Shown here: piece after piece, positions 1 through 64,000 of the stretch
How the letters are laid out: each line of letters begins with the position of its first letter
How positions within the stretch are numbered: position 1 is the stretch's first letter
Origin: an uncultured Rikenella sp.
GTDB taxonomy: Bacteria > Bacteroidota > Bacteroidia > Bacteroidales > Rikenellaceae
Assembly: GCF_910577125.1 (NCBI RefSeq)
Contig: NZ_CAJTMN010000002.1
Coordinates: forward strand, 7,227 to 71,226
Reading direction: 5' to 3'
DNA length: 64,000 bases
Notes under the pieces: generated by a model
What the model was told of the DNA's origin: nothing
Database searches by the model: none
The model's input: the letters and a program-made list of their open reading frames with translations, nothing else
Made by a program: the position numbers and the translations under genes

Positions 1-1730
1 GTCTCCGTAGGATTTGACTCCTCGTCGCGTTTAAACCGCTCATAATCGGTGTACCATTTCGATAAAACGACTTTCAATTGTTTAAAGAGAGCTTCATCTC
101 GCTTCGAAATATCATCCAGTTGCCAATCCGTCCGGCCGGTTAGTTCACGCGCCATAGCGATTTTGGATTCTGCATATTTTTCGATTTTTTTAGCATAATA
201 CCCGTTGCTGGCCCCGATGTTTAACGGTTTTTCCAGAGGTAACTTATTCCCGATATGTTCAATCAGTTCATCGACCTCTTCTTTTGGCCGATCAGGATAG
301 CGTGACGTATCCCATTTCTGAGGAAAGATATGCTCGATCTCCCATTTGTCGGGGAGCAGTCCGTTCTGTGTCCTGTATGCCAAAGTTTTCAGCAACATCC
401 GGATCACACTACGGTGTGGCATGATTACACGTTCTTTGAGCGTATCGAGGTCGGCACAAATCGCATTGAATTCCGGTCTGGGATTGTTAATTATGGCAAC
501 ATTCAATTTAATAATATCTCCCTTGACGCTATTAATCGACGGAACTTCAAGGAATTTTGAGATCAGCACCATAGCATGACGCCGCAAGAAACGGAGAAAG
601 TTCTGTTCGAAATCTTTGTCGTTCCGATATCTGAGATAATAGATAATCGTCGGATATTTCCAGAATTCGTTGTTATAAGCTGAAAGAATATCGAGTGTTT
701 GCCGAATTTCCCGGTTCAGACTCCAAGGTTCACCTTCGATTTCGGAGTGCAAGGTAAGAACTCTAAAAATATTGAGTATGGTTTTCAGATCATCCAGCAG
801 ATGGGGGATATATAATCGAGCGGCCTGTTTCTCCAGAAAATATTTCCTGACACCCGGAGTCGTCGTATCGATATCCCCGTCCAATGCCCGGAGATAGAAC
901 ATGTGGTAATAAAACAAATTTTGAATCGTCAGCCCCACCTGATCCGATTGCTCCTCAAGAAACCGCCAGGAATCGATAAACTCGGCTTTGAGTTCATCGC
1001 TCAGGTGATTATATATCTTGGCTTTGAAAATATCGGCATCCGAAAGAGGAAGACCGCGATTATTGAGCGTGGAAAAAATCGTCAGAGCCGTATCTTGAGT
1101 GTCTGCAGTAATAGGAAGAAAAATGGCCTGATTGAGCAGCACATCCACAAAATTATAGATCTGCATGCCCGATTGCATATTCGAGATGCGAAACAGTTCT
1201 TTAAATTTATTGTAATTCCGCGAATAATTATCGTTGGCCCCGTCAGCCGTACGCCCCGTTATAAGGATATTACGCAATATCTCGTTTCCCTTATCACTGA
1301 TGACATCCGAATGCAGCAATATCCGGGAATAATCCACTTTGCTGGTCAGACGATTGGTCACCCAAATCGTTTTTTCGATTTCTCCGATAAAATGATTTTC
1401 TTCGTCCCCTTTTTTCGGCGTCGCCTGCAGATGGGCATAAATCGCACGCAACAACAAAAACAAGGAGGTGATACGTTGTTGTCCGTCGATAACCTCCCAC
1501 TCTCCTTGCTCATTTTCATAAGAGACGATGCTTCCTAAAAAATAAGTCGCTTTCGTATCTCTATTCGTCGAGACCGAAAATTCCCATATATCGCTGTATA
1601 AGGTATCGATTTCATCATCGCTCCAAGCATAGGGCCGTTGGTATTCAGGAATGAGAAAACTATGATCGCGAGCACTGCGAAGCAAATCCTTCACGCTTTG
1701 CTTATTAACCTGGATAGAGGTGGTTGCCAT
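1..1730 (-). CDS. GmrSD-family type IV (modification-dependent) restriction endonuclease, DUF262 + DUF1524; C-terminal end runs off the window
   Basis: Absent from the ORF track because there is no stop codon in the window. My minus-strand translation from ATG (1730-1728) gives MATTSIQVNKQSVKDLLRSARDHSFLIPEYQRPYAW...EVIDGQQRITSLFLLL (DUF262 DGQQR motif) and later DKWEIEHIFPQKW...HIGNKLPLE (DUF1524 His-Me finger). Open to position 1. Visibly AT-rich. Confidence 0.8.
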   Translation of the reverse strand, partial: MATTSIQVNKQSVKDLLRSARDHSFLIPEYQRPYAWSDDEIDTLYSDIWEFSVSTNRDTKATYFLGSIVSYENEQGEWEVIDGQQRITSLFLLLRAIYAHLQATPKKGDEENHFIGEIEKTIWVTNRLTSKVDYSRILLHSDVISDKGNEILRNILITGRTADGANDNYSRNYNKFKELFRISNMQSGMQIYNFVDVLLNQAIFLPITADTQDTALTIFSTLNNRGLPLSDADIFKAKIYNHLSDELKAEFIDSWRFLEEQSDQVGLTIQNLFYYHMFYLRALDGDIDTTTPGVRKYFLEKQAARLYIPHLLDDLKTILNIFRVLTLHSEIEGEPWSLNREIRQTLDILSAYNNEFWKYPTIIYYLRYRNDKDFEQNFLRFLRRHAMVLISKFLEVPSINSVKGDIIKLNVAIINNPRPEFNAICADLDTLKERVIMPHRSVIRMLLKTLAYRTQNGLLPDKWEIEHIFPQKWDTSRYPDRPKEEVDELIEHIGNKLPLEKPLNIGASNGYYAKKIEKYAESKIAMARELTGRTDWQLDDISKRDEALFKQLKVVLSKWYTDYERFKRDEESNPTE

Positions 1731-1906
1731 ATAAATTTACACTTGTCAGTGACTCAAATCTACAAAATAAATTGCAATTCTATTGTTTTTCCACTCGCTT
1801 TTATTTTCGTATAAGCCATTCTTTACTTGTTACCAATCGACAAGAGAGGGAGGATATTCCGCAGAATATCCTCCCTCCCCCTGGCACCTGATTCGCGATC
1901 ATTCGC

Positions 1907-2401
1907 TCAGCGATTCATCAGCCGGCCCGCCTGCCAATTCAAATCGGGATACGTCTTCCGCAACGCCGAAACACTGTTGGCGATGCCGCTGCTCCCCGAC
2001 GTGGCGAACGGAATGATCTTTTTTCCCTTCAGATCGTGGCTCTCGATAAACGTCTGAACCGCCCGCGGCGCCATATCCCACCAGATCGGATAGCCGAGAT
2101 AGATCACCTCATACTCGGCGACCTGAGCCGCAGGAAGCGCGATAGCCGGCCTCGATTTCGGATCGTTCATCTCCACCGAGCTGCGCGACCGGGCATTCCG
2201 CCAATCCAGATCGGCCGCCGTATAAGCCTTCACCGGCCGAATCTCATACAGATCGGCCTTCGTTTCCCGGGCGATCCGCTGCGCCGCGCGAGCCGTCGTT
2301 CCGGTAGCCGAAAAATAGACCACAAGCGTCTTTCCCGTCGCATTTTGTCCCACAACAGTCATAACAAAAAAGCTGATTAAAGTCCAAACAATTCGTTTCA
2401 T
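1907..2401 (-). CDS. flavodoxin-family protein with N-terminal signal/anchor
   Basis: 164-aa ORF. LVVYFSATGTTARAAQ FMN-binding loop and YLGYPIWW motif typical of flavodoxins. Confidence 0.75.
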   Translation of the reverse strand: MKRIVWTLISFFVMTVVGQNATGKTLVVYFSATGTTARAAQRIARETKADLYEIRPVKAYTAADLDWRNARSRSSVEMNDPKSRPAIALPAAQVAEYEVIYLGYPIWWDMAPRAVQTFIESHDLKGKKIIPFATSGSSGIANSVSALRKTYPDLNWQAGRLMNR

Positions 2402-2404
2402 CTT

Positions 2405-3241
2405 CTATTTCGTTTGTTCGAGTCGATCATACTCCGCATCGGTTACCGGTTCGAGCCACTCGTTGGAGGCGTTTTCACCCGGGATCTCAAACGCCAGGTG
2501 CGCGAACCAGCTGTCGGCCGCCGCACCGTGCCAGTGCTTCACATTCGCCGGAATATGGATCACCGTGCCGGGAAGAATTTCTACAGTCGGTTTCCCCTCC
2601 TCCTGATACCAGCCGCGACCGGCTACACCGATCAGCATCTGTCCACCGCCCTTCGTCGCCCGGTGGATATGCCAGTTGTTGCGGCAGCGAGGCTCGAAGG
2701 TCACGTTGGCAATGGGAACCTGTTCCGACGAGATGCGGGCGAGATAGCTATTACCCGTGAAATACTTCGCATAAGCCGTGTTCGGTTCGCCGATGGGGAA
2801 GATCATCTGGCGCTGGAAGGCCGCCTTGGCATCTTCGCCGGTTGTGTCTTCGGCCCAGACCTCTTTGGCCAGACGGAAGGCCGCCCATGCCTTGGGCCAT
2901 CCGGCATAGAAGCCGATATGCGTAATGATTTCAGCGATCTCGGTACGGGTAATACCGTTCTTTTTCGCCTCCTGAAGGTGGAAGCCCAGCGAGCTGTCGG
3001 TGATGCCCTGACTGATCAGCGAGGTGATCGTCACCAGACTGCGGTCGCGAAGACCGAGCCTGTCGGTACGGCTCCACACCTCGCCGAAGAGGACATCGTC
3101 GTTGAGCTCCGCAAACTTGGGAGCGAACTCGCCGAGCTGCGTGCGCCCGGCCGTCTGTACAATCTTTTCCTGTGCCATAACGATTGAAATATGTGCGGCG
3201 CATACGACAAGCGCCATCAGTATTTGCTTTTTATTCATCAC
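2405..3241 (-). CDS. carboxymuconolactone-decarboxylase-like domain fused to a cupin domain
   Basis: 278-aa ORF. The N-terminal half resembles CMD/AhpD (ITHIGFYAGWP). The C-terminal half is cupin-like (NWHIH...GVAGRGWYQEEG...HWHGA). Confidence 0.6.
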   Translation of the reverse strand: MMNKKQILMALVVCAAHISIVMAQEKIVQTAGRTQLGEFAPKFAELNDDVLFGEVWSRTDRLGLRDRSLVTITSLISQGITDSSLGFHLQEAKKNGITRTEIAEIITHIGFYAGWPKAWAAFRLAKEVWAEDTTGEDAKAAFQRQMIFPIGEPNTAYAKYFTGNSYLARISSEQVPIANVTFEPRCRNNWHIHRATKGGGQMLIGVAGRGWYQEEGKPTVEILPGTVIHIPANVKHWHGAAADSWFAHLAFEIPGENASNEWLEPVTDAEYDRLEQTK

Positions 3242-3399
3242 CGATTCGAGTTTTTACCGAGAGCAAAAGTACCTCATTCTTTTCCCCGCCACCATATCCG
3301 AAATCCGGTTCCTTTTACCCCGATTCCGGTTTCAGTCGTCCAGCCGTTGCCGCGAACCCGAAATAGTGCTAATTTTGGAAAAACTTACTCCGGACAGCC

Positions 3400-4302
3400 A
3401 TGAAAGAGACGACGAAAATCGACACGATAGATGCCTACAACAAGTGTTTCGGTCTGAAGACCCGCCATCCGCTGGTTTCGGTGGTCGATCTCTCGAAAGC
3501 CACGCAGTGGCCCGGCCACATCCGGTTCAGTTACGGCCTGTACGCCCTCTTTCTGAAGCAGGTGAAATGCGGCAACATCCAGTACGGACGGAGAACCTAC
3601 GACTATCAGGACGGTACGATCGTCTGTTTCGCTCCGGGCCAGGTCGCCGAAGTGACCCGCCAGCCGAATGTCCGGCCCTCGGCCTACGGAGTGCTCTTCC
3701 ACCCCGACCTGATCCGCGGCACCCCGCTCGGACAGGAGATCAAACGATACTCCTTCTTCTCATACGAGACCAACGAAGCGCTGCACCTCTCGGAAGAGGA
3801 GCGGCAGACGATTCTCGACACGATGCAGAAAATCGACCGCGAGCTCGACCACGCGATCGACAAGCACAGCCGGCGGCTCATCACCTCCAACATCGGTCTG
3901 CTGCTCGATTACTGCATGCGTTTCTACGACCGGCAGTTCATGACACGCGGCGAGGTGAACAACGACGTCATCACCCGTTTCGAGCAGCTGCTGGACAAAT
4001 ATTTCGACACCGACGCGCCGCAAAACGAAGGTCTCCCTTCGGTCAAATATTTTGCCGACAAAGTCTGCCTGTCGCCCAACTACTTCGGCGACCTGATCCG
4101 GAAACTGACCGGAAAAACCGCTTCGGAACACATCCAGAGCCGGCTGGTCGATCAGGTCAAAGAGCTGCTGCTCTCGTCCGGCAAGACCATGAGCCAGATC
4201 GCCTATGAACTCGGATTCCAATATCCGCAACACCTGAGCCGGATGTTCAAGCGGCTGACCGGCATGACCCCCAACGAATTCCGAACATTCGACCAAGCAT
4301 GA
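3400..4302 (+). CDS. AraC-family transcriptional regulator
   Basis: 300-aa ORF. C-terminal double HTH (YFADKVCLSPNYFGDLIRKLTG...IAYELGFQYPQHLSRMFKRLTGMTPNEFR). Confidence 0.85.
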   Translation: MKETTKIDTIDAYNKCFGLKTRHPLVSVVDLSKATQWPGHIRFSYGLYALFLKQVKCGNIQYGRRTYDYQDGTIVCFAPGQVAEVTRQPNVRPSAYGVLFHPDLIRGTPLGQEIKRYSFFSYETNEALHLSEEERQTILDTMQKIDRELDHAIDKHSRRLITSNIGLLLDYCMRFYDRQFMTRGEVNNDVITRFEQLLDKYFDTDAPQNEGLPSVKYFADKVCLSPNYFGDLIRKLTGKTASEHIQSRLVDQVKELLLSSGKTMSQIAYELGFQYPQHLSRMFKRLTGMTPNEFRTFDQA

Positions 4303-4826
4303 GAACCATCCATTTTTATGAAGATGATTTCGGCCGGTGCGAAATTTTATCGTTAACTGCGCAAAAGCAGTGTCTGGAGCAGACGAAGCAGATCTGCGGC
4401 TTCGACGAAGAACACCGCACCCCGTACGGTTTTACCGACGTGTACGTGATCGACCACTCGAAGATGCAGCCGCTGAGTTCACTCGGATTGACGCAAGAGC
4501 GGATCGCCGATGCGTTGGCTTTCTTACCGCCGTTCGATCAGATCATCTCCCACAGCTATTACTTCCCCGGCATAGAAATGCAGGCCCGGGGAACCAAACA
4601 AATCGCCTTATTCTGGCAGGCCGACCCAGTGGGCCTCATCAAAGATCTGTGGCTGAAGCCTTTCTGGACGCGCGGAAAGTCGGATCAACGGCTTCTGGAG
4701 CGCATACTGAAGACTTTGGGTGCGCTCGCTCCCGTCCTGCTGGCCGACTGGGAGCGACTTTATTGCGTGGATCTGACACAGGAAGAGGCGATCGACCGTT
4801 ATCTGCAGATGGTATCGAACGAATAG
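4299..4826 (+). CDS. hypothetical protein
   Basis: 175-aa ORF with an ATGA overlap onto the AraC stop. No recognisable motifs. Confidence 0.5.
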   Translation: MRTIHFYEDDFGRCEILSLTAQKQCLEQTKQICGFDEEHRTPYGFTDVYVIDHSKMQPLSSLGLTQERIADALAFLPPFDQIISHSYYFPGIEMQARGTKQIALFWQADPVGLIKDLWLKPFWTRGKSDQRLLERILKTLGALAPVLLADWERLYCVDLTQEEAIDRYLQMVSNE

Positions 4827-4877
4827 ACAGAGTGGCCCGATATTTGCTACGCTTACTGTAAACCAATCGATATCGTC

Positions 4878-5324
4878 ATGAAAAAAAGATCTTTCCTGAC
4901 CCTCTGCCTGCTCCTGTTCGGAGCCCTGACCGGACTGCAAAGCTGCGACGACGAAAAAACGATCGCTTTCGACAAACTGCCTCAGACAGCCCGCCAGTTC
5001 ATCGGGACCCACTTCCCGGATCAGACCGTGAACCGGACCCGGCAAGAGAAGGACAACGGCATCATCTCCTACGAAGTCCGTCTGTCCGACGGCACGGAGA
5101 TCGACTTCGACGCCGCCGGCGAGTGGCAGCACGTCGACCGTCCGTTCGGCATCGTTCCGGACGGGATTGTTCCGCCGGCCATTCTCAGCGATCTGGCCGG
5201 ACGTTACCCGGAAGCCCGGATACACGAAATCGAAAAAGAGCCGGGCGGATATGAAATCGGAATCGGCAACGGGATGGAACTGTATTACACCACCGAAGGC
5301 GTTTTCGTTCGGGAAGAACGATAA
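4878..5324 (+). CDS. PepSY-like (DUF2874-type) lipoprotein
   Basis: 148-aa ORF. Lipoprotein signal ending LQSC, plus repeated beta-lactamase-inhibitor-like/PepSY-like segments. Confidence 0.55.
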   Translation: MKKRSFLTLCLLLFGALTGLQSCDDEKTIAFDKLPQTARQFIGTHFPDQTVNRTRQEKDNGIISYEVRLSDGTEIDFDAAGEWQHVDRPFGIVPDGIVPPAILSDLAGRYPEARIHEIEKEPGGYEIGIGNGMELYYTTEGVFVREER

Positions 5325-5393
5325 CTGGACACCGGCCAAACACCCGAACGCAGCGCGGGCACCTTCCTGACGGAAAAGTGCCCGCGTCGTTTT

Positions 5394-6653
5394 TCACTCC
5401 CCGATCGAGTGATCCTGCGGAAACGACTCGCCGCTCCAGGCCCGTTGCGACGTCCAAGGCTCGCCCGGCGCCGTCCAGAACGGATCGTCCTCCGGCAAGC
5501 CCAACGCCAAAAAGCCGGTCAGGCAGAGATAGAGGCTCCCCGTACAGGTGTACGCCTCTCCGATCTCCGGTTGCGCGCCGCAGAAGCCGATTCGCAGCCA
5601 CCCCTCGTCATCGAAAGTCCCGGGCTGTTCGAAAAAGCGCCGGATCACCGCCGTCATCGCCGCCCGCACCTGTCCTTTGGCGAGACTCTTCGGCAACCGA
5701 TCCTGCAAAGCCATTTGCGAAAGTACCTGCAACGCCGCCGTCCGGTACTGCAACGACCGCCCCAGCGGCGGAATCGTCCCCTCGGGCGAAATCATCCGCT
5801 CCGTGACCTCGGCATAGCGCGCCGCCCGCTTCAACACCCGTTCGCGCAAGCCCGGAAATCCGTCGCCCATCACTCCCAGCACATCGATCAACATCGGCTG
5901 AATCACGAAACTGTTGTAGTAGTCCCAGTGGAACGGTTCGCCGTCGCCGTAGACCCCGTCTCCCTTATACCAGGCATTCATCTGCCGCACCGGATAGTCT
6001 ACCCGCACCTGGTCGTACTCCTCGCCCACCGAACGCAAAAAAGCTTCGATCTGCGCCGTGAACATCAGCCAATTGCTGACATTCGGCCGCACCTTCCGCG
6101 TCTGTTTCATCTCGTAGATAATGCGTTCCCGGGTCGCCTGATCCAAACCGCCCCACAGATTTTTCGGCGCGCGCATCAGCCCCTGCGCCAGATGAGCCGC
6201 ATCGACCAACGCCTGATATCCCACCGCAAAACTGATATAGTCCGCCGAAGCGGTATCCATCGCATTCCGCAATCCCCGGATCGAAAGATCGAGCAGCTCC
6301 TTGCGCATACGCCCGTCACGGGTCGTCGTATCCACAGGTAGTTCCAGCCACGGCGCAATCCCGCAAATCGTCCGCCCCAACGCCTCCAGATAGGCATACT
6401 TCGTCCGGTCGCCGTACGCTCCGTACTCCGGATGCGACGGCCCGCGCTGTTCGACCGGCATATTCGCATGCAGCGTCCCCGCCGCCAGATTCGACAACAC
6501 CGGATAAGCGATTTTATAGGCCGTCTCGGCCCACACTTCGCGATCCGATTTCGGCTGTTCAGCCTGTTTTTTCCGGGCGGCAAAGCTGTCCGGCAGAATA
6601 CATACCGCAACCAGCGCGACCGCCAATAAACGTTTCATCGATTTCATGTTCAC
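5394..6653 (-). CDS. DUF2264-family protein (glycan utilisation context)
   Basis: 419-aa ORF with a signal peptide. Adjacent to heparinase II/III and GH88 genes, the usual DUF2264 context. Confidence 0.55.
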   Translation of the reverse strand: MNMKSMKRLLAVALVAVCILPDSFAARKKQAEQPKSDREVWAETAYKIAYPVLSNLAAGTLHANMPVEQRGPSHPEYGAYGDRTKYAYLEALGRTICGIAPWLELPVDTTTRDGRMRKELLDLSIRGLRNAMDTASADYISFAVGYQALVDAAHLAQGLMRAPKNLWGGLDQATRERIIYEMKQTRKVRPNVSNWLMFTAQIEAFLRSVGEEYDQVRVDYPVRQMNAWYKGDGVYGDGEPFHWDYYNSFVIQPMLIDVLGVMGDGFPGLRERVLKRAARYAEVTERMISPEGTIPPLGRSLQYRTAALQVLSQMALQDRLPKSLAKGQVRAAMTAVIRRFFEQPGTFDDEGWLRIGFCGAQPEIGEAYTCTGSLYLCLTGFLALGLPEDDPFWTAPGEPWTSQRAWSGESFPQDHSIGE

Positions 6654-6656
6654 AAA

Positions 6657-8603
6657 TTATTGCTGTAAAAAAGTCACCTGCAAGGTATCTTTCCGCTTCG
6701 GATTCTTGACTTTCAACTTGACGAGCGTCAGTCGTTCGCCCCAAATCTTCGACAACCGCGGGTCAGTCAGCTCCACCGCCTCGGTCGTCAGGTCATATTT
6801 CGACAGGTCGAATATCATTCGCAAAATCTTACCCCCGCTCTTGATTTCGACTCCCCCACGACCCGACGTCGCCGTCCCACAGGTCAGAAAATTCAACTCC
6901 ACCGGCCCCTTCACCTCCGACAAATCGTACGTATCGGTCAGCGTCACTCTATTTTTCTGCCGGTCGAAACGATAGTCGCGCACCCAGCTGCGGCACGCCG
7001 CCTCCGCCGGATAAGCTCCCGCTATATCCAGCGAGAACGACATCCCCCGCCCGTTATCCGTATGTTTCACACTCCGCGAACGGTATTTTCCACCCTCCTT
7101 CTGTCCGAAACCGTTGACAACCGGCAGGTTGTGGTACTCGGACTGCATTGTCCAGATCGTATAGCGCCGGTGGTCGAAGGTCGCGGCGGTATAAGTCCCG
7201 ACACCGGCATCCACCATCATCGGCTGCCCGTCCACATAGAGGATAAAGCTCCCCACGTCGTTGTGGTTGTGGCTCTCGGCATTGTATCCCCCCTTGGCCG
7301 CCAGCGTCAACCCCTCGGCACTCCCGCCTTCGGTTCGCGCCACCGCCACCTCGATGCCGTCCATCCACACCGACCGGTAGAGCGGCGCCGCCGGTCGCGT
7401 CCGTTGCATATCGTCATAAACGAATGCGGTCTTGAGCCGATTGTCCATCGTCCCGCTGAGCGGATTTTCCGAGAAACCGGTCAATGCCCCCAGATAGGAG
7501 CCGAAGCGGAACATCGTACTGTCGCCGATGTTCCGCCCGTAACGGAAGACAGTCGACGCCCCCGGCGAAGCCTTGGCCTCGGCATCGGCAAAGTTGACGA
7601 AATAGAGGCTGTCGATATGGGCATTGGCGATGTAGAGGCCGATGTTTTTGATCCGCTGCTCGCCGAAGAGGTCGATCCGCCCGTGCGAATAGCCTTTCAG
7701 CACTTCGAGATAGTTATTCAGCATCCCCGCCGCATGCCCCCAATAGGAAGGCCCCTCCTCGCACCCGCCGTCGGGCTTGAACTGATCGACCGACCGCATC
7801 GTCTTCCGCACGATGGCCGCCCGTCGCTCCGGATCCTCCTCGACGAGCAGCGCGGCGGTCAGCACGTTGAAGTTGCACCACGGGTTCCAGTTGTTGACCT
7901 GCGCCCCCTCGCGGAAACCGAGCCAGAACATGTCGTTGCGGTCGAGATAGACATCCAGCGTATGGCGGTTCAATTCGGCCCGCAGCCGCTGCGGAATCGT
8001 CGGCGACAATTTGCCCAGCTCCTCTTTGAAGAAATAGTAGGCCCAGGCCAGCGTGTTGGCGGTCATCCCGCCGCTGAGGTCGATCGTGCGATGATCGATA
8101 TCCGGCACGGCGGTTCCGCTGAGCTGCCAGTAGATATGCGCCGTCGCCACCCACGTGCTCTGCTCGCAGAGCGACCACACGCCGTCGGCGATCTGATCCA
8201 CGAAACGTCCCCGACCTTCGACCAGTTCACCTAACATCAGGTCGGCCAAGGCATTGTACCGTTCGCCGATATGCTGATCGTTCGGCACCCGGATCCCCCG
8301 GCGGGCGAAATCGAGGTACGAAGTGACCGTTACACTGCGCCATACATAGTCTAGCCGGGCCTCCGCCTGCGCCACCGCCTGCCGCTTCACGGCTTCGGGC
8401 AGCGATTGCCAAAACGTGCGGTCGGTATACGCGGGATAAGGGGTATAAGCCTCGCGGCACAGCGAGTCGATGTCGTACCGCACAGCGGCTTTCTGCAAAA
8501 GATCGAGTTTGGCCTTCACCGCCGGAGCCGCCTCTATAAAAAAGGGTGCCGCCCCGAACAGAGCCGTCAGCAGCACCATCAGCAACCGATTTGTCCGTTT
8601 CAT
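6657..8603 (-). CDS. heparinase II/III-family polysaccharide lyase
   Basis: 648-aa ORF with a signal peptide. HNHNDVGSF motif typical of the heparinase II/III C-terminal domain. Confidence 0.75.
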   Translation of the reverse strand: MKRTNRLLMVLLTALFGAAPFFIEAAPAVKAKLDLLQKAAVRYDIDSLCREAYTPYPAYTDRTFWQSLPEAVKRQAVAQAEARLDYVWRSVTVTSYLDFARRGIRVPNDQHIGERYNALADLMLGELVEGRGRFVDQIADGVWSLCEQSTWVATAHIYWQLSGTAVPDIDHRTIDLSGGMTANTLAWAYYFFKEELGKLSPTIPQRLRAELNRHTLDVYLDRNDMFWLGFREGAQVNNWNPWCNFNVLTAALLVEEDPERRAAIVRKTMRSVDQFKPDGGCEEGPSYWGHAAGMLNNYLEVLKGYSHGRIDLFGEQRIKNIGLYIANAHIDSLYFVNFADAEAKASPGASTVFRYGRNIGDSTMFRFGSYLGALTGFSENPLSGTMDNRLKTAFVYDDMQRTRPAAPLYRSVWMDGIEVAVARTEGGSAEGLTLAAKGGYNAESHNHNDVGSFILYVDGQPMMVDAGVGTYTAATFDHRRYTIWTMQSEYHNLPVVNGFGQKEGGKYRSRSVKHTDNGRGMSFSLDIAGAYPAEAACRSWVRDYRFDRQKNRVTLTDTYDLSEVKGPVELNFLTCGTATSGRGGVEIKSGGKILRMIFDLSKYDLTTEAVELTDPRLSKIWGERLTLVKLKVKNPKRKDTLQVTFLQQ

Positions 8604-8616
8604 CTCCGTCCGGCGA

Positions 8617-9840
8617 TTATTTGTTTTCCAAATCCCGTTTCCGTTTCAGCGCTTCGAGGAAGTAATAGTCCGCATAGACCAGCGGCACATCCACCTCCGA
8701 CGGCCCCGGTTTGTTACCCGTCGAGTGCATCAGGACGAAATAGCCATTCTCGCCCAATTCGGCCCGATAAGCCGGCGAACCGAGCGTTTCGACGATCCGG
8801 TCGGCCAGTTTTTTATACGTTTTACCCTGCTTGCGCCCCACATAGGTCGAGAGCTCATAAAGCGCCGAAGCCGTCACCGCCGCTGCCGAAGCGTCGCGCG
8901 GCTCCTGCTCAATGTTCGGCACATCGTAATCCCAATAGGGAATCAAATCTTCCGGCAGGTTCTTATTCGTAAAGATGAACTTCGCGATATCCTCCGCCTG
9001 TTTCAGGTATTTCGGATCGTGCGTATAGCGGTAGCACAGCGTGTAGCCGTACAGCCCCCACGCCTGTCCGCGCGCCCAGGCCGACGAGTCGGCATAGCCC
9101 TGCGCCGTCACCCGGCTGCGCACCTCGCCGGTTTTCGAATCGTAGTCCACCACGTGGTAGCAGCTCATATCCGGCCGGTAATGGCACTTCAGAGTCTGGT
9201 CGGCATGCGACACAGCGATCTTCCAGAACGACGAGTCGCCGCTCATCCGCGTCGCCTCGAACAGCAGCTCCAGGTTCATCATGTTGTCGATAATCACCGG
9301 GCAATCCCAGCCCCTCCACTGCGGCCACGACTGAATGACACCCGCTCCGGGGCGATAGCGTTCGCTCAGCGTCCGAGCCGCCGTCACGATCACATCCTTA
9401 TAGGCCTCCTTCCCCGTCAGCCGCAGCCCGTTGCCGAACGAGCAGAAGATCATGAAACCGATATCGTGATTCCCCCGATAGTATTTGATCCGCTCCATCC
9501 CCTCGGTATAGTGCACGGCCGGACGGAGCCATGCGCTGTCGCCCGTCAGTTCGTAGAGGTACCACAGCGTTCCGGGAAAAAATCCGCTCGTCCAGTCGTC
9601 CAGCGTGGTGAACACCAGCCGGCCGTTTTCATCGGTCGTGCGCGGACTGGGAATGTGGCGGAACGTATCCATCGTATCCACCATCAAGCGGGTCTGCCGG
9701 GCGGCGAATTCCACATTTTCAGTAATCACGGGTGCGACACTCCGGTTTTTCCCGACCGCCGGTTCCGGGGAGATGCCGGCCAGCAAAAGGCTCCCGGCAG
9801 CCCAACCGATCGCAGTCGGCATGAGATTTACTTTTATCAT
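8617..9840 (-). CDS. glycoside hydrolase family 88 (unsaturated glucuronyl hydrolase)-like
   Basis: 407-aa ORF. WxxGFxxG-type motifs (DWTSGFFPGTLWYLYE, ARGQAWGLYGY) characteristic of GH88/GH105. Confidence 0.7.
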   Translation of the reverse strand: MIKVNLMPTAIGWAAGSLLLAGISPEPAVGKNRSVAPVITENVEFAARQTRLMVDTMDTFRHIPSPRTTDENGRLVFTTLDDWTSGFFPGTLWYLYELTGDSAWLRPAVHYTEGMERIKYYRGNHDIGFMIFCSFGNGLRLTGKEAYKDVIVTAARTLSERYRPGAGVIQSWPQWRGWDCPVIIDNMMNLELLFEATRMSGDSSFWKIAVSHADQTLKCHYRPDMSCYHVVDYDSKTGEVRSRVTAQGYADSSAWARGQAWGLYGYTLCYRYTHDPKYLKQAEDIAKFIFTNKNLPEDLIPYWDYDVPNIEQEPRDASAAAVTASALYELSTYVGRKQGKTYKKLADRIVETLGSPAYRAELGENGYFVLMHSTGNKPGPSEVDVPLVYADYYFLEALKRKRDLENK

Positions 9841-10077
9841 TGCTTTGAAAGAGTTTGGTTGTCGTCAGTTCTCTCCTCCGGCAGCACCGCACGACAGCGT
9901 TCCGGACAGGAGGAGCAAAAATACGAAATTTAAATCCGTCTTCCGCCCGGCTCCGGCTCCTAAAAGCACAACCGGCCGATTCGCCCGCTAAAGAGCCGAT
10001 GTTTCAAGCCGATTTTTTATTACATTTGTGAGGATGATTCCGTTGCATTGCGCAAAAACTTCAGACAAACACCCCCT

Positions 10078-11205
10078 ATGAAAAAACTGCTCCCGCTTTT
10101 GAGCGCCCTCGTGCTCTGCCTCTCGTGCGGAGGCGTCCGGGTCAAAGTAACCAACCCGCTAAAGATCACCAGAGTCGACGAAACGGTCGAACTCGACTGG
10201 AAAGAGGTACAGAAACGGTTGCCGGGCATCACGCCGGAAGACATCGTCGTGACCGGGCCGAAAGGCGAACAGCTGCCGTCTCAGGTGCTCTATTACGGCG
10301 GTGTGGAACCGCGCTCGCTGATTTTCCAGGCGACGGTCGGGCCGCGCAGTTCGGCGACCTACCGGCTGGAAAGCGGCATGCGGGAAGATTTTCCGGCACA
10401 GGTATACGGACGATTCGTGCCGGAACGGATGGACGACTTCGCCTGGGAGAACGACCGGATCGCCTACCGGATGTACGGGCCGGCCTTGGAACGGACGGGC
10501 GAGATCAGCAACGGAATCGACGTCTGGCTGAAACACACCGACAGCCTGATCATCAACCGGTGGTACCGGCCGGGTTACGACTACCACACCGACCGGGGCG
10601 AGGGACTCGACTGCTACAAAGTCGGCCGGACGCTGGGAGCGGGCGCCATGGCGCCGTACGAAGGCGGGAAATTGTGGTTGGGTAATAACTTCACCGGTTA
10701 CAAAGTGCTGGACAACGGGCCTATCCGGGTGACATTCCGGCTGGATTACGCACCGTTTACGGTCGACACATTGACGGTCACCGAGCGGCGGACGATCTCG
10801 CTCGACGCCCATACCCCGTTCAACCGGATTACGGAAGAGTATACCGGCGATTTCGATGCGCTACGGGTAGCGGCGGGAGTCGTGCTGCGCGGCCCGGGCG
10901 GACGGGTCATCGACCTGCTGGACAAACCGATCCGGAAGGTCGGCTATTGGGAACCGCTCAACACGGACAACGAGCCGGATAACGGACACACGGGAATCGG
11001 CATTATCTTTCCGTGCGAAATCAAGGTGGAGACGCGATTAGGACACCTTCTGGCGAGCACCGTCATTCCACAGGGCAAGCCGTTCACCTATCGGGCAGGC
11101 GCTGCATGGAGCAAGCGCGACGCACCGACGTCGGAAGCGATGGCCCAACTGATTCTGGACGAGACGGCCAAGACGGAGCATCCGCTGGTCGTGACATTCA
11201 AGTAA
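10078..11205 (+). CDS. DUF4861-like lipoprotein
   Basis: ORF 10048-11205. The likely start is MKKLLPLLSALVLCLSCGG (lipobox) at 10078. Context is uronate/GAG degradation. Confidence 0.5.
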   Translation: MKKLLPLLSALVLCLSCGGVRVKVTNPLKITRVDETVELDWKEVQKRLPGITPEDIVVTGPKGEQLPSQVLYYGGVEPRSLIFQATVGPRSSATYRLESGMREDFPAQVYGRFVPERMDDFAWENDRIAYRMYGPALERTGEISNGIDVWLKHTDSLIINRWYRPGYDYHTDRGEGLDCYKVGRTLGAGAMAPYEGGKLWLGNNFTGYKVLDNGPIRVTFRLDYAPFTVDTLTVTERRTISLDAHTPFNRITEEYTGDFDALRVAAGVVLRGPGGRVIDLLDKPIRKVGYWEPLNTDNEPDNGHTGIGIIFPCEIKVETRLGHLLASTVIPQGKPFTYRAGAAWSKRDAPTSEAMAQLILDETAKTEHPLVVTFK

Positions 11206-11292
11206 AAGCCAACCACTCCGCTACAAACCACCGGGGGCCGAACCTGCATGAAAAAGGTTCGGCCCCCGGTGGTTTATCCGCCCGCGCACCGG

Positions 11293-12186
11293 CTAAAACA
11301 GCTCCGAGAACTTCCTCGGAACCGGCGTCGAGAAGTCGTGCCGTTTCCCCGTCCGCGGATGGATAAAGCTCAGCACACCGGCATGCAAAGCCACCCGGCC
11401 GATCAGCGCCCGCCGCGAGCCGTACTTCTTATCCCCGACGATCGGATGGCCGATATACTCCATGTGTGCCCGGATCTGATTCTTACGCCCTGTCTCCAAC
11501 TCCAGTTCCAGCAGCGTCACATCGTTCCGCGCCGAGTACTTCAATACCCGAAACGCCGTATTCGCCTTCCGTCCCTCCTCGCGGTTCGTCACATAGACCT
11601 TCATCGCCTTGCTCTCGGTCAGATAGGTCGAGATCACCCCTTCGTCCTGCTCCACTCTGCCCTCGACCACCGCAAAGTATTTCCGTTCCACGACCGTCTC
11701 CGTCCAGCGGCTCTGCACCCGGGTCTTCACCTCCTCGCTTTTGGCGAACATCATCAGCCCGGAGGTCTCCCGATCCAGACGGTGCAGGACGAATATCTTG
11801 TTCCGCGGATCCTCCTGTTTCACATGCTCGCTCAGGATACTGTAGGCCGTCTGCATGATCTGCTTGTCGGTCGCCACCGAGAGCAGCCCGTTCCGCTTCT
11901 CGACCACGATCAGGTCGTCGTCCTCGTACACAATCCGCAGTTTCGGATGCGTCACCCCCTCGCGCACCCGCCCGAAATCGACCTCCACCCGGTCGCCCGG
12001 CACAAGCGGCGTGTCGAACTGAGTCGTGATACACCCGTTCACCGCCACCTGCCGGTGAGCCAGATAGGATTTCACCGTCGTCCGGCTCCGCTCCGAAAAA
12101 TAAGCGAACAGAAACGACAACAACGTCCCGTTCTCCTCCACCGGAATCTGTATCCGGCCTGCGGCCTGCTGCGATTTTGCTTTCAT
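11293..12186 (-). CDS. RluA-family pseudouridine synthase with N-terminal S4 domain
   Basis: HRLDRETSGLMMFAKS catalytic-Asp motif. The ORF opens at 12216; the MKAKSQ start at 12186 is equally possible. Confidence 0.85.
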   Translation of the reverse strand: MKAKSQQAAGRIQIPVEENGTLLSFLFAYFSERSRTTVKSYLAHRQVAVNGCITTQFDTPLVPGDRVEVDFGRVREGVTHPKLRIVYEDDDLIVVEKRNGLLSVATDKQIMQTAYSILSEHVKQEDPRNKIFVLHRLDRETSGLMMFAKSEEVKTRVQSRWTETVVERKYFAVVEGRVEQDEGVISTYLTESKAMKVYVTNREEGRKANTAFRVLKYSARNDVTLLELELETGRKNQIRAHMEYIGHPIVGDKKYGSRRALIGRVALHAGVLSFIHPRTGKRHDFSTPVPRKFSELF

Positions 12187-12348
12187 GGCGACAAAAATAG
12201 GGATTTCACGGCACAAAATCTACCGCTCCCGACCGGAAAACTCCGTCGTCCGAGCTCCCCGCATGTCGCTTTGGCACAAAAATTGTCCCTGCCGAAAGAG
12301 GTTTTTATCCACCTATCACATTTTATTCACCAATCAAAAACCTATTTT

Positions 12349-13683
12349 ATGAAAAGAATCTACACCTGGCTGACCACCGCCGCTCTCGGCCTCGGCTCGG
12401 TCGGCGCCTGGGCCGGCGACAACGCCGCCGTCTCGGACGAAACGCCCCGGCGCCACCCGCGCGACAAACGCAACACGGTCTGGATCATCGGCGCCGATCC
12501 GCAGACGGACGACGTCTGGATGCTCAAAGGCCGGGCGATCGACATCTACGCCCAAACCGTCAAACCGGGGTTCCAGCAGTCGGGCGTGCCGAATTTCATC
12601 ATTTCGGACCGGGCCAACAAGGCGGTCTTCGGGATCGGGGGCTTCGTCAGCTTCCGCACGACTTACGACTGGAGCAACGTCATCCAGAACAAGGACTTCG
12701 TGACGTACGACATCCCGATGATCCAGACGCCGTCCAACAAACAGCGCTTCCGGATGGATGCCAGCACCTCGCGGCTCTTCTTCAAGACCATCGTGCACAC
12801 CAAGGCGCTGGGCAATATCGAGACTTACATCGAGACTGACTTCCGCGGCGGAGACAACGTCCTCCGGCTGCGCGAAGCCTACGTATCGTTCAAAGGGCTG
12901 ACGTTCGGTCAGCGCACCACCACGTTCGCCGACCTCAACGCGGCACCGACCACGATCGACTTCCAGGGGCCGAACGCCTATACTTACCAGCGGAATCTGA
13001 TGGTTCGCTACCACCTGCAGATCAGCCCGAGCTGGGAGTTCGCCGTAGCGGCCGAAATGCCGGTGGTGAGTGCCACGACTCCGGGCGAAGCGGCCTATGT
13101 GGTTCCTCAACGGATTCCGGACTTCCCGGTCTATTTCCAGTACAATTGGGCCAAGGGCAGGAGTCACCTGCGCGCTTCGGGGATCATCCGGGCAATGAAC
13201 TACTACGACAACGTCAATCTGAACACGATCACCAAAGTGGGCTGGGGAGCGATGCTGAGCGGCCGGATCGCGCTGAGTCGCTCGGCAAACGTTTTCGGAC
13301 AGGTGGTCTACGGCGAAGGGATTGAAAATTACATCCAGGACTTGAACGGCAACGGCTACGACCTGGTGTCGAATCCGCGGAAGACGGGCCGGTTGCAGAC
13401 TTTGCCGGCGATGGGCTGGATGGCCGGAGTCCAGATGAACTTCAGCCCGAGCTGGCAGATGAATGCGGCGTACAGCCAGGTGAGCGTATGGAACCGCAAC
13501 AACTACTTTGCACAGGCTCCGGACACTTACCGGTTGTCGCAATACATCGTGGGGAACCTGTTCTACCACATCACTCCGGCCTTCAGCGTCGGCGCAGAAT
13601 ACCTCTACGGCACGCGCAAGAATGCGGATCATGCCAAAGCGCATGCGAACCGGGCCCAGATGATGGTACAGTTCAACTTCTAA
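12349..13683 (+). CDS. outer-membrane porin-like beta-barrel protein
   Basis: In-frame start MKRIYTWLTTAALGLGSVGAWA (signal peptide) inside ORF 11248-13683. Alternating beta-strand pattern and C-terminal ...MMVQFNF. Confidence 0.6.
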   Translation: MKRIYTWLTTAALGLGSVGAWAGDNAAVSDETPRRHPRDKRNTVWIIGADPQTDDVWMLKGRAIDIYAQTVKPGFQQSGVPNFIISDRANKAVFGIGGFVSFRTTYDWSNVIQNKDFVTYDIPMIQTPSNKQRFRMDASTSRLFFKTIVHTKALGNIETYIETDFRGGDNVLRLREAYVSFKGLTFGQRTTTFADLNAAPTTIDFQGPNAYTYQRNLMVRYHLQISPSWEFAVAAEMPVVSATTPGEAAYVVPQRIPDFPVYFQYNWAKGRSHLRASGIIRAMNYYDNVNLNTITKVGWGAMLSGRIALSRSANVFGQVVYGEGIENYIQDLNGNGYDLVSNPRKTGRLQTLPAMGWMAGVQMNFSPSWQMNAAYSQVSVWNRNNYFAQAPDTYRLSQYIVGNLFYHITPAFSVGAEYLYGTRKNADHAKAHANRAQMMVQFNF

Positions 13684-13822
13684 CGGAGAATTTCCATACC
13701 GTAAATCCGGCAACGGGGAGCTGCTTCGGCGTCTCCCCGTTTGTTTTTATAACGAACTCAACGATTATACGATTACGCATTGTGCAGAGGTTTGCGAAGT
13801 ACTGCGACAAGTAATTGCCGAT

Positions 13823-16800
13823 ATTTCCATTCAACTATTGTAGGATTGGGAGGCCCAGAAGCCGCCGCAGAAGCCGAAGTTTAAAAAATTTCCATTCAAC
13901 TATTGTAGGATTAGAAGAACGGCCGCCTGCTTCTCAACCTGAAAGAGGAGATATTTCAATTCAACTATTGTAAAGATTGGAAGCACCAGTATTTTATTAA
14001 CAATCCTCCGCATCCTGATTTCAATTCAACTATTGTAAGATTGGAAGAATCGGGGAAAGTCGCGACAGTAATCGACTGAAAGTCATTTCAATTCAACTAT
14101 TGTAAGATTGGAAGAGGCCTCCAGCAACGGAAACTCTTTGTATAAAATGATTTCAATTCAACTATTGTAAGATTGGAAGTTTTTCGTAAATGAGCATAAT
14201 GCCTGTATGTCGATTTAATTTCAATTCAACTATTGTAAGATTGGAAGGAACGAGACAAAGGACTAACATCCAAGTGATTGTCATTTCAATTCAACTATTG
14301 TAGGATTAGGAGTTGATTACCTGATTCAAAATTTGAGTACCAAGAGTACATTTCAATTCAACTATTGTAGGATTAGGAGAAAGACCAGCAGAACCAGCGA
14401 GAGGCTTAATACCCATTTCAATTCAACTATTGTAGGATTAGGAGGACGCTGTCGATTGTGGGCAAAGAGAACACCACAGCACATTTCAATTCAACTATTG
14501 TAGGATTAGGAGGAGAATAACGACATGAAACGAGAAATCAAATTCAGATTTCAATTCAACTATTGTAAGATTGGAAGGATCACCACGTCTTTTATCAAAT
14601 CGTCCATCCGAATTTCAATTCAACTATTGTAAGATTGGAAGGAGACCCGTTATGTTCAGGTTGTCGCTCCCTATCGATTTCAATTCAACTATTGTAGGAT
14701 TGGGAGTTGGGACAGCCTGCCCGGTTGGGGGCCATGTACGGAATTTCAATTCAACTATTGTAGGATTGGGAGTAGAGGTGCTGTTTGATAGAAAAGTGGA
14801 TATAGCCAATTTCAATTCAACTATTGTAGGATTGGGAGATACAGTTGCAGTAGCCGGTGTTGCAGAAACTGTCAGATTTCAATTCAACTATTGTAGGATT
14901 GGGAGAATCAACCCGTCTACCGCAGCGACGACGATTTTTATTTCAATTCAACTATTGTAGGATTGGGAGAATCAACCCGTCTACCGCAGCGACGACGATT
15001 TTTATTTCAATTCAACTATTGTAGGATTGGGAGCCGCCCCATCCAGCCGGGAGACACGCGAGGAGACAGCATTTCAATTCAACTATTGTAGGATTGGGAG
15101 GAACCCGGCTCCGCTGGTCAAAATCGGGAAAGAGTGATTTCAATTCAACTATTGTAGGATTGGGAGCTCTGCTGCCATCCTCCTCGTCCCGCAGCCGCAG
15201 AGGGAATTTCAATTCAACTATTGTAGGATTGGGAGGGCCATGTCCAAATCCGCTTCAAGAAACACCATCATTTCAATTCAACTATTGTAGGATTGGGAGG
15301 CCGATTCAGCTCTTCCATGTCCTCCCGCATCCAGATTTCAATTCAACTATTGTAGGATTGGGAGGCTGATGGCGCTTTGCTTTCCGGTCAAGGTGTAAAA
15401 TTTCAATTCAACTATTGTAGGATTGGGAGTGTCGACGAGAATAGCAACGAACACGATTACCGAAATTTCAATTCAACTATTGTAGGATTGGGAGTGAACA
15501 GCTTCGCGACAAACAAGACATTCACCACAATTTCAATTCAACTATTGTAGGATTGGGAGATCGGCGACTCGGTTGAGTTCCCCATCGAACAGCAATTTCA
15601 ATTCAACTATTGTAGGATTGGGAGTTCTCGCTTCGGCGATTGCGGCTTGTGTGAAAACAAATTTCAATTCAACTATTGTAGGATTGGGAGTTGGTTATCA
15701 CCAAATAAGGTTCCCCCCAAAGCAATTTCAATTCAACTATTGTAGGATTGGGAGGCCTCCGGGTTCGGGGCCTGTTCCGTCCCCTGCTCATTTCAATTCA
15801 ACTATTGTAGGATTGGGAGGATCCGCATTCATCACAATCACGAGCGAATCCAGATTTCAATTCAACTATTGTAGGATTGGGAGGAAGCCGATATGGCAGC
15901 TGCCAATTTGTTAGATTATCATTTCAATTCAACTATTGTAGGATTGGGAGTAAGTCAGTTGTTGCAGCGTCCGCATCAGATCCCAATTTCAATTCAACTA
16001 TTGTAGGATTGGGAGGCGGAAACTGATCGACGCCGGTCAGGGCCGCATCATTTCAATTCAACTATTGTAGGATTGGGAGGATCATCGACCCCAAAAATCT
16101 CTCGCAGATCAAGATTTCAATTCAACTATTGTAGGATTGGGAGTCCGCAATCCGAAGCGCATTCGGCAGGTAGTAGACATTTCAATTCAACTATTGTAGG
16201 ATTGGGAGACTACCATGTTGACGCCGAGTGGATTAAAACGAAGTTATTTCAATTCAACTATTGTAGGATTGGGAGTGTTTCAATTCCTTTGCTATGTCGC
16301 GGCATTTTGATTTCAATTCAACTATTGTAGGATTGGGAGCGGAGCGCGGCCTGCTACTGCTCAGCGAAGACGATAATTTCAATTCAACTATTGTAGGATT
16401 GGGAGGGTTCTCCGTGTCGAGCGTATGCAACGCGATTTCGAGATTTCAATTCAACTATTGTAGGATTGGGAGAACGCCCCCGTAGGTGTGCACTACACTC
16501 ATACGCATTTCAATTCAACTATTGTAGGATTGGGAGGGGTTTCGTTCGACACCTGCCGCGGGGCGGCTTCATTTCAATTCAACTATTGTAGGATTGGGAG
16601 CTCCGGTAGCCCCTTGTGGCCCCCGCGGCCCCGTCATTTCAATTCAACTATTGTAGGATTGGGAGTAGACGCGGCGGGCGAGGACCACGAGCTGCTCAAA
16701 TTTCAATTCAACTATTGTAGGATTGGGAGGCGCGGTCGGGCAAAGGAGCCATCGACCGTTCGTATTTCAATTCAACTATTGTAGGATTGGGAGTTCGGAA

Positions 16801-16994
16801 GAAGTCCTCGATCTCGACCTTCGATTTTTCCATTTCAATTCAACTATTGTAGGATTGGGAGACAGGGGTTGCGCACGGCTATTGATACCGAGACAGAAAT
16901 TTCAATTCAACTATTGTAGGATTGGGAGGGGAAGTTGCGATTGCCTCTTTGATTGTTCTCGCTTATTTCAATTCAACTATTGTAGGATTGGGAG
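13823..16994 (-). CRISPR. CRISPR array, 49 x 30-bp repeats and 48 spacers (34-39 bp), transcribed on the minus strand
   Basis: Plus-strand repeat is ATTTCAATTCAACTATTGTAGGATTGGGAG. Its reverse complement, CTCCCAATCCTACAATAGTTGAATTGAAAT, ends in ATTGAAAT, the class 1 8-nt 5'-handle. Degenerate repeats lie at the low-coordinate end and the cas genes at the high-coordinate end. Confidence 0.97.
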
Positions 16995-17204
16995 CCGTGA
17001 AAAACGGAGAATCAATACACTAAAAATCAAACGATTAGAAATGTACCAAACGTTTTTTCGGCATCCGAAAGTTGTCGACCTCCAATCCCGCGAAAACACA
17101 CGGGGATCGACAACTCCGGTAAATTATCTGATTTTCAACACGTCAAAGAACACGACGCGACACATCGCCCCACAGTACAGCAAGCCACACCCTCCGAACG
17201 ACAA
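16995..17204 (-). promoter_or_regulatory. CRISPR leader (between the cas2 stop and the first repeat)
   Basis: 210-bp non-coding, relatively AT-rich stretch next to the consensus-repeat end. Contains an 8-bp inverted repeat, GTTGTCGA (17071-17078) / TCGACAAC (17107-17114). Confidence 0.6.
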
Positions 17205-17468
17205 CTACAGGAAATTGTCCACCGACGCCCGTTCGCACCCTATAATCCGTTTGTCCAGCCACTTTTCGTTCCGGCTTTCGAAGATAATCAGGCTGTCCTC
17301 CTCCGGATCCATAATCTCCCTCGCCTGCAGCTCCAGCTCCCGCAGCTTCACCGCCGTGATCTCGCCCTCGAACACCGAGTTCTGAATCCACGACAAATAA
17401 CGCCGGCACAACTTCAACATCTTTCCCACCCGCTTCTCGCCGCAATCATAAACCAAAATCACATACAT
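17205..17468 (-). CDS. cas2: CRISPR-associated endoribonuclease Cas2
   Basis: MYVILVYDCGEKRVGK...VFEGEIT, a typical Cas2 ferredoxin-fold start. The ORF opens at 17483. Confidence 0.9.
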   Translation of the reverse strand: MYVILVYDCGEKRVGKMLKLCRRYLSWIQNSVFEGEITAVKLRELELQAREIMDPEEDSLIIFESRNEKWLDKRIIGCERASVDNFL

Positions 17469-17476
17469 CGCGCTCC

Positions 17477-18493
17477 CTACCAATACATTTTAAACGGTTT
17501 GTACTCCTCCATCCCTAACAAATGCTTCGTCAGTTTGTAACACTCCAGCCGGATCAGATACCGATAACTCACCTTCCGGCCCAATTTCCGATGCTGGATC
17601 GTCTCCAGGAAACGCTCCTCCAACGCCTTCACAAAAATCTCCCGACCCGACCGGTTCAACACGCACCGATTCAACGAGCGGTCAAAGTGTTTCTCCTGAA
17701 TCTGTCTTTTATTCAACACGTTGAATATCACACGATCCACGACAATCGGTTTGAAAATCTCCGAAATATCCAGCGAGAGCGAAAACCGACGTTCACCCGG
17801 CGAGTGCAGATAACTGATCGTCGGATTGAGTTGCGTCTGGTGGATCGCCCGCAAACATTGTGCATAACACATCATATTGCCGAACGAAATCAGAGCGTTC
17901 ACCTCGTTCTGCGGCGGCTGTTTCGTCCGGACACCCATCTCGAAATCATTCAGTATCAGATCGAAGGCCTGGTAATAGGCCTGTCGGATATTTCCCTCGA
18001 TTCCCATCAGCTCATCCACCGCACCGACCCGCGGAATCTGCGCCGCATGCCCCTCGATCGCCTCCATCATCGGCTGCGTATCCTTCCCGCGACGGTTGTA
18101 ATACTGCAAATTCTTGAGCATGTTGAAAGCCGCCCCCTCGATAAAGCGGCGCGCAATCTCCAGCCGCCGTTTCGGAGCCTGATAAGCGGCCGCCTGAGCC
18201 AGAATCATGCGCCCGGACAGCAACGAATCGCGCGGCATGAACGACCCGGTGTAATTTTCGTAATAGTCGAAAAAGTGAACCGCCACATCGTTCTGTCCCA
18301 GGAAATTGTAGAGCGAACTCGGCGCATCCAGCGAACCGAAGACGTAGAAATCCTCGGCTGTCTCCACCGGAATAAAGCGCGGCGTTCCCTCCCGCACCAC
18401 CCCCTCCTCGTCCGTCACCCGGGGCGTGAACTTCAGCGTATTGTCCTGCCGGGTCAGTACGCCCGGATTGAAGAGATAATAATTTCGTTTCAT
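17477..18493 (-). CDS. cas1: CRISPR-associated endonuclease Cas1
   Basis: 338-aa ORF between cas4 and cas2 with overlapping stops/starts. Typical Cas1 length and conserved-looking C-terminal alpha domain. Confidence 0.9.
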   Translation of the reverse strand: MKRNYYLFNPGVLTRQDNTLKFTPRVTDEEGVVREGTPRFIPVETAEDFYVFGSLDAPSSLYNFLGQNDVAVHFFDYYENYTGSFMPRDSLLSGRMILAQAAAYQAPKRRLEIARRFIEGAAFNMLKNLQYYNRRGKDTQPMMEAIEGHAAQIPRVGAVDELMGIEGNIRQAYYQAFDLILNDFEMGVRTKQPPQNEVNALISFGNMMCYAQCLRAIHQTQLNPTISYLHSPGERRFSLSLDISEIFKPIVVDRVIFNVLNKRQIQEKHFDRSLNRCVLNRSGREIFVKALEERFLETIQHRKLGRKVSYRYLIRLECYKLTKHLLGMEEYKPFKMYW

Positions 18494-19041
18494 AGCGAGT
18501 CCTCCCGATCCGAATCCTCTTCCGGAACCGTCTCACCGACATAACAGAAGTCGAAATAGCTGCATCGGCGACAAATCCCCTTCTGTTTCGGAGGAATCGG
18601 CGGACACTGCTCCGACTCGACGATCCGGTCGATCCGGCTCTCCATCTCGCCCAGCCGCGCCCGATCCTCGTCCGTCAGCTCCTCCAACTGCTCCGTATGG
18701 CGGATCGACGGATATTCCACCACCGCCCGCACCCCCGTTATCCCGATCTGTTCCAATACCAGCTGATAATATCTGACCTGCCAGATATGAGCCTCCTCCA
18801 TCCGGTCGGACAATTTGATCTCGTGAATCACCCCCTGCCGGGAGTCGTAAAAATCGATCTTCACCGGCCCCACCTCCAGCTCTTCGTACCGCCCCGGACG
18901 CGACGGATAGGCCGTCGCGTGCAGCAATTTCCCTTCGGCCACCCGTTCCGAGGTATGCTCCATACCCACCCCGCCCGCGTAAAGCCACAGTTTACGCGGG
19001 CAGACCAGCAGGTAATTGAAATGACCTCCGCCGTACTTCAT
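18490..19041 (-). CDS. cas4: Cas4 (RecB-like exonuclease with Fe-S cluster)
   Basis: N-terminal Cys in LVCPRKLWLY and C-terminal CRRCSYFDFC cysteine cluster. EIKLS nuclease motif. Confidence 0.9.
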   Translation of the reverse strand: MKYGGGHFNYLLVCPRKLWLYAGGVGMEHTSERVAEGKLLHATAYPSRPGRYEELEVGPVKIDFYDSRQGVIHEIKLSDRMEEAHIWQVRYYQLVLEQIGITGVRAVVEYPSIRHTEQLEELTDEDRARLGEMESRIDRIVESEQCPPIPPKQKGICRRCSYFDFCYVGETVPEEDSDREDSL

Positions 19042-19066
19042 ACGCCCTGGACAACCGTTCTCCGGC

Positions 19067-20134
19067 CTACTTCTGACGCTCGTAGTCGAATGCCTGCATC
19101 CGTTCGGTCAGATCGCGCTCCGCAGCCGCCAGCGCGTCGGCACTCTCGATTGAGGTGGCGAAGTAGCCGGCTGCCGGCAGCGTGACGAACACATCCGCTC
19201 CGACCGAATCGTCCACGATCGGCTTCGCTTTCGGACGGTCGCCCCCGTCGTCGATCAGCTTTGTCCGAATGGCACCGGCCAGCGTATTGGCATTGTCGCT
19301 GATCGCCACGGCCAGCGTCTCCATCAGGCTGAACGTCCGGGCCTGATTGGAGGTGATCCGCCAGTTCAGCAGCGCGTGCGCCAGAGCCGGAATCACCTCG
19401 TCGCGTTTCTCTTTCGGCATGACCAGACAGTGTCCGAACGTATTTTCGCTCTCGATCCACCCTTCGTTTTTCAACGCCTCGATCATCTCGGGCGTCAGCT
19501 CCGGTTCGTGCGGGTTGGTCGATACGCAAAAGAGCCTCCTGAGATCGATCGCCACGTCGAACACAAAGAGCCCGCTGGCCCGCCGGTTATCGGGAATCCA
19601 ATGGCGCCGGGGCAGCGTCCGGCAATTCTCGTTCAACCATTTGTCGATCTGCTCTCCGGTCATCGGCTCCTTCTGGCCCTCCATCCGGACGATCACCGGA
19701 TGGTTTTCCGGCCGGTCGCTCCGGTCGAAGGTCAGGTTCTCGGCCTCCATCTCCAGCCCGCCCAACAGCGGGTGCAGCGGCCGCATGGCCGAAATCGACA
19801 GCGGGCTGCGCCGCTTCACGGTATAGTTCTCCGACGCGGCCCGCATCCAGCCGCCGATCAGCTGATCCACATAGTGGGGATCGCACGGCGACCACGGCTC
19901 CTTATTGGTCATCTTGCCGGCCTTATTGATCTCGTAGTTGAACGTAATGGGCGCCATCGGGACATTCAACGCGTCGGTCAGCGCTTCCAGGACGGAACGT
20001 TTCACCTGTTGTCCGCTGGAGTAGGCCATCCGGCGGCCGAAAGTAGGATCGTAATAAGACTTCTGACCGTCCTGCACACAGAAAACGGTATGGTCGGCAT
20101 GGCGCAACACGCGCAGGTAGATATACGGATTCAT
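19067..20134 (-). CDS. cas7: Cas7-family Cascade backbone subunit
   Basis: 355-aa ORF. SSGQQVKRSVLEAL resembles the conserved Cas7/DevR/Csa2 N-terminal motif. Position next to the large subunit supports the call. Confidence 0.7.
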   Translation of the reverse strand: MNPYIYLRVLRHADHTVFCVQDGQKSYYDPTFGRRMAYSSGQQVKRSVLEALTDALNVPMAPITFNYEINKAGKMTNKEPWSPCDPHYVDQLIGGWMRAASENYTVKRRSPLSISAMRPLHPLLGGLEMEAENLTFDRSDRPENHPVIVRMEGQKEPMTGEQIDKWLNENCRTLPRRHWIPDNRRASGLFVFDVAIDLRRLFCVSTNPHEPELTPEMIEALKNEGWIESENTFGHCLVMPKEKRDEVIPALAHALLNWRITSNQARTFSLMETLAVAISDNANTLAGAIRTKLIDDGGDRPKAKPIVDDSVGADVFVTLPAAGYFATSIESADALAAAERDLTERMQAFDYERQK

Positions 20135-20166
20135 CGTTCTATAGGATTTTTATTGGTTTCTCTTTT

Positions 20167-21450
20167 TTACAACACGGCGTACTCGACCCGCAGCAGTCCG
20201 AGAAAATACGGCACATTATCGGCCGGCATATTCCCGTTGATCAGGGTGTAGACCTCGTATAGTTTCGAATGCTCGCCCAGCACACCGACCACCGGCAGAA
20301 TCGCATCGTTAAACGCCGTCCGGTGGCGGGCTTTCAGGAGATTCTCGATTTGATTTCCCCGATCGGTTTTCCCCTGTTTGCTTTCGAGCACATAAGTATG
20401 CAATTCCACAGCGAGTTCACGGGCAACTGTCCGCAAGTCTTCATTATTCAGCATAGCCAGTATCCAGGTTAAGTAGGTTTGAAAAGTGATTTTGTTCTGT
20501 TCGTCGTCCGGTTTGTATTTCAACGCCTTGCGGCCCTCCATAATCTCCCTCAGTCCTTTGGGTTCCATGGCCCGGATGCCGATGCTCCCCTGCTGACAGC
20601 ACCGTTCGAACCCCCAGGCCGTTCCGAAGAGGGCTTTCGCCTTTCGGGCCGACTCGATGCCGAACAGCCGGACGTATAAATCGATGGGGCGCACGATCTC
20701 CGGCAGTTCGAACGGGATAAATCCGATCGTCTCGTTGGTCTGTCCCGACTTCCAGATATATCCCATCAGCCGCTCCTGCGGGAAATGGCGGGCAATCTCC
20801 TGCAGAATATCCGCCCATCCCTCCGTTTCGAAGCCGACCGATACCCCTCCCGCCACCTTCTCGTGAGGCAGGAAATTATCGGTCGGATAGTCCGGATCGA
20901 ACTCCTCGCTGAAGCGATGCCGCACCCAGCAGCCGTTCCACGTCAAGGCCTTGTTTCCCTCGGCCCGCGAGACGCTGTTCAGCAGCTCCCGGTAATATTT
21001 CCACCCGTCGAAAACGGCAAGCAGAATCTCCGCCCGGTCGAACAGAATTGCCCAGCCGCCCGCCACACCGACACCCAACGCCGCCCCGATCCACGAGAGG
21101 TAGTAATCCTCCGGCTCCAGCGGCAGCACCATGTCGGTCACCTGTCCCGACGTCGTGCCCGTCATCCCTGCCGCCGGATAACCCAACGCCATACTGGCAT
21201 CCGCTTCCGTCTCCTCCCGGATCTTCCTGTGCAACTCGTCCAGCTTCTCTTTCCGCTGCGCGGCCGTGAAAGGCCGGTCTTTCTTCACCCCCTGCACAAA
21301 CGGCGAGTTGGTCGGCCACAACATATATTTCTCGTGGTCGAAAAAGAGCGGATGGAGCACCTCCGTAAAAAAGCGTTCCGCGTTGTAGTCCGTCCCCTCG
21401 CGGGCGTTGTACGCCTCCAGAAAGAGGCCTCCTATATACGATGTTATCAT
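20167..21450 (-). CDS. cas8: putative Cascade large subunit (Cas8-like, unclassified)
   Basis: 427-aa ORF between cas3 and cas7. No motif I can assign; the call is positional only. Confidence 0.45.
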   Translation of the reverse strand: MITSYIGGLFLEAYNAREGTDYNAERFFTEVLHPLFFDHEKYMLWPTNSPFVQGVKKDRPFTAAQRKEKLDELHRKIREETEADASMALGYPAAGMTGTTSGQVTDMVLPLEPEDYYLSWIGAALGVGVAGGWAILFDRAEILLAVFDGWKYYRELLNSVSRAEGNKALTWNGCWVRHRFSEEFDPDYPTDNFLPHEKVAGGVSVGFETEGWADILQEIARHFPQERLMGYIWKSGQTNETIGFIPFELPEIVRPIDLYVRLFGIESARKAKALFGTAWGFERCCQQGSIGIRAMEPKGLREIMEGRKALKYKPDDEQNKITFQTYLTWILAMLNNEDLRTVARELAVELHTYVLESKQGKTDRGNQIENLLKARHRTAFNDAILPVVGVLGEHSKLYEVYTLINGNMPADNVPYFLGLLRVEYAVL

Positions 21451-21459
21451 AATTCCAAA

Positions 21460-23120
21460 CTACAAAAAACGATTCGTCACATCCTCGAATTCCGGCCGGG
21501 CGAACTCGGACAAGAAACCCGTCTCCGGCGAATAAGCCCGATCCGGAACCACATACGGCTCGCTGCCACACTCCGGCAAACGGTTCAGGCCGCTATACCG
21601 CACCGTCCGGAAGGAGACCGGAATCTCCATCGCCAGCCGCTCCGCCGCCGACGCTGTCCGATACCGCCCGACATCACCCTCGACGATGCAGGCCACCGAA
21701 TCGACATTCAACTTCTCCCACAACACCGACTTCGCATGATGGATCAGCCCGCCGATGCACCACCGTCCGTCACGATAGGCCGCCAGAAAACCCAACTCCT
21801 CCGCCCGCGCCGGTATAGCCTCATAGAGCGCATCCAGCCTCTGCTGCACATCCCGCTCCCGAAAGAGGTCGCCGTCCGGCAACAGGTCGAAACTCCGCTC
21901 CAGCACAGCTTTGTCATAAGGCGCCGCATCCCGCACCCCGTCCGGAGGCGCCACCACATACACCGGCCGGAAGTTCCCCTGCGTTTCGGGCGTCCGCCGC
22001 CGGTTGATGCGTCCGAAACGCTGCACCAGCGCATCCAGCGGCGCACACTCGGTCACCATCACATCGAAACTGATGTCCAGACTGACCTCCACCACCTGCG
22101 TGGCCACCACGATACAGCCCTCGCCCGCCGGCAGCCGGTTCAGCTCCCCGACCAGCCTCTTTTCGAGTCCCGCCCGATCGCCCCGTTTAAAGCGGCTGTG
22201 AATCAGCATCACCGGCACCTCCGCCCCGTACTCCTCCGCCAGCCGGCTGTAAAGTTCCTGCGCCCGCGCCACCCGGTTGCAGACCGCCAGCACCTTTTCA
22301 CCCCGCTCCACCGCCTCCCGCACCACCGGCCCGGCCGCCTCCCAGTCCGCCAGTTTATAGACCCGGTGGCGGTCGAACGTATCCAGCACCTCCGCCGGCA
22401 ACCGCACCTCGCAAACCCGCTCCGGCCCACCCAGCAGAGCCAGCATCCGGTCATACAACGCCCGCGGCATCGTCGCCGTCCCCACATGCACACGACACCC
22501 GACCGAAAGCAGCACCTCTGCGATTTTCAGCACAATCGACTGGATTTCATCGCCGTACGTATGAATTTCATCCAAAATCACGTCACAACCCCGCAAATCG
22601 GCCAGCATCGCCTCGTATCCCTTGACTCCGAAGGCCACGGAAGCCATCTGGTGCGGCGTCATCACCTTGACCGCCGCTCCCGGATGCCGCTGCAGGATCC
22701 GTTCTTCCCACGCTCCGCCCTCGTCCCTCAGCATCGACGAGGCGTGCAACAGCCTCACGTCCGCTCCCGTTCCCTCCAGATCGTGCCGAATCCGATCGTA
22801 CATCGCATTGATCGAGGCCTGAAACGGCAGCGTATAGAAGACCCGTCCTCGACACCTGCGCAGCAGGAAATCGGTTTTGCCCGCCCCCGTAGGCGCCGTC
22901 ACCATTGTATGCGGCCTCGCATCCGCCGCATCCGTCAGGGAGAGCGGATACAGCTCGTTTCGCCGCGAAGCGTAATAGCTCAAATCCGGCACCCGGAAAA
23001 GCCGTCCGGCATCGATCCGCTCCGCCGCTCCCCCCTCCGCCAGCGCCGAGGCCATCCCGTCGGCCGCCATCAGAACGCCCCGCCAGAGCGACCACTCTTT
23101 CCGCCGCATCCGCTCCCGAC
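21460..23120 (-). pseudogene. cas3: cas3, 3' fragment: end of HD domain (motif V) plus SF2 helicase, cut off by prophage insertion
   Basis: ORF 21460-23109. LMAADGMASA (HD motif V), APTGAGKT (Walker A), ILDEIHTY (DEIH box), QRFGRINRR (motif VI). The frame stays open upstream to the CGAC junction at 23117-23120. Confidence 0.88.
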
Positions 23121-23237
23121 TAAGGGGGGAAAAACGAAAAGTACAAGGGGGAGGATAGAAGAAAAAGACAGTAATGACAAATATATAAGAGAGTTACAAG
23201 AGAGCAGCAGGCGATAGGTTGAATAAACGAAAAGTAT
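23121..23237 (+). repeat. prophage left end (attL) with two putative transposase-binding repeats
   Basis: Terminus is TAAGGGGGGAAAAACGAAAAGTAC. The ACGAAAAGTAC core lies at 23134-23144, and a second copy, ACGAAAAGTAT, at 23227-23237. The same core occurs inverted at the right end. Confidence 0.7.
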
Positions 23238-23698
23238 AATTCGGTATAATTTCAGTATCATTCAGGGCGGCAAAATGGCCGCCTTTTTTGTTGCTTATAT
23301 AACCGACATTCCTAAACTCATATCGAAAGTATGATTTTCTTTCAAAAAACGCGCGCCGCGGTGACATCATAATATACAGCAACCCCAATAGCGGCGCAAA
23401 ATAGCACTCTTTTTACCCCTCGCCTCCAACTCTGCCACAATGACAAAAACAAGGCTCCAAAACGGGCGATTTTATCGCCTCTTTACCACCCTTTGAAGCC
23501 CATTTGACACCCTGCCGATTCCAGTCCGATTTTTTCAAAAATTGGAGTTGGTATTGCAGATGCTATTGCAGTTGCTATTGCAAATTCGGTCAAAAATATA
23601 CCGACTGAAAGGGGGATAGTGCCGAAAAAGTAAAGCTAAAAGGGTGTTTCCGAGGGATAGGCAGGGGGATAATACCGTCTGTTTGACCGAGTGTAAGC

Positions 23699-23731
23699 AT
23701 AAAAATGCGACAAAGTATTGATATGTCGCAT
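23699..23731 (-). terminator. rho-independent terminator downstream of the repressor gene
   Basis: 8-bp stem ATGCGACA (23705-23712) / TGTCGCAT (23724-23731), followed on the minus strand by TTTTT. Confidence 0.5.
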
Positions 23732-23763
23732 TATAGCAGAATAAAACAGATGTGTGCGCCGGT

Positions 23764-24597
23764 TTAGCTGTCTTTTCCCACTTTTTGAACGAGTTTGCCG
23801 ACAACGGTCGAAAGGTCGGAAATCTGTTTTTTCATCGTCTGCATCTCGTTCGCCATGCCGATCGGATCGGACGGTTCGCCGAGCGTTCGTACCAAGAAGA
23901 GTTCGACTGCCCAAATGGCGAAAATCTCCTCTTCCGGCAGCGAGATCGGCTTGTATAGCCGCTGGTCGGCATTGTCGGACAGCAGGGTAATTGTACCGTT
24001 ATGATGCAGTTTGTTTTCGATCCTCTTAATGAACGTACTCCCCTCTCGATTCGTTACGACATAAATCTCCTGGTTGCGTACGTGTTCCCACTCGCTCTCG
24101 TGCAGCCGTCGCACAATAACCCGACTATTATTATAGAGAGTCGGCGACATGGAATCTCCTACGACCTTAATACACAGCCGATCGGCCCGTCCACGCAACA
24201 TTCCTTTCGGTAAATAAATCATTTGCGACCGGTCCATGTACTCCGCATTCGAAGCACCGAACCCCGCGGCAGCTTCCATTTCGACAACCGGGACAGCGGT
24301 ATGATCGTCCGAAGGTGGTTCCATTTGCACAGCTGTAGACTTCGGAATGAGCGTTGGTGCCGGTCCTTCGCTTTTTAACATTTCACCCTGGCCGGTAAAG
24401 AACCATTCGGGATTTACATCGGAATAATACGAGAGAAATTTAATCGTATTATCTTCAGACAAACCATTGGGTTGAGTCAAAATGCCGTTCGATATACCAC
24501 AAGTTTTATAACATTGGTATTTTGTAATACCCTTGTATTCAAGGTATTCCAAAATACGAGCTTTTAGAATCGAAAAATCTCTCTTATTTATTTGCAT
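23764..24597 (-). CDS. phage repressor, HTH + S24 (LexA/CI-like) autopeptidase domain
   Basis: 277-aa ORF. N-terminal HTH (ITKYQCYKTCGISNGILTQ) and C-terminal VVGDSMSPTL...FIKRI Ser/Lys dyad. Leftward orientation next to the left end, as for Mu c. Confidence 0.85.
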   Translation of the reverse strand: MQINKRDFSILKARILEYLEYKGITKYQCYKTCGISNGILTQPNGLSEDNTIKFLSYYSDVNPEWFFTGQGEMLKSEGPAPTLIPKSTAVQMEPPSDDHTAVPVVEMEAAAGFGASNAEYMDRSQMIYLPKGMLRGRADRLCIKVVGDSMSPTLYNNSRVIVRRLHESEWEHVRNQEIYVVTNREGSTFIKRIENKLHHNGTITLLSDNADQRLYKPISLPEEEIFAIWAVELFLVRTLGEPSDPIGMANEMQTMKKQISDLSTVVGKLVQKVGKDS

Positions 24598-24672
24598 GAT
24601 TGAAATATCTCTCGTAATATTGCATTCAGATTCCGCACCGGAACGGTGTAAAGATACTCAAATAATCAAACA
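24598..24672. promoter_or_regulatory. divergent early control region (repressor / early operon promoters and operators)
   Basis: 75-bp AT-rich spacer between the leftward repressor and the rightward early genes. Positional inference only. Confidence 0.4.
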
Positions 24673-24885
24673 ATGAAAGAAGCCAGACAACGAATCATTA
24701 TGCCGCTGGGCGGACGCCTTCGGTTGGCGCTCGATTTCGAGGTAACGCCGCGAATGGCTTACAAGGCCTTGAACTTCGAGGGGCATTCGGACTTAGCCAA
24801 ACGGCTGCGAGCGGCAGCCCTCGAACGGGGCGGACAATTGTACGAGGCAGTCTCTGTCTCCGAACAAACAGGAGCGATTAACTAA
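24673..24885 (+). CDS. small early protein, Ner/Cro-position regulator (tentative)
   Basis: 70-aa ORF, first gene of the rightward early operon. Position matches Mu ner. Confidence 0.45.
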   Translation: MKEARQRIIMPLGGRLRLALDFEVTPRMAYKALNFEGHSDLAKRLRAAALERGGQLYEAVSVSEQTGAIN

Positions 24886-24898
24886 ACACGATACAACG

Positions 24899-25099
24899 AT
24901 GAGACGGTATTATTTCGAGCTGCTGGATAACGAATATAACGATTTGGGGGCCTGCATCCCGGATGGAAGTAATAAACAGGCGGCTATCAATCGCGCCAGG
25001 CAGTGGATGAAAGATAACGGTGTTGCGAGTGCGCAACTGTCTGTCAATAGCATGCGAACGAGCAATCTACTGGATGTGATCGAAATCGAGCTCGATTGA
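24899..25099 (+). CDS. small acidic hypothetical early protein
   Basis: 66-aa ORF between the Ner-position gene and the transposase. No motifs. Confidence 0.45.
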   Translation: MRRYYFELLDNEYNDLGACIPDGSNKQAAINRARQWMKDNGVASAQLSVNSMRTSNLLDVIEIELD

Positions 25100-25170
25100 A
25101 TGAGAGGCATCCCGCCACGGCACAAGGCCGTCGCCCGGAGCGAGATCGGGGCGGGAACTACGAATAACTC

Positions 25171-27120
25171 ATGGAATATTTAGGTAACATACTCTGCATT
25201 ACAGGCGGCGAGCTGATCCTCTCGGATAAAAATCCGAACGGGGTGATGCCTGTCGGCACTTATACGGCACTGGCCCACCGTGGAAAAATGCGCGTTCTGC
25301 GCCGTGCCTGTTATGGCAGTCCGGCACTGGTGGAGTATGACAGTCTGCCGGTGCGCTACCGCGAGGCGTGGGAGGCCCGGCACGGAGACCCGCATGCCCG
25401 GAGGAAGTTTGCCCCGTTCGCCGAACGGTTGCGCGAGGATACCGAAGCCTACAACGTCTTCACGGCCTACACCTACGACGGCGGGCGGAAGCTCCCGGAC
25501 GAGGCGATTGTCAGTTACTGCAACGACGCGATGATTCTGAACGCCGTTCGGGAAACACTGGAAGTGATGACGGCGGCACGCAAGGCTGCCCGGCTGTCGA
25601 TGGCCGGGCGTTGGGAAAAGATACTGAAACTGGTGGACGGCATTCGGGCCGACTACCCGAACAACCTGCCGAAAACGGCCATCACCCTCAAACGAAAATA
25701 CCAGCGGTACCAGGCCGAAGGGTATACGGCCCTGATTCACGCCGGATTCGGCAACCGGAACCGCGCCAAGGTCAAAGACCGGGTAGATCGGGCTGTCCTG
25801 CTCGACATCCTCAGCCACGGCAACCAGCTGCCCGCCACCGTCGCGGCCGAGACCTACAACCTCTGGGCAGCCTCGCACCGAGCGCCGACCATCACCCCGC
25901 GAACGGTACTCAACTACATGACCGAACATGCCGTGGAGATCGATGTCTCGCGCCGCGGCTCCAAGGCGTGGGCCGACGAGTTCGACCCGATCGTGCACCG
26001 TATTCGGCCGACCGCTCCGCTGCTGTTGGTCAATTCGGACGACAACGACCTCGATCTCTACTTCAAAAACGGGCGGGACAACTACTATCGTTTCAAACTA
26101 TACGTCGTATTGGATGCCCACTGCGATTACATCCTGGGCTATGCGTTCGGCGACCAGGTGACCAACGAATTGATTCGGGAAGCCTACCGCAACGCTATGC
26201 GCCACATCCGCGAACTGACCGGCGGATACTACCTCTGGCACCAGACGGTGGCCGACCGTTGGGGGCTGAGGTCGGACAACCTGCTCGGCTTTTTCGAGTC
26301 GCTGGCCACGTTCACCCCACCGACCGCCGGACTGGCCCGTGCGAAAGTGATCGAACGGTCATTCGGCACCGAGTGGCACAACGCCCTGAAACATTACAAC
26401 AACTACGCGGGCCACAACATTACGGCACGCGAGAAACACAACAGCGATTTCGCACAGACCAATCTCAAACGGAGACCGTCGATCGCGGAGGCTCCGGCGC
26501 TGATCGCCCGATTCATCGCCTCGATGCGGACACTGGAATGGAAAGGGAGCGGCCGGTCACGCGAGCAAGTGTGGCTCGATGGTTTTCGAGCAATGGGGGC
26601 CGACCGGGCGAAACGGATCTCCGAAGAGGTCTATCTGCAACGCTTCGGCCATCGGCACGAGTACAAAAACACGGTGCGAAACAGCGGCATCACGGTGACG
26701 ATCGGCGAGATACGCCGCACGTACGACGTGCCGGAGACAATCTATCGGCAGGCGGTCGGCCGAAAAGTCCGGATCACGTACGACCCGGCAGACCTCTCGC
26801 GGGTGCTGGTCGAGGGCGACCGGTTACGTTTCATCGCCCCGGAGAACGTGCCGCTGCCGATGGCTCTGGCCGACATGCAGCCGGGCGATCGTGAACGACT
26901 GAACGCCGTGCTGGAGCGCAAAAAACGACTCCGCGACCAGAACCGGCAATCGCGCGAAGAGCGGCGCGCGCTCCTGGAACGGATCGGAACCGATGCGCAG
27001 AGCCTCTTGCAGGCCGGAGTAATGGTCAAGGAGGCCCGTTTCGGGGCATCGGAGATCGTCAATCGGCTGACACTGAACGACGACCATGTGGACGGAGGAT
27101 CGATCCGGAGAAAATATTAA
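25171..27120 (+). CDS. MuA-like DDE transposase
   Basis: 649-aa ORF. rve-type core with candidate D (LLLVNSDDNDLD), D (VVLDAHCDYILGY) and E (IERSFGTEWH). Followed by a MuB-like ATPase. Confidence 0.85.
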   Translation: MEYLGNILCITGGELILSDKNPNGVMPVGTYTALAHRGKMRVLRRACYGSPALVEYDSLPVRYREAWEARHGDPHARRKFAPFAERLREDTEAYNVFTAYTYDGGRKLPDEAIVSYCNDAMILNAVRETLEVMTAARKAARLSMAGRWEKILKLVDGIRADYPNNLPKTAITLKRKYQRYQAEGYTALIHAGFGNRNRAKVKDRVDRAVLLDILSHGNQLPATVAAETYNLWAASHRAPTITPRTVLNYMTEHAVEIDVSRRGSKAWADEFDPIVHRIRPTAPLLLVNSDDNDLDLYFKNGRDNYYRFKLYVVLDAHCDYILGYAFGDQVTNELIREAYRNAMRHIRELTGGYYLWHQTVADRWGLRSDNLLGFFESLATFTPPTAGLARAKVIERSFGTEWHNALKHYNNYAGHNITAREKHNSDFAQTNLKRRPSIAEAPALIARFIASMRTLEWKGSGRSREQVWLDGFRAMGADRAKRISEEVYLQRFGHRHEYKNTVRNSGITVTIGEIRRTYDVPETIYRQAVGRKVRITYDPADLSRVLVEGDRLRFIAPENVPLPMALADMQPGDRERLNAVLERKKRLRDQNRQSREERRALLERIGTDAQSLLQAGVMVKEARFGASEIVNRLTLNDDHVDGGSIRRKY

Positions 27121-27138
27121 TCAAAATCCAAATACACA

Positions 27139-28026
27139 ATGATGACGAAAGAACAGAAACAGGAGATTCGAGACCGCCTGGAACGTTATACGGAACAGGT
27201 CGGCGGACAGAACCAGGCGGCAGCTATCCTCGCCGGGGTGAGTGCCGGAACGATTTCCCAAATTCTGAACGGCAAATGGGAACGGATCGCCGAGAAAATG
27301 TGGCTGAACCTCAGTGGCCAACTGTGGGATTATGCCTCCGACACGAGTGGCGGCGAGGAGTGGCATGGCGTTTCGACACGGCCCTACAACGAGTTGATGA
27401 CCACGTTCGAGGATGCCCGGCGTAGGTCCATGGCGATGGCGATCGTTGCGGACGCCGGGACAGGCAAAAGCTACACCGCTCGACGCTATGCGGCCGAAAA
27501 CGGTAGCCTGGTATTCTGTGTAACCTGTAAGGAGGGGTGGAAACTCAAAGCCTTCCTGAAAGAGGTACTGCGGGTGCTTGGCAAGAGTTCGGCTGCGTCG
27601 GATAACGACAACGAGGCGATGTACGCCGTAGTGGTCGAGACGTTGCGACGGAAGGCTCGCCCGGCCCTGATAATCGACGAGGCCGACAAGCTGCACAACG
27701 AGGTATTCCTGAAATTTATCGATTTGTTCAACGACCTCGAAGACCGGTGTGCGTTGGTGCTGATGGCGACCGACTACCTGGAGATGCGGCTGACGAACGG
27801 AGCGAAACGAGGGTATCGCGGGTATCGCGAAATCTTCTCGCGGGTCGGGAACCGTTGCGTCCGCATCCACCGGGCCGATGCGGCAGACGTGCGGGCGATC
27901 TGTCAGGCAAACGGCATCACGGATGCGGCCGAGGTGGCGGAAATTACGAACGACGCGGAGGGCGATCTGCGTCGGGTGAAACGGTCGATCATAGCTCTCC
28001 AGTTAGACAATGGCGCGCGCGGTTAA
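27139..28026 (+). CDS. MuB-like AAA+ transposition ATPase
   Basis: 295-aa ORF. N-terminal HTH (AAAILAGVSAGTISQILNGKWE), Walker A ADAGTGKSY, Walker B LIIDEADKL. Confidence 0.8.
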   Translation: MMTKEQKQEIRDRLERYTEQVGGQNQAAAILAGVSAGTISQILNGKWERIAEKMWLNLSGQLWDYASDTSGGEEWHGVSTRPYNELMTTFEDARRRSMAMAIVADAGTGKSYTARRYAAENGSLVFCVTCKEGWKLKAFLKEVLRVLGKSSAASDNDNEAMYAVVVETLRRKARPALIIDEADKLHNEVFLKFIDLFNDLEDRCALVLMATDYLEMRLTNGAKRGYRGYREIFSRVGNRCVRIHRADAADVRAICQANGITDAAEVAEITNDAEGDLRRVKRSIIALQLDNGARG

Positions 28027-28621
28027 TATCGGACAACTGCTGACGATGCGGTTCCCGCGAATCCCCCTGGAGGGGAGGTGGCGGGAGCTGCTGGGGCAGC
28101 CCGAGCTGCGGGGCAGCATCCTGATCTGGGGCGACTCGGCGCAAGGCAAAACCTCGTTTGCGCTCCAGCTCGCCAAAGAACTCTCCAAGTATGAGTCTGT
28201 GTTGTACGACTCGCTGGAGGAGGGAATCTCCGAGTCGATACGGGCGGCGTGCGTGCGGGAGGGAATGGTCGAAGTCGGGAGTCGGGTTTTGCTGCTGGAC
28301 AACGAACCGATCGCCGAACTGACCGAACGGCTCGCAAGACCCAAAAGTCGGAATGTCGTCATCGTCGATTCGTTGCAGTATACGGGAATGACGTTCGAGG
28401 CCTACAAAGAGCTGCTCGAACGGTTTCCGAAAAAGCTCTTCGTCTTCGTCTCGCACGCCGACGGACGAGAACCGGCCGGACGAATCGCAACGCAGGTCAA
28501 GTTCAACGCCAATATCAAAATACGGGTTTCGGGTTTTACGGCCTACGCGATCAGTCGCTACGGCGGCGGAATGCCCTATACGATCAGCGACGAGATGGCT
28601 GCTCGAATCAATCCGGAATAA
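28010..28621 (+). CDS. RecA/KaiC-like P-loop ATPase
   Basis: 203-aa ORF. Walker A GDSAQGKTSF and Walker B-like VVIVDSLQ. Confidence 0.55.
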   Translation: MARAVNIGQLLTMRFPRIPLEGRWRELLGQPELRGSILIWGDSAQGKTSFALQLAKELSKYESVLYDSLEEGISESIRAACVREGMVEVGSRVLLLDNEPIAELTERLARPKSRNVVIVDSLQYTGMTFEAYKELLERFPKKLFVFVSHADGREPAGRIATQVKFNANIKIRVSGFTAYAISRYGGGMPYTISDEMAARINPE

Positions 28622-28635
28622 AATACGACACGACT

Positions 28636-28848
28636 ATGAAAACCTTAACAGAGATAGGTCGGGAACGATCGCGGTGTCTCGAACGACTACAAGACTACCG
28701 TCGGACGCTTCGGGAAAGCGGCGGATACATGAGCGACACACGGTTGGCGGGCTACAAGACAGCTGTCGCAGATTGCGAAGCACAGATCGCCGCCCTCGAC
28801 GAGGAAGCAAGCCGGAGAACATTTAACAACCTTTCAAACATGTTTTAA
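28636..28848 (+). CDS. hypothetical early protein
   Basis: In-frame ATG at 28636 (MKTLTEIGRERSR...) within ORF 28249-28848. Tightly packed with its neighbours. Confidence 0.45.
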   Translation: MKTLTEIGRERSRCLERLQDYRRTLRESGGYMSDTRLAGYKTAVADCEAQIAALDEEASRRTFNNLSNMF

Positions 28849-28850
28849 CG

Positions 28851-29243
28851 ATGAAAAAAGTAACAAAAGAACAGGCAGAGGCAGCCGTACAGACGGTGCG
28901 GCAGTTGAAAATCCAGGCCTCGGAACTGACCGGGCGTATCAAAGACGCGGAGGCGGTCGTCGAGGCTTACGGGCTCGAACACCTGGGCGAGTTCGCCGAC
29001 GGGCGGCTGGCTCTCGATTCGGGTATTATAGCCATCAAGGCGGGAACCGCGAAGCCGGTCAAAGAGGGCAAGCCGCTTTCGACGGCTGCCCGCGCAGAAC
29101 TGGCCGCAGCGCTGCCTGCGGCCTACGTCAAGGTGGCGTGCGACTTCGGCGTGCTCTTCCAAAGTCAGGACAAGGCCGTGCGCCAGATTCTCAAAGCTCG
29201 CGGAATCGAGATCGTCCGCGAAGACAAGTTCGCAGTAATCTAA
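28851..29243 (+). CDS. hypothetical early protein, possibly Gam-like host-nuclease inhibitor
   Basis: 130-aa ORF. N-terminal coiled coil and position after the transposition genes, as for Mu gam. Similarity is only impressionistic. Confidence 0.4.
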   Translation: MKKVTKEQAEAAVQTVRQLKIQASELTGRIKDAEAVVEAYGLEHLGEFADGRLALDSGIIAIKAGTAKPVKEGKPLSTAARAELAAALPAAYVKVACDFGVLFQSQDKAVRQILKARGIEIVREDKFAVI

Positions 29244-29417
29244 ATGAAAAGCACAACAACACGTCACGTAACCTGTATCCGACCGAAACAGGGATACGAT
29301 TTGGTGGTCAGCAACAAGATCGGTCGAAATACCCCGTGTCCTTGTGGCTCAGGAAAAAAAGCGAAACATTGCTGTGGAACGAAGACTAAATATTACTCCG
29401 CGAAAGCGGTTAAATGA
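29244..29417 (+). CDS. SEC-C metal-binding motif protein (57 aa)
   Basis: Below the ORF-track cutoff. My translation is [57 protein letters not shown]. [15 protein letters not shown] is the SecA C-terminal zinc motif. Confidence 0.6.
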
Positions 29418-29426
29418 GAACCAACC

Positions 29427-29606
29427 ATGAAGATCACAGCCATTTATCAAAAAGAGGGGGCGAATCCTTTCCTCGAACGCGAGGGCGATTACAAACGGGT
29501 AACAGGTCGCGTTCCGGCCGGTTACGACGTGGACGAGGTCGAACATTACGCCATAGCCGCGACGCCGATAGGTTACGTCTTTGTCGGCTTGGAGCGGGCG
29601 GAATAG
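29427..29606 (+). CDS. small hypothetical protein (59 aa)
   Basis: My translation is MKITAIYQKEGANPFLEREGDYKRVTGRVPAGYDVDEVEHYAIAATPIGYVFVGLERAE. Compact spacing. Confidence 0.4.
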   Translation: MKITAIYQKEGANPFLEREGDYKRVTGRVPAGYDVDEVEHYAIAATPIGYVFVGLERAE

Positions 29607-29734
29607 CCTCTGTTTTCAGCACACCTCCCACCGCGTGCGCCTGCACCCATAGCGCGCGGCGGGACTCTCCCCGGCATCAGACGGTGGTGGCAGGCTGAGG
29701 GTTCGACTCCCTCGCCGGGGGCTAAAAGCAAAAT

Positions 29735-30220
29735 ATGGATACACGGTTTCAAAAGTCGAAAAATACGACAGACGAATGGTACACGCCGCGTGAAATAATC
29801 GATGTCCTCGGGCCGTTCGACCTCGATCCGTGCGCTCCGATGGCGAGATTGTGGGATACGGCAGCTAAACATTTCAACAAACAAGAGAACGGCTTGTTGC
29901 AGGAGTGGTTCGGGCGCGTATGGTTGAATCCTCCGTATTCGCATCCGCTGGTACTTCAATTCGTAAAGCGTCTGGCAGAGCATGGAAATGGAATTGCGTT
30001 GCTTTTCGATCGCTGCGACACTAAGATGTTTCACGAGGTGATATTTCCCAATGCGGATGGTGTGTATTTTTTGCGTGAACGAGTGCGTTTTTACCGACCG
30101 GATGGCACACGTGGCGGATCACCGGGGTGTGGTTCGGTGTTGGTGGCATTCGGGGCAGAAAACGCCGAGAAAATATTGAATAGTGGACTGAAAGGCACGC
30201 TATTACGAGTAGAACGATGA
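29735..30220 (+). CDS. phage DNA N6-adenine methyltransferase (Dam family)
   Basis: 161-aa ORF. DEWYTP and WLNPPYS catalytic (NPPY) motifs. Confidence 0.8.
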   Translation: MDTRFQKSKNTTDEWYTPREIIDVLGPFDLDPCAPMARLWDTAAKHFNKQENGLLQEWFGRVWLNPPYSHPLVLQFVKRLAEHGNGIALLFDRCDTKMFHEVIFPNADGVYFLRERVRFYRPDGTRGGSPGCGSVLVAFGAENAEKILNSGLKGTLLRVER

Positions 30221-30305
30221 AAGTCTTAAGTCTATTCGACGGCATGAGTTGCGGGCAGGTCGCCCTGCGGCGGATAAACAACAACTGAAAACTGAAACTG
30301 GAATT

Positions 30306-30737
30306 ATGAAAATCTACGTAGCAAGCAGTTGGCGCAACCGATATTACACGGAAGTTGTCGCCCATCTCAGACAATTAGGACACGAAGTGTATGACTTTCG
30401 CAACCCGGTGCCATACGGAGGGTTCTCTTGGTCGGAAGTTGCCCCAAACTGGCAAAGCTGGACAATGGAAGAATATAAAAAGGCCCTTTCTCACCCGAAT
30501 GCAGAGAGAGGTTTCGGTTCGGATTTTGGTGCGATGCAATGGGCCGACGCCTGCGTGTTGGTTTGTCCTTGTGGGCGGTCGGCACATACTGAGGCTGGGT
30601 GGATGGCTGGGACGGGCAAACCTGTCTGGGTTTATATCCCGGAACCACAAGAGCCTGAGTTGATGTATAAAATATACGAGCGAATAGTTACTGATATGGC
30701 AGAACTCGATGACTTGAACGATAGAACAGACCGATAA
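30306..30737 (+). CDS. nucleoside 2-deoxyribosyltransferase-like superfamily protein
   Basis: In-frame start MKIYVASSW at 30306. GRSAHTEAGWMAGTGKPVWVY resembles the NDT-like catalytic Glu segment. Confidence 0.5.
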   Translation: MKIYVASSWRNRYYTEVVAHLRQLGHEVYDFRNPVPYGGFSWSEVAPNWQSWTMEEYKKALSHPNAERGFGSDFGAMQWADACVLVCPCGRSAHTEAGWMAGTGKPVWVYIPEPQEPELMYKIYERIVTDMAELDDLNDRTDR

Positions 30738-30749
30738 CACTTTCCAGCT

Positions 30750-31250
30750 ATGAAGACCTACCGTGATAGCCTGCTGGCTAAGTTGCACATTCTACTGAAA
30801 GAACAGGGCGTGGACGAAGAGACCAAACGAGCCATGTACGCCGGATATGGCGTCGATAGTACGGCCGATCTGACCGCGCCGCAACTGCGGCACTTGGTCG
30901 GTTCGTTAGCTGGCGAAGCGGTTCCGGAGGTCGCCCCGAGGCAGGTGTCGAACGAGACCCGCCGCCTGCGGTCGCAGTGCCTCGCGCTGATGACAAAGAG
31001 TCCCGACCCGGCGAACATCAAACTGCGCGGCCTCGGACTGCCGAACGACTGGGCGGTGTTGAACGCTTTCGTCGAACACCACGCCGGGGCCACGCTGAAC
31101 CGGCTGACCGACGAGGAACTGGAACGATTCGCCCGCAAGCTCCGCGCCATGCGTTCCTCCGGCTGGTTCTATAATGCTCCACGGCAGACGACCGCCTCTC
31201 CTGCTGCGGTGGTTGTGCTGGCCCCGACCGACTGCGGTACCGTAAACTAA
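30750..31250 (+). CDS. GemA/gp16-like (DUF1018) regulatory protein; carries the protospacer for spacer 42
   Basis: 166-aa ORF. Mu gemA position and the typical ...AMYAGYGVDSTADLTAPQLRHLV segment. Confidence 0.55.
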   Translation: MKTYRDSLLAKLHILLKEQGVDEETKRAMYAGYGVDSTADLTAPQLRHLVGSLAGEAVPEVAPRQVSNETRRLRSQCLALMTKSPDPANIKLRGLGLPNDWAVLNAFVEHHAGATLNRLTDEELERFARKLRAMRSSGWFYNAPRQTTASPAAVVVLAPTDCGTVN

Positions 31251-31268
31251 AAAGCCCCGAACAAAGGA

Positions 31269-31547
31269 TTGTCCGAGGCGTCGAGTTTGGCCGCTCGACA
31301 CAAAGATAATCAAAACGGGAACATGGCATATAACAAAAAAGGATATTTCGATCGAGCACGACGGATGCGAGAGATTACGGAGCAATACTACGAGCCGGAG
31401 AACCATCGCAAGTGTAAAAAGGCGATTTGGCGCACGTACATAAGGCCGATTTACGGTGTATGTTATCAAACCTATATCAGCAGTTTACAGGCCCTTCGGA
31501 TGTTGGAGGCCGAACAAACACAAACAGAGAAAAGCCCGCCGAAATAG
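31269..31547 (+). CDS. hypothetical protein (Mor position)
   Basis: 92-aa ORF with an alternative start MAYNKKGYF at 31323. Followed by a terminator. Confidence 0.45.
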   Translation: MSEASSLAARHKDNQNGNMAYNKKGYFDRARRMREITEQYYEPENHRKCKKAIWRTYIRPIYGVCYQTYISSLQALRMLEAEQTQTEKSPPK

Positions 31548-31562
31548 TGCGGGCTTTTCTTA
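31530..31562 (+). terminator. rho-independent terminator ending the early/middle operon
   Basis: Stem AGCCCGC (31533-31539) / GCGGGCT (31549-31555), followed by TTTTCTT. Confidence 0.6.
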
Positions 31563-31565
31563 TAT

Positions 31566-31883
31566 TTGCGAAAAACAATTATGATGAGCGAGTTGTTTAT
31601 GGCAATCGTAGCCGTCGGCAGTTTGGTTCTTTGGGTCGTCCTGCTGGTTGCATTCTTTCAGTTGGTCGGCGACGTGCGTAAAATCAAGGCCCGATTGGCG
31701 GATAAAGACAGCGAATATTTCCGGTATGCGAATCTCGCCAAAGAGGAGCACGCTCTGGGAAACATCGACAAAGAACGCGAATATCTGATTCGGGCACAAT
31801 GCCATGCCTATTATGCCGAGCAAGAGGAAACCGTCCGCAAACTGATTGCTGTGCTGGATCGGAAAAACGGAGAGGAGATATAA
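31566..31883 (+). CDS. small membrane protein
   Basis: 105-aa ORF. Hydrophobic helix LFMAIVAVGSLVLWVVLLVAFFQLV. Confidence 0.5.
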   Translation: MRKTIMMSELFMAIVAVGSLVLWVVLLVAFFQLVGDVRKIKARLADKDSEYFRYANLAKEEHALGNIDKEREYLIRAQCHAYYAEQEETVRKLIAVLDRKNGEEI

Positions 31884-31884
31884 A

Positions 31885-32328
31885 TTACTCGTCGAACTCC
31901 TCGTCGAACGTTGCCGTGAACACGATCCGGTAAACTTTCAGTGCATCGTCCCGCCGTTCGGCCTGTTGTGTCATCCGTGACAGGTTGCTCGAAAATCCGC
32001 AATCGAATCCCTGCAACGCCTGGACAACGGCTTGCACGGTGTCCAATATCGCCAACGACCGTTCGCGCCATACGCGCGGAGTGAGGTGGTTCGTCTCGTC
32101 CGTGATGGCCAATTCGACAACACGCACGGTAATCGTTGCCCGGCATTGCTGATCGCGGCCTCCTGTGTCTTCGCAACTCGGGAACTCGATGTCGATCAGG
32201 GCCGCCGGATAGTCCATTCCTTGCCGAGTCTCCGGGTTGTCGGTCTGTCCCTTGTCGAGATCGATCAGCCGGAGTTCCGGTACTGCTTTCGCCAATCGGT
32301 CGGCGATTTTCAAATAGAATTTTTTCAT
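31885..32328 (-). CDS. phage head-tail joining / completion protein (tentative)
   Basis: 147-aa ORF, last gene of the leftward morphogenesis block, downstream of the G-like gene. Confidence 0.45.
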   Translation of the reverse strand: MKKFYLKIADRLAKAVPELRLIDLDKGQTDNPETRQGMDYPAALIDIEFPSCEDTGGRDQQCRATITVRVVELAITDETNHLTPRVWRERSLAILDTVQAVVQALQGFDCGFSSNLSRMTQQAERRDDALKVYRIVFTATFDEEFDE

Positions 32329-32341
32329 GGTTTAATTCGGG

Positions 32342-32911
32342 TTAAAGTGAAACCAAAGCCCGAAGCCGTTCGACAATTCGACGGTTCAAGGCAACGGATT
32401 TGCCGATGAATTTTCGTTGAGGAATCGTTATGTGCAACTGCTTGGCGACTGCCGCACGCCCCCAGCGACCGAGGCCGCTCCCGTCGGTCGTTTCACCCGC
32501 TGCGTAGGCTTTTGCCCAAAAGAACCGCTGCTGTTTCGGTGTCGGTTTCTGCTCGATCGTTCCCCCTTCGTTGTGGATGCGGGCATAGGGGACGCGCGGA
32601 CTACCGGCCCGGATCGTCGCTTCGGAAGGCGTTACACGCGCCGGTCGGATCGTGGAGACCAACGCTCCGGATCGCACCATCAGCGACCCGCGCGAAGACG
32701 GATTTTTAGCTACGGCCCACGGTACGCCTTCCCATTCTTTAGTCGTGAAACGCTGTTTGTAAAATTCCGTGGCTGTTTCGGCTATGATCCGTGTCCCGTC
32801 CTGACGGATACGTTCCGAGGCGGCGGCGATTTTTTTGCGTAAAGTCTCGAAATCTCCCATTCTCTTCGTATATTTGTGGTAAGTAATCTCCCTGCGGGTG
32901 TAAGTGCTCAT
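32342..32911 (-). CDS. phage virion morphogenesis protein (Mu G-like)
   Basis: 189-aa ORF. YARIHNEGG motif of the virion morphogenesis family. Confidence 0.7.
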   Translation of the reverse strand: MSTYTRREITYHKYTKRMGDFETLRKKIAAASERIRQDGTRIIAETATEFYKQRFTTKEWEGVPWAVAKNPSSRGSLMVRSGALVSTIRPARVTPSEATIRAGSPRVPYARIHNEGGTIEQKPTPKQQRFFWAKAYAAGETTDGSGLGRWGRAAVAKQLHITIPQRKFIGKSVALNRRIVERLRALVSL

Positions 32912-32991
32912 GGCGTGCCTCGTGAGTGGTCGGACGCTTGAGACGGCTGGTGAACCAGCGTAGGGAATTATTAACTCACAAGAGCCTCCCT

Positions 32992-35493
32992 CTATTCGGA
33001 GGCTTTTTTATTGTACACCAGGAGTCCCCGGCGGTGGTGCTGCTGAACGGACTTCTTGCCGGCCAGCGGGAACCACGTTCGCACTTCATTGATTCGACCA
33101 CCGGCTATTTTACAACACACGACGATCACTTCATCCCGGTAATAGCGGATCAAGGTATAGTTGTCGTAAACACTTTTCCCTCTCTCCGCATTAATCCACA
33201 CTTCGTCCGGATCGTTCAGCGTTTCCGGTAGGGCTTGCAGGTATTCTACCCGTGCGGCATGACTGCCGGTCGTATGCGTCCGGAAGCTCTTTTCAGATAA
33301 GAACACCTTTCGTCCGGATCGATCGGTCAGCATGACGACGCCGTCCCGCTGACGGGCGGCAAACCACTCCTCGGCCGTACCCGTAAAACGTGGCATGTCA
33401 CTCGTAGCCGTCGTTTGTCGTTTCGCCATCGTCGGCAACCCATAATCGACCGCACCAAGTCGGTTCAGATATTTGGCCGCCCGGTTCGGGAATTTGCGGA
33501 TATATTGCTGGTTCGTCGTGAAGACCTCGCGCAGTTCGGCCCGGTTCACCCCGAAACCCTGGGCCGCTGCGGTTTTGAACTCGCCGGTCTCGAAATAGGC
33601 ATCTGCCCGGCGTTGCATATCGGGCAGATTGATTCCTTCCGTTTCGTGCCGCATCCGCGGAAGCACGTAACAACGGCAGTTCCAGCCGTTGGGCGGGTAT
33701 ATCTTTCCCCACCGGGGGTCGTTGGTCGGTAACACGAGTCCGTTCAAGGCCGCATGTTCGGGCCGTACTTTGTCGTCGCCGACCGTCCGATATTCCCAAT
33801 AAGGAAATAGCATGTTTTGGCTCAATAGACGGTAATAGGTCGAGGTGCTTTCGGCGACCTGATCGGCCGTATCGTATTCGGTTTGCGCCCAGCGACGATT
33901 GAACGTGTCCGTGATTTTCGCCGCCCGTTCCATGTAGTCCTCGAAACTGCGGCTCGCCCGGTAGGCTTGGTTGAGCTGCTGAATCTCGGTCAGCGTTTTG
34001 GCTGCCGAGAAGTGGTAGAGGTTTGTCTCCATGGCCGTCAGGACTACGTCGTCCGCGGTACCGTATTCGATACTATTCCGCAGTCCGATACCTCCTTTCC
34101 GCCAACCGGTGTGAAAGGCATGCAGGAGTCGGTCGGCCGTATGATCGAATAGTTCTCGGTCGAAATACCGGGCCTCTCCGCGCGCTACGCGTTTGGCGAG
34201 TCGGCGGTCGAAGCCGTCGCCCGCCATCTCTCCCAGGTCGTTACGCTCGCCAGTGGTCGCCCCCGTAACGGGGGCTTCGGCGAAAAAACCGAAGACCCTT
34301 TCCAAGAAATTCCGCGCACCGTTCGTCCCGGTCGGATCGTCGGTGTCCGGCGGTTCGACAAAACCCGTTCCGTTCGGTTCCACCACCTCTTCGTCCGCTT
34401 CGGGTTGGGGAATGCCAGTAATTTTGTAAACGTGACTGGTCGGGACCGGCACAGATAACTTCGCTGCCCGCTCGACAAGGCTCAGTCGATCGGCCGCCCC
34501 TAAGTTTTCGCCCTGTTCGACGAACGCAAAGCACCCTCCGGAGACTGGAAACCCTCGTTTTTCGAGAAGCGGCAGGAGTTGCGTATTGAGGACCCGTTGC
34601 ACGAACCGACGGTCTGCGTTATGCAAATCTTCCTGTACCTGCATGTGTACCTCGCCCAATGAGCGCGCCCCTTTGTCACCCTGAATCGTGGTCAGTGTCT
34701 GACCGAGGATGCCGATCAGAATCTCTTCGTTGCAGGCTTTCCGTAGCATGTCGTACACACCGCCGTCGCCGCTGGCCGCTCCGGGTTCTACTTTGAAATC
34801 CGAACCTTTCGGCAGGATATTGACCAATGCGCCGCCTGCTGCTTCCAGCGCTTTCTGCAATTCCAGGCGAGCACTGTCGTCGAACGTTTCGTAATAGGCC
34901 GTGCGCATCGGCATACCGAAAATTTCAGCATATTGCGCCCAGTCGCCGAAGTTGTTCCGTTTGTAAAGCACGAACGGTGCTACGTTGAGCAGCAGGCCGA
35001 GGTCGTCCGCCTCGCCGACCTCCAGAAAAAAGTCGTCTTCGCGATACGGAATGCCCCGCTCGTCGTTCTCCTCCAGGGCAATCTCGCCGAACTGAGGCCG
35101 AATATGTTTCGATGGTATCGGGTGCGGAATGATTCGGTCTTCGACAAACTCCATTTCCGTAACCGTGATTCCCAGAAATCGGGCCTGCATGATCTCCGTG
35201 AGAACCGACTCGAAGCCGGAGCTATCCATCATTCGGTCGATCGTCTCTTCCGGTTTGTTGTCGCGCGTGAAAACAAGTTCCGCGTTCGTGATAGCCGAGA
35301 CGCGCTTACGAACGGCATCACGGAGTACGTTGTCGCGCATCAGTTCGGCGTACAGGTTATATAACTGCTGACGTTTGCCCCGGTCGGCCGAGCGCAAGGC
35401 ACGCTGAACGTTATCGATGTCGAGGTTTGTGCGGTTCGGAGCCTTGATGGTGATCTGGTTAATTACCAGTTCCTGCTCTTGTTTATTCTCCAT
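32992..35493 (-). CDS. fused portal (DUF935, Mu gp29-like) + MuF (gp30/SPP1 gp7-like) protein with a ~220-aa C-terminal extension
   Basis: Single open frame. The start is taken at MENKQEQ (35493), since the upstream gene ends at 35514. The MuF hallmark VRPEHAALNG...NGWNCRCYVLP lies near residue 600, and the frame continues to 32992. Confidence 0.85.
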   Translation of the reverse strand: MENKQEQELVINQITIKAPNRTNLDIDNVQRALRSADRGKRQQLYNLYAELMRDNVLRDAVRKRVSAITNAELVFTRDNKPEETIDRMMDSSGFESVLTEIMQARFLGITVTEMEFVEDRIIPHPIPSKHIRPQFGEIALEENDERGIPYREDDFFLEVGEADDLGLLLNVAPFVLYKRNNFGDWAQYAEIFGMPMRTAYYETFDDSARLELQKALEAAGGALVNILPKGSDFKVEPGAASGDGGVYDMLRKACNEEILIGILGQTLTTIQGDKGARSLGEVHMQVQEDLHNADRRFVQRVLNTQLLPLLEKRGFPVSGGCFAFVEQGENLGAADRLSLVERAAKLSVPVPTSHVYKITGIPQPEADEEVVEPNGTGFVEPPDTDDPTGTNGARNFLERVFGFFAEAPVTGATTGERNDLGEMAGDGFDRRLAKRVARGEARYFDRELFDHTADRLLHAFHTGWRKGGIGLRNSIEYGTADDVVLTAMETNLYHFSAAKTLTEIQQLNQAYRASRSFEDYMERAAKITDTFNRRWAQTEYDTADQVAESTSTYYRLLSQNMLFPYWEYRTVGDDKVRPEHAALNGLVLPTNDPRWGKIYPPNGWNCRCYVLPRMRHETEGINLPDMQRRADAYFETGEFKTAAAQGFGVNRAELREVFTTNQQYIRKFPNRAAKYLNRLGAVDYGLPTMAKRQTTATSDMPRFTGTAEEWFAARQRDGVVMLTDRSGRKVFLSEKSFRTHTTGSHAARVEYLQALPETLNDPDEVWINAERGKSVYDNYTLIRYYRDEVIVVCCKIAGGRINEVRTWFPLAGKKSVQQHHRRGLLVYNKKASE

Positions 35494-35513
35494 GGATCGG
35501 TATTTGAAAAGCG

Positions 35514-35927
35514 TTAAAAGTGTGTCGTCCGTTTCGGATTGCTGCTGAAATAGAACGGTCCCGACGAAACGCCCTCGTCTGGATTCTTTTTCGGCAAGTC
35601 GGGTACGATCTCCCCTTTTTGTACCCCTCGGAGCCATGCCACCGCACGCTCGTAGCGCGCCTGGCGGCGATCGTAGTAATTCCCGGCTGCACACAGGTTG
35701 ATGAGGTGATATACGGCGATGTCTTTGCAAAAGATCAACAGCAGCGGGTCGCGAGCCTCGCCCGTGGCGGCAAAAATGGTCTCGGTGTCGTAAGCGGTCA
35801 GATAGCCTCGCGCCTCCGCTATCGCGCCCGACAGGGCTGCGGTGATGATTGTCTCGTCAGCGCGGGAGATCAGTTCGGCGTGCTCTTCCCGCAGGTGTGT
35901 CCGCAAGTCGTCCGGTGTCAGAAACAT
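35514..35927 (-). CDS. DUF1320 (Mu gp36-like) head protein
   Basis: 137-aa ORF between terminase and portal. N-terminal FLTPDDLRTHL is typical of the family. Confidence 0.6.
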   Translation of the reverse strand: MFLTPDDLRTHLREEHAELISRADETIITAALSGAIAEARGYLTAYDTETIFAATGEARDPLLLIFCKDIAVYHLINLCAAGNYYDRRQARYERAVAWLRGVQKGEIVPDLPKKNPDEGVSSGPFYFSSNPKRTTHF

Positions 35928-35929
35928 GG

Positions 35930-37456
35930 TCAGTATCGTTTGGAATTTCGGGTTCTCGGTATGGAAATAATCGGTTGTTCGAGGGTAACCTGCTTTTCCC
36001 GGACGATGTAGATACCGCCCTCGACGGCATCCACACCGTCGGCCGGAGCCGACAGTTTGGGTCCGAAGAGCCGAAACTGCTCTTTGAGTCGTTGCATGTG
36101 GGGATTACCCTGTTCGTCAATATTGAAGACCAGTTGTCCGAGCCGTACGAGCGGCTCCAGTCCTGACTCGATACGGGCAAACTTTTCGCCCTTGCGCCGG
36201 GTGTCCGGCGTGATGCCTATATAGGCACCCGTCCGACGGCCTTTTGCCGCAAAGGCCGGGACGTAGACTTGTGTGTAAAACGGGTCTTGCAGGGTGTTGT
36301 TTTCGATATACCAGTAGACAGGCGGACAACGATCGCCGATCCAGTCCCGCAGGTCGAAAAACCACTGGACGAACGTATCCGTGCTGGCATTGTCTACGAA
36401 ACATTTGATTACGTAGTACCTCCCTCGACAGAAACCCAACAGGACGAGCGCTTTGGTCGAGGAACTCCGCTGCCGGGCATTGTTCGACGGGGACGGGTCG
36501 GCATAGGCGATCAAAAACCGGAACCGATCCAGGGGCGGAACTTGGCCCCACGTCAATTCGCCGAACGTATTTCCTTCCGTAATCGGGTTGTTGTAGTATT
36601 CGCCCTGTTGAGCTTTATACGAGATTTTCGACAGCACCCGGTCGATCATCTTCTCGGTATTTTTGTCGGGCCACGTAGACCGGCCGTGCTTGTCGCGGAT
36701 GTTGATGATGTCCGTGTGGTCGGCCCTGTCCATTGCCCGCCGGATGCAGCAATCCTCGGCTATGACGTTTCCGCAGAAGATCACGGTCAGAGGAGTGGAA
36801 ATCGAGCGGGTCGGATAGAGAGCCTGCTCGAACCAATCCCACTTCTTTTTCAGCACCTCCGGATTCCGGCACTCTTCGTCCGTGTCGAAATCATCGACCA
36901 GCAACACGTCCGGACGGCATTCGTTGTTCCGCGAACCGCGCGGACTTTGTCCGGCCCCGACCGCTCGGAAAGCCGCTCCGTTACGGAGGGTAAACTCTTC
37001 TGCGGTCCATAGACCGAGGTTCCGCTGTACGCCGTAGTCGTGCATGACGCGCTCGTTGCTCTCGAAAAACGCCCGGTAGGGAGCTAACAGCCGTTCGGCG
37101 TTGTTCTGTGTGTTGGAGGTCAGGATGACCGTCCGTTTCCGGCCGGTCAGCACCAAGTAGCACACCTCCATCATCGTGCGGGCCGACTTGGCCAGTTCGC
37201 GCGACCAGGCGCGCACCTCGTACCACTCCGGATTTGCCAACACTCGACGTGTGGCAGCCGTGTGGAACGGAGCTGGGGCCGCCGTATAGAATCGCGGGAA
37301 ATAGTAACTGAACCATGTCTCCGGTTCCTTTTCCAAGGTTTTGATCCGGCGGCGACGGTCCGAGCGGGTTTCGTTCGGATCGACTTCGAGACCGCTGTTG
37401 AACGATCGCTGAAAGGCGTACCACTCTTCGTATGCTCTCTTTTCGTCGGCAGTCAT
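35930..37456 (-). CDS. terminase large subunit
   Basis: 508-aa ORF. ATPase and nuclease halves (LLVDDFDTDEE Walker B-like). Position after a small HTH protein. Confidence 0.85.
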   Translation of the reverse strand: MTADEKRAYEEWYAFQRSFNSGLEVDPNETRSDRRRRIKTLEKEPETWFSYYFPRFYTAAPAPFHTAATRRVLANPEWYEVRAWSRELAKSARTMMEVCYLVLTGRKRTVILTSNTQNNAERLLAPYRAFFESNERVMHDYGVQRNLGLWTAEEFTLRNGAAFRAVGAGQSPRGSRNNECRPDVLLVDDFDTDEECRNPEVLKKKWDWFEQALYPTRSISTPLTVIFCGNVIAEDCCIRRAMDRADHTDIINIRDKHGRSTWPDKNTEKMIDRVLSKISYKAQQGEYYNNPITEGNTFGELTWGQVPPLDRFRFLIAYADPSPSNNARQRSSSTKALVLLGFCRGRYYVIKCFVDNASTDTFVQWFFDLRDWIGDRCPPVYWYIENNTLQDPFYTQVYVPAFAAKGRRTGAYIGITPDTRRKGEKFARIESGLEPLVRLGQLVFNIDEQGNPHMQRLKEQFRLFGPKLSAPADGVDAVEGGIYIVREKQVTLEQPIISIPRTRNSKRY

Positions 37457-37893
37457 CGTAACGCCTCCTTTATAAATGCGTCATAGAGCGGCAAAAACTC
37501 CACGGCCCGATCCGGATCGGTCTCGCGCAACCAGGTAAGGAACTGGCGGCCGACCTCCACTTTATGGGTGATATTCGTTTCTGTTTCCAGCTTTTTAATG
37601 GCATTCGTCAGTTTGGTGATCGTATCCGCCTCTTTGCTGGTGACGTAGTTGGCATCGTCGCGCGCTTCGACCGCTTCGCGAATTGCATTCAGCTGTTGGT
37701 GCAGCCAACCCAACAGGTCTTCCCGTCCGCCGAGCAGGGAGGTTTTCAACCGTTCCCACTGCTCCTCCCGCACCCATTTGCTCACGGTCGCCTCCGTAAC
37801 GCCGACTCGCGCGGCAATCTCTTTCTGCGTAATCCCTTTTTCGGATAGATAGAGCGTTTTGGCGAAATCTTTTTTCTGTTGTCTCGACTGCAT
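37453..37893 (-). CDS. terminase small subunit (HTH)
   Basis: 146-aa ORF. HTH ITQKEIAARVGVTEATVSKW and a 4-bp overlap with TerL. Confidence 0.65.
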   Translation of the reverse strand: MQSRQQKKDFAKTLYLSEKGITQKEIAARVGVTEATVSKWVREEQWERLKTSLLGGREDLLGWLHQQLNAIREAVEARDDANYVTSKEADTITKLTNAIKKLETETNITHKVEVGRQFLTWLRETDPDRAVEFLPLYDAFIKEALR

Positions 37894-38012
37894 GTCTCTT
37901 TTTTATGCAAAGGAACGGTACTCTGCATCCATCCGAAAAAATCATATAAAGCGTTAATGCTCTTTTTGTTGTGGGCATTCAGGAAGGCGAATTTTGCACA
38001 AAAAAGAACCGA

Positions 38013-39116
38013 ATGTCAAAAGCCTATATAGACATCATCGACCGCGAGCGGCGAGAAGCGACGATCCGCCTGTACGGTGCTATCGGCGAGAAGATCGACG
38101 GCGACCTTTTCGCCCAGGAACTGGCCTCGCTGGACAACCAGTACGACCTGATCCGTCTGCGGATCAACAGTCCCGGCGGCGATGTGACCCAGGGACTCAG
38201 CATCGTGGGGGCCATGTTGTCGATGCAAACGCCGATCCATGTACACGTGGATGGCGTGGCGGCCAGTATGGCCGCCGTGATCGCTGTGTGTGGCGACAAA
38301 CTCTACATGTACGATTTCGCCCGGCTGATGATCCACGATCCTTATTTCGCCGGGGCAGACGAATTGAGCCCGAAGATGGAGAAGCAGCTGGCACGGACCA
38401 AAGAGACCCTAACGCGCATTCTGAGCCGTCGGGGTAAGGACGCTGCCGAGGTGGAGCGACTGATGAGCGAGGAGACTTGGTTCTCGGCCAAGGAGGCAAA
38501 AGAGGCCGGCCTGTGCGACGTGATCGTCGGTTCACGCCAAAAGGCACTTATGAATCTCGCACCGGACGAACTCCGCGTGCGCATCGACGAACAACACCAA
38601 ATCCAAAACAATATGACCAAACTATCTGAAAAAGCCGCCGCTTCGCTCGGCATCAAGGCCGAAGCGCCGGACACCGAGGTCTCTGCGGCTATCGAAACGT
38701 TGCATGCGTCGAAAGTAGCTGCTGAAAAAGCCAAAGTCGAAGCCGAAGAGGCACGGACGAAGGCAGAAAAAGAGCTGAACGATTACAAAGCCAGCATCCG
38801 GGCAGAGAAGAAAGCCGCATTCGTGGCCCAGCTCGAGGCGGGTGCCAAGTCCGGTAAGATCGACGCAAGCGGAGTCGCCACATTTTCGGCCATGTACGAC
38901 ACAGACCCGGAAAACGCACTCAAAGCATTCGAGGCTATCCCCGAACGTGAACCGGTACACAACCGGCTGTCGTCCAAGAAAGAACAGGACAAAGCCCTTC
39001 TGGATGCCTCGTGGGACGAACTCGACAAGGCTGGACGACTGGGCGAATTGAAGACCAAGTATCCGGACGAGTACAAGGCCAAGTTCGACGAACGATTCCA
39101 CCCGAACGAAGACTAA
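38013..39116 (+). CDS. ClpP-like (S14) head maturation protease fused to scaffold
   Basis: Start MSKAYIDII at 38013. INSPGGDV and GVAASMAAVI (catalytic Ser), then a charged coiled-coil C-terminal half. Confidence 0.8.
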   Translation: MSKAYIDIIDRERREATIRLYGAIGEKIDGDLFAQELASLDNQYDLIRLRINSPGGDVTQGLSIVGAMLSMQTPIHVHVDGVAASMAAVIAVCGDKLYMYDFARLMIHDPYFAGADELSPKMEKQLARTKETLTRILSRRGKDAAEVERLMSEETWFSAKEAKEAGLCDVIVGSRQKALMNLAPDELRVRIDEQHQIQNNMTKLSEKAAASLGIKAEAPDTEVSAAIETLHASKVAAEKAKVEAEEARTKAEKELNDYKASIRAEKKAAFVAQLEAGAKSGKIDASGVATFSAMYDTDPENALKAFEAIPEREPVHNRLSSKKEQDKALLDASWDELDKAGRLGELKTKYPDEYKAKFDERFHPNED

Positions 39117-39137
39117 CCGAAAAACAACCAACAAATT

Positions 39138-40172
39138 ATGGCTGAATTACAAGTAGAAATCTGGCAGGATCACCTGGTCGGGGGCATCTTTGCTGCTAAT
39201 CCGCATATGGATAAATGCGTGAATGCCGACCATTACGTCCTGAAAGGGAAAGTGGTTCACATTCCGCAGGCCGGTGCCGCGCCGAAAGCGGTGAAGAACC
39301 GGACCGATCTCCCGGCCAAAGTGGTGCGACGCAAGGACACCGACATTACTTACACGCTGGACGAGATCACCACCGATCCGGTCCATATCCCGGATGCCGA
39401 TCAGTGCGAGCTCTCGTATGACAAACGCGCCTCGGTGCTGACCGAAACGCAGAATGCCCTCAACGAGCTGGCCGGCGACCTGATGCTGCTCAACTGGGCA
39501 CCGCCCGCTTCGCGCATCATCCGTACCAGCGGCGAAGCCGTACCGGCACACATGGGGATCGGTTCGCGGCTGAAATTCACGACCAAGGACCTGAAACGGG
39601 CTCAGAAACAGTTCAACAGAGACGGTGTTCCGACGGCCGATCGCTACATCATGCTCGATGCCGACATGGAAGACCAGTTCACCGACAGTCTGACCGAGAA
39701 CCAGGCTCGCGACTTCTCACGGGCATACGACGAGAAGAACGGCGTGATCGGGAAGCTGTACGGCTTTACCTTCCTGTCCCGCGCCTACGTATTGTCGTAC
39801 CTCGGTATGGGGGCCGTTGAAAAAGCCGAAGAGTTCGCCGCCGCCACCTGTGCCGCTGCGCTCTGCTGGCACAAGGACAGCGTCGAGGGGGCAAAAGGAG
39901 AGGTCAAACTGTTCGACGACGAAGGTAATCCGCTCTATTTCGGCGACATCTATTCATTCCTGCTCCGTATGGGCGGCCGCATCCGTCGCGCCGACAACAA
40001 AGGCGTGTTGGCCATCGTGCAGGGTGTGCCGTCCGAAGCCTGGGCAACCGGAAAGGCATACAAAGAGGGCGATTTCGTAACCTCCGGCGAACTGCTTTAT
40101 ATCTGTACCGGAGACCACACCGCCTCGGCCGCATTCGAGACCGATGCCGAAAACTGGGAGGTAGTCGAATAG
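39138..40172 (+). CDS. major capsid protein
   Basis: 344-aa ORF immediately after the protease-scaffold gene. Typical size. Confidence 0.75.
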   Translation: MAELQVEIWQDHLVGGIFAANPHMDKCVNADHYVLKGKVVHIPQAGAAPKAVKNRTDLPAKVVRRKDTDITYTLDEITTDPVHIPDADQCELSYDKRASVLTETQNALNELAGDLMLLNWAPPASRIIRTSGEAVPAHMGIGSRLKFTTKDLKRAQKQFNRDGVPTADRYIMLDADMEDQFTDSLTENQARDFSRAYDEKNGVIGKLYGFTFLSRAYVLSYLGMGAVEKAEEFAAATCAAALCWHKDSVEGAKGEVKLFDDEGNPLYFGDIYSFLLRMGGRIRRADNKGVLAIVQGVPSEAWATGKAYKEGDFVTSGELLYICTGDHTASAAFETDAENWEVVE

Positions 40173-40176
40173 CACT

Positions 40177-40566
40177 ATGGAGACTTGGATAATCTATGTC
40201 ATTGCGCCGATCGCTGTCGCGATTGTCAGCTGGATACTCGGCAAGAACGGCCGACGGATCGACGAGACCTCCAAACTGGTGGGTATGCAGCAGGAGGAAA
40301 TCCGACGACTGGATCGCAAGGTCGATCGGCTCGAAGCGAAGCTGGAGGCGAAAGACGATGCACTCGACCGCAAGAGTGCGATTATCCAAGCCGCCTTTTT
40401 GTGCCGCATACCTTCGGTCAAATGTCCCGTGCTGATTAAACAGGACGAGTTCAACCAACAGAAATACAACGATGTCAAGAGGATTGAAAAACCGGAATCC
40501 GGGGAATATTCGCCAAAGCCCGACCCGGTACAAGGGGGAGACTGCGAGTGCGGACCCGGCATTTAA
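40177..40566 (+). CDS. N-terminally anchored coiled-coil membrane protein (holin or i-spanin-like)
   Basis: 129-aa ORF. TM helix WIIYVIAPIAVAIVSWIL followed by a coiled coil. Confidence 0.45.
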   Translation: METWIIYVIAPIAVAIVSWILGKNGRRIDETSKLVGMQQEEIRRLDRKVDRLEAKLEAKDDALDRKSAIIQAAFLCRIPSVKCPVLIKQDEFNQQKYNDVKRIEKPESGEYSPKPDPVQGGDCECGPGI

Positions 40567-40879
40567 GACTTTCGAGAGCATGGCTTGGGGCTATCGCGCC
40601 ATGTTCGTACTGCTCGATACCTACAAACGCCGCCACGGGTGCGATACCCTGCGAAAAATGATCGTCCGTTATGCGCCGCCTGTGGAGAACAACACCGCGG
40701 CCTATATCGACACTGTCGCGACACGTTCGCTGGTGGCCCCGGACAGCCCGATCTCCACGGATAACAAAGAGGTTATGGTGCCGATCATAGCTGCGATGTC
40801 GTTTGTCGAAAACGGCATTCCGGCCGTGATGGCCGACGTAGAATCCGGGTGGGAATTGTTCATCAAATATCGGCCGTGA
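40472..40879 (+). CDS. conserved phage protein with RNPGNIR motif (possible muralytic/structural protein)
   Basis: 135-aa ORF overlapping the previous ORF by 95 nt. An alternative start at 40580 would lose the NPGNIR motif. Confidence 0.45.
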   Translation: MSRGLKNRNPGNIRQSPTRYKGETASADPAFKTFESMAWGYRAMFVLLDTYKRRHGCDTLRKMIVRYAPPVENNTAAYIDTVATRSLVAPDSPISTDNKEVMVPIIAAMSFVENGIPAVMADVESGWELFIKYRP

Positions 40880-41373
40880 TGATTCGAGTCATTTTTGTGG
40901 GCCTTTTGGTCCTGACCTCCTGCGCACCGCGTATGGCCCGTATCGTCACCGCCTCGCGTGACAGTGCGAGCATCCGCACGGAACGGATTATCGACACGAT
41001 GCGAACCCAAGCCGACAGTGCGCTGTTGGCTGCGCTGCTCGAATGCGACAGCCTTGGCCGAGTCCGCATCGCCCGGCTGGAGGCCGAGAATGGCCGGCTG
41101 ATGGCTCAAACGCTGGAACTGGAGGACAATCTGCTCCAGGTACGAGCCCGTGCAGACGTTAGGGAACGCTGGCGAGAGGTCATCCGGTCGGATACCGTGA
41201 TCGTACGCGAAACGGTGCCGGTTCCCTATCCGGTAGAACGAACGGAATATCGCCTGCGGAGTTGGCAACGCTGGCTCTGCTGGATCGGAGTACTCTACCT
41301 GCTCCGGACGCTGCTCAAAATCGCCCTCGGCTGGCGAGGATTGACTATTGGAAAACTATTAAAACTGCTTTAA
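40879..41373 (+). CDS. lipoprotein with C-terminal TM helix (unimolecular-spanin-like)
   Basis: Start MIRVIFVGLLVLTSC (lipobox) at 40879, overlapping the previous stop. Central coiled coil and C-terminal helix WLCWIGVLYLLRTLL. Confidence 0.45.
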   Translation: MIRVIFVGLLVLTSCAPRMARIVTASRDSASIRTERIIDTMRTQADSALLAALLECDSLGRVRIARLEAENGRLMAQTLELEDNLLQVRARADVRERWREVIRSDTVIVRETVPVPYPVERTEYRLRSWQRWLCWIGVLYLLRTLLKIALGWRGLTIGKLLKLL

Positions 41374-41374
41374 C

Positions 41375-41962
41375 ATGAAGAAAAAAGCGATCGGTCTCAC
41401 CGAAGAGGGCATTCAAATCGCCGTCCTGCCGGAAGACGGGACCGCGCCGGAAGCGGAAGCATACGCTGCGCTCGGCAAAACCTACAAGGACACGGCCACA
41501 CTCGAAACGGAGGAGGGCGAGACCGTCTCTTGCGAATGCGAGGAGCTGGACGACCCGGAAGACGAAGTCCAAATTCCCGGCAAAACGACCCTCAAGTTCT
41601 CGACCTCCGACCTCGATCCGACGAGTTGCCATCGGGCCCTCGGCGGTACGTTGTCTGAGGACGGCAGCGAATGGGCTGCGCCGGACAGTTTCACGGCAAA
41701 AGAGGTCGCCGTGCGTTTCACGACGAAATCGGGACTCTCCGTACAGATCGGCCGGGCCAAAATGTCCACCCGCATCAACTGGGCAATCAAGAAAGACGGC
41801 TACGGGCTGCTGGAACACACCCTGACGGTGCTGACGCCGAAAGTGGCCGGGATGCGAAAGATGACCGTCACGGATACGTCCGTCGTGCCGACGGTGCCGA
41901 ATCCGGAACCAGAGCCCGACGCCGAGACGGAACAGTCTTTTGACAACGAGGACCAATATTAA
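41375..41962 (+). CDS. putative major tail (tube) protein
   Basis: 195-aa ORF directly upstream of the chaperone/tape-measure pair. Positional call. Confidence 0.5.
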   Translation: MKKKAIGLTEEGIQIAVLPEDGTAPEAEAYAALGKTYKDTATLETEEGETVSCECEELDDPEDEVQIPGKTTLKFSTSDLDPTSCHRALGGTLSEDGSEWAAPDSFTAKEVAVRFTTKSGLSVQIGRAKMSTRINWAIKKDGYGLLEHTLTVLTPKVAGMRKMTVTDTSVVPTVPNPEPEPDAETEQSFDNEDQY

Positions 41963-41974
41963 CGGAGGCTGGCA

Positions 41975-42448
41975 ATGAATGAGCAGCAAACGAAGCTGCG
42001 GGCCGCCGATGCACTATTGGAAAGAGGGGTGCGAGTGCGAAGCGTGCGCGCACCTCTTTTTTTGCGTCTTTTCGGCCTCCGCAAATGGGATATAGTCTTA
42101 CGCCAGCCCGTTTTGGCCGATCTGATACGCATCAGCCGGAAGATCGTCGCCATGGGGCTCGATTCGGCCATCTTGGAGGGTGTGACGCTCGAAGGTGCTT
42201 TTCGGATCGTCCGGCAACATGGCACTGCGGCACTGCGCGTACTGGCCGTTGTTGCCGCGCCCCGGTGGATACCGGCACGGCTGTATGCGTGGTGGTTGGG
42301 TCGGATTCTGACACCGACGCAATTCGCCCAGGCGTGGATGGTCTTCACCCTGACCTCCGGTGCAGCGGATTTTATCAGTACTATCAGATTGATGCTAAAG
42401 GCCGACAATCTGAGCCCGACGACCGCGGCGAGTACGCAGGCCGAATAA
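41975..42448 (+). CDS. tail assembly chaperone (G-like), with a possible -1 frameshift extension to 42651
   Basis: 157-aa ORF. An overlapping -1 frame stays open to 42651, 7 nt before the tape measure start. Confidence 0.5.
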   Translation: MNEQQTKLRAADALLERGVRVRSVRAPLFLRLFGLRKWDIVLRQPVLADLIRISRKIVAMGLDSAILEGVTLEGAFRIVRQHGTAALRVLAVVAAPRWIPARLYAWWLGRILTPTQFAQAWMVFTLTSGAADFISTIRLMLKADNLSPTTAASTQAE

Positions 42449-42657
42449 CCGGTCTGCATAGCCCGTGGGGCATCCTGGCGATGCTCGCTGAGAAAACCGG
42501 CTGGACGTATCATTATATCATGTATCGGGTCGCGTGGATCAACGTCCGTATGATGCTCGCCGATGCGCCTCAATATATTTCCGGTCGCCGGGACGAACGG
42601 ACCGAAGAGGCTACGGACGATGATTTACGAGACCTCGCAAACTCTTTGTAAACCCCC

Positions 42658-45600
42658 ATGGCAGACGAAACAGTCGATATACGTTACTTGCTCAATTCGG
42701 ACGAGTTCGCCCGCGAATCCGCCCGCATCGACGCGGCGATCCGCGGCACCGAACACACCTCTTCGGCCGCCGTATCGCAACTCGACAGCGACTTCCAGCG
42801 CCTGACGAAAACGGTCGGCCAGGTGGGAATCGTCACGGCATTAGCTGCTGCCGGACGCGAGGTGTACACCTTTGCGCGTGATTTCAACAGCAAGATGACC
42901 GAGGTAGTTACGCTATCGGACGAAGTCGAATCGCATTTGGACGACTACAAGGCCAAGATATTGGCCCTGACCGGTACGGTTCCGATCATGGCCAGAGATG
43001 CCGCTTCGGCACTCTATCAGATCGTCAGTGCCGGACACGACGGAGCGGACGGCATGACCATTCTGGAGCAATCGGCCAAAGCCGCCATTGCCGGCGTGTC
43101 GGACACAGCCACCGCAGCAGACGGGATTACCTCCATTCTGAACGCTTATCAGAAAGATGCGGCAGAGGCTGGAGCAGTGTCCGACATGATGTTTACCACC
43201 GTCCGGCTGGGGAAGACAACGTTCGGCGAACTGGCTGCGTATATTGCCCAGGTAACCCCAACGGCCGCCGCCTATGGTGTCGAGATGGATCAGGTGCTGG
43301 CCGCGATCGCTACACTGACGAAGTCGGGGGTTCCGACGGCGCAAGCCGTTACGCGCATCCGACAGGCTATCGTCGCCGGGTCGAAAGTCCTGGGCGACGG
43401 CGCTTATTCCGGTCGCACTTTTCAGGAAGCGATGGACTTGATCGCCCAAAAGGCTGACGGGAGTGAATCGAAGCTGCGGGCGCTCGTGCCGGAGATCGAG
43501 GCCGTGAACGGCGTACTCGGATTGACCGGAATCAACGCCGAAGCGGCAGCGGCCCATCTCGACGAGATGACTCGTTCGGCCGGGGCGACGGAACGGGCTT
43601 TTACCCAACAGATGGCCGATCCGCAACGGCAAATCGACCTGTTGAAAAACAATCTGCTAAAAGCCTTTGCCGAAATCGGCGACGGTGCATTACAACTGGT
43701 CGGGAACGTGGCGAGTGTGTTGAACGAAGCATTCGACAACGGCACAGCCAGCGCCCTGATCGCCACCGTAACGACGCTGTCCGTTGCTTATGGTACTTAC
43801 CGGACCCAGCTGTTGCTGGTTGCAGCCGCCAAGCGTGCCCTGGAGAACACCCGATACGACGAAGAGTCGCGCCAACTGGCAACTTTGCTGACGAAAGAGC
43901 AGCAGCGGGCTCTCGGCATTACGAACTTGTCCCGCCTGACCAAAGAACAGTCGGCAGCCGTACGGGAGAAGATCGCCGCCGAGGTACAGGCGATTCGCAC
44001 CACTGCGCAGCTGGCAGCGGCGGAAAAGGCAGCCGCTTCGCAGTCCTACCAGGCCGCCTTGAAACGGTCGTTAGCTTCCAAGCAAGCGGTCGTCAATGCG
44101 GAAGCCGAACTGGCAGCCGCTAAGGCATCCGGAGATGCCGCACGAATCGAAGCGGCCCAGCAGAAGCTGGCCACAGCTCAGCAGGAGCGCCACGAAGCCG
44201 CGATTGCCAAAAAATCCGCCGCTCAAACCTACTCCGTCGCACGGACGAAAGCGGCAACGGCAGCTACGGCAGCCAACACCCTGCAAACTCGCGTAGCCGA
44301 GGCAACCGACAAGGCAGCCACACGATCAAAAAATCTCTTTACGGTTGCAACGACACGACTGACCCGTGCGTTCAAGTCCTTAAAAGCCGCATTTTTATCC
44401 AACCCGATCGGAGCGATCATTACGGTCGTCACTACCGCAGCCGCAGCCATGTCGCTCTTCGGCGACGACACGGAAGAGGCGGCATCCGGCGTATCGGCTC
44501 TCAGCGACGCATTGGCCAAGCACCAGGCTGAAATGAGTCGCGAAATAGCCAAGATAGACGAACTGTTCGACGCGCTGCGAAAAGCGGAGAAGGGGACCCA
44601 GGAATACGCCGATGCAAAAGATGCGATCCTTCGCGGATACGGATCGTATTTGAATAGCCTCGGCGAAGAGGTACGCCAGTTGAAAGACGTTGAGGGAGCC
44701 TACGTAGCTATCAAAAATGCCGCTATCGAGAGTGCTACGGCACGTGCGAAAGCCTCGTTCGTCGAAGACGCCTCGAACCGCGCGGCCGGAGCTATGGGAA
44801 AGGCCCTGGAAGGATTGCGTGAAAACGTAACCAAGGCGTACAGCGATGATTTTCTGAAGCAATTTCCGGATCAGGTCAATTCTATCATGGCCGAAGTCAC
44901 TAAGGCCATGTCGGATACGACGAAATCGAAACGAGATCGGCGGATAGACGTGGGGGAAATACTGGAAAACTACGGACTTCCTTTCCGCACAGTATATCAT
45001 GGTCTACTTGCCGACAAAAGTTATTTCGATGATTATCTGTCTGCCCTGGACGAACTTTCCGGAGTTAAGCAGATTGCGGACGAAGTTTTTACGGCTACGA
45101 CCGCATCGGCTACCAGCGATACGGCCGAGCAGGCAGAAACAGTATCGACCCGTGTGGCCACGTTGCGGGCTGAAATCGAGGAGGCACAGGCCGAATTGCA
45201 AAAACTCCGGGGTGCCGATTCGACAGCTTCGGAAGCCCAGATCACTCAAGCGGCAACGCGCCTGAAAGCACTGCAAGACCAACTTGAGACTTACACCGGT
45301 ACTACTTCCAAGCAGACTTCGGAGACACTCAAAAAACAGCAGGAACTGGGACAAGCGATAACGCAGGCAGAGATCGACGCCCAGGCACAACGTATCGCCG
45401 CCATGCGCGACGGCAAAGCCAAGCGCCTGGCCGAAATCGACCTCGAATATCGGCAGACGCAGGCCAAAATCGCCAAAGACAAGGCCTCGGCTCAAAGCAA
45501 GGGAGCGACCGACAGCCAACTCGAAGCCTATGACTCGCTGGCTGCCGCAGCCGAGCAGAAACGCATCGCCGATCGGGCCAAAATCGAGCAGGAGTATGCT

Positions 45601-47604
45601 CGACAAACGGCTGAAGAGTATCGCCAGTTGTCCGATGTGTTCCTGACGGAAGAGCAACGAAAAGCAAAAGCGCGCGAAAAAACTTACCAGGATATGCGCG
45701 ACAAGGCTTGGGAAGATTTGCTGGCGGGCAATATCGACGGGATGCAATATGTCGATTTGAGCATTCGGATAGACGATGCCGAAGCCAAAGCAGAACTTGA
45801 TGCCGAGGTCGAACGTTATCGTGCCTACCTGGAGGAGAGGACCCGGATCGAAGAGGAGTTCGAGGCTGAAGTCGCCCGTTTACGCAAGTCGAAACCGCAT
45901 GGAGATGCAGAGGACGAGGTGGAACAGCGGAGGCGTATCCGGGATACCGAACTGCAAGAGTTGGAAGATCGCTTAGGTATCACGAAAGACTCTTTTACCG
46001 CCTTTGTCGATTCGTTGATCTATAAGAGTACAGACGAACTCCTCACGCTGATCGAGACCGCTCAGAGCGAACTGAATAAACTGGGAAAGGACGGCGACCC
46101 GGCCAAACGTGCCGAACAGCAGAAAAAACTGGACGCCGCCCAGAATGCCCTGAAACGTCGGCAAGGGAACAACAATACCAAAGACGCAACCACTCCGCCA
46201 TCGTCGGGCACCATCAAAAAATGGGCAGAGTTGCAAAAAGTGTTGAAAGGGGTCTGCGGCGAGTTCGACGAAATCGGCGAGGCAATCGGCGGGACGGCCG
46301 GAGAAGCCGTCAAACTGGCTGGAGAGATTGCGACCTGTACGCTGAGCCTGATCGACAGCATCATGACGGCTGCGACGAGTTCTGCGGATGCCGTGGAGAG
46401 TACATCGACCGCTGCGACAACAGCTATCAAAGGCGTCGAAAGTGCCTCGGTTATCCTGGCCGTCATCAGCGCCGCACTGCAACTCGCCACCAAGATTGCC
46501 CAACTCTTCACGAAAGACCACGAACTGTCGGAAGAGACGATAAAGTCTTATGAGGCTTATATGGATGCCACGGACGACCTAATCGACAAACAGAAAGAAC
46601 TGCTGGAGGTGATGACGGGCGTGCAGGCGCTGATGGCTTCCGAGGCCGGTGTCGAAGCAATCAAGAAACAGGAAGAGGCGACCCGAAATCTCGGTAAGGC
46701 TTATCTCGCATCGAGAGCAAAAAACAAGCATAGTTATGGGTATAAAACCGAGAAGAAACTCCGCGGCTACAAAGATGAAATCGAAGCCGCTGGATTCGAC
46801 TGGAACCAGTTGCGCGGTTCGGGTCGAATGGAGGGCCTCTTCGACTTGGAGGCCTCGGAGATCGAGCGTTTCAAGCATGAACTACCCGAAGTGTGGGCCA
46901 AGCTCGATGAAGATACACGAAAGTATCTCGATACGCTCATCGAGTGTGAGGAAAAAATGAACGAATTAGGCGAAGCGACAGCGGAAGCTCTGACCGGATT
47001 CACGCTCGACGATGCCCGCGACGAACTGCTGGATTTTTTGGACGACCTGGACGCCACGTTCGACGATGTCGCCGGGAACTTCCAAACCACCATGATGCAC
47101 GCCATCAACCGGGTGATCGCTTCCGGATTGGACGGACGACTGAAAAAGTGGTACGAAAACCTCAGTGCAGCCATGGAAGACGGCACGCTGTCCGATTCCG
47201 AACGAGAAGCCCTCCGTAAGGAATACGAGGACATCTACCGGGATGCACAAGATCGGCGGAAAGCGGCGTACGAGATGGCTGGTATCGATCCCGCTGTCGC
47301 AACGGCCGACGGATTGCGGGGCGAGATCAGCGAGAAGATCACGGAGGAGACCGCCACCAAACTGGAAGGGCTGTTTCGCGTGACCTATGATAAGGTAGCC
47401 GAGATTCGTGGCATGACGGCAGACCAATTGCAGACTCTGCGCGACAGTCTCGCCGACGTGGCCGAGATATTGCGTTACCAAGCAGCGATCGAAGAGAATA
47501 CCCGTCGCACAGCCGAGCACACCCAGCCGCTGGCCGCGAAACTGGACGACGTGATCGACGAGTTGCAGAGCATCAAAAAGGGAGGGGGTATCTATGCCAA
47601 GTGA
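42658..47604 (+). CDS. tail tape measure protein
   Basis: 1648-aa ORF. TP901-type TMP core (ILALTGTVPIMARDAASALYQIVSAGH...ITSILNAYQ) and a long Ala/Glu-rich coiled coil. Confidence 0.9.
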   Translation: MADETVDIRYLLNSDEFARESARIDAAIRGTEHTSSAAVSQLDSDFQRLTKTVGQVGIVTALAAAGREVYTFARDFNSKMTEVVTLSDEVESHLDDYKAKILALTGTVPIMARDAASALYQIVSAGHDGADGMTILEQSAKAAIAGVSDTATAADGITSILNAYQKDAAEAGAVSDMMFTTVRLGKTTFGELAAYIAQVTPTAAAYGVEMDQVLAAIATLTKSGVPTAQAVTRIRQAIVAGSKVLGDGAYSGRTFQEAMDLIAQKADGSESKLRALVPEIEAVNGVLGLTGINAEAAAAHLDEMTRSAGATERAFTQQMADPQRQIDLLKNNLLKAFAEIGDGALQLVGNVASVLNEAFDNGTASALIATVTTLSVAYGTYRTQLLLVAAAKRALENTRYDEESRQLATLLTKEQQRALGITNLSRLTKEQSAAVREKIAAEVQAIRTTAQLAAAEKAAASQSYQAALKRSLASKQAVVNAEAELAAAKASGDAARIEAAQQKLATAQQERHEAAIAKKSAAQTYSVARTKAATAATAANTLQTRVAEATDKAATRSKNLFTVATTRLTRAFKSLKAAFLSNPIGAIITVVTTAAAAMSLFGDDTEEAASGVSALSDALAKHQAEMSREIAKIDELFDALRKAEKGTQEYADAKDAILRGYGSYLNSLGEEVRQLKDVEGAYVAIKNAAIESATARAKASFVEDASNRAAGAMGKALEGLRENVTKAYSDDFLKQFPDQVNSIMAEVTKAMSDTTKSKRDRRIDVGEILENYGLPFRTVYHGLLADKSYFDDYLSALDELSGVKQIADEVFTATTASATSDTAEQAETVSTRVATLRAEIEEAQAELQKLRGADSTASEAQITQAATRLKALQDQLETYTGTTSKQTSETLKKQQELGQAITQAEIDAQAQRIAAMRDGKAKRLAEIDLEYRQTQAKIAKDKASAQSKGATDSQLEAYDSLAAAAEQKRIADRAKIEQEYARQTAEEYRQLSDVFLTEEQRKAKAREKTYQDMRDKAWEDLLAGNIDGMQYVDLSIRIDDAEAKAELDAEVERYRAYLEERTRIEEEFEAEVARLRKSKPHGDAEDEVEQRRRIRDTELQELEDRLGITKDSFTAFVDSLIYKSTDELLTLIETAQSELNKLGKDGDPAKRAEQQKKLDAAQNALKRRQGNNNTKDATTPPSSGTIKKWAELQKVLKGVCGEFDEIGEAIGGTAGEAVKLAGEIATCTLSLIDSIMTAATSSADAVESTSTAATTAIKGVESASVILAVISAALQLATKIAQLFTKDHELSEETIKSYEAYMDATDDLIDKQKELLEVMTGVQALMASEAGVEAIKKQEEATRNLGKAYLASRAKNKHSYGYKTEKKLRGYKDEIEAAGFDWNQLRGSGRMEGLFDLEASEIERFKHELPEVWAKLDEDTRKYLDTLIECEEKMNELGEATAEALTGFTLDDARDELLDFLDDLDATFDDVAGNFQTTMMHAINRVIASGLDGRLKKWYENLSAAMEDGTLSDSEREALRKEYEDIYRDAQDRRKAAYEMAGIDPAVATADGLRGEISEKITEETATKLEGLFRVTYDKVAEIRGMTADQLQTLRDSLADVAEILRYQAAIEENTRRTAEHTQPLAAKLDDVIDELQSIKKGGGIYAK

Positions 47605-48502
47605 GTATTACCTGAACGGAGAGCCTCTTTCGGCGTTCGGATTCGTACCGGGTCATGCGACAGGCAGCAATCTCGCCCTTTCCGGCGCGTGGGATATGCC
47701 CGCCCGCAGCGGCGACACCTCGTACACCTGGCAGGAGACGAACGGTATCGAGCCTTATGTCGAAGAAGCGGATATGCTTTTCGAGGCACGTACCATCAAG
47801 TTGGTCGGCAGTATATCTGCATCGGATCGGACGGTATTTTGGAATCGGCTGGAGGCCTTCCGCGCCTTCGTCGAATCGTTGCCCGCCACGTTCGAGCTCC
47901 GCTGCGACTGGGCCGTACGTACGGTCAGCCGCAGCGCCGAGATGAAGGCGGACATCCGTGGCGGCCGGGTGGCCCGGATCACGCTCTCGTTCACCGAACC
48001 GGCGCCGGACCTTTCGGGCCGCCCACCCGTGCAGTGGATACTGGCCACCGGCGTATGGAACACGCTCGGAACCTGGTTGGACGAGGCCCCTTGGTATGCC
48101 GTCGAGGAGGGGCGGGCCGTCGAACCGCAGATCGACCTCTGGTCCTGGGAGTCCTTTGGCTTCATACCGAGCGGGATGACCGGCGAAGGAGTCGTACCGA
48201 CCGTGCGATCACTCCGAGTAACGCAGCCGGCCCGCGGAGCAACGATCGTCGCCCCAGGGGGTCGCGAAGCGCGCGAACTAACCCTCGCCGGCGTACTGGT
48301 CGCCGACGACATGAGCGATTTCGACCGCCGCGTCCGGTCGTTATACTGGCTGTTCGGCTCCGCAGGCCTACGAACGTTGCATCGCCACGGCCGGGAGATA
48401 GATTGTTTTGCCCGTAATGGTTTCACGCTGACCGGAATCCAGAAACGCGAACGCATCTATGCAAAATTGAACGTCAAATTAACCGAAGTTGAACATGGAT
48501 AA
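47594..48502 (+). CDS. distal tail protein (Dit-like)
   Basis: 302-aa ORF overlapping the TMP stop. Positional call. Confidence 0.55.
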   Translation: MPSEYYLNGEPLSAFGFVPGHATGSNLALSGAWDMPARSGDTSYTWQETNGIEPYVEEADMLFEARTIKLVGSISASDRTVFWNRLEAFRAFVESLPATFELRCDWAVRTVSRSAEMKADIRGGRVARITLSFTEPAPDLSGRPPVQWILATGVWNTLGTWLDEAPWYAVEEGRAVEPQIDLWSWESFGFIPSGMTGEGVVPTVRSLRVTQPARGATIVAPGGREARELTLAGVLVADDMSDFDRRVRSLYWLFGSAGLRTLHRHGREIDCFARNGFTLTGIQKRERIYAKLNVKLTEVEHG

Positions 48503-51236
48503 CCTAACGATATGGCGTGCCGGAGCCGAGTTGTACCACCTCCCGGCCGGTACGAAACTGGAGCTGTCGCAAAAACTGATGGCCGAACAGACAATCACCT
48601 ACGACGTGGCCGTCGCCTCGCCGCTTGACCTGCGGGCCGGCGACTATGTCGAATGGCAGGAGGTCCGTTATTCGCTCTTCGAGGAGCCCGATTACAAGCA
48701 CACCGCCGGCGTTTACACCTATAACCTCCGTTTCTACGCCCCCTACCACCGCCTCAGCCACATCCTGCACAAGGACGAGGGGGCGACCTCGTTCGCCTAC
48801 TTCGGCAGCGTGCGGGAACATCTGGAGGCCCTGTTGAAGTCCGTTCAGGCGATCGACCCGGAGTTCAAGCTGGGTACGATCGACGAGAACGGTTCGCAGC
48901 TGCTCGAATTTGCCGACACTTACTGCCTCGACGCGCTGACACAGATATGCGAAGCGTTCAAGATGCAGTGGGAGGTCGAGAACAAGACGATCAACGTCCA
49001 GCGCCGCATCGGCGTGGATACCTCCTATCGTTTTGCCTACGGCTGCGGCCAGGGGCTCTACTCCCTGGACAAGGCCGGCGTGACCAACGCCAGCGTCGCG
49101 ACACGCCTGTACGGTCGCGGTGCCGCCCAGAACCTCCCGCCGCGCTATCGAGAAACCGATACTCCGATGCCGGACACCCTTGTTTTCGCCGACCGATACC
49201 TGGAGAAGAACACCGATAAGTACGGCATTCGCGAAGATATAGCGACGTTTGAGGAGATTTTTCCGCGTCTGAAGGATGCAACCCTAACTTCCGTGACCGT
49301 ACCGGACGACGTGAACAAAGCGACCGGATGGTCTGTGCAGGTCTCCCTGCCGTTCGACCTGAACGACTGTCTGAGCGAAGACGAAGCGCAAATCAAGTTC
49401 ACTTCCGGCGAACTGACCGGCGAGGGGTTCACGATTTCCCATTACGACCATACAACGGGCTTATTGCAGTTCAACGTCTCAGAAGACAACGGTTATTCGC
49501 TCCCTTCGGCCACCCGCCAGCCGCACGCGGGTGACGGGTACGTGCTGCTAAATATCATTATGCCAGAGGCGTATGTCCAAGCGGCCGAAGAGGAGTTGCG
49601 GGAAGCCACGCAGAAAGAGCTGGAACGACGGTGCGAGAAGCGGTACGCTTATACGCTCGCCGTAGACCCGCGCTATGTGCGGCAGCACGGCATCCAGCTC
49701 CATCCGGGCGACAGCGTTGTGGTCTGTGGGACTCCACAAGCCGCCGGGACTTCGATCCGTGTAACGCAGATCACCTACCCGCTCTACGACCCGCACCGGC
49801 TGGAGATCACCCTGTCCGACACCGTGCTCTATTCCTCCTATGCCGAGAAGATCGAGAACGACATCCGGGACGTGACCCACGAGGTGAACAACGTCCACCG
49901 CGAGTCCCGGACCTTTTCCCGCCGGGCGTGGCGCGACGCCGAAGAGCTGGCCCGGCTGATCGACGCCCTGCGGACCGAACTGCTGCTGGTGGGCAACTTA
50001 GCCGGACAGTTCGCCCTCACCTCCACCTTCGCGGTGAACCAGAACAACACGCGTAATCTATTCAGTGCGACCGGAGGAACATTGCAGCACGCGGTGTACA
50101 AAGGGGCTACGGAGGGGGTCTGGCAGCTCGGCGGGGTGAACCTGACGCTCGAAAGCGACTTGCCCTACTACCTGTACGCCCGGTGCAGCCGCACGAGCTC
50201 GAACGGCTTTTTCTACGCGACGACCGAAAAGATAGAGCCGGAGGCCGTCGAGGGGTGGTACCACTTTCCGGTCGGTGTCATCAGTTCTCCATTCGAAGGG
50301 GCGCGGGTTTTCAACACCACGTACGGTTTCACCCAGATTTCCGGCGGTTCCGTCACGACGGGTTGCATGCGGGACAAGACGGGCCGCCTGGAGATCGACC
50401 TCGACAACGGCACGATCACCGGGCCAGTGAAGTTCAACGAGGGTAGCGCCGGGCTGAACGAGGTGAAAGAGTGGAAAGAGAACTTTACAGCCATTAAAGG
50501 CGGTCTGTTATTGACCTCGCTAATTAAGATGTTGACCGACGGTATCGAGACAGGCGGGCTTTCGACCGGCCGGGACAATGTACTGCTTTGGGGCGGAGGC
50601 ACTTATGCCGACGCATTGGCGAACCTCGCAAAAATCATCCTGCGCCACGACGGTTCGGGCCAACTGGCGGGAGGAAAGATATGGTGGAACGCTCAGGGGG
50701 ATTTGATTTTGAAAGAAGGGGCGGAAATCGGAAAATTCAAAATTGTCAATGGTGGTCTCGATTGGGAAACTGGAGGGTTAATAGAAGGAGATATAGTCAC
50801 TCCGTACGGACATTTCAAAATCAACCCCGATGCTATCGGCCCTATTTTGGAAGTCAGAGGTTCCGGAATCAGTACCATGAAGGTTTATGGTGGGTTCCTC
50901 CTACAATATGGTTGCATTCAATGTTTTGGTTTGGAATTGCGCTCTGTTTCTCGCGATTACACAATTGATGAGTTCGATAGCGTAATTGTGTGCGACAACA
51001 CCGACAAAATCACGATCACCCTACCGGAGGATCCATACCCTGGGCGAATGATTTATATTCGTCGAAACTATTCCGGAGCCGTTGATGTGAAGACTGCCGA
51101 CGGGTTCCTGATCCGAAAAGGTAGTAGCGAGTTCGCCTCCCACGCCATCGGAGGGGTAGGCTGGACACACGTGTATATCTTTCACTACGAAGGCTATCAA
51201 AAATATCGTTGGTTAATGAACCTGATTACGCATTAA
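48489..51236 (+). CDS. tail-associated/baseplate hub protein (Tal-like)
   Basis: 915-aa ORF following Dit. Positional call. Confidence 0.55.
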   Translation: MNMDNLTIWRAGAELYHLPAGTKLELSQKLMAEQTITYDVAVASPLDLRAGDYVEWQEVRYSLFEEPDYKHTAGVYTYNLRFYAPYHRLSHILHKDEGATSFAYFGSVREHLEALLKSVQAIDPEFKLGTIDENGSQLLEFADTYCLDALTQICEAFKMQWEVENKTINVQRRIGVDTSYRFAYGCGQGLYSLDKAGVTNASVATRLYGRGAAQNLPPRYRETDTPMPDTLVFADRYLEKNTDKYGIREDIATFEEIFPRLKDATLTSVTVPDDVNKATGWSVQVSLPFDLNDCLSEDEAQIKFTSGELTGEGFTISHYDHTTGLLQFNVSEDNGYSLPSATRQPHAGDGYVLLNIIMPEAYVQAAEEELREATQKELERRCEKRYAYTLAVDPRYVRQHGIQLHPGDSVVVCGTPQAAGTSIRVTQITYPLYDPHRLEITLSDTVLYSSYAEKIENDIRDVTHEVNNVHRESRTFSRRAWRDAEELARLIDALRTELLLVGNLAGQFALTSTFAVNQNNTRNLFSATGGTLQHAVYKGATEGVWQLGGVNLTLESDLPYYLYARCSRTSSNGFFYATTEKIEPEAVEGWYHFPVGVISSPFEGARVFNTTYGFTQISGGSVTTGCMRDKTGRLEIDLDNGTITGPVKFNEGSAGLNEVKEWKENFTAIKGGLLLTSLIKMLTDGIETGGLSTGRDNVLLWGGGTYADALANLAKIILRHDGSGQLAGGKIWWNAQGDLILKEGAEIGKFKIVNGGLDWETGGLIEGDIVTPYGHFKINPDAIGPILEVRGSGISTMKVYGGFLLQYGCIQCFGLELRSVSRDYTIDEFDSVIVCDNTDKITITLPEDPYPGRMIYIRRNYSGAVDVKTADGFLIRKGSSEFASHAIGGVGWTHVYIFHYEGYQKYRWLMNLITH

Positions 51237-51248
51237 AAACATTACGAA

Positions 51249-51917
51249 ATGACCATATTTTACAAACCCACTCAGGGCGACACCGCAGCAACCGTCGCCG
51301 AAGGATACGATCGCAATTTCCGAGAGCTCGACGAGGAGAAAGAAACTCTGTCGGGAGCACAGGAGAAAGCCGATGCCGCACAAAATGCAGCGGTGAGAGA
51401 GGCCGCAATAAAAGCGGAAGCCGCCTTGCGTAATGCAAAAGAGTACACCGATGCCCGCGAGGTGGCGATCCTTGCATCGGCCGACTCGAAAGACGCCGAC
51501 ACGTTGCAGAGGGCGAAAACCTATGCCGATCAGATCGTGGCTGCATTGGCAGGCAGTGCGCCCGAAACGCTCGACACGTTGCAGGAGTTGGCCGCCGCGT
51601 TGGGCGACGACCCGAATTTCGCCGCGACTGTCATGCAACTAATTGGCGATCGGGTTAAAACCTCCGACTTCACTGCCCATACGGACGATACGGAGAGACA
51701 CATTACCACCGCCGAACGGTCGGCATGGAATGCCAAACTCAACGCAGGTGACTATACAGCGGCCGATGTGCGGGCCAAACTGCTGACGGTGGATGGACCG
51801 GGGTCGGGCCTCGACGCCGACCTGTGGGATGGAGTCCAGCTGTGGCGGGGCACGAAAGCCCAGTACGCCGCCCTGTCGGCAAAAGATGCCAATACGCTAT
51901 ACATCGTTACGGATTGA
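51249..51917 (+). CDS. tail fiber protein
   Basis: 222-aa ORF. LDTLQELAAALGDDPNFAATV segment common in phage fibers, plus a coiled-coil N-terminus. Confidence 0.6.
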   Translation: MTIFYKPTQGDTAATVAEGYDRNFRELDEEKETLSGAQEKADAAQNAAVREAAIKAEAALRNAKEYTDAREVAILASADSKDADTLQRAKTYADQIVAALAGSAPETLDTLQELAAALGDDPNFAATVMQLIGDRVKTSDFTAHTDDTERHITTAERSAWNAKLNAGDYTAADVRAKLLTVDGPGSGLDADLWDGVQLWRGTKAQYAALSAKDANTLYIVTD

Positions 51918-51919
51918 CT

Positions 51920-53365
51920 ATGATTGGAACCGGAAATAAAAAAGCCAAATTGTTCCTGGGTGAAAAACCTGTCCGGGAAGCCTACCTCGGAACGACGAAA
52001 GTCTATCCGAACAGTTCGCTGGCCGTCACCGGGGCGCTTGCTTTCGCGGCGGCCGGCGGCGGGCAGAGTCTCGCCATTACGGTGGAGTCGGGACAGGCGT
52101 GGACGCTCAGCGGAGTGCCGAACGGGTGGTCGGCCTCGGCCACGACGGGGATAGGCCCGGCCTCGGTCGTAATCACCGCCTCGAACAACACTTCGACGGC
52201 AGCCCGGAACGGAACGCTGATAGTGGCGTCGGACGGCCTTTCTGCTTCGTGCTCCCTCTCGCAGGCGGCCGGAGCGCAGGTCTACGCCGCTCCGGTGGTC
52301 TCGCTGGCGGTGGCCGACATTCCGGCTTCGGGCGGCACGGTGTCGTCCGGGACGGTCGGCTACTCGCAGTCGTGGACGTGGAACGGCGTCGCAGGAAGTG
52401 GCGGAACGCTCACCGCGGGCGGAGCGGTCTCCTACTCGGCGGCGGTGTCGGCCGGGAGTCTCAGCACGACGGTACGGGCACGAACGGCTGTCGGTACGCT
52501 CACGGCGACCGTCGCCATGAACGGACAATCCGGCTCTGCTTCGGCGACGGTCTACCAGGCGGAGAACCGAATCGAGTCGGGAACGGACGACGATCTGCTG
52601 AACAAACGGGCCGTGACCCGGATGGTCATCACGGCCTCGCCGGGATCGATCACGGCAAACGGGGGGAGTACGACGTTCAAAGCCCAGCTGCAATCCGTAT
52701 GTACCTACACGAGCGGGGCACAGTCGATCCGGTACGACACGGCGGGGATTCTGGCGCGCAGCTCGTCGGGGAACTTCTCGGTGTCGTCGCCGGGAACGTT
52801 AGAGTCGGACGGCAGAACGTTCAGCTTCACGGTGTCGGCTTCGCAGAATAGCTCGACGAGCTCGCGTTCGACCACAATCACGATATGCGGAGCGGCAGCT
52901 TACGCAACGGATACGAAGACGACGGTATCGGTCTCGCAGACCGGACAGCCCAATACGGCAACCATTAAATTCACGGACTTGTCGGGGAACACAATCTCGG
53001 AAATCGCGTGTGCTTCGGATGGTTTGTTGATGGCCGAGGTGCCGCTTGCGGCGGCCACACCCCTGGCCTTAAAACCGATCGGCCGGACGCAATTCTCGTT
53101 CCGGGTGGTACCGAGCAATTCGGCTATGGAGTGGATGATGGATGCCGGAAACGGCACCTATTTCGCAAACAACTGTGGCTCATTCAGCTGTACGACGGAT
53201 GGAACGATCTGCTATCCGACGCTGGCGGCAGGCGGTACGCTGCGCTTCACAGGGCAGCAGGAGTTCACCGGCATGTTCACCGGAGCGGCAGGAGCGTCGT
53301 TTGCGTTCTATGTTCGATACACCAGTGCGTCGGGCAATGCGACGCTGACGGTCAAAGGGACATAG
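51920..53365 (+). CDS. BACON-domain receptor-binding/tail fiber protein
   Basis: Start MIGTGNKK at 51920. FAAAGGGQSLAITVESGQAWTLSGVPNGWSASATTGIGPASVVITASNNTSTAARNGTLIV matches the BACON pattern. Confidence 0.6.
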   Translation: MIGTGNKKAKLFLGEKPVREAYLGTTKVYPNSSLAVTGALAFAAAGGGQSLAITVESGQAWTLSGVPNGWSASATTGIGPASVVITASNNTSTAARNGTLIVASDGLSASCSLSQAAGAQVYAAPVVSLAVADIPASGGTVSSGTVGYSQSWTWNGVAGSGGTLTAGGAVSYSAAVSAGSLSTTVRARTAVGTLTATVAMNGQSGSASATVYQAENRIESGTDDDLLNKRAVTRMVITASPGSITANGGSTTFKAQLQSVCTYTSGAQSIRYDTAGILARSSSGNFSVSSPGTLESDGRTFSFTVSASQNSSTSSRSTTITICGAAAYATDTKTTVSVSQTGQPNTATIKFTDLSGNTISEIACASDGLLMAEVPLAAATPLALKPIGRTQFSFRVVPSNSAMEWMMDAGNGTYFANNCGSFSCTTDGTICYPTLAAGGTLRFTGQQEFTGMFTGAAGASFAFYVRYTSASGNATLTVKGT

Positions 53366-53390
53366 CAGAGCGGTTCTCGATCTATGACGA

Positions 53391-53446
53391 GCGGGGATTC
53401 CGGAACTCGAAATATAAGTTTCGAGTCCTGAAATCCCCGCTTTTTT
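53391..53446 (+). terminator. rho-independent terminator ending the late operon
   Basis: Outer stem GCGGGGATT (53391-53399) / AATCCCCGC (53432-53440) enclosing an inner hairpin, followed by TTTTTT. Confidence 0.6.
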
Positions 53447-53545
53447 ATTGCCCGCGCTTGGATCGGGAAAAATTTATCTGAAATTCTCTATATCTTTGAA
53501 CAGTTTGTGAGGTTGGGGCGGATGGTCGGATTTTCAATATAGCAT

Positions 53546-54598
53546 GTGATGACAGATTTCAGAAAACAATTCCAGAACTTAATAGAAAATACCCATATTT
53601 TCGATAAGTCAGCCGTTAGCTTGGCGGCATGGAATAACATTTATAACTTGGTGCGTTCCAATATCCCAGAGAAACTTTTTCGGTATCGCGGCATAAATCC
53701 TTATTCTTTGCAAGATGTCGAAACAGAGACCATCTCGCTGTGTCACGCTGGGATGTTCCCGGATAAATACGATTCCTATCTGTATGTGGATCGAAATAAA
53801 ATCAGGAGCGACTTACAAAACGCATTACGGGATGCTTTGCGTATCGTTTGTGTACAGATCGCTCGAAACTCTCCCGACATAAAAGCGGAAAAGGCTTCGC
53901 AGATATGCTATTATAAAGCGCTGGGATATACCGAAGATCAGATTATCGATAAAATTCTCGATGAGGAATATCCGGACTTCATCGAGCAAATTGAATCGGC
54001 TGTAAAGGGTCAGGAGTCACGTTTCCGTAATCCTCGCAACAGTGCCAAAATAGGTTGTTTTACCGAGAGTGTCCAGTCCAAGTATATGTGGGATCGCTAT
54101 GGAGACGGGTATAAGGGGTTTGCGCTGGAATACGATTTCAGAGAATGTATTCCGGAATATAACAAACAGGGCTTGAATGTCAATCTGTTTCCGGTTATCT
54201 ATGCCGACCTGAGACCTGATGTTACGTTGGATGAAGGGAATATTTATGTCTACGAATATTTCAAACAAATCGGAAATAAAAACATGCTGAACTATCTAAG
54301 CTTCCGGCTGCAGATAGATCAGGTTTATTGGTATCGGGCCTATTTGTACAAAGACCGAGAAGAATACGAGCACGAACGCGAGTGGAGGATGCTCTACTAC
54401 AATCTCGACAACGAAGATAACTATGAGTCGATACCAGACATGGAATGTTTGAAGGCGATATATTACGGCCCTGACATCCCTTCAAAAGATAAAGACAAAC
54501 TGCATAAAATAGCTGTCAAAAGGAAGTTAAAAGAACATCAAGTTAGTCTGGATACGGAAAGTCGTAACTACGATTTAAAAATAACGTCTTTCAAATAA
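53546..54598 (+). CDS. DUF2971-family protein, AT-rich cargo gene at the prophage right end
   Basis: 350-aa ORF. LFRYRG..., IGCFTES...MWDRYGDGYKGFALEYD and YEHEREWRML match the DUF2971 motif layout. Visibly lower GC than the rest of the phage. Confidence 0.6.
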   Translation: MMTDFRKQFQNLIENTHIFDKSAVSLAAWNNIYNLVRSNIPEKLFRYRGINPYSLQDVETETISLCHAGMFPDKYDSYLYVDRNKIRSDLQNALRDALRIVCVQIARNSPDIKAEKASQICYYKALGYTEDQIIDKILDEEYPDFIEQIESAVKGQESRFRNPRNSAKIGCFTESVQSKYMWDRYGDGYKGFALEYDFRECIPEYNKQGLNVNLFPVIYADLRPDVTLDEGNIYVYEYFKQIGNKNMLNYLSFRLQIDQVYWYRAYLYKDREEYEHEREWRMLYYNLDNEDNYESIPDMECLKAIYYGPDIPSKDKDKLHKIAVKRKLKEHQVSLDTESRNYDLKITSFK

Positions 54599-54612
54599 TC
54601 CGCGAAGTTTTT

Positions 54613-54659
54613 GTACTTTTCGTTCCGAAAAATCAGCACTTTTCGTTTTGCCGATTATA
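54613..54659 (-). repeat. prophage right end (attR) with two inverted transposase-binding repeats
   Basis: GTACTTTTCGT (54613-54623) and GCACTTTTCGT (54636-54646) are reverse complements of the left-end core. Read inward, the terminus is TATAATCGGCAAAACGAAAAGTGC. Confidence 0.7.
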
Positions 54660-55201
54660 CGACAATAAGCCACCGCCATCTCGTATCCCTCCCGCGCCTG
54701 TTCCAACGAGTACGGAGTCCGTGCCGCCTCCGGCCCAATCAGACCGACCTCGCGCATAATCCCGCACGCCTCCGCACGCCAGGTGTCAAATCCGGCGCTA
54801 TGTATCTCGAACGACTTTTCATTGCCGTCCAAATCCAGCAGCCCCAACTCCCGCGCATCCTTCTTGACCGATTTATGGTGCGCCGCCACCATCTCGACCA
54901 CCGGGCCCCGCCACGCCTCGGGCAATAACGGCAGAAAAAAGAGCGAAGCGATCTCGTGCCGGAAAATCGTCCCCTCCGGCCTCGTCCCCCGCAGCCGCCG
55001 CTGGAAAACCGGCGACGCTTTTCCCACATCGTGCAGCAGCGCTCCCGCCGCAGCCACCTCCTCGTCGACCCCTGTCGCCGCTGCCACCCGGCGGGCAAAA
55101 AGAGCCGTCTGCCGCAAATGATCGGTCAGCGGCAACCCCTGCCCCTCGCCCGGCCGTGGCGTTTTCGCCCAGATATGATCGTATGCCCCCATGATCCGCA
55201 C
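54660..55201 (-). pseudogene. cas3: cas3, 5' fragment: HD nuclease domain motifs I-IV, truncated by prophage insertion
   Basis: ORF 54575-55201. LTDHL, LLHDVGK, RHEIAS and AAHHKS motifs. After ...MAVAYCR the frame reads into the phage end (IIGKTKSADFSERKV...) and stops. Confidence 0.88.
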
Positions 55202-55207
55202 CGGCCG

Positions 55208-55804
55208 CTAATCCACATCATACGTCGGCGCCTGTATCGGATTGCCGGCCACCTCCAGCCGGCCGTACATCATTTCGTGCGCCTCGCTGAAACGGTTGAA
55301 TCCCACCGGAAAGACTCCCCGTTCCCCTTTCTCGCCGAACCGCAGCTCGTAGCCCGGCAAAGCGTCGAACTCCGCGGGCGACATCATCCGCACCTCCCGT
55401 TCCGGCAGCAGGATATCCTCGTTCCGACAGAGGCAGATATGCTGTTCCGCCGCCCGTTCCGCCTCTCCGGCCGAAGCGAAAGCCAGCGTCAGAACCGGCG
55501 ACTGCAAGACACCCCGATTCAGGATCGACCGCGGCCGCGCCATCCGCTTCTGCTTCGGAAAGTGCTCCCACCCCCGCGGCTGAATCTGCTCCTGCTGCAC
55601 GCTGAACCCCGCATAGGTCAGTTTATGCCGCAGAATCGCATCGACCTCCAGCCGCTGCCGGATCCCCTCCACAATCGACGGCGTCAGAAACTGCTGGCTG
55701 TACGTCTTGGAGTCGCGCACCGCAAACCACGGCTTGATAAAACCGAACGTCCCCCGATAAGTCACCGTATAATACGACTGTTCCATAACCATTCCCCTGA
55801 ACAA
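55208..55804 (-). CDS. cas5: Cas5-family protein
   Basis: 198-aa ORF. GTFGFIKPWFAVRDSKTYSQQFLTPSIVEGI follows the Cas5 N-terminal pattern (FxxP...SY...TPSxxxGI). Confidence 0.6.
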   Translation of the reverse strand: MFRGMVMEQSYYTVTYRGTFGFIKPWFAVRDSKTYSQQFLTPSIVEGIRQRLEVDAILRHKLTYAGFSVQQEQIQPRGWEHFPKQKRMARPRSILNRGVLQSPVLTLAFASAGEAERAAEQHICLCRNEDILLPEREVRMMSPAEFDALPGYELRFGEKGERGVFPVGFNRFSEAHEMMYGRLEVAGNPIQAPTYDVD

Positions 55805-55805
55805 A

Positions 55806-56606
55806 TTACATCGCGCCGATAAACCCGAAGCCCAATGACCCCTTCTCGCCCAACCCGCAATCGCCGGCCAGGTCGAGCAGCTCCGGCGAACACCTCAACC
55901 GGAAGGCATAGCTATACCCGACGACTCCGGTCTCCTGCGGCGTAAACCGTTTAATCGCAATCCTTTTCTTTCGCACCGCGCCGCACACCTCGAAATCGAA
56001 ATCCATCGCCCCTTCGTAGTCCTTGCCGTAGAAAAAGCGGTATTTCTGACAGAGGTTGTTCCTCAACGCCTCGGCCATCCCCTCCGCCTCCGGAGCGAGG
56101 TAATCCGCATGCCCCGTCTGCGGATTCTTCCGCGAGACGCACACCGGCGACAACGTCCGGAACACCCCTTCGGCCCACCCCTCGTCGCTCACAGCCACCG
56201 TTTGAGACAAGGGCGGCAGAATCGTCAGGTCGGTCACCCGGAAAGCGACACCCGACACCCGGTCGCCCACCTCCAGCACCTGATCGGCAAAAGCCCCTTT
56301 GACGAAAGCCGCCGTACTGCGCTCCGGCAGGAAAGAGAGGTAAAACGTCGCCCGGTCTCCCTCGATATGCAACCGATCCGCCTCCACCGAGAACCGGGGA
56401 GTCCGGATATTCGAAAAGCAGAACAACTTCATCCGCTTTCCACCCCGCTCGTCGTCCGTAAAGCCATTGTCGTGCAGCCACGCCGCATATTCGGCATCGC
56501 TCCGGCTCATACACCGGTAGAGAGCCGCCGCCAGCTCATACTGATAATTGAGCGGCAGCACCCGCCCCGACGCCCGGTCTATCCGCAGCTCTATCCTGAA
56601 ACGCAT
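55806..56606 (-). CDS. cas6: Cas6 crRNA endoribonuclease
   Basis: 266-aa ORF. C-terminal glycine-rich loop GLGEKGSLGFGF typical of Cas6. Confidence 0.8.
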   Translation of the reverse strand: MRFRIELRIDRASGRVLPLNYQYELAAALYRCMSRSDAEYAAWLHDNGFTDDERGGKRMKLFCFSNIRTPRFSVEADRLHIEGDRATFYLSFLPERSTAAFVKGAFADQVLEVGDRVSGVAFRVTDLTILPPLSQTVAVSDEGWAEGVFRTLSPVCVSRKNPQTGHADYLAPEAEGMAEALRNNLCQKYRFFYGKDYEGAMDFDFEVCGAVRKKRIAIKRFTPQETGVVGYSYAFRLRCSPELLDLAGDCGLGEKGSLGFGFIGAM

Positions 56607-56657
56607 AATCCAAAAGATTTATCCAAAAATACGTTTTTCAAACCGAAAAACAAGCAC

Positions 56658-57569
56658 CTATTTTCGATTTTTCCCGTTTTTGAGAATCACGACCACCACC
56701 GACCCGATAATCAGCGTCAGCCCCAGCGCCCCTTTCCATCCGAACGGCTCCGCAAACCAGAAAACACCCACCAGAACAGCCACCAGCGGCTCCAGCGAAC
56801 CCAGCACCGAAACGATCGTCGACCCCACCCGCTCCACCGCCATCACCAGCATCAGGTCCGAAATCACCGTCGAGACCAACGCCAGCACCAGAAGGTTGAC
56901 CGCCGTCCTACCGTCCCGCACCAGCTCGATTCCGGTCGTCATCTCGGCATGCGTGGCAAACATCAGCGCCCCCGCAAACAAGACATAAAAGGTCAGCGGA
57001 ATCGGATCCATCCGTCCGACCCCCGACTTATTGACCCCGACAATGTAGATCGAGTAGGTCACCACCGTCAGCAACACCGTCGCAATCCCCTCGTAGCTAA
57101 CCGCCCCGCTCGTCCAGTTGAGCAACGCCACACCGATGATCGACACCACCGCCGCACCGAAAATCCAGATCGACTTCGGTTCGTGGTAGAAAGTCACCAT
57201 AATGAGCGTCACCAGCACCGGATAGAGGAAATGGATCGTCGTCGCCACCCCACTGGGAATCAAACTGTACGACTCCAACAGCCACATCGAGGTAGCGGCA
57301 TAGAACCATCCGAGCACCACCAGCTTCGTCCCCTGCCGGAAATCGATCCGGAAACTCTTTCCCCGCATCACTCCAATCAGGCCGATCAAAATCGTCGCCA
57401 GCCCGAAACGGTAAAACAAAATCGACGGCCCGGACATCGTTCCTGCCGACAAAATCGGAATGGTAAACAACGGTATCAGCCCGAACGTCGCGGACGAGAT
57501 CAGCGCATAGGCAATCCCCTGCCTCTTTCGTGCGGCCTCCTGCCGCGGTGTAACGATTCTCTTTTTCAT
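56658..57569 (-). CDS. EamA/DMT-family transporter
   Basis: 303-aa ORF with about ten hydrophobic helices in two EamA-like halves. Confidence 0.8.
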   Translation of the reverse strand: MKKRIVTPRQEAARKRQGIAYALISSATFGLIPLFTIPILSAGTMSGPSILFYRFGLATILIGLIGVMRGKSFRIDFRQGTKLVVLGWFYAATSMWLLESYSLIPSGVATTIHFLYPVLVTLIMVTFYHEPKSIWIFGAAVVSIIGVALLNWTSGAVSYEGIATVLLTVVTYSIYIVGVNKSGVGRMDPIPLTFYVLFAGALMFATHAEMTTGIELVRDGRTAVNLLVLALVSTVISDLMLVMAVERVGSTIVSVLGSLEPLVAVLVGVFWFAEPFGWKGALGLTLIIGSVVVVILKNGKNRK

Positions 57570-57702
57570 AATTTCAGCGAAGATACGGATAAATTGCGCC
57601 GGCAGTACCTCCGTCCGCCACCGAACCGCCCCAAAAACGGCCGCCGATTTTCACATCTGCGCCGAAATCGACATCTTTGCACCGAACGAACTCTCCGTAT
57701 CC

Positions 57703-58398
57703 ATGAAACATCTTCTGTTCTCCGACCACCAGAAAATGGCCGAACTGATCCACGCCAACTACCGGCTCCTGTTCGTGCTGCCGCGGTTCGGCATCCGGCT
57801 CGGCTTCGGCGAAAAGAGCATCGGCGACATCTGCCGCACGCACGACATCTCGGCAAGCCTCTTTCTGCTGGTGTGCAACATCTACACTTTCGACGACTTC
57901 CTGCCCTCGCCCGACCAGATCGGTTCGTTCACGGCCGAAGAGCTGACCCGCTACCTGCACCAGTCGCACACCGATTACATCGACCACCAGATACCCGAAA
58001 TCCGGCAGCAGGTGCTCACCCTCGCCGCCGACTGCGAACCCCGGAACGGACGGATTCTGGAACGCTTCTTCGACGACTACAGCCGGGAGGTCACCAGCCA
58101 CTTCGATTACGAAGAGACCGTCGTCTTCCCCTATATCCACAACCTCTCCGAAGGCCGCCCGTCGGACGAAGGCTACTCGATCGGCCAGTTCGAAGAGAAC
58201 CACAGCAACATCGAAGAGAAGCTCGGCGACCTGAAAAACATCCTGATCAAATACCTGCCCGACAGCCTGCCCGAAGCGTCACGCAACCGGCTGCTGCTCG
58301 ACCTCTTCCTGCTGGAGGACGACCTGAACAAGCACTCCCTGATCGAGGACCGCATTCTGGTGCCTCTGGTCGAACAATTGGAGAAAAACGTGCGATGA
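57703..58398 (+). CDS. hemerythrin-like metal-binding domain protein
   Basis: 231-aa ORF. HxxxE-type motifs (HFDYEE, ENHSNIEEKL). Confidence 0.6.
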   Translation: MKHLLFSDHQKMAELIHANYRLLFVLPRFGIRLGFGEKSIGDICRTHDISASLFLLVCNIYTFDDFLPSPDQIGSFTAEELTRYLHQSHTDYIDHQIPEIRQQVLTLAADCEPRNGRILERFFDDYSREVTSHFDYEETVVFPYIHNLSEGRPSDEGYSIGQFEENHSNIEEKLGDLKNILIKYLPDSLPEASRNRLLLDLFLLEDDLNKHSLIEDRILVPLVEQLEKNVR

Positions 58399-59015
58399 AC
58401 GACCGGATGAACAAAAAGATCCGGCTCGCGATCATCGAGCCTTCGGCCGTGATCGCCGCCGGTTTGCAGACCCTGCTGACCGAAACGAGTAGCGAATTCG
58501 AGCTCTGTGCCCTCTTCGACGAACCCGGCCCGCTACTCGAACGGGCCCCGATCCTGCGGCCCGATCTGATATTGATCGACCCCGTCGTGATCGACTTCCG
58601 GAGACGTGCGGCCCTCCACCCCCTCTTCGAACACCTGCCGGAAGCGGCCTGGGTAGCCGTCGTCTACGGCTTCATCGAACCAGAAGCACTGAAACAGTAC
58701 CACGGCGCCATCCACATCTACGACGACCGCTCCAAAATCGTCCGCAAACTGCGCCGGGCCGTCGAAGAGCGGGCCCGCGATACGGAAAGCCCATCGGGCG
58801 AAAACTACGAACTGACCGACCGCGAACGCGAAATCCTCGTCGCCGTCGCCAAAGGGATGACCAACAAAGAGATCGCCGACACGCACCACATCTCGGTGCA
58901 CACCGTCATCTCCCACCGCAAGAACATCAGCCGCAAGACCGGCATCAAGACCGTCTCCGGCCTTACGGTCTATGCCCTGCTGAACAACCTGTTGGATCAG
59001 TCCGAGATCGAATAG
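58395..59015 (+). CDS. LuxR-family response-regulator-like transcription factor
   Basis: Start MNDRMNKKIRLAIIE at 58395 (ATGA overlap). C-terminal LTDREREILVAVAKGMTNKEIADTHHISVHTVISHRKNI. Confidence 0.8.
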   Translation: MNDRMNKKIRLAIIEPSAVIAAGLQTLLTETSSEFELCALFDEPGPLLERAPILRPDLILIDPVVIDFRRRAALHPLFEHLPEAAWVAVVYGFIEPEALKQYHGAIHIYDDRSKIVRKLRRAVEERARDTESPSGENYELTDREREILVAVAKGMTNKEIADTHHISVHTVISHRKNISRKTGIKTVSGLTVYALLNNLLDQSEIE

Positions 59016-59270
59016 GCCCTTCCTCCCCCTCCTAAAAGTTGGGGATGCCTCCGCCGTTTTTTCCTCACATTTGGGGATTCCCTCCCCACCCGAATTCGCT
59101 GACCTTTGCCCATGAAAAAACGAGCAAAGATGTCAGCGAATTTATTTTGTAAGCCAACTGAATAAATGCCCGAGAGCCCCTGTCCCATCCGGAAGCCATG
59201 CCGGAAACGGACAGGAGCTCTTTTTCATCTCTGCCTTCCCCAACCGATTCACAACACAAAAAAACATACC

Positions 59271-59861
59271 ATGAAAAAACGTTCGCTCTTTTTCCCGGCC
59301 CTTCTGTGCGCCACACTGACCTTCACGGCCTGCAAAGACGACAAAGGAGTCGTCCCGCCGCCCGCCAGCGGCACATTCACCGTACGCGCTCCCGTTTTCG
59401 ACCGTTGGACCTACTTCTCGTTCGAACAAAACGACACCATCCGGACCGACGGCAGCTATACCGCCCTCGCCGACAGCCGTTCGTGGGATCTCGCTTTCCA
59501 CCGCGGCGACATCCGCACCAACGGTGGTGCCTCGGGCCCCGGCCGAGGAGGAGCATTCAAAACCGCAGCGACCGAGATGAGCGCCGTGACCGAAGATCCT
59601 GCCGAAGTCACCTACACGCCGGACGTAACCGCCGAAGTCACCTTCCCGACCATGCGGGACAAAACCACCCAGTCCCTCAACGAAGTGCTCGCCACGTGGT
59701 ACACCAGTTCAGGGATGCCGCCGACCTACGTCGTACACCCCAACGTCTACCTGATCCGCACGGCCGAAGGCAAATACGCCAAAGTGAAATTCCGGGATTA
59801 CACCAATGACCTGGGCGCCGGCGGCTATATCACCTTCACCTACGAATATCCTGTCGAATAA
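59271..59861 (+). CDS. HmuY-like heme-binding lipoprotein (tentative)
   Basis: Start MKKRSLFFPALLCATLTFTAC (lipobox) at 59271. Sits immediately upstream of a TonB-dependent receptor and a CobN-like gene, as in the hmuYRS locus. Confidence 0.5.
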   Translation: MKKRSLFFPALLCATLTFTACKDDKGVVPPPASGTFTVRAPVFDRWTYFSFEQNDTIRTDGSYTALADSRSWDLAFHRGDIRTNGGASGPGRGGAFKTAATEMSAVTEDPAEVTYTPDVTAEVTFPTMRDKTTQSLNEVLATWYTSSGMPPTYVVHPNVYLIRTAEGKYAKVKFRDYTNDLGAGGYITFTYEYPVE

Positions 59862-59870
59862 CCCCACACC

Positions 59871-61877
59871 ATGCGACACATCCTGCCGACGGTCGTCAGC
59901 CTGGTTCTGCTGGGCTGGCCCGCCCTCTCAGCCAAAGAGAAAACCCCTCCCGGAGAGACCGACGATCCGATCTGGAACCTCCAGTCAGACGATGTGGTCG
60001 TCACCGCCACCCGTACGCCGAAACTGCTGAAAGACGTTCCCGTCGTCACCCGCGTGATCCGCGCGGACGAGATCCGGAAAACCGACGCCACCACCGTCAA
60101 AGACCTGCTAGAACTGGTCCTGCCCGGCATCGAATTCACGAGCCACGGCGGAACCACCAACATCAACCTCTCCGGCATGGGCGCCAACTACGTGCTCTTT
60201 CTGATCGACGGCGAACGGATCGCCGGCGAAACGCGGGACAACATCGACTACGACCGACTCAACGTGGAAAACATCGAACGGATCGAAGTCGTCAAGGGAG
60301 CCGCCTCGGCCCTCTACGGCTCGAACGCCATCGGCGGTGTGGTGAACATCATCACCAAGAAAGCCACCCAGCCGTGGCAGCTGAACCTCAACGGCCGATA
60401 CGGAAGCCTCAACGAACAACGCTACGGCGGCTCACTGGGCTTCAACACCCGCCGGTTCAACAGTTTCACGACGGGAACCTACAAACACCGCAACAGTTAT
60501 TCGATGACCGACCGGAAATTCTCCTACATCGAATATCCCGACGGCACGCAGCAGCCCGACGGCGAGACACTGAGCACGACCTATATCTACGGCTACAGCG
60601 ACTGGGACATCGACCAGAAATTCATCATCCGGCCGGTCGACCCGCTGACCGTGACCCTGGCCGGCACCTACTACAACCACGAGCAGTACTCGAGCAGCAA
60701 AGTACACGATCTGTATCACGGTTATACCGGACGGCTGAACCTGAACTACGAGATCAACGAACGGCAGAACCTCGAAGCGAGCTACAAATTCGACGAATAC
60801 GACAAGTTCGACTACTACCTGCTGTTGAATGAACGGGACAAGAACTACGTCAATCTCCAGCACACCGGCCGGTTGCAATACAACAACACCTTCCGCAAAG
60901 CCGGGACACTGACCGCCGGTCTCGAGTTTTTCGGCGACAAACTGAACACCTACCAGTTCGACAGCGACGACCCGGAACACTCAACCGAGACCTACGTAGC
61001 CTTCGCCCAGCACGACGTGGACCTCATTCCGCGCCTCAACCTCGTCTACGGCGCCCGTCTCGACTACCACTCAACCTACGGCGCCCACGTCAGCCCGAAA
61101 GTCTCCCTGATGTACAAGCTCCGCCCCGTGACCTTCCGGGCCTCCTACGGCGAAGGGTTCAAATCGCCCACGCTGAAAGAACTCTACACCGACTGGAGCC
61201 ACCAGGGGATGTTCCAGCTGATCGGCAACCCCGACCTGATTCCCGAAAAGAGCCGGAACTTTTCCCTGTCGGCCGAATACACACAGAAGCGCGTCTCCGC
61301 CTCCGTCATCGGCTACTACAACCGCATCCGGGACAAAATCTCGACCGTTTGGAATGCCGCAGCCGACTCCTCGTTCTACACCAACATCGGCCGTTCCACC
61401 GTGTGGGGCATCGATGCCAACGTCTCGGTCAAACTCCCCTACGGATTCGGCATCACCGCATCGTACGCCTACATCCACGACTCCCAGCCGGTGGACGGGG
61501 TCAACACCTCGACCGCCCGGTCCCACTCGGCCACCCTCCGGTTCGAATACGGACTCAAACGCAAAAACTACGGCTTGGACGTGAACCTGACCGGCCGCAT
61601 CCTGAGCGCCGTGACCACGCACACCTTCGACGACGAGTACGTCAATCCGGACGGCACGATCGGAGCGGTCTACGAACAGCGCTACCCGGCTTACACGATG
61701 TGGAAGCTGGTCGTCACCCAGCGATTCCGCAACGCCGTGAGCGTCAACCTCGGAGCCGACAACCTGTTCGACTACCGCCCCGAAGTGCACAGTTTCAACA
61801 CCTCCGTCTCGCCCGGGATCACCCTTTTCGCCGGTGTATCCCTCGACGTCGAACAACTCTTCCGGAAAAGGAAATAG
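59871..61877 (+). CDS. TonB-dependent outer-membrane receptor (HmuR-like)
   Basis: 668-aa ORF. Plug-domain motifs (VVVTATR, IERIEVVKGAASALYGSNAIGGVVNIITK) and a C-terminal barrel. Confidence 0.85.
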   Translation: MRHILPTVVSLVLLGWPALSAKEKTPPGETDDPIWNLQSDDVVVTATRTPKLLKDVPVVTRVIRADEIRKTDATTVKDLLELVLPGIEFTSHGGTTNINLSGMGANYVLFLIDGERIAGETRDNIDYDRLNVENIERIEVVKGAASALYGSNAIGGVVNIITKKATQPWQLNLNGRYGSLNEQRYGGSLGFNTRRFNSFTTGTYKHRNSYSMTDRKFSYIEYPDGTQQPDGETLSTTYIYGYSDWDIDQKFIIRPVDPLTVTLAGTYYNHEQYSSSKVHDLYHGYTGRLNLNYEINERQNLEASYKFDEYDKFDYYLLLNERDKNYVNLQHTGRLQYNNTFRKAGTLTAGLEFFGDKLNTYQFDSDDPEHSTETYVAFAQHDVDLIPRLNLVYGARLDYHSTYGAHVSPKVSLMYKLRPVTFRASYGEGFKSPTLKELYTDWSHQGMFQLIGNPDLIPEKSRNFSLSAEYTQKRVSASVIGYYNRIRDKISTVWNAAADSSFYTNIGRSTVWGIDANVSVKLPYGFGITASYAYIHDSQPVDGVNTSTARSHSATLRFEYGLKRKNYGLDVNLTGRILSAVTTHTFDDEYVNPDGTIGAVYEQRYPAYTMWKLVVTQRFRNAVSVNLGADNLFDYRPEVHSFNTSVSPGITLFAGVSLDVEQLFRKRK

Positions 61878-61886
61878 GTACAAACC

Positions 61887-64000
61887 ATGAACAAAAGAAA
61901 TAAAAAGATACTGTTCGGTACAGGCATCGCGCTGGCCGTCGTGCTGGCGGCGGTATGGTTGTACGGCGCGATAGCCGGCCCGACCCGGGTGGCGCTGGTC
62001 AATTTTCCGCGCTACCAGACGGCCCGTATGGCCAAATCGTTGAATAACAGCTCGATCAAGCTCTCCCCGGTGGAACTGGAAGAGTTCGAGAGCTTGAAAA
62101 ACTACGATGCCGTGCTGATTTTCGGCATGGGTATTCGGATGACCGACGACCACCGGGCCCTGCTCGAAAAACTCAAGGCCAAAGGGATGCCGATCTACTC
62201 CACCTCGGTGACCGACCCCGTGAACAACATCACGAGCCTCGACTCGGCGCATCAGGCGACTTTCAAAGCCTACATCGGCAACGGCGGCCCGCGCAACTAC
62301 CGCAGCCTATTCAACTACATCCGCCGCGAGCTGGACGGCAAGAGCCTCTTCACCGGCCCCGTCGAACCGCCCGTGGAGATCAGCGGCGACGTCCTGTTCC
62401 ATCTGGACGACGAACAGACCTTCGCCACCGTCGGCGAATTCGAATCCTACTACAAACAGAACGGTTTTTATCAGGCCGACGGGCCGAAAGTCGCCCTGTT
62501 GGTCGGGATGGCCGGCCCGTTCGACACCAACAAAGAGCACCTCGACTCGCTGATTACGGTTCTCGAGCGGCGCGGCATGAACGTCTATCCGATTTCGAGC
62601 TTCGGCCGGCGGCTAGAGCTTCTGCAGGAGATCTCTCCCGAGGCGGTGATCTACATGCCCCACGGCCGTCTGGCCATGGGACAGGGCGAACGGGCCGTCG
62701 AATGGCTCAAGACGCAAAACATCCCGGTTTTCTGCCCGATCACCATCAACGACACCTACGACCGCTGGATGGAAGACCGGCAGGGAATGGTCGGCGGCTT
62801 TCTGAGCCAGAGCGTCGTGATGCCCGAGCTGGACGGCGGCATCGTCCCGATGGCCGTCAACGCCCAATTCATCGACGACGAGGGACTCTACCTTTTCAAA
62901 TCCATCCCCGGGCGGGCGGAACAGTTTGCCGGCACCGTGGCGAACTACCTGACGCTCCGGACAAAGGCCAACAAAGACAAAAAAGTGGCCGTCTACTACT
63001 TCAAAGGCCCCGGCAGCCACTCGCTGGTCGCCTCGGGATTGGAGGTGCTGCCCTCGCTGTACAACTTTCTGAAGAAACTGCAGAGTGAAGGGTACGACCT
63101 GAGCGGCCTGCCCGCTTCGGAAAAGGAATTCGAAAAACTGGTGATGGAGCGCGGCCCGGTCTTCAACAGCTATGCCGAGGGGAACATCGAGCGCTACCTG
63201 CACTCCGGCTACCCCGAACTGGTTCCGGCCGCCGACTACGACAACTGGCTGCGTCAGACCTTGCGGCCGGAGCAGTACGCCGAACTGACCGCTAAACACG
63301 GAGCGGCTCCGGGCGCCTTCTACACCACCGGCGACAGCATCGCCGTAACCCGGATCCGGTTCGGAAACATCGTCCTGCTGTCCCAGCCGACCCAAAGCAC
63401 CGGCGAGAACACCTTTGCCGCCGTTCACGGCGACAACCCGATCCCGCCGCACCACTACCTGGCCTCCTACCTTTGGACACGCTACGGCTTCGGCGCCGAC
63501 GCCATGCTCCACTTCGGCACACACGGTTCGCTGGAGTTCATCCCCGGCAAACAGGTCGCCCTCTCGACCGCCGACTGGAGCGACCGGCTGGTGGGCGATC
63601 TGCCTCACTTCTACCTCTATACGATCGGCGACGTGGGCGAAGGGATCATCGCCAAACGGCGCAGCTATGCGACCACCGTATCGCACCTGACCCCGCCGTT
63701 CATCGAGACCGAAATGCGCGGCGAAGTCGGCCAGCTGCTGGAACGCATCAAAAACTACCTCGCCAAAGAGGAGAGCGACCGTTCGGCGGACGACAACCTG
63801 CAAATCAAACGTCTGGCCCTGAAAATGGGTCTGCACCGCGACCTGAAACTGGACAGCGTGCAGACGCAGCCCTATACGGATGCCGAGATCGAACGGATCG
63901 AAAGTTTCGCCGAAGAGCTCTGCTCCGAAAAGATCACCGGCGGGATGTACACCCTCGGCGTGCCGTTCACCCCGGAAAAGATCCGCTCGTCGGTCGAACT
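61887..64000 (+). CDS. CobN/Mg-chelatase-like protein (HmuS-like), 3' end off window
   Basis: Absent from the ORF track because there is no stop in the window. My translation from ATG 61887 is MNKRNKKILFGTGIALAVVL...HFGTHGSLEFIPGKQ..., typical of CobN. Open to 64000. Confidence 0.8.
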   Translation, partial: MNKRNKKILFGTGIALAVVLAAVWLYGAIAGPTRVALVNFPRYQTARMAKSLNNSSIKLSPVELEEFESLKNYDAVLIFGMGIRMTDDHRALLEKLKAKGMPIYSTSVTDPVNNITSLDSAHQATFKAYIGNGGPRNYRSLFNYIRRELDGKSLFTGPVEPPVEISGDVLFHLDDEQTFATVGEFESYYKQNGFYQADGPKVALLVGMAGPFDTNKEHLDSLITVLERRGMNVYPISSFGRRLELLQEISPEAVIYMPHGRLAMGQGERAVEWLKTQNIPVFCPITINDTYDRWMEDRQGMVGGFLSQSVVMPELDGGIVPMAVNAQFIDDEGLYLFKSIPGRAEQFAGTVANYLTLRTKANKDKKVAVYYFKGPGSHSLVASGLEVLPSLYNFLKKLQSEGYDLSGLPASEKEFEKLVMERGPVFNSYAEGNIERYLHSGYPELVPAADYDNWLRQTLRPEQYAELTAKHGAAPGAFYTTGDSIAVTRIRFGNIVLLSQPTQSTGENTFAAVHGDNPIPPHHYLASYLWTRYGFGADAMLHFGTHGSLEFIPGKQVALSTADWSDRLVGDLPHFYLYTIGDVGEGIIAKRRSYATTVSHLTPPFIETEMRGEVGQLLERIKNYLAKEESDRSADDNLQIKRLALKMGLHRDLKLDSVQTQPYTDAEIERIESFAEELCSEKITGGMYTLGVPFTPEKIRSSVE

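What the first reader, a model, noticed from the sequence alone, without database searches (positions are those of the whole stretch)
16537..16570. Leader-proximal spacer matches the resident prophage at 30/34 nt
The reverse complement of spacer 42 (7th from the leader) is GAAGCCGCCCCGCGGCAGGTGTCGAACGAAACCC. Prophage positions 30927-30960, inside the GemA-like gene, read GAGGTCGCCCCGAGGCAGGTGTCGAACGAGACCC. That is 30/34 identity, with mismatches at spacer positions 3, 5, 13 and 30. The array therefore records an encounter with this phage lineage, and a member of that lineage now sits inside cas3. I found this by eye, comparing six-frame spacer peptides with the prophage proteins (EAAPRQVSNET against EVAPRQVSNET). 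The search was not exhaustive, so other matches may exist.
Basis: seen in the sequence. Interest (0 to 1): 0.85.

Follow-up and report, generated by a model that had tools for sequence, protein, structure and literature searches.

The report
CRISPR spacer matching prophage inside cas3
A mouse-gut Rikenella-like bacterium carries a CRISPR memory of a Mu-like phage family, and a diverged member of that family now sits as a prophage in the middle of the system's own cas3 gene; this is a clean natural example of a phage–CRISPR conflict already known from laboratory work, not a new kind of system.

Summary
Spacer 42 (16537-16570, 7th from the leader) matches window 30927-30960 at 30/34, with mismatches at positions 3, 5, 13 and 30. 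The chance expectation is about 4e-7. No other spacer of the 48 matches the prophage.

The match is homology, not chance:
- It lies in frame in a GemA-like gene, and 3 of the 4 differences are synonymous.
- The 5' flank is CCG, which fits the CCN PAM reported for Bacteroides type I-B.
- Five related Mu-like phage lineages from metagenomes carry the same site at 29-33/34.

The best match is 33/34 (L001/L002). No perfect match was found.

The system is type I-B. The 31.5-kb prophage (23121-54659) splits cas3 at the boundary between the HD and helicase domains. Removing it, together with one copy of a 4-bp duplication (CGAC), restores a 732-aa reading frame. That frame aligns without gaps, at 93% identity, to an uninterrupted Cas3 in a syntenic, prophage-free locus.

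Sibling contigs from at least three data sets carry the same insertion and an unchanged array.

The closest precedent is Pseudomonas PA14 with phage DMS3. I judge this a new member of a known kind, of moderate interest. A causal link between the spacer and the cas3 insertion is plausible but unproven.

The parts
13823..16994 (-). CRISPR array: 49 repeats of 30 nt (crRNA sense CTCCCAATCCTACAATAGTTGAATTGAAAT) and 48 spacers. Degenerate repeats lie at the low-coordinate (trailer) end.
16537..16570 (-). Spacer 42, 7th from the leader. In crRNA sense it reads GAAGCCGCCCCGCGGCAGGTGTCGAACGAAACCC.
16995..17204 (-). Leader between cas2 and the first repeat. It is conserved in the related intact locus L010.
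17205..21450 (-). Type I-B genes downstream of the insertion: cas2 (17205-17483), cas1 (17477-18493), cas4 (18490-19041), cas7b (19067-20134), cas8b (20167-21450).
21460..23120 (-). cas3 helicase fragment. The ORF starts at ATG 23109, which corresponds to M184 of the restored protein. It matches Cas3b profile positions 169-689.
23117..23120 (.). Left copy of the 4-bp target-site duplication (CGAC).
   Evidence: by comparison with the empty site in L010
23121..54659 (+). Mu-like transposable prophage, 31.5 kb. It encodes an S24 repressor (23764-24597, - strand), a transposase (25171-27120), a MuB-like ATPase (27139-28026), a Mu portal/F fusion, a protease, a capsid protein and tail genes. ACGAAAAGT repeats lie inverted at both ends.
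30750..31250 (+). GemA-like gene that contains the protospacer.
30924..30926 (+). 5' flank CCG, the putative PAM (CCN). It is conserved in all five phage lineages.
   Evidence: PMC9367070
30927..30960 (+). Protospacer, 30/34 identical to spacer 42, with mismatches at 3, 5, 13 and 30.
54660..54663 (.). Right copy of the target-site duplication (CGAC).
54664..55201 (-). cas3 HD-nuclease fragment. The ORF 54575-55201 runs on for about 27 codons into the phage end. It matches Cas3b profile positions 2-172.
55208..56606 (-). cas5b (55208-55804) and cas6b (55806-56606), upstream of the insertion.

Best explanation
Spacer 42 is a genuine immune memory. A type I-B adaptation machinery (Cas1-Cas2-Cas4) took it from the GemA-like gene of a Mu-like transposable phage of this Rikenella-associated lineage, next to a 5'-CCG PAM. 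The donor was not the resident prophage but a close relative; the nearest sampled one is 33/34 identical. The resident prophage is a diverged variant with four mismatches, two of them (positions 3 and 5) at the PAM-proximal end where type I systems need a seed match. Direct interference would therefore have been weak or absent even with an intact system. Such degenerate targets typically still provoke Cas3-dependent priming or low-level self-damage. The prophage transposed into cas3 with a 4-bp duplication, separating the HD nuclease domain from the helicase domain and moving cas8-cas7-cas4-cas1-cas2 31.5 kb away from the start of the operon. This most likely abolishes interference and priming, so spacer and prophage now coexist. 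Shown here: the match and its homology, the PAM flank, the subtype, the exact insertion and the restored cas3 frame, diverse insertion sites of related phages, and an unchanged array in sibling contigs. Inferred: loss of Cas3 function, the seed effect, and (at about even odds) that lysogens with the phage in cas3 were favoured because this removes the CRISPR-prophage conflict, as opposed to a chance insertion.
For: - The match is 30/34 and unique among the 48 spacers; chance expectation is about 4e-7.
- It is in frame, and 3 of 4 differences are synonymous.
- Related phages carry the site at 33/34 (L001/L002), 31/34 (L005-9), 30/34 (L020-24) and 29/34 (L025-28). All have the CCG flank. The GAA first codon of the spacer occurs in the L025-28 lineage, so every spacer base is seen somewhere in the phage population.
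- The Bacteroides fragilis type I-B PAM is G at +2 and +3 downstream in that paper's orientation, which equals 5'-CCN (PMC9367070).
- Type I-B assignment: Cas8b 2e-147, Cas7b 2e-176, Cas5b and Cas6b. The two Cas3b fragments abut at profile positions 169-172.
- The spliced Cas3 is gapless and 93% identical to intact P0030 in a syntenic locus without the prophage. The empty site is CTTATTGTCGGGAGCGG.
- The phage left end TAAGGGGGG... is shared by four lineages inserted at four different host sites.
- Transposase, MuB-like, Mu portal, Mu F and gp36 hits, and inverted end repeats.
- No frameshift or stop in either cas3 half. dN/dS against L010 is 0.15 in both halves, like cas6 at 0.14, so the insertion is recent relative to that divergence.
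- Sibling contigs from several data sets have the same insertion and identical leader-proximal spacers, with none derived from the prophage.
- Laboratory precedent: PA14 lysogens of the Mu-like phage DMS3, which have an imperfect spacer match, resolve autoimmunity by spacer seed mutations, cas frameshifts and phage-transposition-mediated deletions, one of which starts in cas3 (PMC11406979).
Against: - No perfect protospacer was found in IMG/VR, JGI metagenomes, GTDB genomes, INPHARED or the Logan/ENA contigs reached through homologues.
- Only one spacer in 48 comes from this lineage, so there is no sign of a sustained conflict or of priming.
- The PAM rests on a single protospacer family plus analogy to B. 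fragilis.
- The insertion lies at the HD/helicase boundary and leaves two intact ORFs. Because split Cas3''/Cas3' systems exist naturally, loss of function is not proven.
- Mu-like phages insert almost anywhere, and this window was picked because it looked interesting, so the cas3 hit could be coincidence.
- No direct ancestor (identical strain with intact cas3 and spacer 42) was found; the nearest intact locus is 93% identical and its array was not assembled.
Confidence: 0.82

Rival explanations
1. Coincidence of two real but unrelated events. The spacer is an old memory of a related phage. Independently, a quasi-randomly transposing Mu-like phage happened to land in cas3. Spacer 42 played no selective role.
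For: Related phages are inserted at four different host sites. The two seed-region mismatches probably make spacer 42 ineffective anyway. Only one of 48 spacers targets the lineage. The window was selected for looking interesting.
Against: cas3 is about 2.2 kb. Assuming a genome of a few Mb (the genome size was not measured here), the prior for a random hit is under 0.1%. Exactly this kind of conflict with an imperfect match drives CRISPR loss in PA14/DMS3 lysogens (PMC11406979). The lineage with the cas3 insertion persists across several data sets.
Confidence: 0.4
2. The spacer was acquired from the resident prophage itself after lysogeny (self-acquisition), and the four differences arose afterwards.
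For: Self-targeting spacers against resident prophages are common (PMC7708048).
Against: Four changes in 34 nt would imply about 12% divergence, yet both cas3 halves remain free of any frameshift or stop. A different phage matches better (33/34), and the spacer's variants at positions 5, 13 and 30 are exactly those of that phage.
Confidence: 0.03
3. The system is not dead. The insertion at the domain boundary produces separate Cas3'' (HD) and Cas3' (helicase) proteins, as in naturally split systems. The outward-reading prophage repressor transcript drives cas3'-cas8-cas7-cas4-cas1-cas2. The prophage is tolerated only because of its seed mismatches.
For: Both fragments are intact ORFs, and the helicase fragment starts at an in-frame ATG 11 nt from the junction. 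The repressor gene 23764-24597 is co-oriented with the cas genes, and no minus-strand terminator was detected between them. All other cas genes are intact.
Against: The HD fragment carries a tail of about 27 foreign residues. Fused Cas3 proteins are not known to tolerate this cut. An active type I system facing a degenerate target with a good PAM would be expected to prime, yet no prophage-derived spacers and no new spacers at all are seen in any sibling contig. The promoter scan is not valid for Bacteroidota promoters.
Confidence: 0.1
4. The 30/34 match is a chance similarity in GC-rich coding DNA.
For: None beyond the GC-rich composition of the spacer.
Against: Expectation about 4e-7. Shuffles reach at most 24/34. 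The synonymous substitution pattern and the graded matches in five phage lineages also argue against chance.
Confidence: 0.001

Closest known systems
Pseudomonas aeruginosa PA14 CRISPR2 spacer 1 versus the Mu-like phage DMS3 (type I-F). Non-identity targeting: Cady & O'Toole 2011, cited in PMC7708048. Resolution of the conflict in lysogens: Suttenfield et al. 2024, PMC11406979.
   Same: A transposable Mu-like prophage; a type I system; a resident spacer with an imperfect match (5 mismatches there, 4 here); and a conflict resolved by loss of CRISPR function, in part through the phage's own transposition, with one deletion starting in cas3.
   Different: Here the host is a Bacteroidota gut bacterium with type I-B. 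The resolution, if it is one, is a simple insertion of the prophage into cas3 with a target duplication and no deletion. It is seen in natural metagenomes rather than in experimental evolution. No phenotype or autoimmunity has been demonstrated.
Self-targeting spacers associated with prophages (Nobrega et al. 2020, PMC7708048; Stern et al. 2010, cited there)
   Same: A spacer matching a prophage in the same genome. Type I-B is among the subtypes most prone to this. Tolerance is usually explained by a damaged target, PAM or cas genes.
   Different: At 88% identity this match falls just below that survey's cut-off of more than 90%. The spacer was not taken from the resident copy. There is no amplification of self-targeting spacers by priming.
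Prophage integration into CRISPR repeats in Streptococcus pyogenes (Varble et al. 2021; recalled from memory, not read here)
   Same: A temperate phage whose integration physically disables the CRISPR-Cas locus that could target it.
   Different: That case is site-specific integration into type II-A repeats by an integrase with an attB mimic. Here a DDE transposase inserts with little site specificity, and there is no evidence that this phage family prefers cas loci (four other insertion sites).
Targeting of temperate phages drives loss of type I CRISPR-Cas systems (Rollie et al. 2020; recalled from memory and cited in PMC11406979)
   Same: Imperfectly targeted temperate Mu-like phages make CRISPR-Cas costly and select for its loss.
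   Different: That was a laboratory result with large deletions. This is a natural single-gene disruption by the prophage itself.

Membership tests
Type I-B CRISPR-Cas | Signature large subunit Cas8b together with Cas7b, Cas5b and Cas6b | tested here: met
   PADLOC: Cas8b 2.1e-147, Cas7b 2.1e-176, Cas5b 5.3e-78, Cas6b 2.7e-59
Type I-B CRISPR-Cas | Cas3 with an HD nuclease and a superfamily 2 (SF2) helicase | tested here: met
   Both domains are present but on two fragments separated by the prophage. Cas3b profile positions 2-172 and 169-689. The spliced protein is gapless against intact P0030.
Type I-B CRISPR-Cas | Adaptation module cas4-cas1-cas2 next to a leader and array | tested here: met
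Type I-B CRISPR-Cas | The system is active in interference | not testable with these tools
   cas3 is split. The array is unchanged in sibling contigs, which is consistent with inactivity but does not prove it.
Genuine protospacer of a type I system | Similarity far above chance and explained by homology | tested here: met
   E about 4e-7. Three of four mismatches are synonymous. Matches are graded across five phage lineages.
Genuine protospacer of a type I system | A permissive PAM 5' of the protospacer on the strand identical to the crRNA spacer | tested here: inconclusive
   CCG in all lineages fits the CCN inferred for B. fragilis I-B (PMC9367070). However, no second protospacer of this array was found to derive the PAM independently.
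Genuine protospacer of a type I system | A perfect match in the donor element | tested here: not met
   The best match found is 33/34. The degenerate pattern gave 0 hits in the viral, genome and metagenome collections.
Self-targeting spacer in the sense of Nobrega et al. 2020 | More than 90% identity to the same genome outside the array | tested here: not met
   30/34 is 88.2%; the definition is in PMC7708048.
Mu-like transposable phage | A MuA-type DDE transposase and a MuB-type AAA+ partner near the left end, downstream of a divergently transcribed repressor | tested here: met
   phrog_310 1.6e-54 and Mu-transpos_C; phrog_296 1.5e-55 and Phage-MuB_C; S24 repressor on the opposite strand
Mu-like transposable phage | Insertion at many different host sites, with inverted ends carrying repeated transposase-binding motifs | tested here: met
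   Four different left flanks in four lineages. ACGAAAAGT occurs twice at each end in inverted orientation, 0.44 expected.
Mu-like transposable phage | A 5-bp target-site duplication and 5'-TG...CA-3' ends, as in Mu | tested here: not met
   Comparison with the empty site gives a 4-bp duplication (CGAC) and TA...TA ends. This is a difference from Mu itself, not from transposable phages in general.
Mu-like transposable phage | Mu-type head genes (portal gp29, F, gp36) | tested here: met
   Portal_Mu 1.4e-66 and Phage_Mu_F 1.6e-14; Phage_Mu_Gp36 in the gene table of L003
GemA (Pfam PF06252) | Score at or above the Pfam gathering threshold | tested here: inconclusive
   The window protein scores 25.6 bits against a cut-off of 27. 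Homologues P0002, P0009, P0010, P0011 and P0015 carry a precomputed PF06252 hit.

The most novel reading that the evidence does not exclude
The insertion rewires the system rather than killing it. The cut falls exactly between the HD and helicase domains and leaves two intact ORFs. The lysogen's repressor promoter reads outward into cas3'-cas8-cas7-cas4-cas1-cas2. The prophage would then control a still-assembling Cascade. That Cascade, loaded with crRNA 42, could bind without cleaving, or cleave only near-perfect targets such as the 33/34 relative. Either way it would help silence the resident phage or exclude superinfecting relatives, amounting to a phage-domesticated CRISPR system.
Probability: 0.06. 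Interest if true: 0.8.

Novelty: new member of a known kind. Interest (0 to 1): 0.42.

Why it matters
This is a well-resolved natural counterpart, from mouse-gut Bacteroidota, of a process shown experimentally only in Pseudomonas. An imperfectly targeted, transposable temperate phage and a type I CRISPR system cannot stably coexist, and the phage's own transposition can end the conflict. Here one event, insertion into cas3, would both establish lysogeny and disarm the immune system. The locus also supplies useful material: a dated-looking recent cas3 knockout with all other parts intact, a candidate PAM (CCG/CCN), and a panel of natural protospacer variants (29-33/34) for testing seed rules in a Bacteroidales type I-B system. 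It does not reveal a new mechanism.

Tried and rejected
- **Perfect match.** The degenerate pattern GARGYNGCNCCNMGNCARGTNTCNAAYGARAC covers the spacer and all synonymous variants. It gave 0 hits in IMG/VR, GTDB genomes and JGI metagenomes.
- **GemA-like gene.** Sensitive blastn of the gene against INPHARED found nothing.
- **All spacers against phage records.** The 47 distinct spacers, concatenated, gave no match against INPHARED. An independent PAM logo was therefore impossible.
- **Repeat scans.** Scans of GTDB genomes and JGI metagenomes for sibling arrays returned nothing.
- **Spacer-side seed mutation.** I considered whether the A at spacer position 3 (G in the first four phage lineages) was a mutation in the spacer, like the seed mutations seen in PA14 lysogens. 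I rejected this as unnecessary, because the L025-L028 lineage has GAA at that codon.
- **Other spacers in the relatives' late regions.** I looked in L032-L037 and found none.
- **Direct ancestor.** I looked for one through contigs encoding the identical Cas8b. All those that reach the junction carry the insertion.
- **Anti-CRISPR genes.** I considered the slot between the protease and capsid genes that Pseudomonas Mu-like phages use for them. Here the two genes are only about 20 bp apart (ORFs 37971-39116 and 39138-40172), so I did not pursue it.
- **Promoter scan.** The sigma-70 scan is not informative for Bacteroidota promoters. I use it only for the absence of a minus-strand terminator.
Full report
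**1. The observation**

The window carries a CRISPR array of 49 repeats and 48 spacers at 13823-16994. On the + strand the repeat reads ATTTCAATTCAACTATTGTAGGATTGGGAG.

Four lines of evidence say the array is read on the minus strand with the leader at 16995-17204:
- Degenerate repeat variants are confined to the low-coordinate end.
- An AT-rich stretch of about 210 nt separates the last perfect repeat from cas2.
- That stretch is conserved in a related locus.
- In that orientation the repeat ends in ATTGAAAT. From my own knowledge, this is the usual 8-nt handle of Cas6-processed crRNAs.

Spacer 42 (16537-16570) is therefore the 7th from the leader. In crRNA sense it reads GAAGCCGCCCCGCGGCAGGTGTCGAACGAAACCC. 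Window 30927-30960 on the + strand reads GAGGTCGCCCCGAGGCAGGTGTCGAACGAGACCC. That is 30/34, with mismatches at 3, 5, 13 and 30, exactly as reported.

**2. Chance is excluded and the search is now exhaustive**

- BLASTN-short of all 48 spacers against the window, with the array masked, returns only this pair (27/29 local, E 3e-7). The next best hit is a 15-mer.
- In an ungapped scan of both strands, every other spacer peaks at 24/35 or less.
- 300 shuffles of spacer 42 peak at 24/34.
- The binomial expectation for 30/34 or better over all trials is about 4e-7.
- No other spacer matches the prophage.

**3. The match is homology under protein-coding constraint**

The protospacer lies in frame in ORF 30750-31250. 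This ORF hits Pfam GemA at 25.6 bits (cut-off 27) and phrog_286. Several of its homologues carry a precomputed GemA hit.

Position by position:

| Spacer position | Spacer / prophage codon | Effect |
|---|---|---|
| 3 | GAA / GAG | Glu, synonymous |
| 13 | CGG / AGG | Arg, synonymous |
| 30 | GAA / GAG | Glu, synonymous |
| 5 | GCC / GTC | Ala / Val |

The N-terminal half of the target falls in a variable linker of the protein family. The VSNET half is conserved.

**4. Related phages**

The protein database names the source 'uncultured Rikenella sp.', and the samples are mouse-gut metagenomes. I reached the DNA of five lineages of the same Mu-like phage through homologues of the GemA-like protein:

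| Loci | Match to spacer 42 | Peptide |
|---|---|---|
| L001/L002 | 33/34 (only position 3 differs) | EAAPRQVSNET, same as the spacer |
| L005-L009 | 31/34 | – |
| L020-L024 | 30/34 | – |
| L003/L004 (the resident prophage itself, in other samples) | 30/34 | – |
| L025-L028 | 29/34 | – |

- All lineages keep the 5' flank GTTCCG.
- The L025-L028 lineage has GAA at the first codon, so every base of the spacer occurs somewhere in the phage population. An unsampled or recombinant perfect donor is therefore plausible.
- No perfect match was found. A degenerate pattern covering the spacer gave 0 hits in IMG/VR, GTDB genomes and JGI metagenomes. INPHARED gave nothing for the gene or for the 47 distinct spacers.
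- No other spacer matches about 300 kb of related phage DNA, including the late regions.

**5. The CRISPR-Cas system and the PAM**

PADLOC profiles identify type I-B:
- Cas6b (55806-56606)
- Cas5b (55208-55804)
- Cas3b, in two pieces
- Cas8b (20167-21450)
- Cas7b (19067-20134)
- Cas4, Cas1 and Cas2

All are on the minus strand.

For Bacteroides fragilis type I-B, a survey inferred G at downstream positions 2 and 3 in its orientation. This is 5'-CCN on the spacer-identical strand (PMC9367070). CCG at 30924-30926 fits. Because this rests on analogy and a single protospacer family, I rate the PAM test inconclusive rather than met.

From established knowledge of type I systems (my own knowledge, not tested here), PAM-proximal positions 1-5 and 7-8 form the seed. 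Positions 3 and 5 are mismatched in the resident prophage, and position 3 in L001. Direct interference against the resident variant would probably have failed, while priming would be expected from an intact system.

**6. The prophage is inside cas3**

- The HD fragment (ORF 54575-55201) matches Cas3b profile positions 2-172. The helicase fragment (21460-23109) matches positions 169-689.
- Joining 23120 to 54664 gives an open 732-aa frame.
- That frame aligns to an uninterrupted 729-aa Cas3 (P0030) at 93% identity with no gap.
- P0030 lies in a syntenic locus without a prophage (L010-L019): hemerythrin, EamA, cas6, cas5, cas3, cas8, cas7, cas4, cas1, cas2, leader, first repeat.
- The empty site CTTATTGTCGGGAGCGG shows a 4-bp duplication (CGAC at 23117-23120 and 54660-54663) and places the prophage at 23121-54659.
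- The left end TAAGGGGGGAAAAACGAAAAGT is shared by four lineages with four different host flanks.
- ACGAAAAGT occurs twice at each end in inverted orientation.

With a MuA-like transposase, a MuB-like ATPase, a divergent S24 repressor and Mu-type portal, F and gp36 genes, this is a Mu-like transposable phage. It differs from Mu in its 4-bp duplication and TA ends.

**7. Age and state**

- Neither cas3 half has a stop or frameshift.
- dN/dS against L010 is 0.15 in both halves. This is similar to cas6 (0.14) and above cas8, cas7, cas4 and cas1 (0.03-0.08). The insertion is therefore recent relative to that divergence.
- Contigs from several data sets (DRR014734, DRR014785, GCA_948572245.1) carry the identical junction. 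Together with ERZ777305, whose contig does not reach the junction, they carry arrays with identical leader-proximal spacers 48 to 42.
- So there are no new acquisitions and no prophage-derived spacers.

**8. Mechanism**

Most likely the spacer was taken from a close relative of the resident phage. A diverged variant later infected the host, escaping direct interference through its seed mismatches. The surviving lysogenic lineage is one in which the phage transposed into cas3, removing the nuclease-helicase needed for interference and priming. Whether that site was selected for or hit by chance cannot be decided from sequence.

In favour of selection:
- The target is tiny: about 2.2 kb, against an assumed genome size of a few Mb that was not measured here.
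- There is a direct laboratory precedent. PA14 lysogens of the Mu-like phage DMS3 have a 5-mismatch spacer. They resolve autoimmunity by spacer seed mutations, cas frameshifts and transposition-mediated deletions, one beginning in cas3 (PMC11406979).

Against selection:
- The phage family inserts at diverse sites.
- Only one spacer is involved.
- The window was chosen because it looked interesting.

A minority alternative is that the cut, which lies exactly at the domain boundary with two intact ORFs and an outward-reading repressor gene, leaves a working split Cas3''/Cas3' system.

**9. Comparison and verdict**

Self-targeting spacers against prophages are common. About 19% of CRISPR-bearing genomes have at least one, 63% of these are prophage-linked, and type I-B is over-represented (PMC7708048). 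At 88% identity this match falls just under that survey's definition.

The closest system is PA14/DMS3. This case is a new natural member of that known kind, in a different phylum and subtype, and it is resolved unusually cleanly. Interest is moderate.

Noticed in passing
window 14906-14939 and 14970-15003: Spacers 17 and 18 are identical, a tandem duplicate of one repeat-spacer unit. Sibling contig L029 has one copy, while L030 and L031 have two. This is either real polymorphism or assembly collapse.
   Followed up: partly
window 13823-14641: The trailer-end repeats fall into blocks of distinct variants (...GATTAGGAG, ...AAGATTGGAAG, and ATTTCC... at the very end). The repeat at 13953 is shifted by one base. 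This may reflect an old array fusion or decay.
   Followed up: no
window 23117-23120, 54660-54663, and prophage ends 23121 / 54659: The target-site duplication is 4 bp (CGAC) and the phage ends are TA...TA. Mu has a 5-bp duplication and TG...CA ends. The ACGAAAAGT motif occurs twice at each end in inverted orientation.
   Followed up: yes
window 32992-37893 (- strand): The head-assembly module is inverted relative to the early genes and to the protease, capsid and tail genes. It comprises a small terminase-like HTH protein, a 508-aa large-terminase-like protein, a gp36-like protein, and a portal fused to Mu F and a C-terminal PBECR2 nuclease-like domain. The same layout is seen in all relatives.
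   Followed up: partly
window 29735-30737; L005 7768-9990; L021 8160-10004: There is a variable cargo slot just upstream of the GemA-like gene. The window has a Dam-like methyltransferase plus a nucleoside 2-deoxyribosyltransferase-like protein. Relatives carry Dam plus a C5 methylase plus a MazG-like protein, or a radical-SAM-like protein. These are probably DNA-modification or anti-restriction genes.
   Followed up: no
window 23121-24597: The S24-type repressor gene (23764-24597, minus strand) reads outward through the left phage end into the cas3 helicase fragment and cas8-cas2. Only a plus-strand terminator (23264-23285) lies between them. In L003 and L029 (sample DRR014734) the repressor is called as 128 aa instead of 277 aa.
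   Followed up: partly
L032-L034 and L010-L019 (SRR18038xxx samples): Late-region contigs of a related phage (about 79% nucleotide identity) come from the same sequencing project, and in one case the same sample (SRR18038140), as the host lineage with intact cas3. These samples would be the place to look for active targeting.
   Followed up: no
L010 16651-16680: The intact-cas3 lineage has a repeat differing by one base (CTCCCAATCTTAC... against CTCCCAATCCTAC...). All its contigs break at the first repeat, so its spacers remain unknown.
   Followed up: partly

Follow-up and report, generated by a model that had tools for sequence, protein, structure and literature searches.

The type I-B locus and its divided cas3 gene

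The window, by which we mean the whole analysed stretch of 64,000 nucleotides, contains a mouse-gut Rikenella locus encoding a type I-B CRISPR-Cas system with an adjacent array. The proteins that mark this subtype are all present: PADLOC profiles matched Cas8b (2e-147), Cas7b (2e-176), Cas5b (5e-78) and Cas6b (3e-59), Cas1b was recognized by TIGR03641 at 449 bits, and Cas4 was also matched by profile. All cas genes other than cas3 are full length. The cas3 gene lies in two pieces on either side of a prophage, and 31.5 kb now separate cas8b-cas7b-cas4-cas1-cas2 from the operon start. The features of the locus are as follows.

13823-16994, minus strand: CRISPR array of 49 repeats (ATTTCAATTCAACTATTGTAGGATTGGGAG on the plus strand), with the leader at the high-coordinate end and 36 identical repeats on the leader side
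16537-16570: spacer 41 of the array
17205-21450, minus strand: downstream part of the operon, with cas2 (17205-17468), cas1b (17477-18493), cas4 (18490-19041), cas7b (19067-20134) and cas8b (20167-21450)
21460-23116, minus strand: cas3 3' fragment with HD motif V, SF2 helicase and Cas3 C-terminal domain (WP_294596242.1)
23117-23120, no strand: CGAC, the left copy of the 4-bp target-site duplication
23121-54659, plus strand: Mu-like transposable prophage of 31,539 bp with termini 5'-TAAGGGG...GATTATA-3'
54660-54663, no strand: right copy of the 4-bp duplication, CGAC on the plus strand and GTCG in the cas3 sense
54660-55192, minus strand: cas3 5' fragment, codons 1-177 plus 2 nt of codon 178 (WP_294596320.1)
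55208-56606, minus strand: upstream part of the operon, with cas5b (55208-55804) and cas6b (55806-56606)

The original prediction had proposed that a complete Mu-like phage interrupts cas3, leaving HD motifs I-IV on one open reading frame (54575-55201, minus strand) and motif V with the helicase on another (21460-23109, minus strand). Both reading frames are present. The first carries motifs I-IV at H25, H54-D55, H79 and H105-H106 (ATG numbering) and runs on from the 5' fragment to 54575, so that its last 28 codons are phage DNA. Comparison with 729-aa homologues indicates that the true start of cas3 is most likely the ATG at 55192 (MGAYDHIW) rather than the GTG at 55201. The second, annotated as a 549-aa protein from an internal Met start at 23109, begins MRRKEWSLWRGVLMAADGMASA and bears motif V with D197, a residue invariant in the Cas3 alignment, within MAADGMAS. 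The predicted break between motifs IV and V was confirmed: the HD reading frame as it stands covers positions 1-138 of the 178-position NCBIfam cas3_HD profile, and no single frame of the present gene holds a complete HD domain with motifs I-V.

We joined the two fragments in silico as the reverse complements of 54660-55201 and 21460-23116, that is, with the insert and one CGAC copy removed. The joined sequence of 2199 nt is in frame, reading ...AVAYCRERMRRKEW..., and restores a Cas3 of 729 aa, as expected from the prediction that deleting the phage would yield one continuous protein. In the profile search proposed with that prediction, the joined protein covers cas3_HD over its full length (1-178/178), followed by the cas3_core helicase profile at 2e-60. 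The Cas3 helicase core and C-terminal domain are present, with TIGR01587 matched at 1e-60 and 205.9 bits against a cutoff of 102, and the helicase fragment resembles the solved Cas3 structures 4q2c, 8wtk and 7tr8.

Insertion boundaries and the empty site

The CGAC copies on both sides of the 31,539-bp insert lie at exactly the predicted coordinates. The left junction reads ...CCGCTCC CGAC|TAAGGGGGGAAAAACGAAAAGTAC with CGAC at 23117-23120, and the right junction reads ...TTTTGCCGATTATA|CGAC AATAAGCC with CGAC at 54660-54663. The insertion point is codon 178 of cas3, where the target GTCG is duplicated.

Related strains retain the intact ancestral gene. A search for Cas3 homologues found 3234, the best of which are 93% identical, 729 aa long and carry the HD and helicase domains all in one protein. 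In global alignments with ten 729-aa proteins the restored Cas3 showed 92-93% identity and 0 gap columns, and it aligned with one homologue (P0229) at 96.3% identity, crossing the junction without gaps. At eight related loci (L001-L006 and L042-L043) cas3 is uninterrupted, in the common gene order TonB/HmuY/GerE/hemerythrin/EamA-cas6-cas5-cas3-cas8-cas7-cas4-cas1-cas2. This same gene neighbourhood in related Rikenella has a single GTCG at the empty site. The blastn alignments to these relatives break at exactly 54660, resume at 23120 and overlap by GTCG, and the junctions are therefore not a chance arrangement as judged from this comparison.

Some type I systems carry split Cas3 genes, and the two reading frames could be taken for a natural pair of Cas3'' (HD) and Cas3' (helicase) with a prophage between them by chance. 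They share with such pairs an HD-like and a helicase reading frame, and automated annotation names them so: WP_294596320.1 is Cas3'' and WP_294596242.1 is Cas3' in RefSeq. In contrast to natural pairs, however, the break interrupts the HD domain itself and parts motif IV from motif V, with 28 phage residues at the end of the first frame and motif V on the second. Neither a complete HD domain, nor adjacent genes (the two are 31.5 kb apart), nor a conserved arrangement was found. The 4-bp duplication stands on both sides of the insert, phage DNA fills the gap, and all close relatives have one fused 729-aa protein that matches the join without gaps. The original prediction had named naturally separate genes in related genomes as the finding that would speak against an insertion; instead, the relatives have one continuous gene at the locus. 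The other such finding it named, a joined protein that fails to align with Cas3 through the junction, did not arise either. The empty-site comparison thus rules out a natural split, to which we assign practically no probability. This cas3 is a disrupted member of the single-polypeptide Cas3 class.

The junctions could also have arisen in assembly or binning, by fusion of phage contigs to the cas3 locus. Transposable phages often cause breaks in assemblies, and the source is apparently a metagenome-assembled genome. However, the left junction occurs at 99.99-100% identity in three independent assemblies from different pipelines, DRR014734 (Logan), DRR014785 (ENA) and GCA_948572245.1 (NCBI), and the right junction is carried by a junction-spanning 205-aa reading frame on 6 contigs. 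The clean 4-bp target duplication found at both junctions occurs once in the empty sites, and a related prophage at another site has identical termini. An artefact is accordingly hardly credible, and we retain the reading of a genuine insertion into cas3.

A Mu-like transposable prophage

The gene content of the insert bears out the claim of a Mu-like phage, with a transposase, a MuB-like ATPase, Gam, GemA and Mu portal, F and gp36 homologues. Its completeness is also well supported, by gene content, by ends that are intact and by the length of a related prophage (about 31.9 kb). Its features are the following.

23134-23143 and 23227-23236, plus strand: left-end repeats ACGAAAAGTA, presumed transposase-binding sites
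23764-24597, minus strand: repressor, read toward the left end, with an S24 (LexA-like) peptidase domain at its C terminus
25171-27120, plus strand: MuA/TnsB-family DDE transposase, 649 aa (Mu-transpos_C, phrog_310)
27139-28026, plus strand: MuB-like AAA+ transposition ATPase (AAA_22, TniB)
28851-31250, plus strand: early/middle genes, with Gam-like (28851-29243), Dam methylase (29735-30220), nucleoside deoxyribosyltransferase (30249-30737) and GemA-like (30750-31250) genes
30927-30960, plus strand: putative protospacer in the gemA-like gene, 30/34 against spacer 41, 5' flank GGTTCCG
31885-37893, minus strand: inverted tail-completion/portal/packaging module, including tail terminator-like and tail-completion (Neck1) genes
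32992-35730, minus strand: Mu portal + F + PBECR2 fusion, within the inverted module
35514-35927, minus strand: gp36-like gene
35930-37456, minus strand: TerL
37453-37893, minus strand: TerS/DNA-binding gene
37971-53365, plus strand: head and tail genes, with head protease, major head protein and distal tail proteins
40472-40879, plus strand: endolysin-like domain
42658-47604, plus strand: tape measure protein, 1648 aa
51249-51917, plus strand: tail fibre
53546-54598, plus strand: low-GC terminal accessory gene, DUF2971 / PADLOC candidate defence family PDC-S31
54614-54623 and 54637-54646, minus strand: right-end repeats ACGAAAAGTA/G, inverted relative to the left end

The one endolysin-like domain match aside, the prophage yielded no confident endolysin or holin gene, and the 513-aa protein after the tail fibre gave no significant family match.

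The transposase scored above the cutoff of Pfam Mu-transpos_C and matched phrog_310 at 1.6e-54. D290, D362 and E395 are invariant and form a candidate catalytic triad. The predicted fold (pLDDT 84) matches TnsB (8aa5, 1e-15) and the MuA transpososome (4fcy, 9e-14), and no sequence-level match to the transposase was found in the PDB. The ATPase gene, in the same orientation as the transposase, matched AAA_22 (8.7e-19) and TniB (23.3 bits, cutoff 22.4), with a weak match to Phage-MuB_C (22.5 bits) below its cutoff of 25. The motif ACGAAAAGTR occurs twice at each phage end, and 4 of its 5 occurrences in the window (0.21 expected) are at the ends, where the repeats presumably serve as transposase-binding sites.

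The same termini bound the related prophage of about 31.9 kb, which lies at a different site and has its own 4-bp duplication, GTTG, so that a 4-bp duplication accompanies two independent insertions (CGAC and GTTG). Four different left flanks occur in the phage family, its relatives residing at three sites other than cas3. Contigs of relatives, about 31-32.6 kb long, stop within 40-200 bp of the phage terminus, a hint of replicative transposition and of variable host flanks in virion DNA. No nucleotide match to the prophage was found among GenBank phage records, and a search of IMG/VR by transposase returned no close relative.

With Mu-like phages the prophage shares the layout of its left end, where a leftward repressor precedes the MuA-family DDE transposase and the MuB-like ATPase, as well as the homologues named above, inverted repeated end motifs, many insertion sites and a short target duplication. 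Unlike Mu, it makes a 4-bp duplication (Mu 5 bp), has TA...TA termini (Mu TG...CA), and combines a siphovirus-type tail with the inverted packaging/portal module; its transposase resembles MuA at the fold level only, with no sequence match to MuA structures. The Bacteroides hankyphage p00, the P. gingivalis clade and the proposed 'Ca. Mubacviridae' share with it the host phylum and the MuA-MuB operon. Transposable phages of P. gingivalis have 4-bp bounding repeats outside conserved termini, as does the prophage (PMC10367356; for the comparison of Bacteroidota transposable phages see also bioRxiv 10.64898/2026.05.11.724261). However, the identity of its transposase to theirs is low, about 25-28% over 87-94% of its length. 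The prophage is probably a separate Rikenella-specific lineage, which would add to the little-studied Bacteroidota transposable phages with 4-bp duplications.

Functional consequence and a spacer matching the prophage

Taken as a whole, the explanation that we consider highly likely is that a temperate Mu-like Rikenella phage entered the single type I-B cas3 by DDE transposition, duplicating the 4-bp target GTCG at codon 178. The comparisons above show the insertion itself, its exact boundaries, the duplication, the intact gene in relatives and the Mu-like character of the element. HD motifs I-IV now lie 31.5 kb from motif V and the helicase, and target degradation and Cas3-dependent primed adaptation would have been lost in this clone, since neither fragment is expected to supply the Cas3 nuclease-helicase. 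From the known role of Cas3 in type I systems, the insertion very probably disabled the system. The helicase fragment, with its retained ATG, could be made as a protein, and the HD fragment, which keeps 4 of 5 motifs, might have residual or altered activity. Expression of Cascade, Cas1, Cas2 and Cas4 may continue, perhaps through transcripts that extend from the leftward repressor gene, in which case naive adaptation or target binding without cleavage could persist.

Removal of the phage and one CGAC copy restores the frame, and prophages that act as reversible switches by site-specific integrases are known, such as that in Listeria comK. The prophage could by analogy be a case of 'active lysogeny', its excision restoring cas3. 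However, its transposase is of the MuA/TnsB type, and profile searches revealed no integrase or excisionase among its genes. Precise excision is not normal for Mu-type phages, which replicate by transposition, so the knock-out of cas3 would be effectively permanent. Moreover, the exact restored Cas3 protein has no record among about 15 billion sequences. We regard a reversible switch as very unlikely and favour a lasting insertion.

Spacer 41 matches the gemA-like gene of the resident prophage with 4 mismatches in 34 positions, an observation that is new here and was missed in the original prediction. Three of the mismatches are synonymous, and two lie in the presumed seed, at positions 3 and 5. 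In type I-E, I-F and I-B systems, imperfect targets trigger priming rather than cleavage. On one reading, a working Cas3 together with spacer 41 would lead to self-targeting or to primed uptake of lethal self-spacers. It is possible, though we hold it only tentatively, that lysogens with the insertion in cas3 were selected, an extension of the insertion scenario that does not exclude it. Under such a conflict, perhaps only lysogens in which the phage had landed in cas3, or later moved into it, would have escaped self-targeting and priming; we put this, too, well short of even odds.

The mismatch pattern is that of an imperfect target, of the kind that triggers priming in other type I systems, and 20 shuffled spacer sets gave zero matches at 7 or fewer mismatches. 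The undamaged state of the other cas genes and the 36 identical leader-side repeats fits a recently active system. However, the case comprises one event in one clone, in a window chosen for looking interesting. Four different flanks show that the phage family uses several unrelated insertion sites, so a chance hit in a gene of 2.2 kb is possible. The protospacer, with CCG as its 5' flank, is putative, and the system may not recognize it. No perfect match to spacer 41 was found, and related phages show 4-6 mismatches.

A laboratory analogue exists in P. aeruginosa PA14, where lysogens of the Mu-like phage DMS3, imperfectly matched by a spacer, resolved the conflict through cas mutations as well as through deletions mediated by phage transposition, one beginning in cas3 (Suttenfield et al. 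2024, PMC11406979). Both cases combine a Mu-like prophage with an imperfect type I spacer match and a loss of CRISPR-Cas function, which in the Rikenella clone is very probable. The PA14 case arose by laboratory evolution in a type I-F system with large phage-mediated deletions, whereas the Rikenella case is a simple insertion of the resident prophage into a type I-B cas3 in a natural gut clone, and offers a gut-Bacteroidota counterpart to the Pseudomonas work on Mu-like phages and CRISPR autoimmunity. PhiAP1.1 integrates into the CRISPR array of S. pyogenes (Varble et al., bioRxiv 10.1101/2020.10.09.333658), and there, too, the integration site of a temperate phage neutralizes host CRISPR immunity. 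That integration is site-specific into type II-A repeats, anti-CRISPR-aided and reversible, in contrast to the non-specific transposition of the Rikenella prophage into a cas gene.

The cas3 insertion belongs to a known kind of event and illustrates it cleanly in nature, resolved to the base pair: a temperate phage destroys the CRISPR-Cas effector nuclease of its host, sister strains keep the ancestral empty site, and the array still contains a spacer that nearly matches the same phage family. If selection did act as outlined above, transposable phages would own a built-in, protein-free natural route against CRISPR-Cas in a gut Bacteroidota commensal, and the same phage would also deliver a candidate defence gene (DUF2971 / PDC-S31). 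The RefSeq labels Cas3'' and Cas3' set an annotation trap, as automated surveys would score as complete a type I-B locus that is very probably dead.

A cas3 gene split by a transposable phage

Both boundaries of the insert can be read directly from the window sequence. On the plus strand, the left junction runs from ...GCATCCGCTCC-CGAC (CGAC at 23117-23120) into insert sequence beginning TAAGGGGGGAAAAACGAAAAGTAC, and the right junction from insert sequence ending ...ACTTTTCGTTTTGCCGATTATA into CGAC-AATAAGCCACC (CGAC at 54660-54663), which delimits an insert of 31,539 bp (23121-54659). The ORF at 54575-55201 (minus strand) runs out of cas3 into the insert, its final 28 codons being phage DNA, and the ORF at 21460-23109 (minus strand) has the N-terminus MRRKEWSLWRGVLMAADGMASA. 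The CGAC copies, the limits of the insert and the two ORFs are therefore as the original prediction had described them. It had also claimed that removing the phage with one CGAC would restore an in-frame Cas3; joining the reverse complement of 54660..55201 to that of 21460..23116 in silico indeed gave 2199 nt in frame. From the comparison with homologues, the true start of cas3 is predicted to be the ATG at 55192, giving a 729-aa protein.

Against NCBIfam, the joined protein matched TIGR01596 (Cas3 HD) over all 178 positions (residues 25-205), and the helicase core TIGR01587 follows at 2e-60, so that a full HD domain and then a helicase core lie in one protein, as had been anticipated. The HD fragment, the 5' piece of cas3, matched TIGR01596 by itself at positions 1-138 only. 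A search of 5.8 billion proteins with the joined protein returned 3234 homologues at E <= 1e-20, the top one being a 729-aa single chain of HD, DEAD, Helicase_C and Cas3 C-terminal domains with 93% identity at 100% coverage. Aligned globally, the joined protein showed zero gap columns against each of ten 729-aa cluster members, confirming that it aligns contiguously to Cas3 across the junction. The nearest intact allele (P0229) is 96.3% identical; the joined 729-aa sequence itself, the exact ancestral allele, was not on record in a sequence look-up. The HD residues, including the motif V aspartate D197 (ATG numbering, MAADGMAS), are invariant in a 10-sequence alignment reaching down to 54% identity. 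Because D197 lies 19 residues downstream of the junction arginine, residue 178, the break falls within the HD domain and parts motifs IV and V, as originally proposed. A natural split of cas3 was ruled out by the profile coverage together with the intact orthologues.

An uninterrupted cas3 at this locus, which it had been proposed to look for in related strains, was found in the contigs L001-L006 (SRR18038xxx), L042 and L043 (SRR305929xx). Their gene order is that of the window, namely TonB-dependent receptor, HmuY, GerE regulator, hemerythrin, EamA, cas6, cas5, cas3, cas8b, cas7b, cas4, cas1 and cas2. By blastn, L001 aligned to the window in two blocks, 63998..54660 at 88.7% and 23120..16965 at 92.4%, which share exactly GTCG in the query, and L042 behaved likewise with two blocks at 91.8% and 94.9%. 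In L001-L006, the sequence at the empty site is GCTTATT-GTCG-GGAGCGGAT. At the sequence level, the overlap of the blocks by GTCG and the single-copy empty site are the signature of transposition with a 4-bp target-site duplication.

The junctions recur in independent assemblies. The left junction with about 14 kb of phage is 100% identical in a Logan assembly of DRR014734 and an ENA assembly of DRR014785 (mouse gut metagenome), and the NCBI assembly GCA_948572245.1 is 99.991% identical over 21.65 kb that include the left junction and the whole CRISPR array. The 205-aa HD fragment, which crosses the right junction since its tail is phage-encoded, is on record from 6 contigs. Misassembly was ruled out by these independent assemblies sharing the junctions. 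Intact alleles are far commoner within the same 90% cluster (49, 29 and 14 contigs among others), and the disrupted allele therefore represents one clone. Our results demonstrated that a MuA/TnsB-type transposable phage entered cas3 at codon 178 and duplicated 4 bp there, and that the ancestral gene encoded one single HD-helicase Cas3. The finding is real, and the interpretation first given to it is supported.

The prophage and its relatives

The gene content of the insert, the profile and fold matches of its transposase and its inverted end repeats all agree with the Mu-like identity first assigned to it.

Genes of the prophage, from left to right
23764-24597, minus strand: repressor with S24-peptidase, the leftmost gene
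plus strand: transposase, 649 aa, with Pfam Mu-transpos_C above threshold and phrog_310 at 1.6e-54
27139-28026: MuB-like AAA+ ATPase
right of the MuB-like gene: second ATPase, then Gam-like, Dam, nucleoside deoxyribosyltransferase and GemA-like genes
31885-37893, minus strand: inverted block of tail-terminator-like, tail-completion (Neck1), portal fusion, gp36, large terminase and small terminase/DNA-binding protein genes
plus strand: late genes for head protease, major head protein, endolysin-like domain, tape measure (1648 aa), distal tail proteins and tail fibre
53546-54598: last gene, DUF2971 with the PADLOC candidate defence family PDC-S31, low GC

The transposase had no sequence-level match in the PDB. 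Its AlphaFold model, built from a 36-sequence alignment (pLDDT 84), matched TnsB strand-transfer complexes (1e-15) and the Mu transpososome 4fcy (9e-14) in a fold search, suggesting a common fold, and D290, D362 and E395 do not vary across the family. The window contains five copies of the motif ACGAAAAGTR where 0.21 would be expected, and four of them lie at the ends of the insert, two per end, in inverted orientation. The fifth, ACGAAAAGTG at 17260-17269 (minus strand), lies inside cas2 and is probably there by chance.

Other parts of the prophage deserve mention. The last gene, with a GC content of about 48% versus about 57% for the phage, adjoins the right end and may be a prophage-borne defence gene; its protein had no record in a sequence look-up. 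The portal (32992-35730, minus strand) continues into a Mu F-like domain and, at the C-terminus, a PBECR2 domain of the Barnase/EndoU/colicin-like nuclease type, and this fusion is kept in related phages (L031, L034 and L063). The portal/terminase/tail-completion module (31885-37893) lies on the strand opposite to the other late genes, and since relatives keep this inversion, it is no rearrangement of this copy. In the early region, 29735-30737 encodes a methylase of the Dam type and a nucleoside 2-deoxyribosyltransferase; this looks like a variable slot for DNA modification or anti-restriction, because its place is taken in relatives by different methylases or by a radical-SAM gene.

Other Rikenella assemblies encode transposases 81-92% identical to that of the prophage. 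The left terminus of these relatives is unchanged (TAAGGGGGGAAAAACGAAAAGT) and their flanks are unlike (...GCGTTG, ...CGCAAG and ...AGCTAC). In CAOOWE010000005.1, both ends of a related prophage of about 31.9 kb lie on one contig, the left flank ending in GTTG and the right flank starting with GTTG after ...GCCGATTATA, which is a second, independent 4-bp duplication. The same termini at unlike flanks, with a duplication of their own, therefore show that the element transposes to many sites. Integration specific to cas3 was ruled out by the relatives at three other unrelated sites. Several related phages (L064, L066 and contigs of P0132/P0133, 31.3-32.6 kb) assemble at almost exactly one phage genome in length with flanks of only 40-200 bp, as would be expected if an active transposable phage lay at varying insertion sites or if its virion DNA had been sequenced. 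The loci of P0239 (L049-L052), each a lone tail-gene relic amid host genes, were uninformative.

Mu-like phages with MuA-MuB are by now known to be frequent in Bacteroidales (bioRxiv 10.64898/2026.05.11.724261). In Porphyromonas gingivalis, the transposable phages, which cluster with the Bacteroides hankyphage, are likewise bounded by 4-bp repeats (PMC10367356). By tblastn, the transposases of hankyphage p00, P. gingivalis phage007a and Elizabethkingia phage TCUEAP3 are only 25-28% identical to that of the prophage, and megablast against 50,697 GenBank phage records gave no nucleotide match. On these sequence comparisons, the prophage appears to be a distinct Rikenella lineage of an already known kind of phage. 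Transposase peptide patterns found no relative in IMG/VR, and a search there through the candidate protospacer described below found one related fragment only.

The type I-B locus and a spacer against the prophage family

The interrupted locus is of type I-B. Cas6b, Cas5b, Cas8b, Cas7b, Cas4, Cas1b and Cas2 are all full length, with lengths that agree with the intact relatives. The array at 13823-16994 contains 49 repeats, of which the 36 on the cas2 side are identical and those at the far end degenerate; the leader therefore adjoins cas2 and transcription of the array follows the minus strand, an orientation in which the repeat ends in ATTGAAAT. The trailer-end repeats (13823-14641) carry 1-3 substitutions. 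A repeat with a 1-nt insertion (13953-13983) is missed by simple pattern matching, so the true total is 49, not 48. The adjacent spacers at 14906-14939 and 14970-15003 are identical (AATCAACCCGTCTACCGCAGCGACGACGATTTTT), a duplication of a repeat-spacer unit.

Spacer 41 (16537-16570) matches 30 of 34 positions at 30927-30960, within the gemA-like gene of the prophage; when all spacers were shuffled in 20 sets, none matched with seven or fewer mismatches. In crRNA sense the four mismatches lie at positions 3, 5, 13 and 30, of which three are synonymous changes at third codon positions and the fourth replaces V with A. The 5' flank of this candidate protospacer is GGTTCCG. Related phages differ from the spacer by 4-6 mismatches, and no perfect target turned up in searches that included a scan of JGI metagenomes. 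Spacer 41 is the only one with a known target; a scan with the leader-proximal spacer, aimed at the PAM, returned nothing. Because spacer 41 nearly matches both the prophage and its relatives, the host lineage evidently gained immunity to some phage of this family in the past, the resident prophage being a diverged target.

Predicted consequences of the insertion

Transposition of a MuA/TnsB-type phage into codon 178 of cas3 produced the 4-bp duplication and broke the HD domain, which, deprived of its last metal-binding motif and apart from the helicase, presumably cannot degrade targets. Type I systems need Cas3 for both interference and primed adaptation, and both would thus be lost. The five downstream cas genes would also be severed from the start of their operon, but the leftward repressor gene of the phage points in the same direction, and transcription from it could still reach them. 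An outward Bacteroidetes-type promoter (TTTG-N17-21-TAnnTTTG) for these genes had no match anywhere in the window. As Mu-type elements do not excise precisely, the lesion is likely to be permanent.

We speculated whether the loss of cas3 was favoured because it ended priming or low-level self-targeting through the imperfect spacer 41. With a working Cas3, an imperfect target can cause either, and the near-match makes the scenario plausible. The same conflict between spacer and prophage was studied in Pseudomonas aeruginosa PA14 lysogens of the Mu-like phage DMS3, whose ways out included cas mutations, spacer loss and deletions mediated by phage transposition, one of them beginning in cas3 (PMC11406979). 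Yet we regard selection as rather improbable here: only one such event, in one clone, is at issue, the phage is able to insert at many sites, and its discovery in a window picked for looking striking counts against it too.

The locus is a new natural instance of two known phenomena, Mu-like phages in Bacteroidota and inactivation of a cas gene by insertion; the near-matching spacer 41 and a misleading annotation add something of use. RefSeq names the two fragments separately, WP_294596320.1 (205 aa, 54575-55192) as Cas3'' and WP_294596242.1 (549 aa, 21460-23109) as Cas3', both under uncultured Rikenella sp., and automated surveys would consequently score the locus as an intact split-Cas3 system.

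Follow-up and report, generated by a model that had tools for sequence, protein, structure and literature searches.

A Mu-like prophage that splits cas3 in an uncultured Rikenella carries a seed-mismatched candidate target of its host's own type I-B CRISPR array

Introduction

The closest described parallel to the locus reported here appears to be the relationship between CRISPR2 spacer 1 of P. aeruginosa PA14 and the Mu-like phage DMS3, in a type I-F system. That spacer matches the phage imperfectly, which leads to low-level self-targeting in lysogens, and in the laboratory the conflict was resolved by mutation of the spacer, by frameshifts in cas genes, and by phage-mediated deletions of the locus (PMC11406979). 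The consequences of imperfect matches have also been described for type I-B. In the reconstituted I-B system of T. maritima, target binding is lost when any one of positions 1-5 or 7 is mismatched, and position 6 does not pair, as is true of each sixth base (PMC13199841). Interference by the I-B system of Haloarcula hispanica depends on the seed, and priming there withstands more mismatches if the PAM is acceptable (PMC4066796). The I-B system of C. difficile takes new spacers from DNA flanked by CCN, and its interference accepts YCN (PMC8406132); the I-B group of C. difficile and P. furiosus, with repeats that end in AAT or AAG, is tabulated together with its PAM in PMC13199841.

Here we describe what appears to be a natural counterpart, in an uncultured gut member of the Bacteroidota, of the laboratory conflict between PA14 and DMS3: a PAM-valid, seed-mismatched self-target found together with a cas3 gene that is probably dead. 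The window (the whole stretch of 64,000 nucleotides that was analysed, to which all unprefixed coordinates refer) comes from a metagenome-assembled draft genome of a Rikenella species (2.36 Mb in 183 contigs, 92% complete). As in PA14, a type I spacer coexists in one cell with a Mu-like prophage to which it has several mismatches, and CRISPR function has in all likelihood been lost. The Rikenella case differs from the I-F example in that the system is type I-B, the host is a gut commensal of the Bacteroidota, and the lesion is the prophage's own insertion into cas3; it is represented by one metagenome-assembled genome. This is a natural case of a known kind of conflict and involves no new mechanism. 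New here are an empirical PAM, a comparison of three alleles of the target site, and statistics on the placement of mismatches relative to the seed.

Results and Discussion

A type I-B locus with cas3 divided by a prophage

By every model tried (PADLOC, TIGR03641), the cas genes in the window are of type I-B, and the signature set for this subtype (Cas8b, Cas7b, Cas5b, Cas6b, Cas3, Cas4, Cas1b and Cas2) is complete. All of the genes lie on the minus strand in the order cas6-cas5-cas3-cas8-cas7-cas4-cas1-cas2, which differs from that of the I-B systems compared here. At one end are cas6b (55806..56606; TIGR01877; PADLOC Cas6b, 2.7e-59) and cas5b (55208..55804; PADLOC Cas5b, 5.3e-78). At the other are cas8b (20167..21450; PADLOC Cas8b, 2.1e-147), cas7b (19067..20134; PADLOC Cas7b, 2.1e-176), cas4 (18490..19041; PADLOC Cas4b, 2.4e-57), a cas1 of the I-B type (17477..18493; TIGR03641 at 449.5 bits against a cut-off of 304; PADLOC Cas1b, 2.3e-167), and cas2 (17205..17483; Pfam CRISPR_Cas2, E 1.2e-21). 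The Cas8b protein was scored only by the PADLOC Cas8b model and had no match in Pfam or NCBIfam.

Between these two groups of genes, cas3 (PADLOC Cas3b, E 3e-233) is present as two separate open reading frames rather than as an intact gene that joins HD nuclease and helicase. The 5' part (54660..55201, minus strand) encodes the HD nuclease and covers positions 2-172 of the 691 in the PADLOC Cas3b profile (also TIGR01596), and the 3' part (21460..23120, minus strand) encodes the helicase and covers positions 169-689 (also TIGR01587). The gene is thus split between profile positions of about 172 and 169 by a 31.5-kb Mu-like prophage (23121..54659, plus strand) with MuA, MuB, Gam, Dam and GemA homologues. 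In a genome of the same genus (G105) with an intact cas3, the two flanks of the prophage lie within that gene at a distance of 16 nt from each other; the disruption of cas3 claimed in a first-pass annotation of the window is borne out. Cas3 is required for both interference and priming. Integration of a Mu-like phage occurs by transposition, and the event that made the cell a lysogen would therefore also have been the one that disrupted cas3.

The prophage is flanked by CGAC, an exact 4-bp duplication (23117-23120 and 54660-54663) that becomes one of 5 bp when a single mismatch is allowed. The target duplication of Mu is usually 5 bp. That the site is otherwise empty is confirmed by G105, with its intact cas3.

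Orientation of the array and derivation of the PAM

The CRISPR array (13823..16994, minus strand) consists of 49 repeats of 30 nt, one of which has 31 nt, and 48 spacers. Repeats at its right end are perfect, whereas those at its far (left) end include variant and degenerate copies. A 210-bp segment between cas2 and the first repeat (16995..17204, minus strand) is the likely leader, given its position relative to cas2 and the perfect repeats beside it. On the minus strand the 30-nt repeat has the 3' end ATTGAAAT, as in I-B repeats of about 30 nt that give an 8-nt 5' handle (ATTGAAA-N); Cas6 is predicted to process the ATTGAAAT-ended repeat into such a handle. The degenerate left end, the putative leader beside cas2 at the right end, the direction shared by array and cas genes, and the ATTGAAAT repeat end together identify the minus strand as the one that would yield crRNA.

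For derivation of the PAM, the DNA of the whole array was searched against 400 genomes from the family and every one of the 14 from the genus, and full-length spacers were then re-aligned to the matched regions. Protospacers were recovered for ten distinct spacers (sp1, 3, 4, 5, 7, 21, 22, 31/32, 38 and 46b), as well as for two from the array of G105, where the repeat is two bases different from that of the present array. The targets are phage genes, encoding a large terminase, a head protein, a collagen-like tail fibre, a DnaC-like loader, and the product of a gene that adjoins gemA in another Mu-like prophage. A match of sp6 (6 mismatches, E 0.07, flank TCC) was excluded from the count as unreliable. 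In the INPHARED phage collection, the array (blastn in distant mode) had only two matches, both at chance level.

All 12 independent protospacers have CC at positions -3 and -2 on the crRNA-identical strand. Position -1 is variable (G in 5, T in 4, A in 2 and C in 1), and no preference was seen in the 12 at positions -6 to -4 or at +1 to +5 past the protospacer. With a background CC frequency of 7.1% in these phage sequences, an outcome of 12 in 12 has a probability of about 2e-14. A homologous sp31/32 site in a more distant genome has CTT in place of CCT. Because CC occupies -3/-2 in every one of the 12 against this background, we assign 5'-CCN as the PAM of the system from the aligned protospacers, and the CCG of the resident prophage is a valid PAM. 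The first-pass annotation had suggested that the PAM might be of the CCN type known for some I-B systems, and had proposed a PAM logo from the protospacers of other spacers as a check. That check, run here, returned a CCN consensus on the side and strand that had been assumed, in accord with published I-B systems (PMC8406132, PMC13199841) and with the minus-strand orientation of the crRNA.

The Rikenella system resembles that of Clostridioides difficile in a repeat that ends in AAT, in an I-B gene set, and in a 5' CCN PAM on the crRNA-identical strand; its PAM is derived bioinformatically and not by library assay. This is the first bioinformatic PAM (5'-CCN) for a Rikenella I-B system, and it should be useful both for assigning phages to hosts and for repurposing the endogenous system.

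An imperfect match of spacer 7 in the prophage

Spacer 7, counted from the leader (16537..16570, minus strand), is the only spacer with a notable match to the host's own DNA in the 2.36-Mb assembly (BLAST E 1e-5). Its crRNA-sense sequence, the reverse complement of 16537-16570, is GAAGCCGCCCCGCGGCAGGTGTCGAACGAAACCC, and the protospacer on the plus strand of the prophage (30927..30960) is GAGGTCGCCCCGAGGCAGGTGTCGAACGAGACCC. The two agree at 30 of 34 positions and differ at crRNA positions 3, 5, 13 and 30; the PAM slot at 30924..30926 (plus strand) holds CCG, which fits the 5'-CCN consensus. Position 30927 is also the start of a codon in the plus-strand reading frame 30750-31250, and the codon pairs of resident and spacer are GAG/GAA (synonymous), GTC/GCC (V/A), AGG/CGG (synonymous) and GAG/GAA (synonymous). 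When re-read in this way, the match agrees with the first-pass description of the site in the number and positions of the mismatches, with two of them in the seed, in the ratio of three synonymous changes to one V/A change, in the coincidence of position 30 with a sixth base, and in the CCG at the PAM position. By reference to T. maritima I-B (PMC13199841), mismatches 3 and 5 fall within the defined seed (1-5 and 7), and 30 is an unpaired sixth base.

The site at 30924-30960 therefore appears to be a genuine CRISPR target with a valid PAM, imperfectly recognised by spacer 7 of the host's own array. It combines the two features of a self-target tolerated through cas inactivation, namely a match to own DNA with a valid PAM and a disrupted interference gene. 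Similarity by chance, with no biological relation between spacer and prophage, is in effect refuted, and we give it next to no credence. An E of 1e-5 was reached in the genome for a single spacer, and the second-best match in the prophage, from a brute-force scan with all spacers, has 11 mismatches. The site moreover lies in a phage gene and has next to it the PAM of the system, which has a background of 7%, and both site and PAM are conserved in a related phage described below (IMG/VR contig L074).

The reading frame that contains the protospacer (30750..31250, plus strand) encodes a GemA-like protein of 166 aa. Its match to Pfam GemA (PF06252; E 2.6e-5) scores 25.6 bits against a 27-bit cut-off, and several of its close homologues carry a precomputed PF06252 match. 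Upstream of the gene, in the Mu-like early region to which it belongs, are the MuA, MuB, Gam and Dam homologues; many relatives of its product, with 60-92% identity, are found in public assemblies. An alignment of GemA homologues places the protospacer over a variable linker patch, E-[V/S/M/A/T]-[A/T]-P-R-x, followed by an invariant VSNETRRLRSQC motif. The linker around 30915-30945 (alignment columns of about 58-73) is the most variable part of the protein, with indels in more distant homologues.

Relatives of the prophage as a whole were also found. A prophage in another genome (G089) shares 84% identity with the resident across 10.5 kb, and contig L074 is 74-82% identical to the resident prophage, with a GemA that is 77% identical. 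Given these values, a match of 88% over 34 nt between spacer 7 and the resident is unremarkable for this Mu-like family. A spacer in the array of G105, a genome of the same genus with intact cas3, matches the gene that immediately precedes gemA in the G089 prophage with 1 mismatch and a CCC PAM (L011:531-568, on contig JAFLSI010000015.1 of Rikenella sp. HAN023). Taken with the resident case, this match suggests that the early region of the Mu-like family is targeted by the I-B arrays of two Rikenella species.

Three alleles of the target and the origin of the mismatches

In the first-pass annotation the site was proposed to be either an escape allele or a diverged homologue. The homologous site in L074, which keeps the CCG PAM, allows these to be compared. 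It differs from the spacer at positions 3, 9, 17 and 30 and from the resident at 5, 9, 13 and 17, so that spacer, resident and L074 are pairwise equidistant at 4 differences, in an unrooted comparison over 34 nt only. Each has two states of its own: the spacer donor at 3 and 30 (GAA for GAG in both cases), the resident at 5 and 13, and L074 at 9 and 17. Half of the spacer 7 mismatches thus reflect no change in the resident phage, since 3 and 30 belong to the spacer donor, and the states that are unique to the target phage are restricted to 5 and 13. The equidistance of L074 and the assignment of 3 and 30 to the donor favour the second half of the earlier proposal, a diverged homologue.

The first half fares less well. 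In a true escape, the spacer donor would be the ancestor of the resident, and selection to defeat spacer 7 would have favoured the seed changes of the resident, above all the C to T at position 5. Two of the four mismatches (3 and 5) are indeed in the seed; the only non-synonymous change falls at seed position 5, where, of 17 homologues, the resident alone has Val; and with the PAM intact, the seed would have been the only route. However, positions 3 and 30 are common to the resident and the independent allele L074 and so are not new in the resident, three of the four changes are synonymous, and one change, not four, is normally enough. Nor are the mismatches concentrated in seed or PAM, because the PAM is intact and the finding of two of the four mismatches within positions 1-8 is not significant against random placement (P=0.23). 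The patch varies in all homologues (V, S, M, A or T at the residue concerned), as would fit a relaxed linker. Other spacers show the same pattern against phages of other hosts. Among the other eleven protospacers, 7 of 41 mismatches are in positions 1-8, against 9.4 expected, and the mismatches are synonymous in 5 of 5 cases for sp4 (in TerL) and in 5 of 6 for sp6 (in a tail fibre), both in heterologous phages; synonymous counts were limited to protospacers whose reading frame was validated by a PHROG match. On balance we regard a true escape as unlikely, and the Ala-to-Val change at seed position 5 is left as the sole candidate for a selected escape change, a possible one.

The host side of the pairing was also considered. 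If the spacer had come from the resident or a near-identical phage and had later mutated in the array, autoimmunity would have been relieved, and mutation of the spacer seed is a documented route out of self-targeting in DMS3 lysogens of P. aeruginosa PA14 (PMC11406979). In keeping with this, the spacer is the odd one out at 3 and 30 relative to the two phage alleles. Both of these spacer-unique differences, however, are GAG/GAA wobble changes, a codon signature that would have no reason to arise in an array, and at 5 and 13 it is the spacer that agrees with L074 and the resident that stands apart. The insertion itself also broke cas3, so no selection to mutate the spacer would have continued. 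We consider such an origin highly improbable.

The mismatches are better explained, in our judgement, by a spacer that was acquired from a diverged relative of the resident phage. A homologue of GemA (P0010) encodes exactly the peptide of the spacer, EAAPRQVSNET. No perfect 34/34 phage match was found in IMG/VR, with a degenerate pattern that covered both alleles, or in genomes and metagenomes, which were searched by protein, and the spacer donor is accordingly a phage that we infer rather than one that was observed. The single GemA protein detected no relative in IMG/VR, whereas an alignment used as query detected one contig, L074. The same GemA alignment, run against metagenome and genome contigs, found only distant alleles, with 46-65% identity and with the patch rearranged by indels.

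A model for coexistence of spacer 7 and the prophage

We think it likely that spacer 7 derives from a diverged relative of the resident phage, that the seed mismatches probably block interference, and that the split of cas3 removes priming. According to this model, the spacer would have been taken from another phage in the resident's own Rikenella Mu-like family, and the four differences would reflect standing divergence between alleles, with the protein under purifying selection, rather than a set of escape mutations. With mismatches at 3 and 5 in the I-B seed, direct interference against the resident phage would probably have been weak or absent, allowing infection and lysogeny; the mismatch at position 30 should be neutral, and position 13 lies outside the seed.

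In type I systems, priming classically acts on targets that combine mismatches with a valid PAM, and the Rikenella site is predicted from its sequence to be such a target. At a site of this kind, with a valid PAM and a mismatched seed, primed uptake of spacers and lethal self-targeting would normally be expected. By transposing into cas3, and so parting the HD nuclease from the helicase, the prophage may have abolished interference and priming together. This order of events, the loss of interference, and any selective connection of the cas3 insertion with the mismatched target are proposed here from the arrangement of the locus. The six spacers that are newer than spacer 7 gave no match to the resident prophage, either in the BLAST search of the assembly or in the brute-force scan, so that the array carries no trace of priming against it. 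Spacers newer than spacer 7 instead target an unrelated phage, found on contigs of a genome of the same genus (G129), as do sp21, 22, 31/32 and 38.

A further reading would make the E-x-x-P-R-x patch of GemA a recurrent CRISPR target in this Mu-like family. Its diversity, including the Ala-to-Val change of the resident, would then be driven by diversifying selection that spacers impose, and the resident would be a seed escaper that later became secured in cas3. We hold this to be quite unlikely.

Other features of the array

At least nine spacers of the array, with sp1, 3, 4, 5, 21, 22, 31/32 and 38 among them, target the one non-Mu phage on the G129 contigs, in what looks like repeated or primed acquisition. 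The possibility that the G129 phage is a relative of the resident prophage was rejected, as no similarity between the two was seen by blastn or tblastx. The protospacers of sp21 (15625-15660) and sp1 (16929-16964) share 9 nt of one strand of a single phage gene (L044:1704-1766), and each has a CCG PAM; sp21 is the oldest and sp1 the newest of this pair. Spacers 32 and 31 (14906-14939 and 14970-15003) are identical, the result of a tandem duplication of one spacer-repeat unit, and their protospacer lies in the DnaC-like loader gene of the G129 phage, with the PAM CCT.

At the old end of the array (13823-14676), two variant repeats, ending in GTAAGATTGGAAG and GTAGGATTAGGAG, alternate in blocks at 14018-14247, 14283-14512 and 14548-14641, and one repeat, at about 13952-13982, has a 1-nt insertion. 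These alternating blocks and the insertion suggest recombination between arrays or duplication of blocks.
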